Assembly (NCBI GenBank): GCA_035221665.1
Contig: CM069152.1
Coordinates: forward strand, 13,516,001 to 13,580,000
Length of the DNA: 64,000 nt
Source: Okamejei kenojei
Lineage: Eukaryota
Direction of reading: 5' to 3'
The position numbers were made by a program, and so were the translations under genes. Positions 1-64,000 of this stretch are shown here, one piece after another. The first letter of the stretch is position 1. Every line of letters starts with the position of its first letter. The notes beneath the pieces were generated by a model that was not told where the DNA came from, made no database searches, and was given only the letters and a program-made list of their open reading frames with translations.

Positions 1-103
1 CCGCCCTGACGGTCATTCCAGCTCGTGGTTTTCAGGCGCATGCCCCCGAGCTTGAAGATCGCAGACAATTTGCTGAAAAGTTGCGTAAGTGAGACAGGTC
101 TAA
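1..103. mobile_element. probable right end of a Harbinger-like MITE
   Basis: Ends AAGTGAGACAGGTC-TAA, resembling the right TIR of the MITE at 43620-44199; left end is outside the window. Confidence 0.45.
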
Positions 104-270
104 GTACTCAGCAAGGAATTCAGGGCAAGTGAATGCCGGCATCTTTCATACATGTTACCCCAGTGATAGTTACCAGTTTTAGAAATCCCTGTGAAGGTCA
201 GTGCCTTAAGACACTATACCCCATTAAGAATCAACCCCTTCATGAATTGACGGCCACCAACTTTGGCCAC

Positions 271-585
271 GGCGGTCACAGTGACGCAGCGTTAGAGTTA
301 CTGCCTTACAGCGAATGCAGCGCCAGACACCCAGGTTTGATCCCGACTACGGGTGCTGCCTGTACGGAGTTTGTACGTTCTCCCCGTGACCAGCGTGGGT
401 TTTCTCAGAGATCTTCAGTTTCCTCCCATACTACAAAGACATACAGGTTTGTAGGTTAGTTGGCTTGGTAAATGTAAAAATTGTCCCTAGTGGGTGTAGG
501 ATAGTGTTAATGTGCGGGGATCGTTAGTCGGCGCGGACCCGGTGGGCCGAAGGGCCTGTTTCGCACTGTATCTCTGAACTAAACT
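271..585 (+). mobile_element. tRNA-derived V-SINE (HE1-like)
   Basis: A/B-box-like head, V-domain (GGAGTTTGTACGTTCTCCCCGTGACC..GTTTCCTCCCA), CR1-like tail ending in CTAAA. Confidence 0.85.
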
Positions 586-1395
586 TCAGCAAATGTACCC
601 AGTAAGAGTCAGCACATTCAGGAACTTCTACGCAGCAAAAGTCAGTAAGTTTAAGAACTTTATCTTCGTGAGGATTAGCACTATCAATATTGCAGCCCTG
701 TGAAAGCCAGGAACTTTAGGTATGTTGTGACAGGAAGAGTCAATGTCTTCAGGAAATGCGCCCTACTGAAAGCAATCCTGTATCACAGTAAATATTACCA
801 ATAATGTGAATAGTACCCAAAGAAAGTCAGCATCTTCATGAGAGAAACCCAGTGGGAAGCTCCACTCTGAAGGTCTGTACCCTATGTGATTAAGCATAAT
901 CAGAAACTGTACCCTAATTACATCACAATGGACAAGTTGAGCTGAAGGGCCTGTTTCTATGCTGTATGACTGTAATTATCAGGGTCTGTAACCCTATGAG
1001 ATTGCCCAGAGAAACTATACACTAATGTTCATCAGTGACCTTAAAAATAGCATCCAGGTGAGAATCAACAACTTCAGAACTATACTCCGGCAGACTTTGT
1101 AATATAATTGTCCTTGGGATCCCATTATTTTTTTGTATCAGTAAAGCATCTGTCATCCGACTAGTGAACAGGTTCACCGTTGACTGACCGTATCTAGACA
1201 TCTGCTTCTTCCCCGATTCTCCATAAAGTGCTAGACATTTCCTGCAATTAAATGCAATGTAAGAAATATTTACCCTCCACTAATCTGAAACCAAATTTAA
1301 AAAAAAGTCAAATAAAGGGTGTATCTCAAACATATTAATTCATGTGACATTATTATTTCTGTGTGAAATTTCATCATGATATTCTTACAATTTAG

Positions 1396-1521
1396 GCAAC
1401 TGACCATACCTTCCTGCAAAAATGTCACTACCACCATGGCAGCAATCCTCTGTACTCAAAGCCAAAGATGCCTCTGCCTGAATTTACCATCAAACATTAT
1501 GCTGGGAAAGTGACTTACCAG
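1396..1521 (+). CDS. MYO15A: exon 1 in window (motor)
   Basis: tttag|GCA..CAG|gtac; [42 protein letters not shown]. Confidence 0.95.
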
Positions 1522-4500
1522 GTACTTACCCGCCTTTATTTATGCTCACTTCACCAACGAGTCAGATTGTCAATGGACATAAAGTGGAATCAGATTGTTG
1601 ATTATAAAAAGTGATGTGCGAAGTATTACGTTTTGGTAGAAATAATGAGAAGGGGAAGTATAAATTAAATGGCACAATTTAAAAATGGTGCAAAAAACAC
1701 TGAGAATGGAGAGTATATATGTACACAAATCTTTGAAGGAGGTAGAACAACTTGAAACGGTATTTAGGATCCTTGGCTTTATTGGTACAGGCATGGTTTA
1801 CGAAAACCAAGACGTTATGCTGAACCATTGTGTTTAACTCTGAGCACTAAAGGAAATATATCAGAGAACATTTGCCAGAATCGGTGCAAGCGAGAGTCTT
1901 CAGTTGTGTGGAAGGACACCCAAAGCTGAGATTGTTCTCCTCGGAGCAGTGAAGATTAAGGGATTTGGTAGACGTGAGAATCATGAATGGTTTTGATGGT
2001 GTAAGTAAGGGGAAACAGTTTCCAGTGGCGGGATAGATCAGCAAACAAAGGACACACATTTGAGGTAATTAGCAAAAGTATGAGAGAACACAGAGAAATA
2101 TTTTTAATACAGTAGATGTAATACAAATATGCTGCATTAAAAACAATAAAAGCAGATTCGTAGTTAGTTACATTCAAAAGAGAATTGGATAATTATTTGA
2201 CGTGCAACTATTTGCATACCTGAATGAACTGCTGAGTTACTCCAGCACTTTGTGCATTCAGTCTGAAGAAAGGTCCGGACACGAAATGTCACCTATCCAT
2301 GTTTTCCAGAAATGCTGCCTCACCTGTTGAATTACCCCAGCATTTTGTGTCTTTCTTTGTATACCTTTACATGAGCTGGTACAGGTATGATGGGCTGAAT
2401 TGTCATATATTTTTGCGTGTGTCATTCTGTGAAGTTACAGAAATAGACCGAGGAATGGTGTAAATAGACCAGAAAGGAATAGGGAGGAGCAATACCTTTA
2501 TGTTGAGAAATTAGATGATTGTAGATACCACGTTTAGCATAGACCGTCCATATTAAAAAGCACTTATTCTGGATTAGAAGTCCTCTTTCACTTCACGCTT
2601 GTTTACTCTTTAAGGGATCTGAATAGAGTCTAATTTAATTCTTGTTTATTTTTAACAGGTCCACAAATTTGTTGAGAAAAATCATGATCAAGTTCGACAA
2701 GACGTCATAGAATTGTTTGTGAACAGCAAAATAAAGGTGAGTTGGGAAAATGTCCTAAATTGATAGCTTCGACTCAGTCCCTAGCTTATGTTTGGCCTTT
2801 AACAGCTATTGTTTAAATTCATTGTTCCTTATTACGGCAAAGCTGCTAAATGGTTCACAAGGTTATCCTGGTCAATTGGTTCATGTCATGTACTGACAAA
2901 CCTGGGCTATTAATTTCTACAGACTCCTTCATATAGTGGAGTAACCTTATGAACAGAGTCTCAAATGGAGAAAGCCTTGAATTCTAATTGGAACCAAGTG
3001 CCTTCTCTGGTGGGAATGCTGGAAGTGACACTGAAGGAATGAATTCCATGAATGGGCTCTCCATCTGGAAGACATTGTGATATTCTATTAACATAACATT
3101 CCAAAACATTGATCAGTTAATATAATTCCTGTTGGGAATCTGTTAACTACCCACATACTCCTTAACCTACATTAGTCCGAACTATTCCGAGACCCAATGC
3201 AATTCCATGCTGTGATTTATTGTACAGATTTATAGCTAACTCCAACCCTTAAATGCAGCCTCAGGCCTATTGAAGGACTAAAATTAACATTTAGTTATTA
3301 CATCTAACCACAAGACACTAATATCCCAACTTCTTTCCGTAAATATTTTTGGACATTTTGCATAATTTGTTCTTAAGCACCATTGCTTCTTCAAATAGAC
3401 ATACCCTATTATGAAAATCTGTTTTTTGCCATAGGCAACTCTCAAAAATTCCTTGTCAAAATAAAATATGACAAGTAAAAGTGAATGAGGCAATGGGAAA
3501 CAAGAGCTAAGCAGTTACCAGTGAAATAAAAATTACAATACTTGTAAAAAGAGGAGCAATTTCCTTTGCATCCATATCCAAACATTAAGCATAAACATTA
3601 CCTCACCCACTATAATTATAATCGTACCACTAACTATAATCGTACCAACTACCCCATAATCTCCCACCCTCCTCATCCTAATTCATCACAGAACTCATGG
3701 GAACCATCAAAATTAACAACTGGATTAAATTATTTTAACAAATGAGTTAATTTCATGACAGAATGTATTTATTTTGTTTATTAGATTCTGACCAGTCTAT
3801 TCATGGGGCAAACCATGAAGATGATGTCAAATAAGAACAGTACTGTCAGCCGTAGGTATGCTCCCACTGTGGCAGCCAAATTCCAACAGTCTCTGATGGA
3901 ACTGGTGGAGAAGATGGAAAGGTCAGTTTGGGATATTAACATTGTATTTCCCTTACCTGTTCCAGAAATTACCCTCCAGCACCACCTTCTAACATCAATC
4001 CAGCACTAAATCTAACCAAACAATAGACCCTAACCTAACATTCCTTGGCTTTTCTGGTGGATATGGTAAACAGCAAAAGTCCATTGGTGTGATATGAAGA
4101 AGAGCTGAAAATTCTGCCTGAGCCTTGACATACAATATTATTTATAACAAAGACCAAAATAGATGAACACATTGGTCCGCTTACCTCTGTGGGTTCAAAC
4201 TGTGTTCGAATGACTGGTATGTTTGCCTATATAGCAAATCTCATTCATTATTTGATAATGTTCTGAACTATCTTTGAGATCTGATAAATGTGCACCTTTT
4301 AACACCTTTTTCAGAGTGGATCACTGCTTTGATAAACTAGGACCCTGGGAAGTGTTGTAGAACAGAGAACCCAGGAGAACAAGTACACTGTTCCTGACAG
4401 TGGAATCACAGGTAGACAGGGTGGTTGTGAAGGCTTTTGGCATGTGTTGGCTGTCAACAGTCAGGGCACTGAGTATAGATGTTATGCTGCAATTGGACAA

Positions 4501-7500
4501 GGCATTATTAAGGCCGTGCTTGATGTATAGTGTTCAGTTTTGGTTACGCTGTTTTAAGAAAATGCCATTAAGCTGGAAAGAGTGCAGAAAGGTTTCATGA
4601 GGATGTTGCCAGGACTTGAGCGACGGAGTTATAGGAAGATGTTATGTAGGCTAGCGCTATTCCTTGGATAGTAAGAGGCTGAGGATGATCTTATAGATGC
4701 CCATAAACCACAAGGGACACACATAGGATGAATGCATACAGGCTTTTTCTCAGGATAGCTGAATCAAGTACAAGAGGATATATGCTTTAAGGTGAGAGGG
4801 GAAAGATGTAATAGGAACCAGAGGAGCAACTTTTTCACAAAGAGGGTGGTACTTACAGCATATGGAACGAGTGCCAGAGGAAGTGATTGAGGTGGGTGCA
4901 AAAACAAAATGTAATAGGCATTTGGCCTGGCACATGGATAGAAAAGGTTTAGAGGGATATGGATCAAATGTGGACAAATGTACCAGTGGGCATCTTGGTT
5001 GGCATGGACTGAAGAGTGATTCCATGCTTTTTAACTTTATGACATAATGACTAATTAATATAATACATTCTGATTTTTCAGCTGCAATCCTTTCTTTGTT
5101 CGCTGCATCAAGCCAAATAACAAAAAGGTAAATCAAATTTAGGAGCTTGTTGACTTTGGGATCTAGAGTGCATTAATGCAGACATTTTGGCCTGGCATTT
5201 GGGATAGAATTAATAAACCATTTGGGACCAGGTATATTGCATTGTGGTTTAAGGATGCATTAAATGGACTAATAGAAGTAATGATCAAAACACAGAAATG
5301 CTGGAACTACTCAGCAGGTCTGGCGACTAAAGCGAAGAAGAAAACAGAGATATACTGTAAATTCAGGTGAATAACTTTTAAAAGTTCTGACGCTAAATAG
5401 CTCCACAAATGCTGCCTTGCCTTCTGAGTATTTCCAACATTGCTTAATATTTTAGGTTTGTAATAGAGGCGTTTGGGGTCTGGAGTGGTTTAAGTGACAA
5501 TGACTTTTACCTTTGTCAATTGATGGCAATCTCAATCAGGAGAATGCTTAACTAAGGTGCCAATGGTTATGCTTCACCATAGCAGTGAGTATTTTTCCTT
5601 TGTGCAGGAGCCTGAACTCTTTGAGGTTGATGTTGTCAGCTCACAATTGCGGTATTCTGGGATTCTAGAGACCATCCGGATTCGTAAGGAGGGCTATCCT
5701 GTGAGGATCACCTTTGATAATTTCATCAAGAGGTCAGTATAGGGTCCATTTGTAACAGGAGGGTTTAAAAAAAATGCAAATTGTGTTAATATTCATGATT
5801 TCTATTAGACTTGTGAAGATTTGGATTTACTTCATTATCTGAGAAGTTGCAAATGAAATTGAGCATTGCTCATCATTCTCAAACATCCACAGTTCTGATT
5901 TTAAAATGGAGGGAAGATAATTAAAGAAGCAGCTGATTCATGAACAAAATCTAAATCCAAGTCTTTCTTTCTATAAATAAAAACAGTGAATTAAGGAATC
6001 AAAAAAAATGTGTCATGGTTTGAAAAAAATGTACGTGAAAACCAAACCAAAGGAAGACCAAATTACTTCTATTTTACAGCATCCTCTGATTACCGGTTTT
6101 TAGTTTCGCTCTAGTCATTGTTACAGATGAATAAACTGCATTGATACTCAGTTGAGATGTGTAATACCAGTATTTTGTTACAGATACAAAATCTTATTGG
6201 GACTTACTAATCAAATAAAGGCAGATGGTGAAAACTGCATTGCCATTTTGAAACAGATTGTTCCTGTCAGCAGAGGAACATACAGCATAGGACTTACCAA
6301 GGTCTGTTCACAACTTCACTATTTAGCAAAGTCAAGTGGACTTCTGTGTTATTTTACATTTCTGTTCCTATAGAAGGGTCATAATTTTTTTTCTTTCCGA
6401 AAACGTTGATTTCTAGGGATTTTTTTTTCCCATTGTCCCCAAAACACCTTGATCTCTATTTTCTTTACGCCATTTTCACCACACAAATATATTGTGACCA
6501 CCAAACCATAATGTTTTATATGTTCTCCATATAAGAAACATCCCTAAAACCCTGCCTATCTAAGGAAATAAGATCAAAAAATATAATTCCATAGGTAATA
6601 ACTCTTGCTTGGCATATAGTTCCACTGAGGATTTTGAAGCTTTTTAAGATTATGTCTATTTTTCCATTGTGGTTCTGGGATTTTAATCCAGACCATCAAA
6701 TGGGAAACGTTTAGATGTTTCTAAACATTAGGCATTGAAAACTTAAATTAACACATAGTGGAGATTGCGGTGATGCTGCTGGAAGCTTCCTCATGAGCTT
6801 CAATAAGCTTTAATAAATGGGCGGCACGATGTTACAGTGGTAGAGTTGCTGCCTTACAGCACTTGCAGTGCCAGAGACCCGGGTTCGATCCTGACTACGG
6901 CTGCTGTCTATATGGAGTTTGTAAGTTCTCCCCCTGACTGCGTGGGTTTTCTCCGATATCTTCGGTTTCCTTCCACACTACAGGTTTGTAGGATAATTGA
7001 CTTGGAATAAATATAAATTGTCCCCAGTGTGTGTAGGATAGTGTTAATGTGCGGGGATCGCTGGTCAGTGAGGACTTGGTAGGCCAAAGGGCCTGTTTCT
7101 GTGCTGTATCTCTAAACTAAACTAAACTAAACTAAAAGCAGTGTACATTTAGCAATACGTGTAGAGTGACAAAATGCCATCTGATTTTACCTCAGCTTTT
7201 CATCAAGGAGAATTTGTACCACACTCTAGACAGTAAACGAGATGGCCTGATGCTCATGGCCTCTCTCACTCTGCAGCGATATGCCCGTGGATTCTTTGCC
7301 AGGAAACGTTATACAAAACTCCGGAGAACAATCATTCTGCTGCAGGCTACAGCTAGAGGCTACATGACCAGGTAAGAGTGAAACCCTGAATCTAAAAAGT
7401 AGAAGTTAATCTGATGTTAGAACTGAGAACCATAAACAATTGAGAGGAGAAATGCATGAATTGAAGTGCAGCCAAAAGCTTATTAAATGGCAAAGCAGTA

Positions 7501-10500
7501 ATGAAGGGCTGAATGGCCTGCTCTTGATTCTAATTGGTATTGAATTTCTGTAAGGGCCTAAGGAGTTTCTTCTTCTTGCGTATGGCATGCACAGCCTAAA
7601 GTTGTCAGACAACTTGTTCTATTTGATCTTATTTGATTGTGCATGCCGAGTTGATTGCATTTGTCGAAACAGGGCGGACCACGTGAAGGCTGCAATCTCC
7701 CACCCTGCCTAAGGAGCTGTGGTGCAGTCAGTGAATGCATCATAACCAGGCTGTGAGCACTGACACCTTCAGAGCATGAGGGTCTAAGGCGAATATTTTG
7801 CAATTGGATGACTGGTTGCAGTACAGTATGGACTCAAGTCAACCCACCTGTCCGCATGCAGTTTAATATCCATGCCTTCCCAGGATACAGATGAGCTTGG
7901 GCCAAGCCCACCCAGTTGTCTCCATGTTTCAGTGAGGTAGACCAGCAATGTTGTGAGTCCCGACATGCATGACAGAGCTCACAAATCATTCAGTCATACA
8001 TCAAGGGAATGGACATTTACATTAAGGCAAACAACGTTTCAGAGAATGAAGGAAACAGTAATAGCATTGTGTGGGTATTAAAAAAAAAAACAATATCCCT
8101 GGTGTAAAGGACCAGAAGTATTTAACACTCATCTGCAGCCCCTGCCATTAGACAGTATTATTGCCTTGCCCAAGGCAGTGAGGAGCAATAGAGAGGAAAG
8201 CACCGAGAGGTCATTAGTATTGGTGTTGGCATTGCTTTATTATTGTCACATGTACTGAGATGTAGGAAAGATTTTGTTTGCATGCATCCAAATAAATCAG
8301 ATAATATTATGCATGAATACAATTAAGCCATACACAAATGCAACAGGTAGAGCAAAGAGCATAATACCAGATTGCAAAATATAGCTTTCAGCATTGTAGT
8401 ATTACAGTACCAGAGGACTATAATGAAGCAGGTTGGAAGATTGAGCCTATACCCTAGCTTATGGGAGAACCATTCAGAAGTCTGATAACAGAGGGGAAGA
8501 AGCTGTTCCCGGGTCTGGTGGTACGTGCTTTCAAACTTTTGTATCTTCTGCCCGACAGGAGCAGGGAGAAGAGGGAATGACTGGGGTGAAAAAGGTCCTT
8601 GATTATGTTGGCTGCTTTTCCAAGGCAGCGTGAAGTGTAGATGGAGTCAATGGTGGGGCGTCTGGTCTGTGTGATGGATTGGGCTACATTCACAATTCTC
8701 TGCAATTTCTTGAGGTCTTGGGCAGAGCTGTTCCCAAACCAAGCTGCGATGCACCCGATAGTATGATTTCTACAGTGTATCTGTAGAAGTTGGTAAAAGT
8801 TGTTGCGGACAGGCCAAATGTCCGTAATCTCCTGATGAAGTAAAGGTGATGCTGTGCTTTGCTGGCCATAGCTTCAGTGTGATTGTTTCAGGCCAAATTG
8901 TTGACAATATTTACGAAAAGAACCATTTCAACTTCGGCACCATTAATGCAGTTCTTAGTTTTGCGAAGACTGAGCAGTAGTTCCCAGGAACTAATGAACT
9001 ACCAAAACAGTGCTATTATTTTAGTTTAGAGACACAACGTGGAAACAGGCCCTTCGGCTCACTGAGTCCATGCCGACCATCAATCACCCTACACTAGTTC
9101 TATGTTATCCCACTTTCGAACCTACACACTAGGAACAATTTACAGAAACCAACCAACCTACAAACCTGCACATCTTTAGAGTGTGGGAAGAAACCGGAGC
9201 TCCCAGAGAAAATCTATGCAGTCACAGGAAGAACGTGCAAACTCCACACAAACAGCACCGTAGTTACGACTCTGGCGTTATGAGGTAGTAGCTCTACCAC
9301 TGCGCCCCACCTTTTGGAGTTTTGTGAAATCTGTTGCGAGAATGAAGGGAGAAAGAATGTCCTTCAAATCTTTTCTTCACTTTGTTTGTCTTTACAGGAA
9401 AAAATTCCAAAAGTATAAGGAAAGCTTGATTAAAGTCCGATCCGTTGTTCTCATGTTTACAAATCGTAGGAGATTCCTCAGGGTGAGTTGGAACACTGGG
9501 TGGTCAAAGATGCCCAGTCTAAGCCTTGTCTATCGTTTCCTCCTTTGTCTGGTTCACGTGCACATGGTCTATTTTGTCTGCATCTTTCCATTTCACCTGA
9601 TCCATGTCTACGGTTCACCTGGTTAGATTCCACCAGGACCATCTCATCTAGCGCCACTTATCTACCTGGACAAATCCCGTCTGATCCATTTAATTTGCAT
9701 CCACTTGTTTTATTTTCCAATCTATCCCTGAATTCCTAATCTACTGGGTCCAAGTACATCCAATCTACTTGTTCTATGTTTACCTGATCTCCTTGATCTG
9801 TATCCACTTGACCAATGTCCACCTAGTCAGTGTCCACTTGGTATGAATCTTCTTGGTTTAATTGGTCTCCTTCCACCAAATCAATTAAATATGCCTGGTC
9901 GGTGTCTATTCCATTTGGTTTGTGTCCATCTGCTCTCCATGTTTGCTGATGGTATTCATCTTCTCTGTGGTTGAGGTGGATGTAAACGATTACATGTCAT
10001 TATCTGAAGAAGAGATGGAGTGCAGCCAACTTAGTTTGGACAAACCAGTCATTCATTTTATTATTGGTTCAATTTGCAGTGCATAAAATGGCTGTTATAT
10101 TTGGCTTATATAAAAAACAGAAAATGCTGGAAATACTCAGCAAGTCAGGCTGCATCTATGAAAAGAGTAACAGAGCTAACATTTCAGGCCCTTTGTCAGA
10201 ACTTACTAATGAGATCAAGGATCCTTTATCTGAACTCACTTTCTCTGGTTTACTTCAAATTCACTAAGTGGATCTTGCAACTAGAGCAAGTAAACACATA
10301 GCCTTTTCTCCAGAATTTGTACAAATTGAGTGGTGCGAGCTCAGATAAATTGTGATCAATTATGTGACCGTGAAACATCGTCAAATGTTTCTGAAACATG
10401 GATGGCAGACTACTTTCCCAGAAACATTTTTTTTTCTTCTTTTTGTAGATCCGAGAACAAAATCGGGAGAGGATTGAGATGGTAACAGACATCCTTTCAT

Positions 10501-13500
10501 ATATTTTTTTTAATTGTGTGCTTCCTTCGTCCTATCACTGGAGTACAATCTAACACACTAGTCTAATCCTTTGCACAGGGGTACTGAATCACACATTGGT
10601 CCCATCATCTGGATTATGGCATCTGGAGATGCAATGTAAACCAACATCTTTGACAGTACCACACACTCTACCTCCACGAAGGATAAGGGAATTCAGATGC
10701 ATGAATCTCACCACTTGGATGTTCACCTCTAGGTCACTGAGATTCCTGACTTAGAACTGTATCAGAATGTCCCCATAACTGCCGAGACTAAGCACTGGAA
10801 GTTCCAAAAGGCAGCTCACCACCACCTTCCTAAGGTCAATTAATAATAATTGTTGGCGGCTCCCTAACCTAACAAAGAAAATAAAATACAATTCCTAAAC
10901 CATGTAGTTCCAACTCAGTATTCTAACCTACAAATCGCAACTTTAATCCTAATTCACCAGATTCCTCATGTTTATCCTCATCCTTCGTTTGTCATATCAC
11001 AAATGTTACAGATGTTTTTGGCTCTCGATTTAATCGTTTTTGTTTCCATAATGAGACATACGGCATGCTGCCATTATCACTTGAAAGAGAATTTAATTGT
11101 AAAAATTACATTTAAACTCAGGAACAAACAATGAGAGAGGTGGTGAATGTTGCTCATCTGGATATTCCAGCAGAGTTGGCTGCCTTACTCCAAGCTGCAG
11201 CAGGTAAACATTTCATCTGGATACTCAATTTTTCAGCCATTGTTCTCTCAGTCTAATGCTTGTTTGTATATCAACATTTCTTACGTTACCTCCTTCTGTT
11301 ACTCTGCCTTACTCATGGAAATATTACAGCAGTAAATAAGTGTGGTATGCTTTTCAAAACAGCAAGATTGCATGCATTATATTAAGAAAGCATGTACAGT
11401 AACTGGAAATTAGGCCATTAATTTTCCTCCCACTATTTCTGGCTGCTATTCCTCAATAAGACCACCCTCAATCACACTGCTACTGATTTTCCATAATCCA
11501 CCCTGAACTCTGGCAGATGATCTTGCTCCGATCACCCTACCAGTTATTCTGCTCCAAACTTTCCACTTACAGTCTTAAGCTCATCAGGGGAACTCCACCA
11601 ACTGCAACTTCCTGTGCACACCGCACAATATCATAAGATCATAAGTGATAGGAGTAGAATTAAGCCATTTGGCCCATCAAATCTACTCCGCCATTCAATC
11701 ATGGCTGATCTATCTCTCCTAACCCCATTCTCCTGCCTTCTCCTCATAACCTCTGACACATTTATCCCTTCTGTTCCAGAAACTCCCCCCACCCCTGGGA
11801 TTTCCTCCCCATTGAGTTCCATGTTTGTTTTTGGCCTTCGACTTACTCAATCTCCCCAAGTAAGATAACCCCTCATCTGAGCAATCACTCTAATGATTTG
11901 ATACTGACAGCTGACAGACTAATAAGTCAGTGATCTCCACTTCTTTCACAAATTTCAATTCGAGAAATCGAAAAGCCCCTTTCAGGAAGAAAGCTGTTGA
12001 CGTTGGATGTTTTTTTTTTTTGCAGTTGGGAAAGAAACCCACGCAGATTGCATTATCCAGACAGAAATTCCAAAATTGCTTTCAGAGCAACAACTATCAA
12101 TGCCTCTTGATATCAACAACTACCCTTTCTCCAGATTCGTATGGACTCACTTCAGGGTAGGTTTGTGTGGTTTGTTGGTTTTGTGTTACGTGAATGGGCT
12201 ATCCTTCTGTTGTCCTCACTGGTGTCTTCTTTTGTCCAGAACCATTTATTTGGTATGTTGACCTCTCCACTGGAAGAAGCATTGACCCAAGCAGAAGAGG
12301 ACATAACTCATGAAGCTGCTACAGTCTTCAAGCTGGTAAGGTGCAAGGCATAGAACTGTTTGTGAAGCATGTAACCGTACATTCCAATACTTGGAATGTA
12401 GCCAATTAGTGTCATTGCCTATTTCCAGGTCTCTACTACAGTATTCTGAAACAGATGCCTGAATGAGTCCCCTGCAGTTTTCCTCTAGCATTTTGTGTCC
12501 ATCTATGATGATGATAATGTTCTTTTTCAGATACTACGATTCATGGGGGACCCACATCTGAATGGAACTCAAGAAATCCTCTTTGGTAATTACATAGCCC
12601 AAATAGGGTTGGCCAACTCCAACCTACGCAATGAAATCCTCGCTCAAATAGCCAATCAAGTATGGAGAAACATCAATGATAAGAATGCAGAGAGAGGCTG
12701 GCTCTTAATGGCTACATGCCTCAGTAGCTTTGCTCCTTCTTCTAAGATGGACAAGTACCTTCTGAAGTGAGTATTTTGTGAAGTCGGTCAGTTCAAGCTA
12801 ATCTAAAAATGTGGAATTAGATGTAAACCCATGAAAGACTGACCAAATCGGTAAAATGATTCTCTCTCCAGCCCATTCTCCAATTACACTGACCTCTTGC
12901 AGCCCCACTAATCACTCACATGCCCTTTCCTTTCAAGTACTGCTCCGCCTCATCCCCTATTCCTTCCACTTTCCAATTCTACTGGTACCCTTCCTCAGAT
13001 TTGCTTGGTCCACTGATAAATGCTGTGTTATCAGGATCTGCAGAAACTGGAAATCTTACTGTCGCGTAAACAGGAATGGGACAAGGCTTGGAGACACATC
13101 CTGCCACTGTTGCCTTAAACCATGAAGGCCGTATCTAAAACACGAGGCCAAGATGAAAATGCATGATTTACATCCTTCTCTCTCTCCTTTTATTCAACAG
13201 GTTTGTGTCGGATCATGGTTTCAATGGGTTTAAGTCTGTATGTCAGCACAAGTTATTGCAGGCAATGCATAAAGCCAAGTATGGCCCTGAGGGAGCCAGA
13301 GGCTATCCACCCTCCCTGCTGGAGTGGACAGGCAACAAGAGGAAGGCTAACATTGCAATAGAGGTATCCAGTTTTGATGGTGAGCAAAGATTCTCCCAAT
13401 TGGATGGACTCACTTCATCGTGTCAAATGCTACTCATGCAGCAACTAAGAATGGGGCAGCACAGCGTTCAACTGGATTGCGCATGTCTGAGGCCATCCAG

Positions 13501-16500
13501 TCTATAATCTATTATCCCATTAACTCCATGCCCCTATAGACTTCAGGTTCTATCCCACTTTCCCTTCAATCTTTGAGTCACTTTATATCCCACCTAATCA
13601 AAACTCGCTCTTACATCTTCTCTCACATCATTTAATATCATCTCCTGTTCCTTGCAATAACCCTGTATCCCTTTATTCCCCATATTCCTTAAAATTCCAT
13701 CCAATCTAATCCCATAGGAGATACTTCCCTCAGCCTTTGATATTTTATTATCTACCATCAGTTTTTTGCCTCATTGCACATAGCTTTTAATATCCTTCCT
13801 TTTCTCATTCTTCGTAGCTTTTAATATCCCTTCAATGCCTTTAAATACCACTTCCACCCATTTCCATTCACTCCCTGCACCATTTAAGGTCAGATCAATC
13901 TAATCCACTTTACCCTGCAACTAACACACCATTTAATATCTTACTGGACTAAACTCTCCACCTCTCTCTCTCTCTCCACCCCTTTAATATTAAAACCAGT
14001 ACAATCCTTCTTTTCATTCCCCATATCCTTTAATATTCCTCACAACAAATCCTCAGTCAAACACGGTATAATATCCCATCATGTCAGGTAACATCAGAAG
14101 TTAGGGGCAGAGGGGGGAAAACAGAATCTAAGAAAGTTTCAGGTCAGTGATCCTTTCGCAGAAAGCCATTTACAGTGTATAGATATATGATAAGGGAAGT
14201 TTAAAATTGCAGGAAGGAGGTGGGATGGAACAAACAGAAGGAATGTCTGGGATTAAGCGTAAAAATATTGGCCAGATAATTATCATTTTAATGCACTGGC
14301 AGTTAGAGACAGATGAGAAAATAAATAAAGGAGCAGAGTCACACACCCTTGGGGAAAAAAAATCAGGTGGTGTGAAATGTTTTAATTCAGTAGTTTCATG
14401 GGAACAATGTACTCAGATGGAAGATGATATGCTGTTTCTCATGCTTATATTAGGTGTAGGAGGCCAAAGACAGAGTGATTGCAGTGGGAGTGGGACCTTA
14501 TTTTCAGTTTTTGTTTTGGATTTTTGGCATCTCCATTCAATAGTTTAGTTTAGTTGAGTTAGTTTAGTTTATTGTCACGTATACCGAGGTAGAGTGAAAA
14601 GCTTTTGTTGCGTGCTATCCAGTCAGCGAAAAGACATTACATGATTGCATTTAATGTTTTATGTGTCATTCCTAACTGTCACTGTATGTCATGTTGTCAC
14701 TTGCGGGCGGAGCACCAAGGCAAATTCCTTGTATGTGAATACTTGGCCAATAAACGTATTCATTCATTCATTCATATTAGAACCATTTACAGTGTATAGA
14801 TATATGATAAGGGAATAATGTTTAGCACAAGGAAAAGCCAGCAAAGCCCGATCAAGGATAGTCTGAGGGTCACCAATGAGGTAGATAATATCCCATTTAC
14901 TCTAATTCCCAGTTCCCTCTCACTCCTTAGGTCAGCCCAATTAATATGGCCAATAATATTCCACCCAGTCTGTTTACATCCTATCTATTTCAACCAATTA
15001 AATCACTGTAAATCCTTTGCCCTCCACCTCCTTTAATATCTAATCCAATCTAATCTCCTCCCTCAGTGCCCATGTTTTTAACATGTCACCAATCTCTGAC
15101 TCCTCATATCCGTTAATCTCCACAACAATCTAATCCCACTATCCCTTCATTCCCCATCTCCTTTAATATCCCTGCTTTAAGATCCTTTTCCTTAAAAAAA
15201 AAACACTCCTGTGAACCAGTTTTTGCACATTCATTTCTTCTTGAATGAGTTACATCAAGTTCTCAGCACTCTTGCCAGGCACTCCACAAGAAATTCTTCT
15301 CCTAAATCTTGATAACGAACCCCCTGCGTGAAAACATTGTCCGATAACCATTTCTTTGACACATTGATGATTAATTTATACTGAAACCTTGAAGTGGACA
15401 TTATTTGTCTCTGCACTACATCAATTAACATCCTTCAGGATTTTTATTAAATCTAAATGAAGTATATAAGATGAGAACAAATTGACAACAAATTATTATT
15501 TCTCTATTTATATTTGCAGGCAAGAATTTTCTGTGCCCTGTGAACTCATGGACTACAGGAGAAGAATTGGGACAAGATCTCCTGCGGCACAGGTAATCTT
15601 AGAGTCAGCAGAAGATTTATAAGCTTCAAGTAAGACGTTGATGGTTTAAAAAAATGTCTAATGGGTCTTAATCACCAAGAAATTCAATTTGTAACTCAAG
15701 GGTTATGTACACTGGCAATTTCTGTGAAAAAATATTAGGTTAATAAAAGTCAGAGATTTAATACATGGGTTGCAAAGTTAATAACTTTCTTTCCAATAGA
15801 TCCTCCATCACCGCGTTAGTGAATGGAGATACCTGATTCTGTGTAGAGACTTTCAGCAATGTGCAACCAACATTTTCACAATTGCTATCCACATGTGCAT
15901 GGCCTACAGATGATGTGGATTAAGCACACACTGAAGCTACATTCATCGTCTTGCAGGGCCAGTTGCAGCATGCAACCTATCTTATTACTTTGCAGGCCAT
16001 CAAGTCAAGTACTTGAAACTTATTTTACATAGGTCCTCTTTTGACAGCTGTCCCTTTGGTCCCTTTGCCCTTTCCCCTCTCTTGTCATGATCCGACATCC
16101 TCAATCTGATTGCAAGCCAAGCTCTTCCATGTTGCTGAACGCGCACCTCATTTTTTCCTCAACATAATTTCCCAACAAGATCAACTAGTTCCCTGTTTTC
16201 CCAATGACAGATAACCCAATTATCCCCAATCAACCTGTTGGTGTAATGGTTAAGGTACTAAACTAGTATTTCCAAAAAAAGGCACAAATGCTGGAGGTAG
16301 TTCAGCATGTCAGGCAGCATCCTTGGAGAACATGGATAGGTGACATTTCGGGTTGGGATCTGACACGAAACGTCATCAATCCATGTTCTCCAGAGATGCT
16401 GCTTGACCCACTGAGTTACTCCAGCATTTTGTGTCTTTCTTTGGTAAAGCAGCATCTGCAGTTCCTTGTTTCTACTATTTAAAGATAGCGGAGTCAAAGG

Positions 16501-19500
16501 ATATGGGGAGAAGGTAGGAACGGGGTGCTGATTGTGGATGATCAGCCATGATCACATTGAATGGCGGTGTTGGCTCGGAGGGGCGAATGGCCTACTCCTG
16601 CATATATTGTCTATTGTCTATTGTCCACAAACCTGGCCTAACCATCCAGAAATATTTATTTAAATCCAAGGCTACAGTTAAGGCAATTAAGTTTATTTAA
16701 ATAAAAACTAATATCCATCACAGAAGGAAATCTTCTTCCTTACCACAGCAATGTAGATCTTAACTGCCCTCTGAAATGATCAGGTCATTCAGATGTAGCA
16801 AAACACAAGTAGAATAAAACCAAACAGACTACCTGGCATTAATTAAGCACCTGATTCAGACATGACAGAATCACCCTGCCCAGTTATTCTAGCAAAACTC
16901 TTTTCAGAACAAAAAAGCTAACTGCTAAAGAACTCAGCTGGTCATACAGCATCTGTGGTGGCAAAGGGATGATCACGTATTGACCCTGCATCAGGACCCG
17001 AAACAACAATCGTCCCTTAGCCTCCACAGATGATGCTTTACCCACCAAGTTCTTCGAATAGTATATTTTTTGCTCCAGATTCCTGCAATCTCTTGTCTCT
17101 CTTTTCAAAACATCTAGGTCTGGTGTATAAATTGGTAATGATATCTCACAATTTAGTCAACAGTCTGAAATAATCATAATCACAAAGTCATTTCAAAGCT
17201 GAAGTCACAGATTCTTCCACCACAGTCACTGGAAATGTTCAGGACCAATTCGCCAGAGGTGGCAAGACAATGGTAAATTGTACATGTTGTACATTCAGGA
17301 AGGAGTGACCCTAGAACTCCTCAATGTTAACTTGATGTCTCAAAGTATAAGAAAATGTCCTGCCTATTATCACCTACTGCTTTGTGCACTGATGAATCAG
17401 TGGTCCATCACATGTCAGGTTATTTGGAAGAAGCTCTGAGTGTAAGGACAAAGCATGCACTCAGACGGGGGACTTCAGTGGGCATCACCCAGATGTTTCC
17501 ACTGCATCATCATGAAGAGAGTTGAGAGACTCCCGAAACTCTGCTGCCAGAGTGGATCTATGGTAGTTGTTGGGTGAACCACCTTGATCCCTCATTCACC
17601 TCTCTACCTGTTGTGGATGCATCTGTCCTTGATGGTTTAAGTAACCACTCCAAAATTATTGTAGAACCAAAATTCTGAATTTATTGAGGGGACGTTCTTC
17701 ATCGTCATACTACGTCACAAGGAGACAGGGGAATAAGGAGAGGAGGGGTGGGACATTGGAATTCATGGCCTGGGAGTCCGCATGGACAAGGGACAAATGG
17801 GCTCCTTCTATGTGGTTATGAATATAAAACTCCCAGAAGTATAGTTTGAGTACTTCAAAATGCACACAAATACGTTTACTGAGACATATGCTCTGAGAAA
17901 AATACACTGTATCCAGCTATATGTGTGATGTAAATACAAATATAAACACATATAAACATTTACAGTCACAGATACACAAAAACACAAATATACTGACCCC
18001 TCACAAAGATAAACAAGTACATGCAGACGACATACACATACATAGAAACTTATTGACTCCTTTCATAGATATAGATCTAGAAGTTTGATATACTGACACG
18101 CGCAGAAATATGAACATCAACATAGATGAACAAGCACCTACACACAAGGATACCTACTCTCACACAGTGCAATCACATTCAGTTACATAAGAAGAATTCA
18201 TACATGTGGGCACATTTAGATGCGGACAGCTAATAATGCGGTGCTTCTTTATTGCAGGGATATTACAGAAGGATGGCGAGGTTGGACTGTGGCAAGGAAG
18301 GATAAAGGCGAATGGACTGAGCTTGGAGGTCATGACTATGTAATGGACTTGGTGTCTGACCTGGAGCTCCCGACAGATTTTCCAAGGCAGAAATCCTTTT
18401 TTATGATTTCTTCTGAGGGAAAGACAAAAAGCCGGAAGAGTCGAAACGTGTGAGTATTTATTGGGCTCACCATGATGAGTACTGTCTTCTTCAACATTAT
18501 GGGTGGAGTTAAATTTCCTTAATGCTGAGATATGCGTACAGGGAACACATTTTCCATGTTCATTTTAATGGCAACAGAGCTCGGGAGTTTCTATAATAGG
18601 TTGTACTGAGTCTCCACTGAATTCTGCGCCCAATGAACGTAATGACGTAGCAACTCTTGGAGTCATAGAGTCATACCTGTAGAAACAGGCTGTTAGGCCC
18701 AACTCATCCATGCTGATGAAGATGTCGCATCTTAGCTAGTCCCACTTGCCCATGTTTGGCCCATATTCCTCTAAACCTTTCCTGTCCATGTACCTCTCCA
18801 AGTGTCTTTTAAATGCTGTTATAGTACCTGCTTCAACTACCTCCTCTGGCTGCTCGTTCCACATATTCACCACTTTCTGTGAAAAAGGTGCCCCTCAGGT
18901 TCCTATTGAATCTTCTGTAGTGCCTTCAATTTTCCATGCATTTAATACTAACGCTGGTGTTAAGTATTAGTATTTTTGTCCATAATGGAATATGTAAAAT
19001 ACTGTCAGATGGGCTGCAAAACAAACAGAAAATGTTTGGAGTGATTCCTTTAAATGTTCCAGTGTTGAATTATAATTAGAATTGTAGCTGTGCCCGGTCT
19101 CGGATTGCTGCTGGGACAGATTAACATTTGTGGATGTCCATTCAGTAACGTCTTTATTCCCGGGTAGTGTTTTTGGCCATGGTTTTGACTCGGATGAAGA
19201 TATTCCCTCGCCCCCTGTCACCCAGGCACCTGTCTTTGTGCCAGATTCGGAGAGATATCCTACCGGATCGATTAGGCGAGGTGAGATTGCTTTATCTAAG
19301 TTTTCTGAATGCGAGTTACATTAAAGTGTGGGTACTGTACTTACTTTCTAAAGCCTGAAACTGAAGCGCAATTCATAGTGACAATTAGTGTTGTAACTAT
19401 TACTCATGGATATCTTTGCTGAGGTGAATGATGCTCGTGGGGATTATTATACTTGTGATTGTTACTCATGGTGATAACTGCTTTTAGTGATTGTTACTCA

Positions 19501-22500
19501 TTGCGATTATTGTTCTTGTATTTATTGTTCTTGAAGCAATTGTTTTTGATTATTTTATTTCCTCTCTTTAATAGATTCCGATGCCTTCAATGAACGGCGG
19601 TCTCAGAAAGGACTTGATCGCTATCTTGATAGCTTGTTTGATCCTGTTTTATCTTATGAAAACGGGGTAAGGAAAGTCAGGCAATGTTCTAAAAGGATAC
19701 GCACGTCAGATTAGATGCTTCTTTCGAACAAGTAATAATTTTTTGATGATGGATTCGAAGATAATTTACAGAAGCCAAAGTTAACCTGTGACACAATACT
19801 AAAAAGATTTAAGCTTAAAGGGAATTTTATCTCAAAGAACCTGGAGTTGCACTTCTAGCAAAGTCAACTTTGTTATCTTTTCTTTCAAAGTAACAATTGG
19901 GTGAGAGACAAATTCTCGAAGGATAGATGGATAAACTGGTTTTCCAAGGACAGCAAAGCTTCAGAAAATCCTAAAAGAGATGGACAGTGATATGTTTGAC
20001 CCAAGCCTTCACAACAGCAATTCTAAATTATTTTCAAGCTGCCCCATACTTTTGTACACTCAAATATTCTGGGCGTCTATCTATTGCTGTATTCCGCAGG
20101 AAATTTGGGATATCCCAATTTATTGGAGGCTGCATTACCCCAGCGTTCTGGAGTGTATTTCTGTGACCCCAGTATTTTGTAGGTGTTTGTGTTAGTCTGG
20201 AGGATAGCAAGGTTAACCCCAGTACTCCTGTGAGCTTTCAAGTTACTCTGTAGGATATTGGGTTACACCAGTGTTCTGATGATATTTAGGTTGCATCAGT
20301 AATCTTGGAGATTTTCAAATGAGCTCAAATGATTAGTAGATGCAGGGCGTATATCATTATATTTATTGTATTAATGACATAGAAAGGGACATTAATCCAA
20401 TGTGTTAATGCAGCTTCCAAAGCATTCTCATCACTTTCTTCTCCAGTAATCTCTCATATACCCATCAACCTGATTTGCTTGCTGATATACCAACATTTGC
20501 AGTAGCATATTAATCTTTCAACTATCACTTTTTTTTACGACGAGAGAGAAAATTCTAACACCCAGGAGTAATCCAGAAGAAAACTGACAGGGATAATGCA
20601 AAAATGCTATAGTGTATACCTTCAATGCAAACACTCCTAGGTTCCTAAACAATTGGATTACCTAAAAATTAAAATGTGAAAGCATGGAGATATACTGTAC
20701 AACAAATATTTTGCCAATATTATTAGTTAGGAGGGTTTATTTAACACTTGAGAATTTCTTTAGGCTTGGGGATGATATGGTGTGGGGTTTAATTGACTGA
20801 TGAGGTTTTATTAAGCTGTGGATAAAGGTGTATTGTGCAATTTATTTCAATAGCAGGATTTAAATTGAGGATAGTTCTAAAATTTAAGTTAAGTTGTTGG
20901 GTTAACAAAGTGCATATCAAATTTGTACCTCTGTGTTGAGTTGTGTGGTGGGAATTACTCATGCAGCGGGTTTTGATTCAAAGTACTTTGTTGTTTCTTT
21001 CTATTTTTGGATTTGGAGCGAACTTCCTTAGTGTCAAACAGAATGAAAGGAGGCGGAAAAGTAGGACCTGGCAATGGAGACGGAACTCAGCTGAGCCATC
21101 AGGGACTTGCTAAGAGGCCAGGAGCCCCACAGCGTCAGTATTGGCAGTGTTATTTGTGTGATGCTTTCTGTTAAAACTTTAGTTACGCATTCTGTTCATC
21201 GGTATCAGAGTGAAACAATAACACTTGCACCATAAGTAAGACCACCACCACTCACAATTATACCAGTCTCAGACAGGTTTGCAACATCAATTAATTTGCT
21301 TAATCAGGAGGCAAAAAGAAATAGCCAGAGCTCTTTCCCAGGGATGCTCCTGTTGCTGTGGAGGAAACTACCCTTTTCCCAACTGCCTTATTCCCATCTC
21401 CAGATCAATTTCTACCCAACATATTCAAATGTAAAAGCAATCACTGGACACAGAACCTTTTGCTGGTAACAGAATCCAGCCCAATTACCACTTCTAGACC
21501 TATTAACCTTCCCAGATTTCTACTGTAGGGAAACTGGACATAAAGGAAAGACAAGAAAATACAAAGTAATTCCGCAGAAGGAAAAGGTAGACGCGTGCTG
21601 GAGTAAATCAGCGGGTCAGGCATCATCCCTGGAGGAAACAGATGGGTGACGTTTTGGGTCAGGACCCTTCTTCAGATTCTAAAGACCCACTTCAGACCCA
21701 CTGAGTGACTCCAGCAATTTGTGTCCACCTTTGGTATAAGCCAGCATCTGCAGTTCGCGTTTCTAAATGGAAAAGGTGCTTGTTTGTAATTTAATTAGTC
21801 CTGCTATTCTTTAATTTTGTTTTCCAGGCTATGAGCCTCCTCAAATAAATGCCCAGCAGCAAGATTTCATTAACCAGCAAGCTTACCTTCTGGTAAGTTC
21901 CAGTTTACCCATCTTAATAGTTGGTAACATTGAACAATGTAAAAACTAGAAGAGACCAGGACTCCTAATGGTCAGTGATTTAATGGTCAACCCATTGTGA
22001 AACTGATCATCGGTTGTTTGAATACTGCAGGTGATAATTTCGGTCCATGTGGCCCCAATGAAGAATACTCAAATTTCCTGCTGTTGATCATTGCCTTGTT
22101 CTTGCTGCCACAATATCCTTTTACTCTTGCAGAATGGGCTCACAACAAAGCATTTCCACTAAGCTTCATTGCATGAGGAGTGTTCATTCCTAGAGTTCTG
22201 ATTCAGTGTTAATACTAAAACATGCCAATGGTTTAACTGGACTGTACTGAACATTTGTAACAAACCAGAGTCCCATTTTTAGTCCCATCCAAATGCTGAC
22301 TTTATGATTAAAAAGATGTATATGTGATTGACGAACAGGCCCAGCAGATGACCATGCAGGCCATGGCTCTCCAACAGCAAATGACAAGTGCCAGCCCCCC
22401 AGATGCCATGCTGAACCACAATCCAAGCCTGAACCATAACCACAGCACTGCCATGAAACCCACTACCAGCAACCAAAAGACACCCAACCAAAAAATGGGC

Positions 22501-25500
22501 CTTCCTCCACAGGTAGGAGCACCAATTTTACACAGAAAATTGATATGTGCAAATGAACACTACTTCTTGGGTGTGACAAACTGCTGGACTTCAGAATAAG
22601 ATATTTCACATATTGACATAATTACTCTGAGAAAGCAGGTAATGAGTCAGAAGTGTGTAGAGATCTGAACTGAAACCACCTGTAAAATCTACAGTGGGTG
22701 TCAATGTCGTCCAAATATTTTTCTGTCTGCAATTTCACTTCCGCTCATCATTGCATTATTGTTATTGCCATGGGTATTTCATGGCCCTTTTTGGCCCTCC
22801 AAGTTCTCTGCTGTATTTTTTTTCAGGCTTTCTTTATATTCCTCAAATCTTCCAACTAGCCAATGCCTTCTTAAATGTAACAAGCCATCATGTGAATGTT
22901 CATTGGATTCTGAATGTACAGTACGTTATTGTTCTCGTTGAACCAAGAGCTATCAGTGCTTTAGCCTAGAATGATTTTCCATGGTTTTAGTTTAGTTTAG
23001 TTTAGAGACTCAGCATGGAAACAGGCCCTTCGCCCACAGTCCACGCTGACCATCGATCACCCATACACCTTAGTTTCACATCCACTCCCCACACACTAAG
23101 GACAATTTACAGATGCCAATTAACCTGGCACTCGAAGGCAGCAACTCTACCACTGTGCCTCTGTGCTGCCCCTTTTCCTAGAAATGTAATATATTTGTTT
23201 CTTAACGATGCAACAATTCAATGAAAAATAAAAGCCAGTTAGAAATATCATCTGAATTGCAAGGTTCACATTCTCATTCCTGAGCATTCCTGCATCAATG
23301 TATCAAGGCAAGGAGGCTCTCCAAAGAATGCTGTATTAACAATGGCCTCCATTATGACTGGACACCGTTTCAATGATTTCCAGTGCTCGATGTGTGCCCT
23401 GCAACATCTGTAAACTACTCATGATGAACTCAGCTTTCACTATTCCTGCTACCTAACCACAAGACGGCCTTCCGACATGGTACAGAGAAGGAGTGTATTC
23501 GGAGAATACAACTGGTAAACTGACTTATGGAAGCCATATTATGTAAAATAAAATAAATACTTGCCTTGTTTCGGATTATGTAAGCAGGTGCAAGAAGATT
23601 TTACAGCATGTTGTAAAGGTGCAAGAGAGCGTGCATCTCCAAAAAATGCAATTGGGTGTCAGGGAGGTTGAGAAATAGGAGGATGCCCTCAATTGACAGT
23701 CAACAAAGCCTTTTCTGGTTTGCTCAACGTGGTAGGAAATGTTTAAGAAGGAACTGCAGATGCTGGAAAATCGAAGATAGACAAAAGTGCTGGAGAAACT
23801 CAGCAGGTGCAGCAGCATCTATGGAAGGAAGGAAATAGGCAACATTTCAGGCCGAAACCCTTCTTCAGTCGTAGGAAACTTCGTAGGAAATGTGGCAGAC
23901 AATGTTTACACAGTGACACCCATAAACAACAAAGTGATATTGACTACATAATCTGTTTTAGTGATGGTTTGGTCGTGATGTAAATATTGGCTTGGAACAT
24001 TGGGAATAACACATTTTCATAAAAATGGGAATGGCAACACTGACACCCATCAAAGAAAATAGACGGGACATCAAGACATCAAGTCTCATTGCACCACATC
24101 TGGACCCGCCACAGTAAAACATTGATGAAGCAACCTTCCCTCAGTGCAGCACCTAGTCAGTTCTTGCTCCCATGCAGGGCATAAATCCCTGTGCTACACC
24201 TCCAACAGTGCAATGGTCTCTTAGGTGCTGCCCATACAACCGCCTGGAATTATCTTGGTGCTACCTCCCAACAGTGTGACACTCCCTGGTTATTGCCCTC
24301 CAACTGTGTAGTGTTTCTTAATGCTGCACAGGAGTATTCGCTCGGATTATGTTTCTCAAGATCTATGAGGTCGGACACATACCCACGGCTCTGAATGAGG
24401 TGAAAATACAGCCACTATGCCGTCACCATCACACATATTGAGCAATGGCTTTGTTTTAGTTTACTACAGATAGTTATGATATTGCAGTTGGAATATTAAA
24501 TTATTGTGCCTCCAAATGTGTTACAGACAAATGCTGCCAATAAAGATTTTGTCCAGCCAGAGATCTCCCATCATGCTGCCAAAGGAAAGCCAGCTGTCAT
24601 CACACCCAGTAAGTCTTCCACAGCACATGAACCTAAGTGCCCACTTTTAATGGACATCATAATTAGCTTCATTATAAAGTAGACCGGCAAGGAGATCAAT
24701 GGTATTTGATGTCTGTATCTGATGTAAATGATTAGTGGTAACTACAACAGGTAAAAAACTGTACCTGAAACAGTAACCTGTGCCTTGGATGGAGGTGTTG
24801 CTATTTCCACAACAAGTAGAAAACTATAATCCGGATGAATGGATGAGATTGAAAGATGTCACAGCTGCACTCAGACAGGACATACTGGAGGGTTCATCCA
24901 CGGGGATAATATGGGTGGAGTTCAAAAATAGGAAAAGTGCGAGCACTGTGATGGTTTTATGGTGTAGGCCTCCCAGACAACAGCGAGAGATAGTGGAATA
25001 GGTAGGTAGACAGATTATGGATAGATGTGAAGGCAACAGGCTTGTCGTAGTGGGTGACTTACATTTCCCCATTGTTGACCGGGACATCCTTAGTGCAAGA
25101 AGCTTAGACAGGGCAAAATTTGTGAGTGGATGCAATAGGGTTTCTTGAAAAAGGATCTCGACCAGAAACGTCACCTATTCCTTTTCTCCAGAGATGCGAC
25201 CTGACCCGCTGAGTTACTGCAGCATTTGGTGTCTAGCCTCTGTGGATAATCCTTCTCGAGGAGGGAACCATACTGGACCTTTTATTGGGAAACTAGCTTG
25301 GTGAGGCGACTGGTATTTTAGTGAGAGATCGCTTGGAGAACAGTGATCACAACTCAATTTTGAGATACAAAAGGACACAAAATGATGGAGTAACTCAGCG
25401 GGTCAGGCAGCATCACCGGAGAATGTGGCTCGGTGATGTTTCAGGTGGAGACCCTTCTTCAGATTGAGTACAACAAAAGCACTGGGTAAGGAAATGGATG

Positions 25501-28500
25501 AGAGCATGAGCTTTGTGAAGGTATGCTGTGAGCTGAAGGGTGGTTTGGGTTGGTGCTTAATGGGAGCATCAGGGTGTTGTGAAGTGAAATGAAAGGGCAC
25601 AAGAACATGAAATAGGATAAGGAGTTTCACCCTCTGAAGTCTGCTTCATTATTCAACATCTACAGCACATTTATCTCCTTTTGAGGTTTCAAGGTCAGTT
25701 TATTGTCACATGTACCAATTAGGGTACAGTTACATTTGAGTTACCATACAGCCATATTAAGTGAAAAGCAAACAAAACACACAACCACTTAAAAGTAAAC
25801 ATAAACATCCATGACAGTGGATTACACATTCCTCACTGTGATGGAAGGCAATAAAGTTCAATCTTCTTCCTCTTGTTCACCCGCAGTCGAGGCAGTCAAA
25901 CCATCCGCAGTTGGGGCGATCAAAGCCCCCGCAGTTGACGATCGAAGCCCCCGTCGGGGTGATTGAAACTCCAGTACTTTACTCAAATATGATTTCCTTA
26001 TTATAAATCAATGTTGACTTTGCCCATTCGTGTCATTATTTTTAAGTGTCTTGACATCATATTATTTTCTGTAAATTCCAGCATTTTTCCAACCACCAAT
26101 GTAAGACCTACATGTTATTACTTCCCCATCTTCGCACTCGCTCCATTCTTAATCAGAGTGCTTATATTTGCAATCCTCCAATCTGCAGCAATCATTCCAG
26201 AATCATTCATTTATTTAAGATGATAATCAAACCTGGGATGTTTACCAGGACACCTGGGCCACGGTGAGCATTGGAACTGTGATTTGGATCCATGAGCTGG
26301 GACAGGGAACTGGGCCCCTGCCAATTACAGTGACACTGACCCTGTCAGACAGTTTAGTTGAGGGAGAATTTGCATAGCAGGATGAGTTCCATACAGCCAG
26401 CAGCTGATAGCAAGGGAAGTCCAGTTATCTCTTTCTGGAACCAGTTCCCTTTCTGTGTCATGCACTGATTCTTTACCATTGTGAACTAGAATTGTTTCTA
26501 GGTTTTGTCTCTATCATTAGAAATGGCAAACAAAATGCACCCAATTAATGTGTAAGAAGGAACTGCAGATGCTGGTTTGCACTGAAGACGGACACAAAGT
26601 GCTGGAGTAACTCAGCGGGCCAGGTGGCATCCCTGGAGAAAAGGAATACATGATGTTTACTCTCTATTGTATTAAACTTACTGGATAGATGAAGTTAAAA
26701 TTACTACATAGGTTTCTTAAATAATAATATCGTCTGATGAAGGGTCTCGACCCGAAATATCACATATTCCTTTTCTCCAGAGATGCTGCCTGATCCACTG
26801 AGTTATTTTGTGTCTATCTTTAGACCCAATTAAAACCTTTCAGTGATTCCGTCTCTCAGGGTAGTGAATCCATAAATGCTGAAATATAAATGTAAGATCA
26901 TAACACCACAATTTAGAGTCTTGTAATATTACATAATTCTTGTTATTAAACTGTTTTACAAGTAATACCACACATGTTTTTTTTGCATTAATCCTTTCTC
27001 TGTAATTCAGGAGCTTCCCAAACACCCAAACTCAATGTTGCAACACAAGACCCCGTTCGACACATGATGTTGAATTCAGGGCACCTTCCAGAGCCCACAC
27101 ACAACATCAAGGACATTATAAAGCAATACGAGCAGCCAGCAACTCGCAAGCAAGTTGGACTAATCAGGTAGAGCTGAATAATACATTTGTCCAAGTGTGG
27201 ATCTAATATGGCACTGTTAATTGTTGGCATATGCCGGCTTGCAAGTAGCATTGGCTGCCTACATCCCTACATTGTGTGTGAAGCTTCAGTGGCTGGTCTG
27301 TGTCATATGGTACAACAATGTAAGTTTGCACAGTCATCCATGTTATTAAGAAGAATGCTAATCAGGAACAAGTGTTTCCACTCTAGTTCATTGACAGAGC
27401 TTTTAAAGGGAAGAACGTTCGGAAGGAGGTTTGTTTCATATGATGCAATTAAATAAACACATCAGGGTTTAGAGTCATGGAGGGTTCACAGCACAGAAAT
27501 AGGCCCTTCAGACCACGGAGCCCATCTCCACCAATTCACATCTTTAATCCCTCTTATTTTATTCTTCTCGCATTCTCATCAATTTCCCTGATTCTGCCAC
27601 TCACTGTAGGGCAATTTATAGTGGCCAATATTTCACTTTCAACATTTATGATTCTGGATGAAACGGAACATTTGGATGAATTACACACATTCACAAGGAG
27701 AACAAGCAAATTATCCACAGACAATAGCTGAGGTCAAGATTTAACCCAGTTTAACTATTCAGATTCTGCACCAACAGACAGATAGGATATGGATTAATTC
27801 ATTGTAATAACTTACCCCCAAATTGTCTAAGTTCTAAAATAACCTGTAGCTTTGCCGAAGGAAATATGAAACATGTCTGGAGATCTTGATGAGATTGGTG
27901 TTTGGATAAGGTTGAATACTTGTTTCCCTCATCAGGAAAGAAGGTGGTAAGATTTTCACCAGGAGGACGGATCCCCATGAAGAGGCAATGTCTATCTTGA
28001 AAGGACAGAAAACACTGTATGTATCCCAGGTAAGGTAACTACCCAAATGCAGTCACTTTCCAGATCTTTATTCCAGAGCAGCTGTATTTTTTTAATTTCA
28101 ACAAGGAAATGGATTCCATGGCAAATTCATATTATAGATATATAAACAGATTAAAACAGGTTGTGTAAATGAGTGAATTGCCTCGCTCTATCTGCTTTGT
28201 GATTCCTTGAGATTTCTTGTCCTTTGTTGAGAGTGAAGGTAGAAATATTTTCCATGAACAAGTGGCAAAGATACCAGGAAGCATATGCCAGAGATTTGAG
28301 CTTAGTCAATTTTTCATTGTTGTCTTATCGTCGGATCCTTGTTTTGTCTATAAAATGTGTAAAATATTCTCCTGCTGCAAAACAAAATTTGCACAAAGAC
28401 TTAAGGGTCTAATAATGGCTGTGACTCGTTCTAGTGATTGTTGACTAATTGCTTTTTAGTCTTAAGTCTTAAGTTGCTTTTTGTTGTTCTTCAATAGTGT

Positions 28501-31500
28501 TGGAATTCATACATAGATAAAACACTGGAACATGGATAGCAGGGCATTGTTTGTGGCATTGTGCATGGCCTGGAAGTTAGGCTGTTTCAGGAAAGATTGT
28601 ATTCCTGCTGCAATATGAACCCTGGCATCTCTGCAGTGTGCCAAGCCAGCTGATGCTGATTCTACCAGGAAGGAATCGTGTTACTTGGGCATCAGCAGAG
28701 GTTTTGATTGATTTTGGAAGGAACATCATGGCTTTCTTGACAGTATGAAAGATGTACCTTCTGTTTTCAACTTGCTGTCAACCCCTAATTACCAATCACC
28801 TTGCTCACCAATGCACAATCTGGATTATGATAGGAATATCCGGCATTATATCTCTTCAAAATAAACTTAATTCCAAACATAAAGTGAGAATGACTGATCT
28901 TCACATCAAGGCAGCATTTTAACCAGGTTTAGACATCATGAGTGTCAGTAACTTTGAAATCAGTGTGATAATGTTTCTCTCCGGGCTGAAATCATAAATT
29001 GCACAAAATGAGTTCTTGTCAGAGACTAATTATTCAATCTCAGCACATCACTGCGGGAGGATCTTTGTTTCTTTTTACAATTCCTCAGATAATGAAGCAG
29101 TCACGGTGGCGCAACGGCCTTACAGCAAAAATGCAGCGCCGGAGACCCGGGTTCGATCCCGACTACGGGCGCTGTCTGTACGGAGTTTGTACATTCTCCC
29201 CATGACCTGAGTGGGCTTTCTCCGAGATCTTCGGTTTCCTCCCACATTCCAAAGATGTACATGTTTTGTAGGTTAATTGGCTTGATGAATGTAAAAATTG
29301 TCCAGTATAAAATTGTCCAACTTCCAGTATAGTCCCTGGTGGACTCTTTGGAAGGTCCAAGGTACAAGGTATGAAGCAATCTGTGTATGCAATTATGAAG
29401 CAAGACAGTTACAGTTACAGTTTAGTTTATTGTCACGTGTACCGAGGTTCAGTGAAAAGCTTTTGTTGCTTGCAGTCCAGTCAGATGAAAGACAATACAT
29501 GATTACAATCGAGCCATTTACAGTGTATTGATACATGATAAGGGAATAATGTTTATTGCAAGGTAAAGCCAGCAAAGTCTGATCAAGAATAGTCCAAGGG
29601 TCACCATTGAGGTAGATAATAGTTTAGGACTGCTCTCTGGTTGTGGTGGGGTGATTCAGTTACCTGATAACAGCTGGGAAGAAACTGGGAAGGAACTGTC
29701 CCTAAATCTGGAAGTGTGTGACAGGTACAACATTCAGGCATGATAACTGGTAAGTAACGTTTACACCATGCAAATGCTAGCAACAAAGCGCCTCTTCTTG
29801 ATTCTCACTGCCATTTCCATTCAGTTCCCCATCATCAACATTCCAGGGGTCACTATTATACAAAGATTTATCAGAACCAGCTCATAAGTTTGGATATTGG
29901 GAGAACAGGTCCTGAATTAACTCCCAAAAGCCTTTCATGTACAAGCCTTGTCAGAATACTCATGAATTGCCTCAAAAAGTGCAACTGCAATAATACTTAA
30001 TGATCCAGACACCATCCAGGACAAACCCAGGAAATATATTGCTCTTCCTTCAGTATTTCTGAGGCTAAATGTTAAAACTCCCTATCCAGCAACACTCCAG
30101 TTGCACAACCACAAGCAAGAGGGCAGCCCTTCTCAAAGGCAGTTATACATAATCAATGAATAATTGTATTTTTCGTGATGTTGAAGTCATAATAAACATA
30201 ATAAACCTATTTTGGCCAGAGTGAACCTACTAATCCTTATCCCTACTCACAGCTCCCTCTGCATTTTACCTGCTTCACTCTCCATGACACTACCCCCCTT
30301 TATCCCAAGCACCCACCTCCTCAGTAACAAACCAGATTTGAACACGTCATGGTGCTAGTAGGGTAATGAGGAAAGCCGTGCCAGTGTGAAAACCTAATCA
30401 GAGCAAGAGATGAAGAAAGGGAATTGAAGCAAATAAAATCCTTTATTTTTGTTTGTACTTAATCAAAACAGAAACCACAACCTGTACCGTTAAAAAAGAG
30501 CTCTAAAGAAACCGTCGCCATGGTGAAGCCAGTTGGTGGCTCAGCAATGAAAGCCAGCACCCGCCCAATGCCAGCAGTCTCTTCCAGGCATCCTATATTC
30601 TCAGGAGGTTAGTAGTGGATCATAACCCTGTTTACTGGGTAATATACGGCTTTGATAAAATAAACATTGTTCTTAATTTCCCATAATTTATAGTGACACA
30701 TTTCTGGATTTATTATCAAAGTCGTGTAATCCGGTCCAAAACCTTACATTTCTGGCTAGAACCTGTGGACTACGAGGTAACATATAATCAAATGCTAATC
30801 CAATCAGTTGCCAATCAGAGTTGTGTCAAGCTTATTTCTTGGAAGATATGAAGTAATATAGTGATTCTACCTGCAGCAAAGCATTTTTCAGATTTAATAA
30901 ACCAAATCAATTTGTTGTACTAGATTCCCTATAAATAAAAGCCATCCAAACAAACTGTATGTGTTATATTCTGATATATGTATGTTATATTCTAAATGTC
31001 ATGTTCAATTATTACATGTACAAGTTGTGGCATTGGAGATGATGCCAGGTCTGCGATGACTACACCAATACTCGCAGTGACATGGTTTATTTATAGTAGA
31101 TGGCAATAGTGACGAGAAGGTCTGGGCCCACATGGGGGCGCTGTCACTTGCCATTAGTGTGCCTGTGAGGTGGCTTGGCGATCTTGGGCTTGTCCTGGAA
31201 GCTCAATCTTGATCTTGAAGAGGAGACAGTGGCAGACTCAGGCCTGTCACGGTGGCTCACTGCATACCTCAGAGGACGTACCGGCAGCCTCAGGCGTATC
31301 CTGGCAGCTCATTCTTTGCACTCCATATGTGGGCGCAGTCCCTCATTAACTTTAGGCAGCGGAGGAGGCAAAGGCAGTCACTGGCTTGCCTCGGCCTCTC
31401 AGTCTTGGCCTTAAAGGAGATGCTGGCTGTCTCAGGCTTGCCCGGCAGCTTAATCCTGGTCTCAAAGAGGAGACGCTGGAGGTCTCAGGTTTTCCCCGGT

Positions 31501-34500
31501 GGCTCAGTCTTCCTCCAAACCTGCAAGCAGGGAACACAGCTAGTAGGGAGCCCTCCCGCCCTCGTCCCCTTCCCTTGGTTTTTAAGGAGGAGGCTGAGGA
31601 GGTTCAGATGTGCCAATGCAATAACAACTGATTGGACACAGATCTGGCCTCAGCTCAATGTGAAGCTCTGTTCTTCCGGCAACCAGGCATTGTTTGTGGT
31701 GTTGATCGCTGGCTTCTCTTGGCCTGTCTGCCAGTGATGGGAATCAGAACAGCACACGAGCGGGGGTGTTTTCCCAATATTATTATTGTGCATATTTACC
31801 TTAGAGTATTCCTTGAGTTAAATCACACAAATTAATTTCATGAGGATTAAGAAGTGATCTGTCTTCAGTGTTTAAGATTTTTGTAGAAATGAATAGAATT
31901 CATTTTTCCTTGTTGAGGAAATGCTGTTAAGAACGATGCATGTCTTTAAAATTCGACTTAGGCTTTTCAGGGTGGATGACCGGGAGCCCATTTTAACGCT
32001 TAACCCTTCCTAAAGAGGCGACAGTCTGCAATTAATTAGAGACTTTATGACTGAGTTTTATAGATATTGCTGGATAATGATTTTAAAGGTAAAGGAAACA
32101 TGGCGACTAAATCTTTTTCAGCCAATATCTCACAAAATAGCAGAAGGAGCTTGAGAGTTGATGTGGGCTTTTTAGAATTATCCAATTCACAACAAGCACC
32201 TATCCTCAAGTTCAGGTCATGACCAGTCCCTCCAAAAATACACTGTTACTGGACGCCTTTGACAAAATTCTAGCTGATCAAAAACAAATGAAAAGTAAGA
32301 AGCTTAAAGAAAAGAATAGAGAGAGGGAAGCAAAGAGGAAAGTGAAAACACTGAATAGGGAAATGTAAAATAGAACATACAGAAAAATAGAAACATATTC
32401 CTCTCCTATCCGAAAATGTCCCTTCCATCAACTGAATTAATTCTCAGGGAATTATTGATAAAATCAGTCTATTGTCAAAAGCAAATTAAGCTGAGTTTCT
32501 CCAGCTTTTTTTTATCTACCTTCGATTTTTCCAGCATCTGCAGTTCGTTCTTAAATATAAATAATTATTTTGTGACTCTCTTTCACGCTCTGAATTTTTG
32601 CAAAATGTCTTGTCATATGTTCATGAATTGCTGTCACTTGTGACAGAATCCATGGAACTCGATGGGGTGCTGACTTGGTGGTGGCCCGTGGGGAATGAAG
32701 AGGGACCTACCCAGGGGGAAGGGGGTTGGGGCGGCGAGAACATGGGGGGGCCCAGCGGGCGGCTGCCTGCGGCCTTGTGCGGCGGCAGGCCTGGGTTTGC
32801 CGCTGAGAGAAGATAAGACTGTTCGATTAACGTTTTGTAACTGTCAGAGCCAGAAATGCAGTGCCTCTTTGTATACTGCCGAGGTGAGGTCTGCTGTATG
32901 ATTTTACCGGATTGTTTGCAAAAATAAATAATTTCACTGTACCAAGATACATGTGACAATAAAGTATCATCATTATCATATAATAACCAATTCCAAAATA
33001 AGCAGAATAATTTCACCAGAAAAATGCAGTGAGTAGATATGCATGAGTTATGTGCGTGAAATCAGTCTTGTCTCTTCCAGCCATCTGCTTGTCATTATCA
33101 ATTGAGAGAGGAATCAGCAATTTGAGTCTGGATAATAGACTGATTTTATCAATAATTTCATGCAAATTAATTCAATTGATGGAAGGGACATTTTAGGATA
33201 ACAGTGGAACTATCTCCACTCTGGTTGGTAAGGCATTACCACTATAAATCTGAGTTTTCCAAGTTTAATCACAGAATACAAGGGACATCCCAACAATACA
33301 GGAAAACATAAAATATTCAGTTTAAATGTTAAAAAAATTAAGAATTTGACATTAGAATTACCCACAATATCAGTAAACAAGGACCGAATTTTTTACCAGA
33401 ATCAGAACTCAAAAGTTATTTGTACATAATTAAGGGGGAAAGAATGTTTCTGGGCAGCTTTTATAATTTGCCAAAGTGCATTTCTTAGAGCGGGTGTTCA
33501 GTAACCTTTGAGCAGGGACTGGTGGTGATAATGCTGGCAGATGCAAACTACAATTGCAGTTTTTCATGAAAATAGGAAACTGTTCTGGTTTAAAACCTGA
33601 TAAAGGCTGTAACTGCAGCAATAATTACATGATCACCATCTTAGATGGTGGTGATAAAAGGGCTTTTGGAAGTTTCTTTTTTGTCAAAAAGTGGAAGTTA
33701 TTGGGCTGTGGTAAACGCAAGCATTGATTTGTTAAAATGGTCTTTGCTGGTTGAAATGAGCCTGTTTGAAGTGATATCAACTGCATAAAAAGTCGAATTC
33801 TGTCAAGTTTGTCTCTTTATTTCAATACACCACTAATGTCAAAACTGAGAGTTGAAATGCTCTTACACTTCTCTGAGCCGGCTCAGGATCTACGGTGACT
33901 TTCTTCCATTCCAGTGTTGTGGGGGCTGAGATCACTGACCAAGCCAGTATGGGAATCACAGGCTATTCCACAGACAGGGTAGGGGTGCCTCATGGATTGG
34001 GTATAGAGGTGGTGGTTATAACTACGTAGTGAATACTCATGAACCTTGGGAAGGAGTTGGCATGAGAGCAGATCACAGGCAAAACTTCCACCATATCTGT
34101 CAGTTTTTGTGATTTATAATAAAGCACCACAAGGCATCCCACAGAAGGGTTATCAAACCAAATTTGACATCTAAGTACATTAGTATATTTTAGGATAGCA
34201 GATCAGCTGGATGTTATAGACTGTCAGACTATTTAAAGAGAGAATGTCTCACGCTTGTACAATATTACTGTGAACTAATGTTGGCCACCATGCTTCTCTA
34301 CCTACACTTGAGAAAGTCATTAAATATGTGCGAGAAGCGACGCACCTAAGCGACGTGAAGACGAAAAAAAATATTTATTAATGCCATTTTGTACTTTGCA
34401 GCCTCAATATCCAGAGAGCTGACAGGAAACGATGAGAGAATCCAGACTCAACTACACAGGCAGCCTTGTGAAGCCTGCTACACCTACAGCAACGTGTCCT

Positions 34501-37500
34501 GGAATATCTGTGCCCGTAAAGAGGTACGAGCACTCATGAAATGTGATGAGAACTAGAAGTAAGTAAGTAAGTTTAAGTAAGTAAGTACATTTATTGGCCA
34601 AGTATGCACATACAAGGAATTTGCCTTGGTGCTCCGCCCACAAGTAACAACATGACATACAGTGACAGTTACGAATGACTCAGAAAACACTAAACATTAA
34701 TAATAATTAATAATAAGGGCTTCCTGGCCCTTGCAATGTACAGTTCATCAATGGATGGAAGGTTGCAGCCTATAACCTGCTCTGCTGATCGGACGATTCG
34801 CTGCAGCCTCCAGGAGTCGTGCTTGGTGGCTGAGCCAAACCAGACCATGAAGGAGAAGGTGAGAACAGACTCTACGTGTAGAATTGGACCATTATTGGAG
34901 TTACTTTAAAGGTCATCCCAGCGGTATTTTTTGTGACCTCAAACTGCCCTAGCATGTTAGTATTCCCATATGGGGTAGACACATATAAAACGGGCAGTTT
35001 GAGATCAAGAAGGAGGAGGTATCGGGACTCTTGCAGAGCATTAAGATGGATAAATCCCAGGGGCCTGATGGAATCTATCCCACGTTATTGAGAGAAGCAG
35101 GAGTGGAGATTGCAAAGGCCTTGACAAAGAGCCTTAGATCTTCTCTAGCGATAGGCAATAAGTGGAGAGTAGCCAATGTTGTTTCTTTGTTTCAGAAAGG
35201 AAGCAGAAATAATCCAGGAAATTATAAACCAGTGAGCCTTATTTCCATGGTTGGCAAGCTATTGGAGAGGATTCTTTGGGTTAGGATTTACTCGCATTTG
35301 GAAGGGAATGGGCTAACAGCATGGTTTATTCCACAGCAGGTCACATCTGACGAACTTCATTGAGTTTTTTGAGAAGGTGACAAAGGTAATTGATGAGGGT
35401 AGGGCAATGGCTCTTGTCTAAGGTGATTTTAGAAAGGCATTTGATAAAGTCTCTCATGGTAAAGCGATCCAGAAAATTAAGATGCATGGGATCCCAGAGT
35501 ACTCCAGGAGGTGGTCCCAGAAATTGTGGTTGCATTGGTGATCATTTTCCAAAGTTTTCTCGACTCTGAATCAGTTCCTGTGGACTGGAGTGTAGCCAAT
35601 GAAACCCAACTTTTTAAGAAAGGAGGGAGAGAGAAAACGGGGAATTATTGACCAGTTAGCCTTACATCGGTAGTGGGGAAGATGCTTGAGTCGATTGTTA
35701 AAGATGTTATAGCAGCGCATTTGGAAAGCAGTGACAGGATCGGTCAAAGTCAGCATGGATTTATTAACTGGAAATCATGCTTGACCAATGTTCTGGTATT
35801 TTTTGAAGATGTAACAAGTAGAATGGATAAGAAGAGCTAGTGGATCTGACTTTCAAAAAGCCTTTGACAAGGTCCCACACAAGAGATTAGTGTGCAAAAT
35901 TCGAGCACCTAGTATTGGGGGTAGGGTATTGACATGAATAGAGAACTTGTTGGCAGACAGAAAGCAGAGAGTAGGAATTAATGGGTGCTTTTCAGAGAGG
36001 TAGGCAGTGACTAGTGGGGTGCTGCAAGGTTTGGTGCAGGGACCCCAGTTATTTACAATACGTATATATTAATGATTTAGATGAGGGAATTAAATGTGAC
36101 ATCTCCAAGTTTGCGGATGACACAAAGCTGGGTGGCAGTGTGAGCTGCGAGGAGGATGCTATGAGGCTGCAGGGTGACTTGGACAGGTTGGGTGTGTAGG
36201 CAGATGCAGTATAATGTGGATAAATGTGAGGTTATCCACTTTGGTGGATAATCTCACATTTGAACATCTGAATGGTGTCAGATTAAGAAAATGGGAGGTG
36301 CACCGAGACCTGGGTGTGCTTGTACATCAGTCACTGAAAGTTAGCATGCAGGTACAGTTTGCAGTGAAGAAAGCTAATGGCATATTGGCCTTCATTGCAA
36401 GAGGATTTGAGTTTAGGAGCAAGGAGGTCCTACTGCAGTTGTAAAGGTCTTGGTGAGACCACACCTGGAGTATTGTGTGCAATTTTGTTCAAATTTGAGG
36501 AAGGACATTATTGCTATTGAAGGAGTGCAGCGTAGGTTCATCAGGTTAATTCCCGGGATGGCGAGACAGACATGTGATGAAAGAATGTGCAACTAGGCTT
36601 GTATTCCCTAGAATTTAGGAACATATACAATTCTTAAAGGATTGGACAGGCTAGATGCAGGGAAAATGTCCGATGTTGGGGGAGTCCAGAACCAGGCTCA
36701 CGGTTTAAGAATAAGGGGTAGACCATTTAGGACTGAGATGAGGGAAAACCTTTTCACCCAGAGAGTTGTGAATCTATGGAATTCTTTGCCACAGAAGGCA
36801 ATGCGGACCAATTCACTGGATGTTTTCAAGAGAGAGTTAGATTTAGCTCTTAGGGCTAAAGGGATATGGGGAAAAAGCAGGAATGGGGTACTGATTTTAG
36901 ATGATCAGCCATGATCATATTGAATGGCGGTGCTGGCTCGAAGGGCTGAATGGCCTACCCCTGCACCTATTTTTTCTATGTGTCTATGATCAACAGTGAC
37001 ATAACAAGCCCCAATACGTCTGTAGATACATAGGTAAGGGTTTTATATTCCTGTGATATCAGAACCAACTCATAACCACTTTTTTTTCATGTTCCAGGTG
37101 TTTTATCCAAATGATAATTTTCACAGTCCGGTAGTACTGGATCTAATTTTCAGACAGGTGAGAAAATTCAATCATACACAATCTTTAAAAAGATTCTGTA
37201 TCTATTTTTCAGTATGATTGTCTCTGGTATCTTTGTTCCTGAACCTGTCCAACAGAAGGTGATGCTTTTCATTGGGTAGTGGTGCAGATTTCTTTTGGTG
37301 GTATTTAAACTTTTCTGGCTCCCAAAGCCTGCACCTCTCCAGTTTCCTCTCTCCTTCTGATGATTTCATAAGCTATGCAGCCATGTCCTAGATAGACAAG
37401 GTTAGGAGTGAAGACTGCAAGTTATCCGACCAAGAACAATGACCCCAAACAATGCTGGCTTGAAATTTGTATTCAGTCATGTCAATGGTTCAATGGTTGC

Positions 37501-40500
37501 TTTATTGTCATGTGTACCAGGTACAGTGAAAAACATTTTTTGCATGCAGCTCAGCAAAACTATCATCGTACAATCCCCCGGTTAGTATAGAATATACAGA
37601 ACAGCCCACCGAGTACGCAAGAGCCACCATCTTGGCGTCATTTTATTTTATTCTCCCACAAAAAATTATATTTCTATTTATCTCATTTTATGTTTAAATG
37701 CTCAACAGAGCACATATTCCATTATATATTTGGCATATATAGTATCACATGTAGGAACTACAGCTTTTACATTAAATTAACGTGATGTACAATTTACGAT
37801 TTTTAATTTTGTTTAGTAAGCCTCACATTTTATGCAAGAAGTATTTGAGGCCTTTGTTATTAAATAGAATTCTCAAATGCCATTCTTCATTTCTAGCTCT
37901 CTTAATCATTGAAATGCATTATCTGTGTTTGGTATAAACCAGCATCTGCAGTTCCTTTCTACACGTACTATCTGTGTTATCCCAGTAAGGTATAATATCT
38001 GAATAGATATGGCCCTTACTTGATTATTCTGATTTTGTGATGCATATCAGAAATTCAGTATGGGTTAAACTCTGCTGTTTTGAAGTTTTATCCGATTAAC
38101 ACTTTAAAGCCCTGTCCCACGGTACGAGTTCATTCCAGGAGCTCTCCCGAATTTGTCCTGATTCGAACTCGGAGATTTACGGTAATGGCCACTCGTAGGT
38201 ACTCGGGGCTCTCATGGACATTTTTCAACATGTTGAAACATCTTCACGAGTCTTCCCGTGCTTACCTGCTGTTAGCGAGTCTTCCCGAGTACCTGCCGTT
38301 AGCGTTACGAGCCGCTAAGAGACGTCCCCGAGCTCCGACGTACCCGCTATGTTCATTCTCCGTGCTTACCACGAGTTTGATTTTTTTTTAACTCGGGAGA
38401 GGTCTTGAAATGAACTCGTACCATGGGACAGAGCTATTAGCTGCTACCTGCCTACGTAACAATAGAGGATTTGTTTTCTTGAAGTTCCTTTGTAATGATG
38501 ATCACAGAAGATGCTCAAATGTGAACTACGTTTGAACTGTTCTGCTGGGTGGAAGAAACATATTGAGCCACAGCAAAAACTAATTTTGGTGCAATTGAAT
38601 CAATTTACCATTTTGAAGATAATGTGCTAAAATGAGAAATAATTACTTTATCATGAAGGAACTGATTAAATTAAGCGCCTCATTAGAAATTTGATAATCA
38701 AATGAACATATGTGATGGAAATTTTGGGTTTGAACTAAATAAGATTGAGAGACTTTGCCTGCAGAATATTAATGGCCACCTTTTTGTTTATCTTTAATTT
38801 TAATCTGAAATCTTATTAAAAAATTGTAAATCCTAATACATACACATGATTGGATGCTCAACCATATTTTTCTCAGCAAAGGTTGGAAAATAAGGGAAAA
38901 TTTGGGATGTGTGTCTTTGATTTAGAAAGCTACCTTTCACTGTAATATTTTACGATGAAAGTTATTTTATTCTCCTCCTACCTCTGCATCAATTCAAAGT
39001 CAGCTTCCCTGGGTTCAAAGATGGTTGCAGGATCTTGTTGTTACAACATAGATGTTATTATTCAACTGACCAACAGGTGGTGCAAGTGGGTTTAAAGTCT
39101 GCATGCATTTATTCCAATGTGTGGAGAAATCAATGTGAATGTTGCGAGAACAATTGCAGCCATTGCAAATACAGGTTGGATATTAGGCTGGGAAGAAATT
39201 GAGGGCTGTGAATTTTATATGTAGGATAGCATTTTTTTTGTACATGTCTTACTGTTCCTGACTGTTCGACGTTACATAACTCGCATGTCAAGCATAAAAG
39301 TAAAACGCTTCTGTTTAGTATACCCGTCAATACTCCTGAAAAATGTCTGACAGTGTGATGCTTTGCCTTAAGATAATAGTAACCACACCAACCTTAAAGC
39401 AATATTAATGTTTATACATCGGCCTCCTTCCTCTATAAAATAAAGAGAACCCTGAATGACTAAAGAACATATATTCATACTAAAACATAAACACATGTAT
39501 CCATGTAAATATGTCATCATTTTTTTCAGGTTATTGTTCTTCAGTAGCCTGTAGTGTGGAAAATTGCAGTTCTTGGCTGTGATTGCTTCCTTTTATACTA
39601 TCCACTGTAAAACATCTTTTTTTTCAATGCAATACTCAATGAAGCAATTGCAATGAGAGAGCAACACAGCCCTGGGTTATAGACTAGAGGCTGCAATCAT
39701 CAGAATAGCTGATCTTGGGTTAAACATGGTCAGAAGCAACTTACAGTACATTAACAGAATGAAAGATCAGTCAAGGAAGAATTTGCACAACCAATTAACC
39801 CCCAAAATAATGGTTAAGGCCTCCTACTCAATCTGCAGATAGCAGTCGAGATTTAACAAGAACCACAGCTCGCACAGCGATAGCATGCTGTGGATTTATT
39901 TGTGAGGCAGTGTTGAAGACCTCGGGGGAAACACATGTTTAATTCTTCAGACTGGAAAATTGATAGTTATCAATGAATAAAATGATGGTATCCACCACTG
40001 GGTATTGAGGACTTCCTCAATTTCTGAACATTGTATTCACGAGTTTTCTTTATAATGCTATGGTGTCTTTGGGATGTGTGTCTTTGATTTACAAATCTAC
40101 CTTTCACTGTAACAAATAGGACACTTTTCTTTGCCCATAGGAAAACACTGTATCAAAATACCCAGCTAGCATTTTGCCCAACCTTTCCAACTTACAAAAT
40201 TTTGCATAATAACATATTGTCCAGGGACACTTTCCTTTCATAAATTAAGAAATGGCTTTAGATTGGATACTCGAAGTCCAATATGACTGGGCACAGATCT
40301 GCAGTTTACATCCAACACAGTTGGACAAGTTATTTAATGACTCGCTTTGTCATGTCATGTCATTGTGGACACATTCAGTATTTGTATCTACCACAATGCC
40401 AGATCAATCTGTTGTTTGCCGAGTCCTGTACCCTGTACCCTGTCCCCTTATGGCACAGGTGGAGGAAGAAGGGCCTCAACCCAAAAACTCACCTACTCCT

Positions 40501-43500
40501 TCTCTCCAGAGATGCTGCCAGACCCGCTGAGTTACCCCAGCATTTTGTGTCTATCTTTGGTGTAAACCAGCATCTGCAGTTGCTTCCTACCCAGGTGGAG
40601 GAAGAGTAGCGTAAGCTGGAACAGAACAGAGTATTGGTTAAGGCCCAGCACAGTGACTGGATAAGCCCACTGCTTGTCAGAAGATGTACTGCAGTCATGC
40701 ACTGATTATAAGGTCACTCTCACTAAAAATATTAGTTGACACTGCCCAGATCACAGGACCAATGCATTGCAGATAAAGGGAACAGATTTAATCAGTTTCT
40801 CTATGTACCTCTTTCATAATATTTCTGTCAACTCGCATTAATCCCCTTTTATACATACTGTGAGATACCCTTTATGCTCACAATTAATACTCAAAGACTA
40901 AATCCTGGAAGCAAGAGATTTCTTTATTTTACGAGTCTGCAGACCGGGTGCCTCTCCAACTCGAGACACACCGAAGCCAGAGAGATCATCCCCCTTTATA
41001 CACAAAATCTTACATTCAATCTCCCCTCCGGACCTTTCTCCAATCAGGGTCGGAGGTGCACAATCTGTAGGTACCTCCCACCGTACATCCCCTCGTACCT
41101 CCCATATCATACATTGCATGTTCAAACATGTTCATGGTAATGGGCAATTTCTTGACCAGGGGTGTGTTGTAATATTCATTTATTCTATTAAGCATGCTCA
41201 ATTGCTCATGACCTGGCCCAGTTTTACTCACCTCCTAGTGAACCCTCTCAGTTTTCCTATATCAGTACTAAAGCTAAGCTATAGTGACAAGGGTCCCATC
41301 CATCACTCCTTTCCACTGATAGGGATCTCTCTACATCACTCCCTTCTCTAGCTTGTACAATGCATCTCTTCTTACTCAAGGACTCGAGGATGGGTCTGGC
41401 AACCTTCAGACACTGCTGTGTCAGAATCCTCTCTCCAGCCCCTCTCTGTTTGAATTCTCTTTAAAACTCCTTTCTTTAATAGGGTTTAATCATTTTATCC
41501 CTCACACATACTATTTATTACTCAGGCATTGACGGATTGACTCTTCTAATTTGTGTAAGAAGGAACTGAAGTTGCTGGTTTAAACTGAAGATAGACACAA
41601 AAAGCTGGAGTAACTCAGCGGGACAGGCAGCATCTCTGGAGAGAAGGAATGGGTGACATTTTGGGTCGAGACCCTTCTTCAGACTGGTTAGGGATAAAGA
41701 AAACGAGAGATATAGACAGTGATGCGGAAAGATAAAGAACAATGAATTCATCCCACGACAAATTCATTGTAGCGGTGCAGACCCTTAATACATTCTCATC
41801 AACAGTCTAGTGCATTGGGTTCTTCTTGTTCTTGTAGTGTGAATATATCAAAGTCACAACCAAGGAGTACCAGGGAAACATGTTGACATGTCAGACAGTA
41901 ATGATCAACTGCCTGAAGCCTAATAGTGATTCCAACCTTAAAAAAGCACTTGCATTTCACACTAATATACATATATTAAAATTACAGACTGGAACCTAAC
42001 TCAAGAATTTATGAGTTTATGGAATAACAGATACCCAGGGTATAAATTACAGGTTAGAATCTTATTACTCAAAGAGGAGGGAGGGCCAGGATGAGGCGCA
42101 GTTTGCAGAGATGTTGTGCAGCTTTTTAATAATTTTTTTTTCCTTTTATTTCTATAAAGATTGTCTATGATACATTTTCTGAAACCTGTGTGAGACTGAA
42201 CAAAGAGCAGCAAATGAAGATGAGATCATTACTCGGTGAGTATTCTAACTCTCTGAGTAAAAGCGGTGGGATTGAAATGGAATGGAGAGGAAAATAAGGA
42301 AGGATATCAGGGTAAGGAAGGGTTTTTTGAGGTGGGTAAAAGGATTTATCAACCTGAATTCTAAGGGAAATACAAATGCAGTGATGGAATAAAACAAAAA
42401 CTGCAGATGCCTGGAAATGGGAATTAAAAGCAGAAAACTGAAAACACTCAGCAGGTCAGGCAGTAAAGGTGGAAATTGAAGTAGATTTAACATTTTAAGG
42501 TGAAGACCCTTAAGAACGTCAAGTGAGAAAACAGGATTATTTTAGGTTGCAAAGATAGTGGGGTGGCTTAATAGGCTAAAGGGAATATCTCTGATAGGCT
42601 GAGGGATGATTAAGCCTTCTGGTCGACGAGAGCAGTTGGAGACATGGAACAGGTAGACGGTGTGAAATGTAGAAACATCCCAGGAAGTCAGTCAGTGCTG
42701 GTGGAGAAAGAGAAACTGGGTCAATATTACAAACAGATGACCTAGAGCGAACAAAATGTGTAGGGAGGAACTGCAGATGCTGGTTTACACTGAAGATAGA
42801 CACAAAATGCCGGAGTGTCTCAATGGGGCAGGCAGCATCTCTGGAGAGAAGGAATGGGTGACTGAAGAAGGATCTCGACCCAGAACGTCACCCATTCCTT
42901 CTCTCCAGAGATGCTGCCTGTCCCGCTGAGTTACTCCAGCATTTTGTGCCTGACCTAGAGCACAAGTGGGCGATTCTGATAAAGCAGAGAATATCAGCAA
43001 CCTGAAGGTGTTGAACTAGATATTGGTTCCTAATGGTCAAACTTGTCCAGACAGAAGACGAATGAAAGAAAGAATGTCATAGCACCCAACGTTGTGAGAC
43101 ATCAATTGGCTTCATTTGTTTTTGTTCTTTTTGGCTAATCAGCAATCTAAAATCTGAACGTGGGATTTCTGTGTAATCTCTCTGCAAACTTTGGATCTGT
43201 CACCTTACAGATAGGTTTACAAGGTACTGCAGTTGCTGGAAAACTGTGATTATAAGCAGAAAATGCTGGAACTGCACTTCAAACCAAGCAGCTGTGGAGA
43301 GAGAAACAGAGTTAATATTTCCATTTGATGAACCTTGACTGGAATTGTTTCTATCTTCACAGATGCCACTTGATTTATTTCCAGCTTTATTTTTGTTTAT
43401 ATTTCAGTAAGTTTTCTTTACATAGTCCAGCAGTTTTACTGAGGGACAACAAATAAGCAACACTATTATTAAGGGTGTAAGAAGGAACTGCAGATGCTGG

Positions 43501-46500
43501 AAAATCGAAGGTACACAAAAATGCTGTAGAAACTCAGCGGGTGCAGCAGCATCTATGGAGCGAAGGAAATAGGCAACGTTTCGGGCCGAAACCCTTCTTC
43601 AGACGGGCTATTATTATTAAGGGGCTGTCCCACTTGGGCGACCTAATTGGCGAATTTAGAAGAGTTTGAAAAAATGACATGTTGAAGACCTCCTACGACT
43701 ATGTAGGACCTCCTTCGACTTCATCGACTATGTTGAAGACCAGCTTCGACTAGTTACGACTAGCTATGATTAATTTCGGAAAAATTGGACACTGAATAAT
43801 GGAGAGTGAAGATGACCTCCTTCGATCACCTTCGATCTCCCTTCGACCTCCCTTCGACTATGATGTAGACTATCTACGACTACCTTTGACTACCTTCGAC
43901 TACCCTCGATTACCTACGACTAACATGCCGACCCACTATGACCTATTACGACTAAACCTACGAGTAAAAAAAGTATCAATTTTTTCCACGGCGACCTTTT
44001 TTTACTCGTGGGCATTTTTTAACATATTGAAAAAAACAGCGCGACCTAGCTGAGGCCTCGAGTACGCGGAGACCACTCTCGAGCATGAAGGAGAGTTACG
44101 AAGACCTCCTACGACCTCGTGTCGACCATGCTGCGAGTATGAGTCGAGGGAAAACTCGCCAGAACTCACGGATTAGGTCGCCCAAGTGGGACAGGCCCTT
44201 TAGAGTTTATCTAATTAAAACAAAACAGAACAGAAGAACAATGATATAAAAGACCCTCAGATACAGCATGAAAACAAGGCCCTTAGCCCACCGTCCATCG
44301 ATCACCCGTTCACTCTGGTTCCATGTTATCCGAAGGACTACCTACTACCCAGCCCCTGGGTCCATGTTGAATGGTCCAGGCCATCAAAGGAACCAGCTGT
44401 GGTTCACCATCTGTGGTGCATTCCTGTCAAAATAATCTGCTTATCCCTTCAGAAATCACTGCAAGGGGCTATAGAATGACAGTGCAAGCAAGATGCCTTA
44501 ACATCTTTAGTTTAGTTTAGTTTAGAGATGCAGCGCGAAAACAGGCCCTTCGGTCCAGCGAGTCCACGCCGACCAATGATCCCCGCACGCTAACACTATC
44601 CTACACACACTGGGGACAATTTACGTTTATAGCAACCCAATTAATCTACTAACCTGTACGTCTTTGGAGTGTGTGAGGAAACTGAAGATCTCGAAAACCA
44701 ATGCAGGTCATTGGGAGAACGTACAAACTCCATACAGACAGCACCCGTAGTCAGGATCGAACCCGGCTCTCCGTATGAGAGGTATGAGAGAGTTGAATGT
44801 AATATAAATGGATGTAAATAGAAATTATAGGTTCTGGCTTCAATACATCAATAGGTTTGAAGTTCGTTATAACAGCCATAGATGGCTTTGTCAGAGTTAA
44901 AAGTGACGGGTTATATTGACTGTATTTTGTTTAGTTTAGTTTAGAGGTACAGCAATGGAAATAACCCCTTCAGCCCACTCGTTCACTCTAGTTCTATGCT
45001 ATCCCATTATTGCACCCTACACACTAGGGGTAATTTACAGAAGCCAATTAACCTACAAAGGCACAGATCTTTGGAATGTGGGAGGAAACCGGAGTACCCA
45101 TAGGAAATCTATGAAGTTACAGGAAGAACGGGCAAACTCCACATACAGCACACAAAGTCAGAATCAAACCCTGGTCTCTGGCACTGTGAGATAGAAACTC
45201 TATTGCTGTGCCATTGTGCCACCCAAACTGGCTGATGATAATCCAGCTTCCACACGTGGTAACGTTCTTTCCTGGTTTAATCTCTCCTAGTTTTTGTTGT
45301 GAAACATCTAAATGTTAAAGAGCCAAGATCATTCTAGCCTGAAGATAGACACAAAGTGACAATTTGGGTTGGAAACCTTCTTTCAGACTGTCTTCCTTCT
45401 TTCTTCCTACACACCATTCTAGCCTTGATATTAAAAAACTTCCCCTTTGAACATGTCCAAGATGGGCGAATGCAGCTTGTATAACATAATTAGTTATTTC
45501 TCTTCTGCAGCTGAAAACAACATTCAAGCCTCGACCTTGGTGAAGGATGAGGTTGTCAAGAGGAAGATTGTGACGACAGCCAGAGAGTCTTGGGATATTT
45601 ATTTCTGCCGTCTGTTCCCTGCCTCTGTGAGGACAACTTTCCTGGATTTGTATACTTTCTTTTATTTGAGCAGATGTGTTGTGAAATATATTTTCTCAAA
45701 ATCCTTAGCATTTAGTAAGTACACCTGATTGGCAGCAGACTGCGGTAACCTCCCTGTTGAATGGGCAGCTCATGGGAACATGGGAGTAGAAGTTAGCCAT
45801 TCATCCCCCGGAACCTGTTTACTATTCAGTGGCTTATCTGTACCTCAGAACACAAGCTCTTGTCCCTAAATATTATGGTGAAGGGAGCCACAATCTGTGT
45901 AGGAAGGAACTGCAGATGCTGATTTACACCGAAGATAGATACAAAATGCTGGAGTAACTCAGTGGGTGAGGCAGCATCTCTGGAGAAAAGGAATAGGTGA
46001 CGTTTTGGGTTGAGACCCTTCTTTAGACTCAATCTGCATCAATGTCACATTTCTGATTGGTGCCCCCAGATACTTCCCTTGCCCGATCTCTATTTCTGTA
46101 ATAACTATTTCATTCCATAATGTCCCAATCTACCTCCCAACCAAGGCCACGTAGCTCATTTTTGAAGGAATTATGCATGCAGATTTAATTGGAGCCTACT
46201 GAAAATTTCACTTTGCTGAAGAAGGAGTTTATATTTTTTTAAATTCCAATCATGTATTAGAATCATAGAGTCTAACAGCATGGAAACGGGCCCTTGAGAC
46301 CAACTTGCTCACAGCGGCCAACATGTCCCATCTAGACTAGTCTCACCTACTTGCATTTGGCCCATATCACTCGAAACCTGTCCGATCCATGTACCTGTCT
46401 AAACGTTTCTTCAACATTGAGATAGTCCCAGCCTCAAATATCTCCTGTGGCAGCTTGTTCCATACACCCACCAAGGCCACGTAGCTCATTTGTGTGAAAA

Positions 46501-49500
46501 ATGTACCCCTCAGATTCCTATTAAATCTTTCCCCCCTCACCTTACATCTATGTCCCCTGGTTCTCGAATCCCCTACTCTGGGCAAGAGACTGTGCGATTA
46601 CCCGATCTATTCCACTCATGATTTTGTACACCTCTATATGATCACCCCTCATTTTCCTCTGCTCCAAGGAATGAAGATCTAGCCTGCTCAACCTCTCCCT
46701 ATAGCTCAAGCCCTTGAGTCCTGGTAACACCCTTGTATTCAAGATAGACCCAAAAAGCTGGAGTAACTCAGCGGGTCAGGCAGCATCTCTGGAGAAAAGG
46801 GTTAGGTGACGTTTTGGGTCGAGATCCTTCTAACATCCTTGTATTCTTGTTAATTAGCTAACTTATTTTGAGATCCAAACATTTTTCTATTTTTTAATTC
46901 TTTCTCTTCTGAAGTCAGACTGGCCAGATGGAAGCAGACTTGGGCTCACTGGGAATTCCCAGCTGCCCTGGAACATTACAAGGCAACAGGGATCAGGAGA
47001 GAACAAAGGGCAATATCTTTTCACTTTGCCGGACAGTTTTAACAATGCTAATTTGTAATGATTGATGATTGTGTTGCAGGGCAGCGTTGGAACTGGAGTG
47101 CAGGTTCTGGGAGTTTCCCACAAAGGAATCAGTCTGCTGAAACTAGTGCGCAGCCGCAGTACGCCAACAGAGAATCTGAGGGTACTCAGAAGCTACAGGT
47201 ACAAAGAAGACACTATGGTCCCTCCTTCTGCTGGACTGTGTAGAAATTTTGGGTCATATTTGAATCTGAGATGAGTATTGCTAGCATGATCCACAATTTT
47301 TGCCTCATGCTATCACCCATGTCCACATTTTCCTCCAGGTGTGTGCTTATGAAATCCTCATCCATGCCTTTGTAACTGTCACACTCAACTCTTCCAGACT
47401 TAACTCCGATCCTTTATAACTCTGTGGTGATTCAAAACCGTTGCAAGTTTCCTGTCAAACCCATGTCCTGTTTATCTTCACCAGACTGCTCACATGTCTT
47501 CCCTAGCATCTAACTAAGCAACATAATCCTTTAAAAATGTTCAGCCGTGCATTCAAGGTGTTGCATTCAAGTCTCACTTTATCTCTGTATTCCCACTGGC
47601 CCACTGCTGAGGTTCAGTTAATACTTTGGCTGCCGCTCAAATATCTATGCTAACACAACAATGAAAAGCTGTCTCATCACTGCCCTCTCGTACTCTATGT
47701 GTATAAGATTCTATGGCACAATGCCCTATTTGTGGAGGAACAGGGGAGTTAACCCTGTAGACTTCAGTGAAAAATCACTAAGACAGTATGTCTGGTCATC
47801 ATCCCCTTAGCTGCCATGCTCTAACATTACAGTAGTGATCAAAGGTACTTCAATGGCTGTTAAGCAATTTGAAAGGGACTTGAAAATGCAACTCTTTTTT
47901 AAAATCTTAATATGTCCTTATGTCATTTAATGTCCAGTTCTGCTTAGTAAGCCACGTGAAATATTTTGCAACATTACACTATATTAAAGGTGCTAAATAA
48001 GATAAAATAAAAAAACTTAATGAATTAGGAAAATAATCAGGTCACTCAGCACTGAATCTGCCCTGCCATTCAATAAGATTACGGCAACTCCACATTTGCA
48101 TTCTCCCACCAGTAACTTTAATATCCATTGCTATCATGAATCTTTCTCATGCTGTCTTAAAAATAGGCAAACACTCTATTTTCCTTACCGTTTGAGGAAG
48201 AAAGTTACAAAGATTCACGACCCTTGGAGCGAGAAAAGTTCATCTAATCTCAGTTTAAAATTTGCAACCCTTGATTTTTTTAACAGTGATTCCTTTGTTC
48301 TAGTTTTTCCCCATAGGAAGAAACATCTTCAACGCATTAAACATAGAACTCATGAGAACAGGTGATGGAAGGGCCTGCTTCCATGCTGTATCAATCAAAG
48401 GAAAATGATTCCCTTTGGGAACATTTTGGTTATCTGTCCTACTAGATGTGATTTTATCAATGTTACCACTTCCTCCTGTAATGGGTAGTGCCTCAGTCAC
48501 ATGGAGACATGATCTTCCACACCTTCTAAAATTAGATATTATATAAGAGATGTATTGAACACTTCTACCTATGCTCTCCCATTTTCCCAACTCAACCTCT
48601 GACGTTTGCTTAATTCAGAACTCCCACCTAGATTTAGTTTCCCCTGCTCTTAACTCTCGAAACTGCACTCTTGAACTTCTGACCATAAGCCGACCTGGAC
48701 CTCTAACCTCCCATTCTCCAACTCCAAACTCTGAACTCCACCCCGATTCTCCAAACTCCAAGCTGACTCTTTGCTGCCATGCAGGATTCTCATCTCTGTC
48801 TTTGAATTTGTAGAATGTCTGTACGGAATTCTGTATGTTGCTCTGGGACAAGGGTCTGGTGTCCAAGAAGCCAATCTAATCAGTATCAAAATGATTTCTT
48901 TACAGCTACACAGACATCTTGTTTGTCACCATCCCTTCTGAAAACATGTTGGATTTCAACCTCACCAATGAGAAGCTGATTTTGTTTTCCTCCAAGGCAC
49001 CACAAATTAAGAACATGATTGATTATTTCATCACTGAGCTGAAGAAGGTGGGTGAGGGTTTGCTTTAGGCTGCTTCAAGCCGTCGGTGTACGAGGAATGT
49101 GACAAATAATTATTGTTCTTTTACCAAGACATGTAACATAAATCCATGATTTTCTTTAAATCAGCCATTGGTTAATGAGTGGTTATTTCTCTTTTGCTAG
49201 AAAGATAACATTTCACGTTCCTCCCCAAAGATTTGGACACATCATCCAGATTTTTGGTTTAGGACTATGAGAGCTCAGCACTGTCAGAGGGGTTGTGCTG
49301 GGACAATACTGCATTGTCAAAGGGGCCAGTGCTGAGTGAGTACAACACTGTTGGAGGGATTATTTTGAGGGAGCATTGAATTGTGTGAGAGAACAATGAG
49401 GGAGATTTGCCTTTCAAATGAGATATTGAATCAACACTGGCTGTACTCAAGTGGATGTACAAGATCCAAGATTTATTTCCTGACCAATGCTGCTAAAACA

Positions 49501-52500
49501 GATGATCTGGTCATTGATCAGTTTACTGTTTGTGCAATGTTGTTCCTTTTTCAGATTTACAATGTTAATTAAAATTCTTAATTAGTGCAAAATCGGGTGG
49601 ATTTCCAATCTCGGACAAAATAGTGGCGATCAAATTTGCAGACCAAGAGTCAAGAGTGTTTTATTGTCATGTGTCCCAGATAGAACAATAACATTCTTAA
49701 CTTGCTGCAGCACAGTAGAATATGTAAACATAGTACACTGTAAACAATATGATAACCAAGAGAGAAAACAAAATGTTCAGTGTGTATATTTGCACATACT
49801 CACAAGTACACACACACACACATTTATATATATACTAGACCAAGCGCAGACCCATTGGGTCTGCTCCCCCAACGCACCTGCTCCCTACCCATAGCCCCCA
49901 TGGGAGGCGTGGTCCTCCAACTCAAGCCGTTCCCGAACGTAAGATTCCAGCACTCCCCTGCCTCCCTGAGCAGCGGGCTTTAAAACAAAATTCCAATTGC
50001 ACAGGAGGGGGAGGGCGAATTGCGTGTTACAATAGTAATTCGCCCTCCCTCTCCTGTGAGGTGAAGGGTTCAGAGTGTTCCTATGTCATCACTGCTTGCC
50101 GAGCCATTGTGACATCAGTTGAAGCTGTTCATTTTAAATTCAAAGTCTTTTGATTTTTTTGAAACTTTAATCAGTAATGTCGAGAAATAAAGCATAAAAT
50201 GCTCAGTGAAAGTGACCTCTGCCTAGAGGGGGAAAATGTGAATCAGAATATGTAAAAATCTTGCGAAAGTTGTTAAAGCATTCATCGCGAATAACATGAA
50301 GTATAGGATGAAATCTTCAGTGAAGCTGATCACTGCTAGCCGAGCCATTGTGACGTCTTCAGTGAAAGCTGGTTGTTTTAAATTCGAAGTCTTTTGATGT
50401 TTTTAAACTTCTTACTTACTTTTAATCAGTAATAAGTTGAGGAATGTTCAGTGAAGGTGAATAACATGGGAATTTCCTCTGTGGAAGAAGACTGCTCCTC
50501 ATAAGGCAACCTCACTTCTACTGAGTTCAACAATGATTACATTTTTAACGAGCATTCTCTCTGGTGTTGGGATATTGTGATTACAGTAATGTTAATTAAC
50601 TGGTGGATTGGAGCCAATGGTAGACCATTGCAAAGATTCAGTTTCAGTTTAGTTTATTGTCACGTGTACATTGGTTCTAATTAGTTCTAATTAGCTAGAT
50701 TGCTAATGTGTACGTGTCACGTGTTAGCACACTTTTTGTTGCGTCCTAACCAGTCAGCCGAAAGACAATACATGATTACAACCAATCCATTTACAGTGTA
50801 TAGATACATGATAAGTGAATAACGTCTGGTGCAAGGTAAAGCCAGCAAAGTCCATTCAAGGATAGTCCAAGGGGACATCAAAGATAATAATTCAGCACTG
50901 CTCTCTGGTTGTGGGAAAACGATTCAGTTGCCTGATAACAGCTGGAAAGAAACTGTTCATGAATCTGGTGGTGTGCGTTTTCACATTTCTCACTGAAGCT
51001 TCAGGTCACTGGCAACAATGTGCTTCCACCTCATCCTTACCCTTATAGGATGCTTCCCAAGTGAATCATCCCCCCTGGTCTCCATTGCTTCTAGAGCTTT
51101 TGTTTCTTGCCATTTTCCTCATTAATATTGTCTGTGTTTGCATTCAACTTGCTCATCTCCTGCTCACCATCTATTTTATAAAGTGTCTTGCGATGTGTTG
51201 TTACATGATCTGTGCTGCAAAATAACTGTAGCTTGGCACGAATAGCATAAAGCTAATATTACCTGTGTTGTGGCCACTTGCAGGATTCTAATTATGTTGT
51301 AGCAGTGAAGAGTCATATCACAAATGACAGCTCCTTCCTTCGGTTCCACAAGGGAGACATCATCTGCCTACAATCCTTGGATGGTTTGGAGGAAGGTCAG
51401 TATCTGTGGGAATCTAATTGTTCATAGTCAGGGATCAACTAAAAATCCACATAACTAATTTCTTATAAATGTGAGTACCTGAATTGGTTCTAATTAGCTA
51501 GATTGCTAAACAAGTAGCTACTATATGGCATTGATCCGCACAGAGCTCAGTACTTGTACATGAGTGTCCTTGAACTTGAGTCACTGGAAGTTAACAGGCA
51601 GGTATGGCAAGCGATTAGGGAGACAAACAATGTACAGGTTCTCTCCAGGTTATGTCCGCCTGACGTACATATAGATGAGCTTTTTGGAGACCAGCTGGAT
51701 TGCTTTGTTGGGTTACCTGCCATGTGGGAACTCAGTTTGCAGCAATATCATTGCATCGTGCAGAGGAATCTCAATGGTTTAATTAAATCCCCTGGTTCAA
51801 CTACACATTGCCCTTGGTAAGTCTATGTATTAATATAAATATAATGCCAGGCAGCCGTATATATCTGACTTGCACACTGCTCATGTTACAAACATTTCTC
51901 AGGCACAGAATTCTGTTGTATCCCGGTGAGGCCCTATGTTTGCCTTTACCTGAAGTGGATTTGATATAAAAATAAAGACATCTTTTTGCGATTACATTTG
52001 TCCCTGGTAATCTTGCATATGGGGCTGTTTTCTCTACCTGACAGATTCATGGGAAAGGAGATTGTTCTATGAGGAGCAATGAAGCTGACTGAGCATGTAC
52101 TTTATGGAGTATAGATGAATGATTGGTGATTTCATTGACATCTCTAATATTTCGAGATGGTTTGCCAGGCTATTGCAGGGATGATGATTCCCCTGGCCGA
52201 GGAGTCCAGAACCAGGAATCACAGACTCAATATAAGGAATGGCCTTTCAGGACTAAGATGAGAAGAATTTTCTTCTGGTGCAGGACAGAATTTTTTTTTT
52301 CCAGTGACGGTACTGGAAGCTCTGTCACTGAGACTATTTAAGACAGACATTTATAATATTTTGGATATTGAGGGATTCAAGTGAGCGTTAAATAACAACT
52401 AGGTCTCAATAAACCTGAACTCACACCTTGTGTTTGAACTCACTGGGCTCAGTGAGTGTGAATTCATTCCCTGGGTTCAGAGTGTCTGCATACATTCATT

Positions 52501-55500
52501 GGTGATGGTAAGTGTTGACTTTTTCCCCGACGTGAGGTGGACGTGCATTCACTTCCAGGAATCGTTGGAGTGTGAATTTATTCCCTCGTGCATGTGTGCA
52601 TTCGACGTATGTGTGTGCTGCTTCCTCACAGCTCGCTTACTGTCCTCTTGATTATTTATGACTGTCCTTAGACCGTTGCTACGGATGTATAGTCAGAAAG
52701 AAGGTGATATACCTGGAGGAATTAAGAAAACACATTCCTGATTTTGGTGGGTGTAAAGCTTAACAGTTTTGCGTTGTGATTGCTTGTTTGTGTGCTAGTC
52801 ATTCCTCCCACTTTCTGTAGGTGAGGATTATTTGTATTTTAATAGTGTGGGGGACTCCTCCACTGATTGCAATAATGGAGATGTCTGCTCCTCAATTTCA
52901 ATCCCGCACACAGGGTTTGTTTGGTCCAGTGTGGGTGATGAAGATCTAGTGTGCAATGTCCTGAGATTTTTTTGTCCAGTCAGATGGAGTCCAGATTCCC
53001 GCACTTTGAAAGTGAATGTGCCAACTGGGAAGAGGTTTGTTCTACCCTCTGTGGCCAGTTTGCTAATTGGAAATATATTGAGAATCTCCAACATCTCTGA
53101 GTCTAGGAGATGAGGATGAAAACTGGACAAAAACATCAGAAAACCATGTTTTTTGAAACACTATTACTTTATTGAGGTACATCATCGTTGTGTTAATGTC
53201 CACATCCCTATGTTGCTTCTTCATCATTTGTTATTTCTAAGCTACTCCATCATAACATATTACTCCACCATCTTACTGTGTTTGTTACTTTTCCATATAA
53301 CATGGTTACTTTTCCATTTCATAGCATTACTCAATCTCAATGTGTGTTTTTGTCCTTCTCACATTGTTCATTCTCCAGTTTCAATGTTACTCATTTATCT
53401 TGAGTTGAGGCTTCAGTTGGGACAACCTTGATCATATTGAATGCACAGCCAGGCTTGAAGGGTCTGATTTAAGTAAACATGGTCTACCTCTTTGTTTTCT
53501 TGTGTTATCTTGGACTGGTGTGTGCATGGTTGCTGTGTTTAATGCATTCTGATGTTGTTCAATTTTAAACCTAGCCCATTATATATTCACACCCTTCAGA
53601 CTCAATTAGGGTCATTCTTTTGTTGGTGCAGGGATCTTGGCATCACTCCCGAGTTCACCACTTATAGATAATTTCTAATTACCCTTGAGAAGGTAGCAGT
53701 GAACCTCCTTCTTGAAATACTGCAGTACCATCAGTGAAGACACGCCCACTGTGTTATTGAAAAGGAGTTTCAAGAATTAGACCCAGAAACAGTGACGATT
53801 GTTTCAAACAACATTGAAGGATCAGCTCCATTGATAGTTTTGGAATTACATGTAGACCAGACCAGACAAAAATCTTCACCCACCCCAAATACCCAAAGGC
53901 TGATCATGACCCAAATGGATTTCAACGGCAATCTGGAAATTGATGATTATTAGTACTGGTGGCAGATTCTTTTTTAAAGATTCAGAATTATTAACTGAAT
54001 TTAACTTCCGCAGCTACGATGGTTGGATTTGAACACTGGTCTCTAGATTGGCACTCAAGCCTTTATAATACTACTCCAGCAATTTCACACTGCAGGGCCA
54101 CTGACCCTGTCATTGTTCTTTAGAGGTGACATTCAAGGCAAAATAACCCATCTACGCTAGTCCCATTTGCCTGTATTTGACTGGTATCTAAACGTGAGAA
54201 ACATAAGGAACTGCAGATGCTAGAATCTTGAGCAAAACACAAAGTATTGGAGGGCTTGGCAGGTCAGTCAGGATCTGAGGAGGGAATGGACAGGTGCCTT
54301 TTTTGGTCAGGACCCTTCAGCAGACCTTCCTTGTCCATGTACCTGTCCAAATGTCTTTAAAATGTTGTTATAATACTTGCCTCAATCATTTCCCCTGGCA
54401 GTTCGTCCATATGCATGCTACCCTATATATGGAAATGTTGCCCTTCAGGTTCCTATTAAATCTTTTCCCTATCTTATTAAACCTACACATCCTAATTTTT
54501 GATTAGGGGAGGGGGGAAGCTTTGTGCATTCACCCTAACTTTGTCCCACATAAATTTATACACCTCCATAAGATTACTCCCACAGACATGCGGTCCACCT
54601 GTTGGAGGGTCCCCAAGCTTCCCCAACCATGACCACCTTGATGCTCATAAGCCATAGGTGCGGGTTAGTAATTGAATTGCTGGTTGAAGGGATGCTCCCC
54701 TGAGGTGGATCTGTGAGCAGGTACCATGCAGGTAAAATGACAGCCAGCTAGTGGATGTATTTTAAAAGAGAGTTTGTAAGAGTTTGGACAGGGGGTTTTG
54801 TCTGTCCCGTCCCTCTTTCCTCTTTACACGAGCTACCTTCCCTTGCACTTTTGATCTAAAACGTTGATAATTTTAATACATCCACAGATGCTGCTCAACC
54901 TGCTGAGTTGCTCAAGCAGATTGTTTGTTGCTCCAGATTGCAGCATCTGCAATCTCTCATGTCTGCATCACCTTTACATTTGCGACCTGCGTTGAAGAGT
55001 GCTGAACAGAGCAATAGATCTTGAGCAGTAAACTTTCTGCACACTCCAAAGACGTACAGGTTGTAGGTTGATTCGGTAAAGTTGTAAATTGTTCCTCAAG
55101 TGTAGGATAATGCTAGTTACTGTATAGGGTGATTGCTGGTCGGCATAGACTTGGTGGGCCGAAGGGCCTGTTTCCGCATTGTAACTCTAATGTCTAATAA
55201 CTGATGGGCACTGCAGAGGCTGGAATGTACCCAAGCCAAAGAGGACAAGATATTGTGTTGCTTTGTTTCATTTACTATATTTACTTTAAGCTAAACAGTT
55301 TAGTTTAGTTTAGGGATACAGTGTGGAAACAAGCCCTTCGGCCCACAGAGTATGTGCCAACCAGCAATCACCCATATATCAGTTCCATCCTACACACTGG
55401 GTACAATTTGCAGAAGCCAATTAAACTACAAACCTACATACCCTTGCACTATGGGAGGAAAAAACCCAGGTGGTCGTAAGAAGAATGTACAAACTCTGTA

Positions 55501-58500
55501 CAGCCAACGCCCGTAGTCAGAATCAAACCCGGGTCTCTGGCACTGTAAGGCAGCAACTCTACTACTGTGCCACTGTGCCGGCCCAGCAGAACATGAAAAT
55601 GAGAAGTTGACAAAATGAAGGGCAGGACCTAGTGACCAAAAATCATGGGTTCTATGGGACGGGCTAATTCAATGGAGCATGTTTGTTGTCACATACTGTA
55701 CAAATTCATCTGGAAGTGGCAATCTGCATCAGCTTTGAGCAGGTTGGGAGTGTGGTCAGTGCCCTTGCAGGCATGAGGTAGCTTGTGGAACTGGAGGACC
55801 TCATCATGTTGCTGCAGCTTCTGATGGAAGACTAACTAGGTTTCCAGCACTTGCATCCCACTCGTAGAGCTCAGCACTCATCATCTGAATGAACGTGACT
55901 GAGATGAATGAAGAGGCATGCACCGCCTACAAAAAACAGTGTTAAAATAATGAACCTTTGCTTGTTTGGACAGGATGGAAGTTTGGAGCTTTCCACGGCA
56001 GGTCTGGGCTGGTTCCTCTAGAATATGTGCAGCCCGTGGCTGCTCCAGATTTTATCCACCTGAGCACAGACAAGAAGGAAGAACCAAAGGACAAGAAGGG
56101 CAAAGTGGCAGCTTCCTCTTCAGCCCTAGTGGCAGCTGCTGTGGGATCAACGGCAGCCGCTGAGGAACTTGACAGGAAAACAGAGGTGCAGAACGGCATT
56201 CCTTTATTCTGTACTGTTGTTCTTGGTAATATTACATTGACCATTTCATGGAGAGGAGCAATCTCTTCAGCAACATGCGGTTGGACGTGCAAGGGCAAGG
56301 CAATGCATAAAGTTATCAATCTGCTATAGTGAATGTAACATAGATGATTAAATGGCTTGTGGTTGCAAACGTTTCCCTCAGCTCCATCATACTCAGTCAC
56401 CCCATTTGAGGATCTGAAACTTATATTTATAAACAGTCATTTATTTTTAGGCGAATTACAGCAAAATGTCCAAGATGTCCAAAGTAGAAAATTATAGCAG
56501 CAATCTGTTAATGAAGAACAGCCAGGGATTTTCAAACTGAAAACAATCTTTGCTTCTGAGTTATCTGTTACAGTATGTTCTACAATATAAGTTATCTATT
56601 ACAGTACAGTCTTACAGTACTTGAATTCACTACATAAGGGAGATGTAGAATCCACCAGGTTTCCTGCTTCAGACCATGTTCAGTGGCCCTTTTAAAAAGT
56701 ATGGACGTCAGGTTAAGATGAGCTGTGACTGATTTCCACATAAAATACTCTATCCCCTTGAACATAATGAAACGCCCAGAGGCATTATCAACAAGATTGG
56801 TTAACAGTGCATCATTATTAGCAGGAGTGAATTCTATGGTTCAATGGTACTTTATTGTCCCATGTCACCTAGATATAGTAATATTCTTTATTCAGCAAAA
56901 TCATACTATACATAAACACAATCTACAAACACATTACTACAAAAGTGCAATGATTGTAATGTAAGAATAGTAGACTTCACTGGTGTGCAGAGAATTGTGC
57001 ATTGTCAGTAACAGGGAGATTGGGTGGAAACATAGTCAGTTCTGGCACAAGTGGAAAGTCTGATGAAGGGTCTCTACCCGAAACATCGCCCATTCCTTCT
57101 CTCCAGAGATGCTGCCTCACCTGTCGAATTACTCCAGCATTTTGTGTCAACTTGGAAAGATTGGTGCCATGGTCAGCTGGAATGGATCATTCAGCAGAAT
57201 TCTTACTGACTCACGAGGCTCTGGATTAAACAGACTTGTGCCTATCATTGTTTTAATCTAACTGCAGATTTCATGGAATGCATGACTTTGAATCTTTTCT
57301 GCAGGCCTCCCCTCCAGTCGATGAATTTGTGGACAGTATTCCTGAATATGGCATTCAGGATAGCCAATACACCATGATAGAATTTGCAAATAAATACTTC
57401 CGCCAGTCACCTAAGTTTAAAAGGTGAGTGAATAACAAGTATTGATCAGTGAACTTTCAGTAGCACCAACATGCAGCCTTGTGTCCCCACCACACAGATT
57501 ATTCCACAGATCCCAAGTGTGCCTATTTTGCTTTTGTGCTTTGTCTCCTTTTCTAGCATAAACCTGGTTAAGATCTCTCACTCAGCATTGTCCTAATGCT
57601 TTCTCTGCAATCTCTAAACCTGTTCTCATTTGCTCAGCAAATCTTGCTCAATATTCCTGGCTGTGGGATTTACTTTGTGGAGTTTGCTTGTGCTCTCCCT
57701 CTCTCCATCTGTCTCTTACATGTACCACTGTCATCTGACGTTAACTAGGTTGAAAACACTATTAGATGAGAAAGTAATTTTTACTTACTCTGTCAGATTA
57801 CCCTCAAAATTTTGGATAAGTGAATTCTTCCAGAGCACCAAGAAAGAATCTAGATTACAGATTGTCAGATGTACACAGTTGGTTGCATAGCACTTTTTTG
57901 AGGGTATGTAACAAATGTTTAATGGATAGAAATGTATTAAATAGATTGCAAAATCATTTAGGAACAATTTATTAAAACCAGCCACAAAGGTTTCTCAGGA
58001 AAATTATCACCTCGCTATAAATCAGCAATGAAGAATGACTTACATTTCTGTAGTCCTTTCCCAACATGATTTAAAGCAGTGAAAGTAATTTTGGATTACA
58101 GTAATCTTTCTAATGTAGTAAAATCATTATTAGATGTGAAATATTAACTGAGGCAGTGACCAGATATAATAAATTATTGGAGTTACTCTAACTCTGTGAG
58201 AGACTGACTTGTTTAGCAATTTTGATTACCAATCTGTGTGATTCACAATGTTTAGAGCTTACATGATCTCACGTCTGCATGAGGTTGGTTGAGTCAATCT
58301 CCTTCCTTCCCTGGACACACTTCTGAAGTAGCAAATCCTGGTGTTGCCTGTTTCTTTGGATCTTGAGGTCTGAAAATAATGCAGCTTTGATGAGCATTCC
58401 CTCCCACCTTTGCCGAATTCTTTCCAATGAAAGAACACTGATCGCACAGTTTAGCTTCTAGCATCCAGTCTCTGCATTAAGGCAACTTTCTGCTAAAAAG

Positions 58501-61500
58501 TATATAAACTCGATAGTCTAGCAATGTCCTATTTTCCTTGCTATTCTATAACAATATTAATCTAGGTGATGCACAACAGTACAAATTCAAGTCGGTGTTG
58601 TGGTATAAGCTTGCATCTCTAGAAGGGGGAAGCCTCTCCGTCCAAGAAAGACCTCAAGAAATTGCGGAGAAATGTAGACGCAGTCCAGACCATCACAGAA
58701 GAAGAAGGGGTTTGACCCGAAACGTTGCCTATTTCCTTCGCTCCAGAAATGTTGCCTCACCCGCTGAGTTTCTCCAGCATTTTTGTCCACCTTCAATTTT
58801 CCATCATCTGCATTTCCTTCTTAAACACAAATCAACCTCCCTTCCATTGACTCATTTTACACCCCATGCTGCCTCGGCAAGGCCATCAGCATAATCAAGG
58901 ACGAGGTACAGAAGTGTGAAAAAGCACACCTCCAGATTCAGGGACAGTTTCTTCCCAGCTATTATCAGGCAACTGAACCATTCTATCAACAACTAGCTAC
59001 TGTCTACCTTATTGGAGACCCTCAGATTATCTTTAATTGGACTTTATCTTGCACCAAATGATATTTCCCTGATCATGTATCTGTACACTGTGGATGGCTC
59101 AATTATCATCATGTATGGTCCTTCCACTAACTGGTCAGCACGCTACAGAAGAGTTCACTACCTCAGTGCGGGTGATAATGGACTAAACTAGACTAAACCA
59201 GGGAAAAATAAAATATGAAGCAATAGATCATTAATTACTCAGAAACATAATAAATGGAAAATAAAAACTACGCATGTGTAAAATGCCCTAAAATACTGTT
59301 CTTTGAATATTTTGTTTTTGCAGTGAATCTAACAAAGAGAAATCTAAAAAATCAAAAGATCAGAAAGATCTGTCAGAGCTGGTGAAGTACACCAAGGTAA
59401 GTGTTGTCTGGATCTGTTGTCTGCTCATTGTGATGCCATAGCTAGCAGCTGCTAGTCAATAACAATATATGAAAGGCCCTGGTTATAGGATCTCACTGAT
59501 GAAGGGTGATGCTGGTTGACAAAGCAGGGAGGCTGTACAGCACAGCACTCTCAGGTAGCCTATAATTAATGTTCAGAAACTTTCAAGTACAATTCTACAA
59601 TACTTTTTTTTGCATCGGTTAATGATGGCATTACAACCCCAGAGCAATAGAATCATAGAGACATAGCATGGAAACAGACCCTTCAGCCCACCAACTCTGC
59701 ACCAATTATCAAACACACACTAACAAGAATCTTTCATTAAGCCGAGTACTCTGTACTCCATTGTCGATTAACCCGATTTTGGGCAGAAGCTACAAAAGTG
59801 TGAATGTACTCACCACCAGATTGAGGAACAGCTTCTTCCCCTCTGATAATAATCAGACTACTGAATGGTCCTCCAGCTAGGGTGTAGTCCGGAAGTGGCG
59901 GCGCTGCGTGGCAGCTGCGGCTCACCTGCAGTCCATCTGTTTTATTTCTTTTTTTTGTCTTTTTGTGTCTGTTTTAGTTAGAATTTTTGGTTTATTAGGT
60001 TGTGTTTGTGTATGGGGGGGAGGGGGAGGGTGGGAGAAACAAGGTTTTAGTCTCTCCCTTCGGGGGGATGCGACCTTTTCTTGTCGTGTCCCCCGTCATC
60101 GTCTCCGTCTGTGCTGAGGCCTAATGGCGGAGGCCTAATGGCGGAGCTGGCGGCCTCGGAGCTGTGGCGAGCGTTCAGAGCTCCAGTGTTCCAGCGGCGG
60201 CAGCGGCCCGGCTTCAGAACTCCGGTGCTCCAGCGACGTTCCAGCGGTGCTCCAACCCGGCTTCAGAGCTCCGGTGCTCCAGCGGCGTTCCAGTGGTGCT
60301 CCAACAGCGGCCCGGCTTCAGAGCTCCGGTGCTCCAGCAGTTGCTCCAGCGGTGCTCAAGCGGCGGCCCGGCTTCAGAGCTCCGGCCCTCCAGCGGTGCT
60401 CCAACGGTGGCCCGGCTTCAGAGCTCCAGTGCTCCAGCAGTTGCTCCAGTGGTGCTCCAACGGTGGCTCGGCTTCAGAGCTCCAGTGCTCCAGCAGTTGC
60501 TCCAGCGGTGCTCCAGCGGTGGTCCAGCTTCAGAGCTCCGGTGCTCCAGCAGTTGGTCCAGCGGTGCTCCAGCGGCGGCCCGGCTTCAGAGCTCCGGCGC
60601 TCCAGCGTTCCAGCGGGAGACCATGATTCAGAGCTGTGGCAGTGTTCCAGCAATCCGGCGATGGTGGTGGTGGCAGCCCGGCATCGGAGGCTCGGCCGCG
60701 GGCCTAGTGGACGATAACATCGGAGGCCTGGATCGCCTCAGTGCAGAGGGAGAACAAGTAGGGAAGAAGACAAACACTTTAAGACCTTTGCCTTCCACCA
60801 CAGTGAGGAAGTGCCTGGTGAACTCACTGTGGTGGATGTAAAATATGTGTTTATTGTGTGTTTTGTTTTAATTTATTATATGTTATGACTTCAAGGTAAC
60901 AATATTTCGTTCAGACCGATAGGTCTGAATGACAATAAAGGAATCTAATCTAATCTAATCTAATCTAATCTAGTCCCGATCTTCCAACCTACCTCCTTGC
61001 AGACATTGGACTTTTTCTCTGTAACTGTAATGGTACATTGCTTAACACTATATTCTGCACTTTAGTATTTTTCTTTTTGCATTACCTATTGTACTTGTGT
61101 GTGGCTTGATTGTATTGATGTATATAGTAGTATGATTCGATTTGACTGGATAGCACACAAATATAAACTTTTCACTGGATCTCGGTTCCCGTGATAATAA
61201 TAAACTAATGCCTATACCAATGATTTGTCCGTGAGTGAATGGAAACGCCTCCGATTCAGAATTCTCTCCAACATATGGGTCCCTACCAAAATATTCATGG
61301 GTTGATACTGCCAGAAAGGAGCACTGCAAATGAAATGGCATCATTCTATGTAAAGGTGATTCATGCTAAAAGTTGTCAGGTCAATTTTTTAGAAGGATGA
61401 CCAAGGAAACTGTGGTCATTGTATTTCAAAACCGAAAAGATTATTTTGTGATTACATGCATAATACTTTTTTATGTATAAAAGTATTGTATGAGACAGAG

Positions 61501-63326
61501 TGACACCCAGTGCTGCCTTTTGGTAATACAACAATTAAAAGCACAGCATTTCCAGATTCAGAGGGTGTTGCTAAGATGAAGGAAACCACATTGCAGGCTA
61601 TCGGTGGCCTTAATTTATAACATGATCTAAAAAGAACCCATTAAAAAGGACAACTTATTTAAAGAGAAAGCAGCTACAAAGGCCACATGGCACAATTAAA
61701 TTTCTAGGCATCTATTTTACACGGATAGAGAATATTATTGGCAGGCTAGGACTTGGGAAGGACTGAGTTTACAAGCGTTTGCATTGAGGTGTAATATTGG
61801 CCACTGGCCATGTGTAGCTGGGATGTGGCACTGATCCATGTAAATCTTTCAGATACATACTCACCACCCTTGTGCCAGTCCACATGTCCATGGGCACCTT
61901 CAGGAAACTAAATAACATAAAAGTAATTTATCTTCAGGCAGTACTTTCAGATTATGATATAAACACATGTCTAATGAGTTCCTATTTAATAACCTTTCTT
62001 CACAGACTCCCATACAAGAGTCCCTTATTGAATTCTCAGATGAAAATATGAACAAGATAGCAGCTGAGATTTTTGTTGGTAAGAATCGACATTCCTCTTT
62101 GTGAAATAAAGCATCACCTTTGTCATTTCATTGTTGCCACACGGCTTGTTCCTTTCCTCCCACTATTCTCCCAGTCCTGGCTCATGGAGTAAAGATTGGA
62201 TATCCTGGACATCACCCACCCAAACTAATTTCACTTCGGCAGTAAAGTAGGTCAATGAGGGTTCTCATCTTGCTCCAGATTCTTTTCATCACCTTGTGCT
62301 GGCTCATCAGACTCTTGTGACAAGTCGTTGACTGACCGTTCTCCCCATGTTCAACTCCTTCCTCAACTCTCTTATTCCTTGACACCTTCCTTGTCACCTG
62401 GGGTCTTGAATCAATTCCTCACCTCACATTAGTTTGTCATGCCAACTTGATCATCGCTTGTATCCTAATCCTGATATTTTGCCAAGACATCTTGATCTAA
62501 CAATGCATTGCCCCTACTCATCACTCTGACACCTCTCTCCATCCCTTCACCCTGATTCCTAGCCCAAACACTCGATCCCATTCCCTGTCCCATCCTAACA
62601 TTTCCAAAATTCCTTAGCTTGATCTCTTAACAAGGCCTCTCATCGTATCGCCTCAAATGATCTCTTCCCTGACCACCTATTCTGACCCCCCAGCCTTAAA
62701 TGATCACACCCTTCACTCTGCAGGAGACATAGGGTAAAGATAAGAGATGCTTTGATTCCTTCTGCAAGGTTGTGAGCTCCTTGCCCTGGCCTGGGCCCAT
62801 GAGACGGTTTGCCTGCTGCCTCAGGCTCGCTGCAGCATTTATAATTCCATCTCCCTGAATCTCAGGACACGTTGAATCTTTAAATAGTGGCATTTGACTG
62901 TATCAGCTTCTTCTCAATTAAGTAAATGAATCAGCAAGGAACAACAGTCAAAGGGATGTCTGGAGAGGCAATTTAGATTATCCATAGTTGTTTCACTGTG
63001 GAGAGCCCTTAACAACAATCCTGAGCTCACCTGATGCCTCTATTTCCAGCATTTTCAGTGTAAATGTTAGGAATGAGAATGCTAACGGTGCTGAGACCTA
63101 CGGAAAACAGAGACTGACCAGTGTTGTCAATTGGGGATCGATCATTGCATTCAACTCCAATGAGCAAGGACTGTTTGTTTTCACCCTTCCCCCTCCCCTC
63201 CCCCACTCCCCACCATCCTGTGATTATCTTGAATCATGTTTCCTTTCTGCAGCTGTCATGAAATTCATGGGGGATCATCCTTTCAAAGGTCAGACAGAAC
63301 AAGACGTGATCTACACCATCCTTAAG
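1396..63326 (+). CDS. MYO15A: Unconventional myosin XV (myosin XVa-like), internal part; 38 coding exons
   Basis: Spliced translation is in phase across all 38 exons, with GT-AG introns (one TG/AG case). Motifs: [59 protein letters not shown] motifs, MyTH4 ([25 protein letters not shown]), SH3 and second MyTH4 (VMKFMGD). Segments such as [12 protein letters not shown] and DPHEEA match recalled human MYO15A. Paralog assignment not tested phylogenetically. Confidence 0.9.
1700..2215 (+). mobile_element. decayed CR1 LINE 3' fragment
   Basis: Collinear similarity to the 3' portion of the CR1 at 36300-36900. Confidence 0.55.
2232..2358 (+). mobile_element. Penelope-derived short element with hammerhead-like core
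   Basis: CTGAAGA(2263)-AAGGTCCGGACAC-GAAA-TGTC followed by the family body. Confidence 0.7.
2659..2736 (+). CDS. MYO15A: exon 2 (motor)
   Basis: aacag|GTC..AAG|gtgagt; [26 protein letters not shown]. Confidence 0.95.
3785..3921 (+). CDS. MYO15A: exon 3 (motor, loop 2)
   Basis: ttag|ATT..AG|gtcagt; [24 protein letters not shown]. Confidence 0.93.
4335..5045 (+). mobile_element. CR1 LINE 3' fragment
   Basis: Degenerate ORF2 C-terminus ([14 protein letters not shown]) and 3' UTR. Confidence 0.8.
5082..5127 (+). CDS. MYO15A: exon 4 (motor)
   Basis: ttcag|C..AAG|gtaaat; [15 protein letters not shown]. Confidence 0.95.
5608..5732 (+). CDS. MYO15A: exon 5 (SH2/SH1 helix)
   Basis: gcag|GAG..AG|gtcagt; [41 protein letters not shown]. 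Confidence 0.95.
6184..6301 (+). CDS. MYO15A: exon 6 (converter)
   Basis: acag|A..AAG|gtctgt; YKILLG..YSIGLTK. Confidence 0.92.
6819..7136 (+). mobile_element. V-SINE (HE1-like), full length
   Basis: B-box GGGTTCGATCC, V-domain, (CTAAA)n tail. Confidence 0.88.
7196..7371 (+). CDS. MYO15A: exon 7 (IQ1 and IQ2)
   Basis: ctcag|CTT..AG|gtaaga; [27 protein letters not shown]. Confidence 0.95.
8225..8950 (-). mobile_element. Rex1/Babar-like LINE 3' fragment
   Basis: Minus [52 protein letters not shown], followed by a tail containing GACAATAATAAAG. Confidence 0.75.
9019..9309 (-). mobile_element. V-SINE (HE1-like)
   Basis: Reverse complement of the family at 6819-7136. Confidence 0.82.
9398..9482 (+). 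CDS. MYO15A: exon 8 (degenerate IQ3)
   Basis: tacag|G..AGG|gtgagt; [28 protein letters not shown]. Confidence 0.92.
10449..10481 (+). CDS. MYO15A: exon 9 (33-nt microexon)
   Basis: Long pyrimidine tract then tgtag|ATC..ATG|gtaaca; [11 protein letters not shown]; phase 0-0. Confidence 0.75.
11122..11203 (+). CDS. MYO15A: exon 10
   Basis: ctcag|GAA..G|gtaaac; [27 protein letters not shown]. Confidence 0.92.
12026..12156 (+). CDS. MYO15A: exon 11
   Basis: tgcag|TT..AGG|gtaggt; ..[19 protein letters not shown]. Confidence 0.92.
12240..12335 (+). CDS. MYO15A: exon 12 (MyTH4-1 start)
   Basis: ccag|AAC..CTG|gtaagg; [20 protein letters not shown]; preceding intron is only 83 nt. Confidence 0.92.
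12531..12766 (+). CDS. MYO15A: exon 13 (MyTH4-1)
   Basis: ttcag|ATA..AA|gtgagt; [42 protein letters not shown]. Confidence 0.95.
13201..13379 (+). CDS. MYO15A: exon 14 (MyTH4-1 end)
   Basis: aacag|G..G|gtgagc; [26 protein letters not shown]. Confidence 0.93.
14100..14535 (-). mobile_element. decayed Penelope-like element 3' end
   Basis: Minus strand reads, with frameshift, [21 protein letters not shown], resembling the end of vertebrate PLE ORFs. Confidence 0.5.
14543..14887 (-). mobile_element. Rex1-like 3' tail with a nested opposite-strand 3' tail (about 14650-14775)
   Basis: (TTTAG)n-TTTATTGTCACG body also seen at 29405 and 50640; interrupted by a + strand tail ending AATAAA..(ATTC)n whose reverse complement occurs near 34560. 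Confidence 0.7.
15520..15592 (+). CDS. MYO15A: exon 15
   Basis: tgcag|GC..AG|gtaatc; [23 protein letters not shown]. Confidence 0.92.
16278..16460. mobile_element. Penelope-derived foldback element
   Basis: Two inverted arms of the family body around a centre near 16355. Confidence 0.75.
18258..18449 (+). CDS. MYO15A: exon 16
   Basis: tgcag|G..GT|gtgagt; [33 protein letters not shown]. Confidence 0.92.
18660..18910 (-). mobile_element. CR1 LINE 3' end
   Basis: Reverse-complement similarity to 4800-5045. Confidence 0.75.
19168..19280 (+). CDS. MYO15A: exon 17
   Basis: ggtag|T..G|gtgaga; [16 protein letters not shown]..; phase matches both neighbours. Confidence 0.85.
19575..19666 (+). CDS. 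MYO15A: exon 18
   Basis: aatag|AT..GGG|gtaagg; ..[21 protein letters not shown]. Confidence 0.93.
21010..21133 (+). CDS. MYO15A: exon 19 (start is 21010 with a TG acceptor or 21019 with an AG acceptor)
   Basis: [21 protein letters not shown]..; donor C|gtcagt gives phase 1, matching the next exon. Confidence 0.8.
21585..21765. mobile_element. Penelope-derived element, partial foldback
   Basis: Minus-strand core CTGAAGAAGGGTCCTGACCCAAAACGTC plus an inverted second arm. Confidence 0.7.
21828..21892 (+). CDS. MYO15A: exon 20
   Basis: tccag|GC..CTG|gtaagt; [21 protein letters not shown]. Confidence 0.9.
22339..22512 (+). CDS. MYO15A: exon 21
   Basis: aacag|GCC..CAG|gtagga; [19 protein letters not shown]. 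Confidence 0.88.
22986..23171 (-). mobile_element. internally deleted V-SINE
   Basis: (TTTAG)n tail and head present, V-domain missing. Confidence 0.7.
23738..23870 (-). mobile_element. Penelope-derived element, TTCG-loop subfamily
   Basis: Minus-strand core 23841-23868 CTGAAGAAGGGTTTCGGCCTGAAATGTT. Confidence 0.75.
23890..24430 (-). mobile_element. old DeuSINE (SacSINE1/AmnSINE1-like)
   Basis: ATAATCTGTTTTAGTGATG..TAAATATTGGC and CACCTCCAACAGTGCA blocks resemble the recalled Deu-domain reverse complement. Confidence 0.55.
24527..24608 (+). CDS. MYO15A: exon 22 (variable linker)
   Basis: tacag|ACA..A|gtaagt; [27 protein letters not shown]; supplies the required phase 0 to 1 change; no recognised homology. 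Confidence 0.7.
24810..25365 (+). mobile_element. CR1 ORF2 endonuclease-region fragment with a nested Penelope-derived insert (about 25150-25240)
   Basis: [17 protein letters not shown] and ILDL-type APE motifs. Confidence 0.7.
26549..26822. mobile_element. Penelope-derived inverted pair; right arm has an intact hammerhead-like core
   Basis: CTGATGA(26734)-A-GGGTCTCGACCC-GAAA-TATC. Confidence 0.75.
27011..27167 (+). CDS. MYO15A: exon 23
   Basis: ttcag|GA..AG|gtagag; ..[23 protein letters not shown].. Confidence 0.88.
27936..28029 (+). CDS. MYO15A: exon 24
   Basis: atcag|G..CAG|gtaagg; [24 protein letters not shown]. Confidence 0.92.
29097..29335 (+). mobile_element. V-SINE, 3'-truncated
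   Basis: B-box and V-domain present. Confidence 0.82.
29405..29720 (-). mobile_element. Rex1-like 3' tail
   Basis: Same family as 14543 and 50640. Confidence 0.7.
30472..30607 (+). CDS. MYO15A: exon 25
   Basis: aacag|AAA..G|gttagt; [21 protein letters not shown]..; end chosen by phase. Confidence 0.78.
32640..32980 (+). mobile_element. GC-rich retroposon fragment with Rex1-like tail
   Basis: GC-rich body followed by TTTCACTGTACC..GTGACAATAAAG(TATCA)n. Confidence 0.55.
34402..34523 (+). CDS. MYO15A: exon 26
   Basis: tgcag|CC..GAG|gtacga; [28 protein letters not shown]. Confidence 0.9.
34995..36990 (+). mobile_element. CR1 LINE ORF2 (reverse transcriptase) remnants; two juxtaposed fragments with a junction near 35500
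   Basis: [52 protein letters not shown]-type C-terminus; frameshifts and stops throughout. Confidence 0.9.
37098..37157 (+). CDS. MYO15A: exon 27
   Basis: tccag|GTG..CAG|gtgaga; [20 protein letters not shown]. Confidence 0.93.
38107..38436. mobile_element. PIF/Harbinger-type MITE
   Basis: About 40-bp imperfect TIRs (AAGCCCTGTCCCACGGTACGAGTTCATT..) and TTA target duplication at 38104-38106 and 38437-38439. Confidence 0.85.
40470..40591 (+). mobile_element. Penelope-derived element with 14-bp flanking duplication
   Basis: CAGGTGGAGGAAGA at 40456-40469 and 40592-40605. Confidence 0.8.
40859..41506 (-). mobile_element. solo LTR (648 bp)
   Basis: TGTGAG..CTCACA termini; 5-bp TSD CATAC (40854-40858 and 41507-41511); minus-strand TATAAA (40995-41000) then AATAAA (40923-40928). 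Confidence 0.82.
41552..41750 (-). mobile_element. Penelope-derived element
   Basis: Minus-strand core CTGAAGAAGGGTCTCGACCCAAAATGTC plus upstream pyrimidine-rich sequence. Confidence 0.75.
42160..42235 (+). CDS. MYO15A: exon 28
   Basis: Pyrimidine tract then taaag|ATT..G|gtgagt; [25 protein letters not shown]. Confidence 0.9.
42749..42950. mobile_element. Penelope-derived foldback element with 11-bp flanking duplication
   Basis: Arms at 42801-42862 and 42887-42948; TGACCTAGAGC at 42738-42748 and 42951-42961. Confidence 0.8.
43475..43605 (-). ncRNA. Penelope-derived element with intact minimal hammerhead-ribozyme-like core
   Basis: Minus strand 43575-43602: CUGAAGA-A-GGGU-UUCG-GCCC-GAAA-CGUU. 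Confidence 0.6.
43620..44199. mobile_element. PIF/Harbinger-type MITE
   Basis: 28-bp TIRs AGGG(G/C)CTGTCCCACTTGGGCGACCTAAT; TTA TSD at 43617-43619 and 44200-44202; internal CT(T/A)CGAC repeats. Confidence 0.88.
44507..44772 (-). mobile_element. V-SINE (HE1-like)
   Basis: (TTTAG)n tail, V-domain and B-box on the minus strand. Confidence 0.85.
44926..45223 (-). mobile_element. V-SINE (HE1-like)
   Basis: Reverse complement of the family. Confidence 0.8.
45511..45626 (+). CDS. MYO15A: exon 29
   Basis: tgcag|CT..TCT|gtgagg; ..[24 protein letters not shown]. Confidence 0.93.
45898..46029 (-). mobile_element. Penelope-derived element
   Basis: Family body flanked by CAATCTG at 45891-45897 and 46030-46036. 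Confidence 0.75.
46262..46740 (-). mobile_element. CR1 LINE 3' end
   Basis: Minus-strand [31 protein letters not shown]. Confidence 0.85.
46741..46830 (-). mobile_element. truncated Penelope-derived element with 16-bp flanking duplication
   Basis: TAACA(C/T)CCTTGTATTC at 46725-46740 and 46831-46846. Confidence 0.78.
47080..47198 (+). CDS. MYO15A: exon 30
   Basis: tgcag|GGC..AG|gtacaa; [30 protein letters not shown]. Confidence 0.93.
47600..47900 (+). mobile_element. old DeuSINE-like copy
   Basis: AAGATTCTATGGCAC..GAACAGGGGAGTT..TCTGGTCATCATC blocks. Confidence 0.5.
48906..49047 (+). CDS. MYO15A: exon 31
   Basis: tacag|C..AAG|gtgggt; [35 protein letters not shown]. Confidence 0.94.
49834..50460 (-). 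mobile_element. Helitron-like non-autonomous element (3' terminus visible)
   Basis: Minus strand ends with hairpin GCAGACCC-AAT-GGGTCTGC, 7 nt, then CTAG-T; internal direct repeat with period about 240 bp. Confidence 0.55.
50638..50992 (-). mobile_element. Rex1-like 3' tail
   Basis: Same family as 29405. Confidence 0.7.
51284..51395 (+). CDS. MYO15A: exon 32 (SH3 N-half)
   Basis: tgcag|GAT..G|gtcagt; [29 protein letters not shown]. Confidence 0.93.
52672..52746 (+). CDS. MYO15A: exon 33 (75-nt insert within SH3)
   Basis: cttag|AC..G|gtgggt; [24 protein letters not shown]; phase 1-1. Confidence 0.9.
55037..55198 (+). mobile_element. V-SINE 3' half
   Basis: CACACTCCAAAGACGTACAGG..GGGCCGAAGGGCCTGTTTCC. 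Confidence 0.8.
55298..55584 (-). mobile_element. V-SINE (HE1-like)
   Basis: (TTTAG)n tail through head on the minus strand. Confidence 0.82.
55974..56185 (+). CDS. MYO15A: exon 34 (SH3 C-half)
   Basis: gacag|GA..GAG|gtgcag; [26 protein letters not shown].. Confidence 0.92.
57058..57151 (+). ncRNA. Penelope-derived element with intact hammerhead-like core
   Basis: CUGAUGA(57060)-A-GGGU-CUCU-ACCC-GAAA-CAUC. Confidence 0.55.
57305..57423 (+). CDS. MYO15A: exon 35
   Basis: tgcag|GCC..AG|gtgagt; ..[14 protein letters not shown]. Confidence 0.92.
58698..58830 (+). mobile_element. Penelope-derived element, 5' core clipped
   Basis: GAAGAAGGGGTTTGACCCGAAACGTTGCC followed by the family body. Confidence 0.7.
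59324..59396 (+). CDS. MYO15A: exon 36
   Basis: tgcag|T..AAG|gtaagt; [24 protein letters not shown]. Confidence 0.9.
59891..60970 (+). mobile_element. GC-rich non-autonomous retroposon with internal minisatellite, nested in a Rex1-like 3' fragment
   Basis: TAGTCC duplication at 59885-59890 and 60971-60976; AATAAA plus (TAATC)n tail; host Rex1-like sequence continues on both sides. Confidence 0.75.
60160..60620. repeat. GC-rich compound tandem repeat
   Basis: Recurring CGGCTTCAGAGCTCC followed by a variable number of 12-bp GTGCTCCAGCGG-like subunits. Confidence 0.95.
62006..62078 (+). CDS. MYO15A: exon 37 (MyTH4-2 start)
   Basis: cacag|ACT..G|gtaaga; [24 protein letters not shown]. Confidence 0.93.
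63253..63326 (+). CDS. MYO15A: exon 38 (MyTH4-2)
   Basis: tgcag|CT..AAG|gtaatg; [24 protein letters not shown]. Confidence 0.93.
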
Positions 63327-63540
63327 GTAATGCCTTAGGCATAAGAGTGCCTACTTGTGCGTAGGTTGGTAGAGGTGTTTCGTGTGTATGTGTATGTGAA
63401 AGCTAATAAGTGGAACAGTGGATTTTATAACACCACGATTTAGTAGTCCTGATTGCAAAGATGAGTATGTCAATTTAACTTCATCTTTCGATGATAATTG
63501 TACATATAATAAGGTGACATCCTTAGCCTGCTGAACAGAC

Positions 63541-63641
63541 TAGTCTGAAGAAGGGTCTTGACCCAAAACGTCACCCATTTCTTCTCTCCAGAGATGCTGC
63601 CTGTCCTGCTGAATTACTCCAGCATTTTGTGTCTATCTTCT
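63541..63641 (+). mobile_element. Penelope-derived element
   Basis: CTGAAGAAGGGTCTTGACCCAAAACGTC followed by the family body. Confidence 0.75.
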
Positions 63642-64000
63642 GTCATTCAATGATCCTGGTTAATTGCCTCAGCTCGACACTCCTGCCCGATCCGCACTAT
63701 CTTTCTATATTAGCCTTAAATATATCTAACTACTCAGTATTCACAGCACCAGGAACAGAGACTTCCAAAGATTTGCAAACCTCTCAGAAATAATTTTGTT
63801 CTTCAGTCTTAAATTGATGTTCTATTATACTGAGACTACATCTCCTACTAAGGAAGATATTCATTTCTATTGTCAAGTCCTCTGAGAATCGTTCAGGTTT
63901 GCCTACTTAATAAAAGTATGTGTGTCAGGGACGTGCGGACAGGGAAGGCAATGAAAATAGCTGTTAAGAAAAGTAAAGAAAAATAATAATAAAGTAAAAT

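Follow-up and report, generated by a model that had tools for sequence, protein, structure and literature searches.

The 64,000-nt window analysed here (Okamejei kenojei, GCA_035221665.1, CM069152.1, positions 13,516,001-13,580,000, forward strand) is scattered with short copies of a repeat bearing a hammerhead-ribozyme-like motif, which raises the question of what these copies are, how they were made and whether the ribozyme had any part in their making. An earlier note on this DNA had described a dispersed family with the hammerhead order of elements in 15-20 copies. A profile built from eight window copies (match threshold E ≤ 0.01) bore out the family and its motif and raised the number: 33 fragments were matched, each arm of inverted pairs being counted, compared with none in five base shuffles. 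The repeat occupied 5.1% of a 600-kb genome sample, which extrapolates to approximately 1.5 million fragments genome-wide, and it was present in sequencing-run contigs from several organisms (8 runs examined of 24, with 3 of the 24 recorded as RNA); these contigs gave no sign of an RNA start, a transcribed strand or a splice joint. The family is presumably already catalogued in Repbase or Dfam. The literature covered, with most subscription papers lying outside it, held no description of the family from skates and none of a fixed 5′ end.

The intronic location proposed for the copies is plausible, in that most of them are bracketed by an exon encoding the MyTH4 domain of an unconventional myosin (12588..12764, +; Pfam PF00784, E 6.5e-17; myosin VII chains matched) and, near 55970, a weakly matching piece of an SH3 domain (E 0.027). 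The MyTH4 exon probably belongs to myosin XV; a decayed 3′ fragment of the repeat (12454..12511, +) adjoins it. The copies were oriented 14 plus to 14 minus, giving no signal of sense-copy depletion in the host gene at little power, and tblastn detected no ORF remnants of the element in the window.

Five cores had been named as intact, and all five do show the CTGA(A/T)GA...GAAA arrangement; the two on the minus strand, given as 23841 and 43575, have their first core base at 23868 and 43602, respectively. Only the core at 43602 keeps the whole consensus. It lies in a long solo copy (43470..43605, -) with a UUCG loop, stem III ACGU and a 12-bp target duplication, the sole window copy with a whole minimal hammerhead. 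The short copy at 2260-2362 (+; 2224..2362 with the 31-bp partial duplicate directly upstream) has its first core base at 2263; it carries two mismatches in stem II and fails our structure descriptor. The stem III palindrome is lost both in the long solo copy at 23737..23871 (-; AUGU, UUCG loop, tail, 11-bp target duplication) and in the short copy at 57057..57159 (+; core 57060, stem II intact, ACAU). The fifth core, at 26734, belongs to the short arm (26732-26835, +) of an inverted arrangement (26545..26835) in which the long arm (26545-26658, -) stands 74 bp away; its stem III AUAU would most simply derive from two CpG changes. A copy absent from that list (25328..25465, -) retains core and stem II at 25462, with stem III ACAU, and is matched by the descriptor.

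Among the other copies, head-to-head pairs were found at 16268..16472 (short arm minus, long arm plus, both cut within the hammerhead), 16918..17055 (old), 21581..21762 (candidate target duplication of 9 bp) and 42753..42951 (long arm minus, short arm plus, 11-bp target duplication). Short copies lie at 25146..25245 (+, decayed core), 46733..46831 (-) and 63542..63645 (+, G12 lost), and long ones at 40462..40598 (+, decayed core), 45889..46029 (-, decayed core), 54204..54325 (-, older), 58701..58829 (+, without the first core bases) and 41548..41745 (-, G12 lost), the last extending about 60 bp upstream into pyrimidine-rich pLTR sequence. Old-subfamily copies were recognised at 10090..10202 (-, part of stem II deleted), 42399..42511 (-) and 43219..43344 (-), another old copy at 54853..54953 (+), and old fragments at 5291-5324 (-) and 5400-5441 (+). 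A 3′ fragment with tail (32490..32555, +) and a tail fragment (37921..37967, +) complete the set.

The Penelope origin suggested earlier was confirmed outside the window, where longer copies run into the end of a GIY-YIG ORF and where one full-length Penelope-like element (PLE), L111, consists of a pLTR, an ORF of 1185 aa with RT and GIY-YIG, and a second pLTR. Each of the two pLTRs contains the motif; they are 99.8% identical over 495 bp and the element has a target duplication of 12-13 bp. Its ORF contains DKG, YIDD, CX4CxxC (residue 1052) and CxxC..H..H motifs, with Pfam matches to RVT_1 (E 4.5e-6) and GIY-YIG (E 0.004) that both fall under the curated cut-offs; of its 996 relatives, most of those listed carry RVT_1 and some GIY-YIG. 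The first ATG lies approximately 160 nt downstream of the hammerhead core. The RT-endonuclease part was at least 97.9% identical in 12 of 19 other long copies, and the GIY-YIG ORF end was reached at the expected upstream place in 7 of 30 loci. The source PLE is recently active, and the copies are very probably the final ~95 or ~130 bp of a Neptune-type PLE pLTR, inserted without the ORF. The Neptune assignment, by the CX2-5CxxC linker motif, is a putative one, this feature being shared with Nematis. PLE pLTR fragments with minimal hammerheads were already known across animals.

The motif fits the published minimal type I form of PLEs (PMC4209133), as had been claimed. The descriptor matched 76 times in 864 kb and 5 times in reversed sequence, and the young copies and most subfamily majorities show the catalytic boxes, the extra base 9b, G10.1-C11.1, a palindromic stem III and a cut base other than G. 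The extra A after CUGANGA, which had been entered as a caveat, is a listed hallmark of PLE minimal hammerheads (PMC4209133); 70 of the 76 matches had the extra base. Helix I was described correctly as about 2 bp, the length in young subfamilies as in the D. virilis variant and short of the 4-5 bp of the common form; it reaches 4 bp in the oldest group. Stem II varied by one-sided changes only (U-A to U-G, 19 copies), and stem I by U-A to U-G (44 copies) and, in the oldest group, by G-C to U-A (7 copies). The hammerhead covariance-model check that had been proposed returned no hammerhead: an Rfam scan of the window at E ≤ 10 gave 10 matches, none to a hammerhead family, and those to miRNA families arise from the inverted pair at 42753..42951. 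Folding of seven copies gave z-scores of -1.4 to +1.2, a stability that is not unusual, and by eye the upstream sequence yields no stem I for a type III arrangement cut upstream of the core. Because core, stem II and cut base are retained together in only 54 of 263 copies, and because non-CpG decay of inserted copies is equal in core (0.113) and downstream part (0.118), ribozyme function in inserted copies appears unlikely. The hammerhead likely matters only in the source elements, probably with protein help, and would be a passenger in the stubs.

The ends of the copies bear on how they were made. Numbering from the first core base as +1, the 3′ ends of 30 young copies fell at +90..95 (18) or +126..128 (7), end points about 35 nt apart, with 5 not called. 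At the other end, exact matches with their 3′ end fixed at +46 numbered 29,158 when starting at +11, 22,302 at +1, 11,276 at -10 and 10,197 at -20, a loss of 49% over +1..-10 compared with 10% over the next ten bases, although 24% had already been lost over +11..+1. About 44% of the young copies that reach the core extend no more than 10 nt upstream beyond it. In two sets of 30 loci, of which the first overlaps the 3′-end set and includes both arms of some pairs, 5′ ends lay at -7..+5 (21/30) and at -5..+3 (14/30); their overall range was -7..+5, and a second cluster lay at +3. None of the 60 inspected copies started at the hammerhead cut site (+29), and a cut-site origin of the stubs was rejected. 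The pyrimidine fraction upstream was 0.51 for short copies, similar to flanking DNA, and 0.74 for extended copies. Where the base preceding AGT was not C, it was G in 899 of 1,994 instances (45%, with 26% expected), and one or two added bases accompanied 5 of 9 directly duplication-bounded G cases, compared with 2 of 17 for A (p 0.03); this cap-like extra G signature is weak and confounded by inverted arms.

Target duplications of at least 9 bp flanked 15 of 83 solo copies (1/83 controls) and 20 of 84 pairs (1/84 controls). Among young stubs, duplications near both ends were found in 9/30 and 17/30 of two sets, and in 8/13 inverted pairs. The 438 matches in 864 kb formed 84 head-to-head pairs and 13 tandem neighbours, and 55 of 67 head-to-head pairs joined one long and one short arm (p 5e-8).

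Taken as a whole, these results are probably best explained by the element's own RT-endonuclease having made Neptune-type pLTR stubs from uncut element RNA. If the Anolis element (PMC11167929) is a guide, the protein would nick both target strands and reverse transcription would begin inside the RNA, at about +93 and +128. The template was likely uncut RNA, since 5′ ends pile up just before the core and none lies at the cut site, and it probably started at an initiator-like site. The most weakly inferred steps are that this start is the initiator-like YCAGT just ahead of the core and that reverse transcription begun in the 5′ pLTR runs off the RNA 5′ end, leaving a stub; we hold the run-off tentatively, at a little under an even chance. 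The YCAG just before the core can also be read as a 3′ splice acceptor, and in D. virilis a 75-nt intron ending at helix I follows the transcription start by 46 nt (PMC2377424, PMC4209133), which places that start away from the motif. More doubtful still is the general form of the proposal, that PLEs have a strong-stop-like short product, in which reverse transcription in the 5′ pLTR runs off a capped start on the first stem I base and the product, begun at either of two start sites, is inserted, frequently on both target strands. If so, a single aborted step would have left its record in about a twentieth of the genome of this fish, and the stubs would map where transcription starts, the two sites at which RT begins and the priming on two strands, with a template that was not hammerhead-cut.

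For that last step alone, there is an appreciable chance, again somewhat less than even, that the 5′ pile-up marks an RT stop or joining hot spot within a longer RNA instead of a transcription start, at the edge of a protein-bound hammerhead region or through factors at a 3′ splice acceptor (CTRAC...CAG) before stem I. Nearly all of the 40 extended copies have CAG at -4..-2, as a rule preceded within a few bases by a CTRAC-like word even where the upstream variants differ; the 5′ ends are scattered over about 12 nt, and the D. virilis intron likewise ends at helix I (PMC4209133). Short copies, however, have no common 5′ exon (178 of 264 lacked an upstream match above chance), and no acceptor-type joint was found among the joints listed, which come from contigs of runs that may be DNA. 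The branch-like word is also unusually close to the AG here. A different reading, which concerns the whole and which we consider unlikely, is that the stubs are a self-propagating, SINE-like non-autonomous family with its own initiator, internal promoter and RT start sites, each stub being transcribed from its own 5′ end and using Penelope protein in trans. Defined ends, target duplications and the great excess over ORF-bearing copies would suit such a family, as would the reports that Adineta pLTR sequences alone sufficed for movement in trans (PMC3846280) and that the Penelope promoter is internal (PMC2377424). The earlier note's separate non-autonomous retroposon is nevertheless not upheld: the short units are colinear with the pLTRs of ORF-bearing elements, the youngest short sequence is identical to the pLTR of ORF-bearing copies (L111), about half of the exact matches extend upstream, several upstream variants extend to the ORF end, and no stub-only lineage was seen among the copies compared.

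That the copies are active retrozyme-like modules, hammerhead-cut, circularised and re-inserted, is very improbable. Across eight subfamily majorities the core is free of non-CpG changes while loop and spacer vary (1 of 11 compared with 9 of 16, p 0.018), one stem I pair is altered on both sides in the oldest group, and tandem retrozymes have been reported from one chondrichthyan genome (bioRxiv 10.64898/2026.07.22.740005); yet core conservation does not exceed that of the downstream part (12/42 vary, p 0.26), none of the inspected copies starts at the cut site, and inverted neighbours far outnumber tandem ones in the 864 kb. Small PLE hammerheads reportedly cleave as dimers (Lunse et al.). 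In two-strand folding, the hammerhead-competent dimer lay 7 kcal/mol above the best dimer fold, so the active form is not favoured by folding alone, and mutating the hammerhead of the Anolis element leaves its insertion in vitro unimpaired (PMC11167929). We give equally little credence to the short copies being solo pLTR remnants after deletion or recombination of longer insertions, the explanation offered for Adineta solo pLTRs without target duplications (PMC3846280): many old copies here have none either (68/83 below 9 bp), but young stubs have duplications close to both ends, in the proportions given above, and fall far short of the 495 bp of the L111 pLTR.

The family is ordinary as such, and its value is as a test system for PLE integration and the role of the hammerhead: it is young, has open ORFs and offers tens of thousands of near-identical insertions with countable ends. 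Counted here, these ends speak against hammerhead-cut RNA having been inserted and agree with priming at two sites and on two strands. Making up ~5% of sampled DNA, the repeat also matters for annotation; its inverted pairs yield false miRNA-family matches, and many of the motifs picked up by ribozyme scans will be decayed.

The skate motif shares with the PLE minimal hammerheads of Cervera and De la Pena (2014, PMC4209133) the CUGANGA and GAAA boxes, the extra base between 9 and 10.1, G10.1-C11.1, a palindromic 15.2-16.2 without loop III, the pLTR position and the prevalence of single motifs, attributed there to truncated PLEs. It differs in helix I (2 bp, as in D. virilis, compared with 4-5 bp in Schistosoma families), in helix II (4 bp compared with 6-8 bp there) and in a copy number far above the 4,000-9,000 motifs of coelacanth and Xenopus; shark or skate terms were absent from two of the three supplement files of that paper. 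As in EN+ Neptune-type PLEs (Craig et al. 2021, PMC8557442; Arkhipova et al. 2013, PMC3846280), there is a single RT ORF with C-terminal GIY-YIG and a CX2-5CxxC linker, along with pLTRs formed by partial tandem, 5′ truncation, an inverted 5′-truncated copy, target duplications and a 30-40-bp tail at one end, comparable with the two 3′ end points of the skate copies. In contrast to the EN+ PLEs described there, most skate insertions are stubs shorter than a pLTR with a preferred 5′ end, and the ORF, at 1185 aa compared with 650-1,100 aa in most listed relatives, includes an extended proline-rich N-terminal part. Poseidon PAc of Anolis (Frangieh et al. 2024, PMC11167929) is alike in having a tail set by two internal RT start sites, in the cutting and extension of both target strands, in an insertion that does not need the hammerhead and in the lack of RNA ends at the cut site; it belongs to another clade, its ORF starts within the hammerhead and not downstream of it as in the skate, and the portions of that paper drawn on describe no fixed 5′ end of genomic copies. 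Finally, animal non-LTR retrozymes (bioRxiv 10.64898/2026.07.22.740005) are also short, non-coding, PLE-pLTR-derived units with type I hammerheads, of which dispersed monomers exist, but their defining feature is the tandem array in which every unit has a hammerhead, whereas the skate neighbours are mostly inverted and their units start elsewhere than at the cut site.

Our analysis located five hammerhead motifs at the places that the earlier note had given for them in the window (2263, 26734 and 57060, and, on the minus strand, first core base at 23868 and 43602), and its identification of the motif as a hammerhead was correct. Its description of these cores as intact holds only for 43602, which is whole and is the only copy in the window to keep the ACGU palindrome; elsewhere this palindrome is lost (26734 has AUAU), and the 2263 copy fails our structure descriptor because its stem II is broken. 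Motifs passing the descriptor in the window are those at 23868, 25462, 26734, 43602 and 57060, five in all. A profile built from eight window copies matched 33 fragments in the window at E ≤ 0.01 and none in five shuffles of it at the same threshold, while an Rfam scan of the window gave no hammerhead match. In an 864-kb sample (the window, 200 kb of neighbouring sequence and 60 spaced 10-kb stretches) the descriptor detected 76 motifs, 70 of them with one extra base before stem II, whereas the reversed control yielded 5. The window sits within a plus-strand MyTH4 myosin gene, presumably myosin XV. Features reported to recur in hammerheads of Penelope-like elements (PLEs) include a base between 9 and 10.1, the G10.1-C11.1 pair and a 15.2-16.2 palindrome, and the Drosophila virilis PLE hammerhead is described there with a helix I of 2 bp (PMC4209133).

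Conservation was compared among 263 copies in eight groups with mean divergence of about 5-28%. Among the eight group majorities, one of 11 core positions varied, that one a CpG, against two of four in the loop, 9 of 16 in the spacer and 12 of 42 downstream (core versus spacer, p = 0.018; core versus downstream, p = 0.26). Changes in stem II were one-sided only, and stem I showed one wobble change and one two-sided change, the latter within a 4-bp pairing in the oldest group. Together these comparisons lend modest support to selection on the hammerhead in source elements. Within groups, the core has decayed no more slowly than the remainder (0.113 versus 0.118 for non-CpG changes), and core, stem II and cut base are retained together in 54 of the 263 copies. 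Folding of the copies revealed no unusual stability. Two-strand folding placed the active dimer 7 kcal/mol above the best fold, in line with the protein reported to be needed by the hammerhead of the Anolis element, a Poseidon PLE (PMC11167929).

The Penelope origin proposed for the family was borne out by its parent element. Seven of 30 pattern loci have the end of a GIY-YIG ORF on their upstream side, and tracing from that end led to reverse transcriptase (RT) motifs and many long open frames. One full-length copy, L111, is complete, with target duplication, pseudo-LTR (pLTR), ORF, pLTR and duplication in that order, and its pLTRs are 99.8% identical across 495 bp. The L111 ORF, 1185 residues from the first ATG, contains DKG and YIDD motifs, a CX4CxxC linker and CxxC..H..H endonuclease residues; Pfam returned RVT_1 (4.5e-6) and GIY-YIG (0.004), both below cut-off. 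Among the matches listed, the closest named relative of the L111-type protein is from bamboo shark (69% identity), which places the host among the cartilaginous fishes. Linkers of the CX4CxxC type are given as a mark of Neptune or Nematis elements (PMC8557442), and by this motif the L111-type element would belong to one of the two. The RT-endonuclease part is at least 97.9% identical to that of L111 in 12 of the 19 other long loci, and the family has therefore spread recently. The suggestion of a separate non-autonomous family went too far. No ORF remnant was found in the window by tblastn, and the copy at 41548-41745 extends about 60 bp further into the pLTR. Most single PLE hammerhead motifs have been ascribed to truncated PLEs (PMC4209133).

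At other loci, a young end piece, or stub, has landed at the stop codon of an older element (L030) and is accompanied by a short target duplication, a self-nested insertion. Element copies on small contigs (L061-L066, L078) lie inside duplicated NACHT/NLR-type immune gene clusters and have multiplied along with them. At L129 (8073-8408 and 9323-9659), a pLTR piece of about 54 bp from 3' of the hammerhead forms short, core-less tandem arrays.

The family had at least one match in each of the 60 spaced stretches, with 320 matches covering 30,638 bp (5.1%) of their 600 kb. Scaled to a genome of 2.76 Gb, this density predicts about 1.5 million fragments, with a bootstrap range of 1.26-1.69 million, the arms of pairs being counted singly. 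Two exact patterns matched the genome 13,948 and 22,302 times, and their reversed controls 0 times. Numbered from the first core base (C3) as +1, the 3' ends of 30 young copies fall at +90 to +95 in 18 and at +126 to +128 in 7, and were left uncalled in 5 owing to indels. The stretch separating these two end points is the known 30-40-bp PLE tail, which in the Anolis element is bounded by a pair of internal RT start sites (PMC11167929). By the orientation of neighbours among 438 matches in the 864-kb sample (84 head-to-head pairs, 11 tail-to-tail, 13 tandem), the family is not a tandem retrozyme. Both arms were classed in 67 of the pairs, 55 of which combine a long arm with a short one, where half would be expected (p = 5e-8). 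Duplications of at least 9 bp accompany 15 of 83 solo copies versus 1 of 83 controls and 20 of 84 pairs versus 1 of 84 controls; in two sets of 30 young copies picked for a start at -3, 9 and 17 copies, respectively, had duplications near both ends. With target duplications flanking them, the stubs are therefore real insertions.

Other repeats share the window. A second abundant one has TTAG-rich runs at its start and a small UUCG hairpin inside (287-561, 6835-7131, 9016-9193, 22992-23079, 29103-29266, 44506-44692, 45010-45088 and 55300-55461); we take it to be a tRNA-derived elasmobranch SINE or a CR1/L2 3' end. A third (14561-14869, 29419-29600, 34586-34694 and 50692-50873) shows 84-93% identity for some copies. 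Decayed intronic LINE reverse-transcriptase fragments, presumably CR1-like and L2/Rex-like, lie at 34989-35363 (+), 36612-36914 (+) and 8454-8873 (-). At 60164-60665 lies a GC-rich array of tandem 44-56-bp units; three of its frames stay open over about 190-240 codons, and it is probably non-coding.

The 5' ends of the stubs pile up near the hammerhead core. For patterns that all end at +46, the count of exact matches falls from 29,158 with a start at +11 to 22,302 at +1, 11,276 at -10 and 10,197 at -20, a retention per ten bases moving upstream of 76%, 51% and 90%; with the 90% step as background, about 44% of core-reaching copies end within 10 bases upstream. Such counts mix truncation, mutation and subfamily differences, and single copies were therefore inspected directly. 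The 5' end lies at -2 to -9 in 16 of the 30 young copies used for 3' ends. Starts at -7 to +5 account for 21 copies of a cut-site-anchored set of 30 that overlaps them, with one more at +13 and the other 8 far upstream; in 30 copies from the 864-kb sample, 14 start at -5 to +3, 8 far upstream and 8 at +6 to +22. The cut is predicted to follow +28, and starts at this site (+29) were found in 0 of the 60 copies inspected. Across all subfamilies, 178 of 264 core-beginning copies have no above-chance upstream match, and the DNA upstream of such copies resembles flank. The pile-up near the core, with none of 60 starts at +29, implies that the stub template was likely uncut RNA, in agreement with the normal insertion reported for Anolis hammerhead mutants (PMC11167929). 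Neither the family nor its fixed 5' end was found in a literature search of mostly open-access papers.

The bases at the pile-up, YCAGTY, fit the initiator consensus. An RNA starting at the A of this motif would have stem I beginning at its first transcribed bases, and reverse transcription primed within its 5' pLTR would run off the end and leave products matching the observed lengths. The base before AGT is G in 899 cases, A in 703 and T in 392, an excess of G that would be expected from copying of the cap, but the cap-G junction test is weak, with 1-2 added bases in 5 of 9 G cases versus 2 of 17 A cases (p = 0.03). The Penelope promoter is described as internal, with its start inside the pLTR (PMC2377424). 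Against a transcription start at this point are the scatter of the 5' ends across about 12 nt and the position of the D. virilis start, which is placed away from the motif (PMC2377424, PMC4209133). The same bases also read as a splice acceptor, a CAG with an upstream CTRAC-like word, and the D. virilis Penelope intron is reported to end at the corresponding point of the hammerhead (PMC4209133). Eight assembled-contig runs showed no RNA start and, among the joints listed, no acceptor-type joint.

Immediately ahead of the hammerhead, two subfamilies have a CCCTAA/CCCTGA word once or twice (L111, 6381-6400, minus strand, and extended copies). These words, which may be due to chance or represent a branch-point-like word, resemble the reverse telomeric repeats by the hammerheads of endonuclease-less PLEs.
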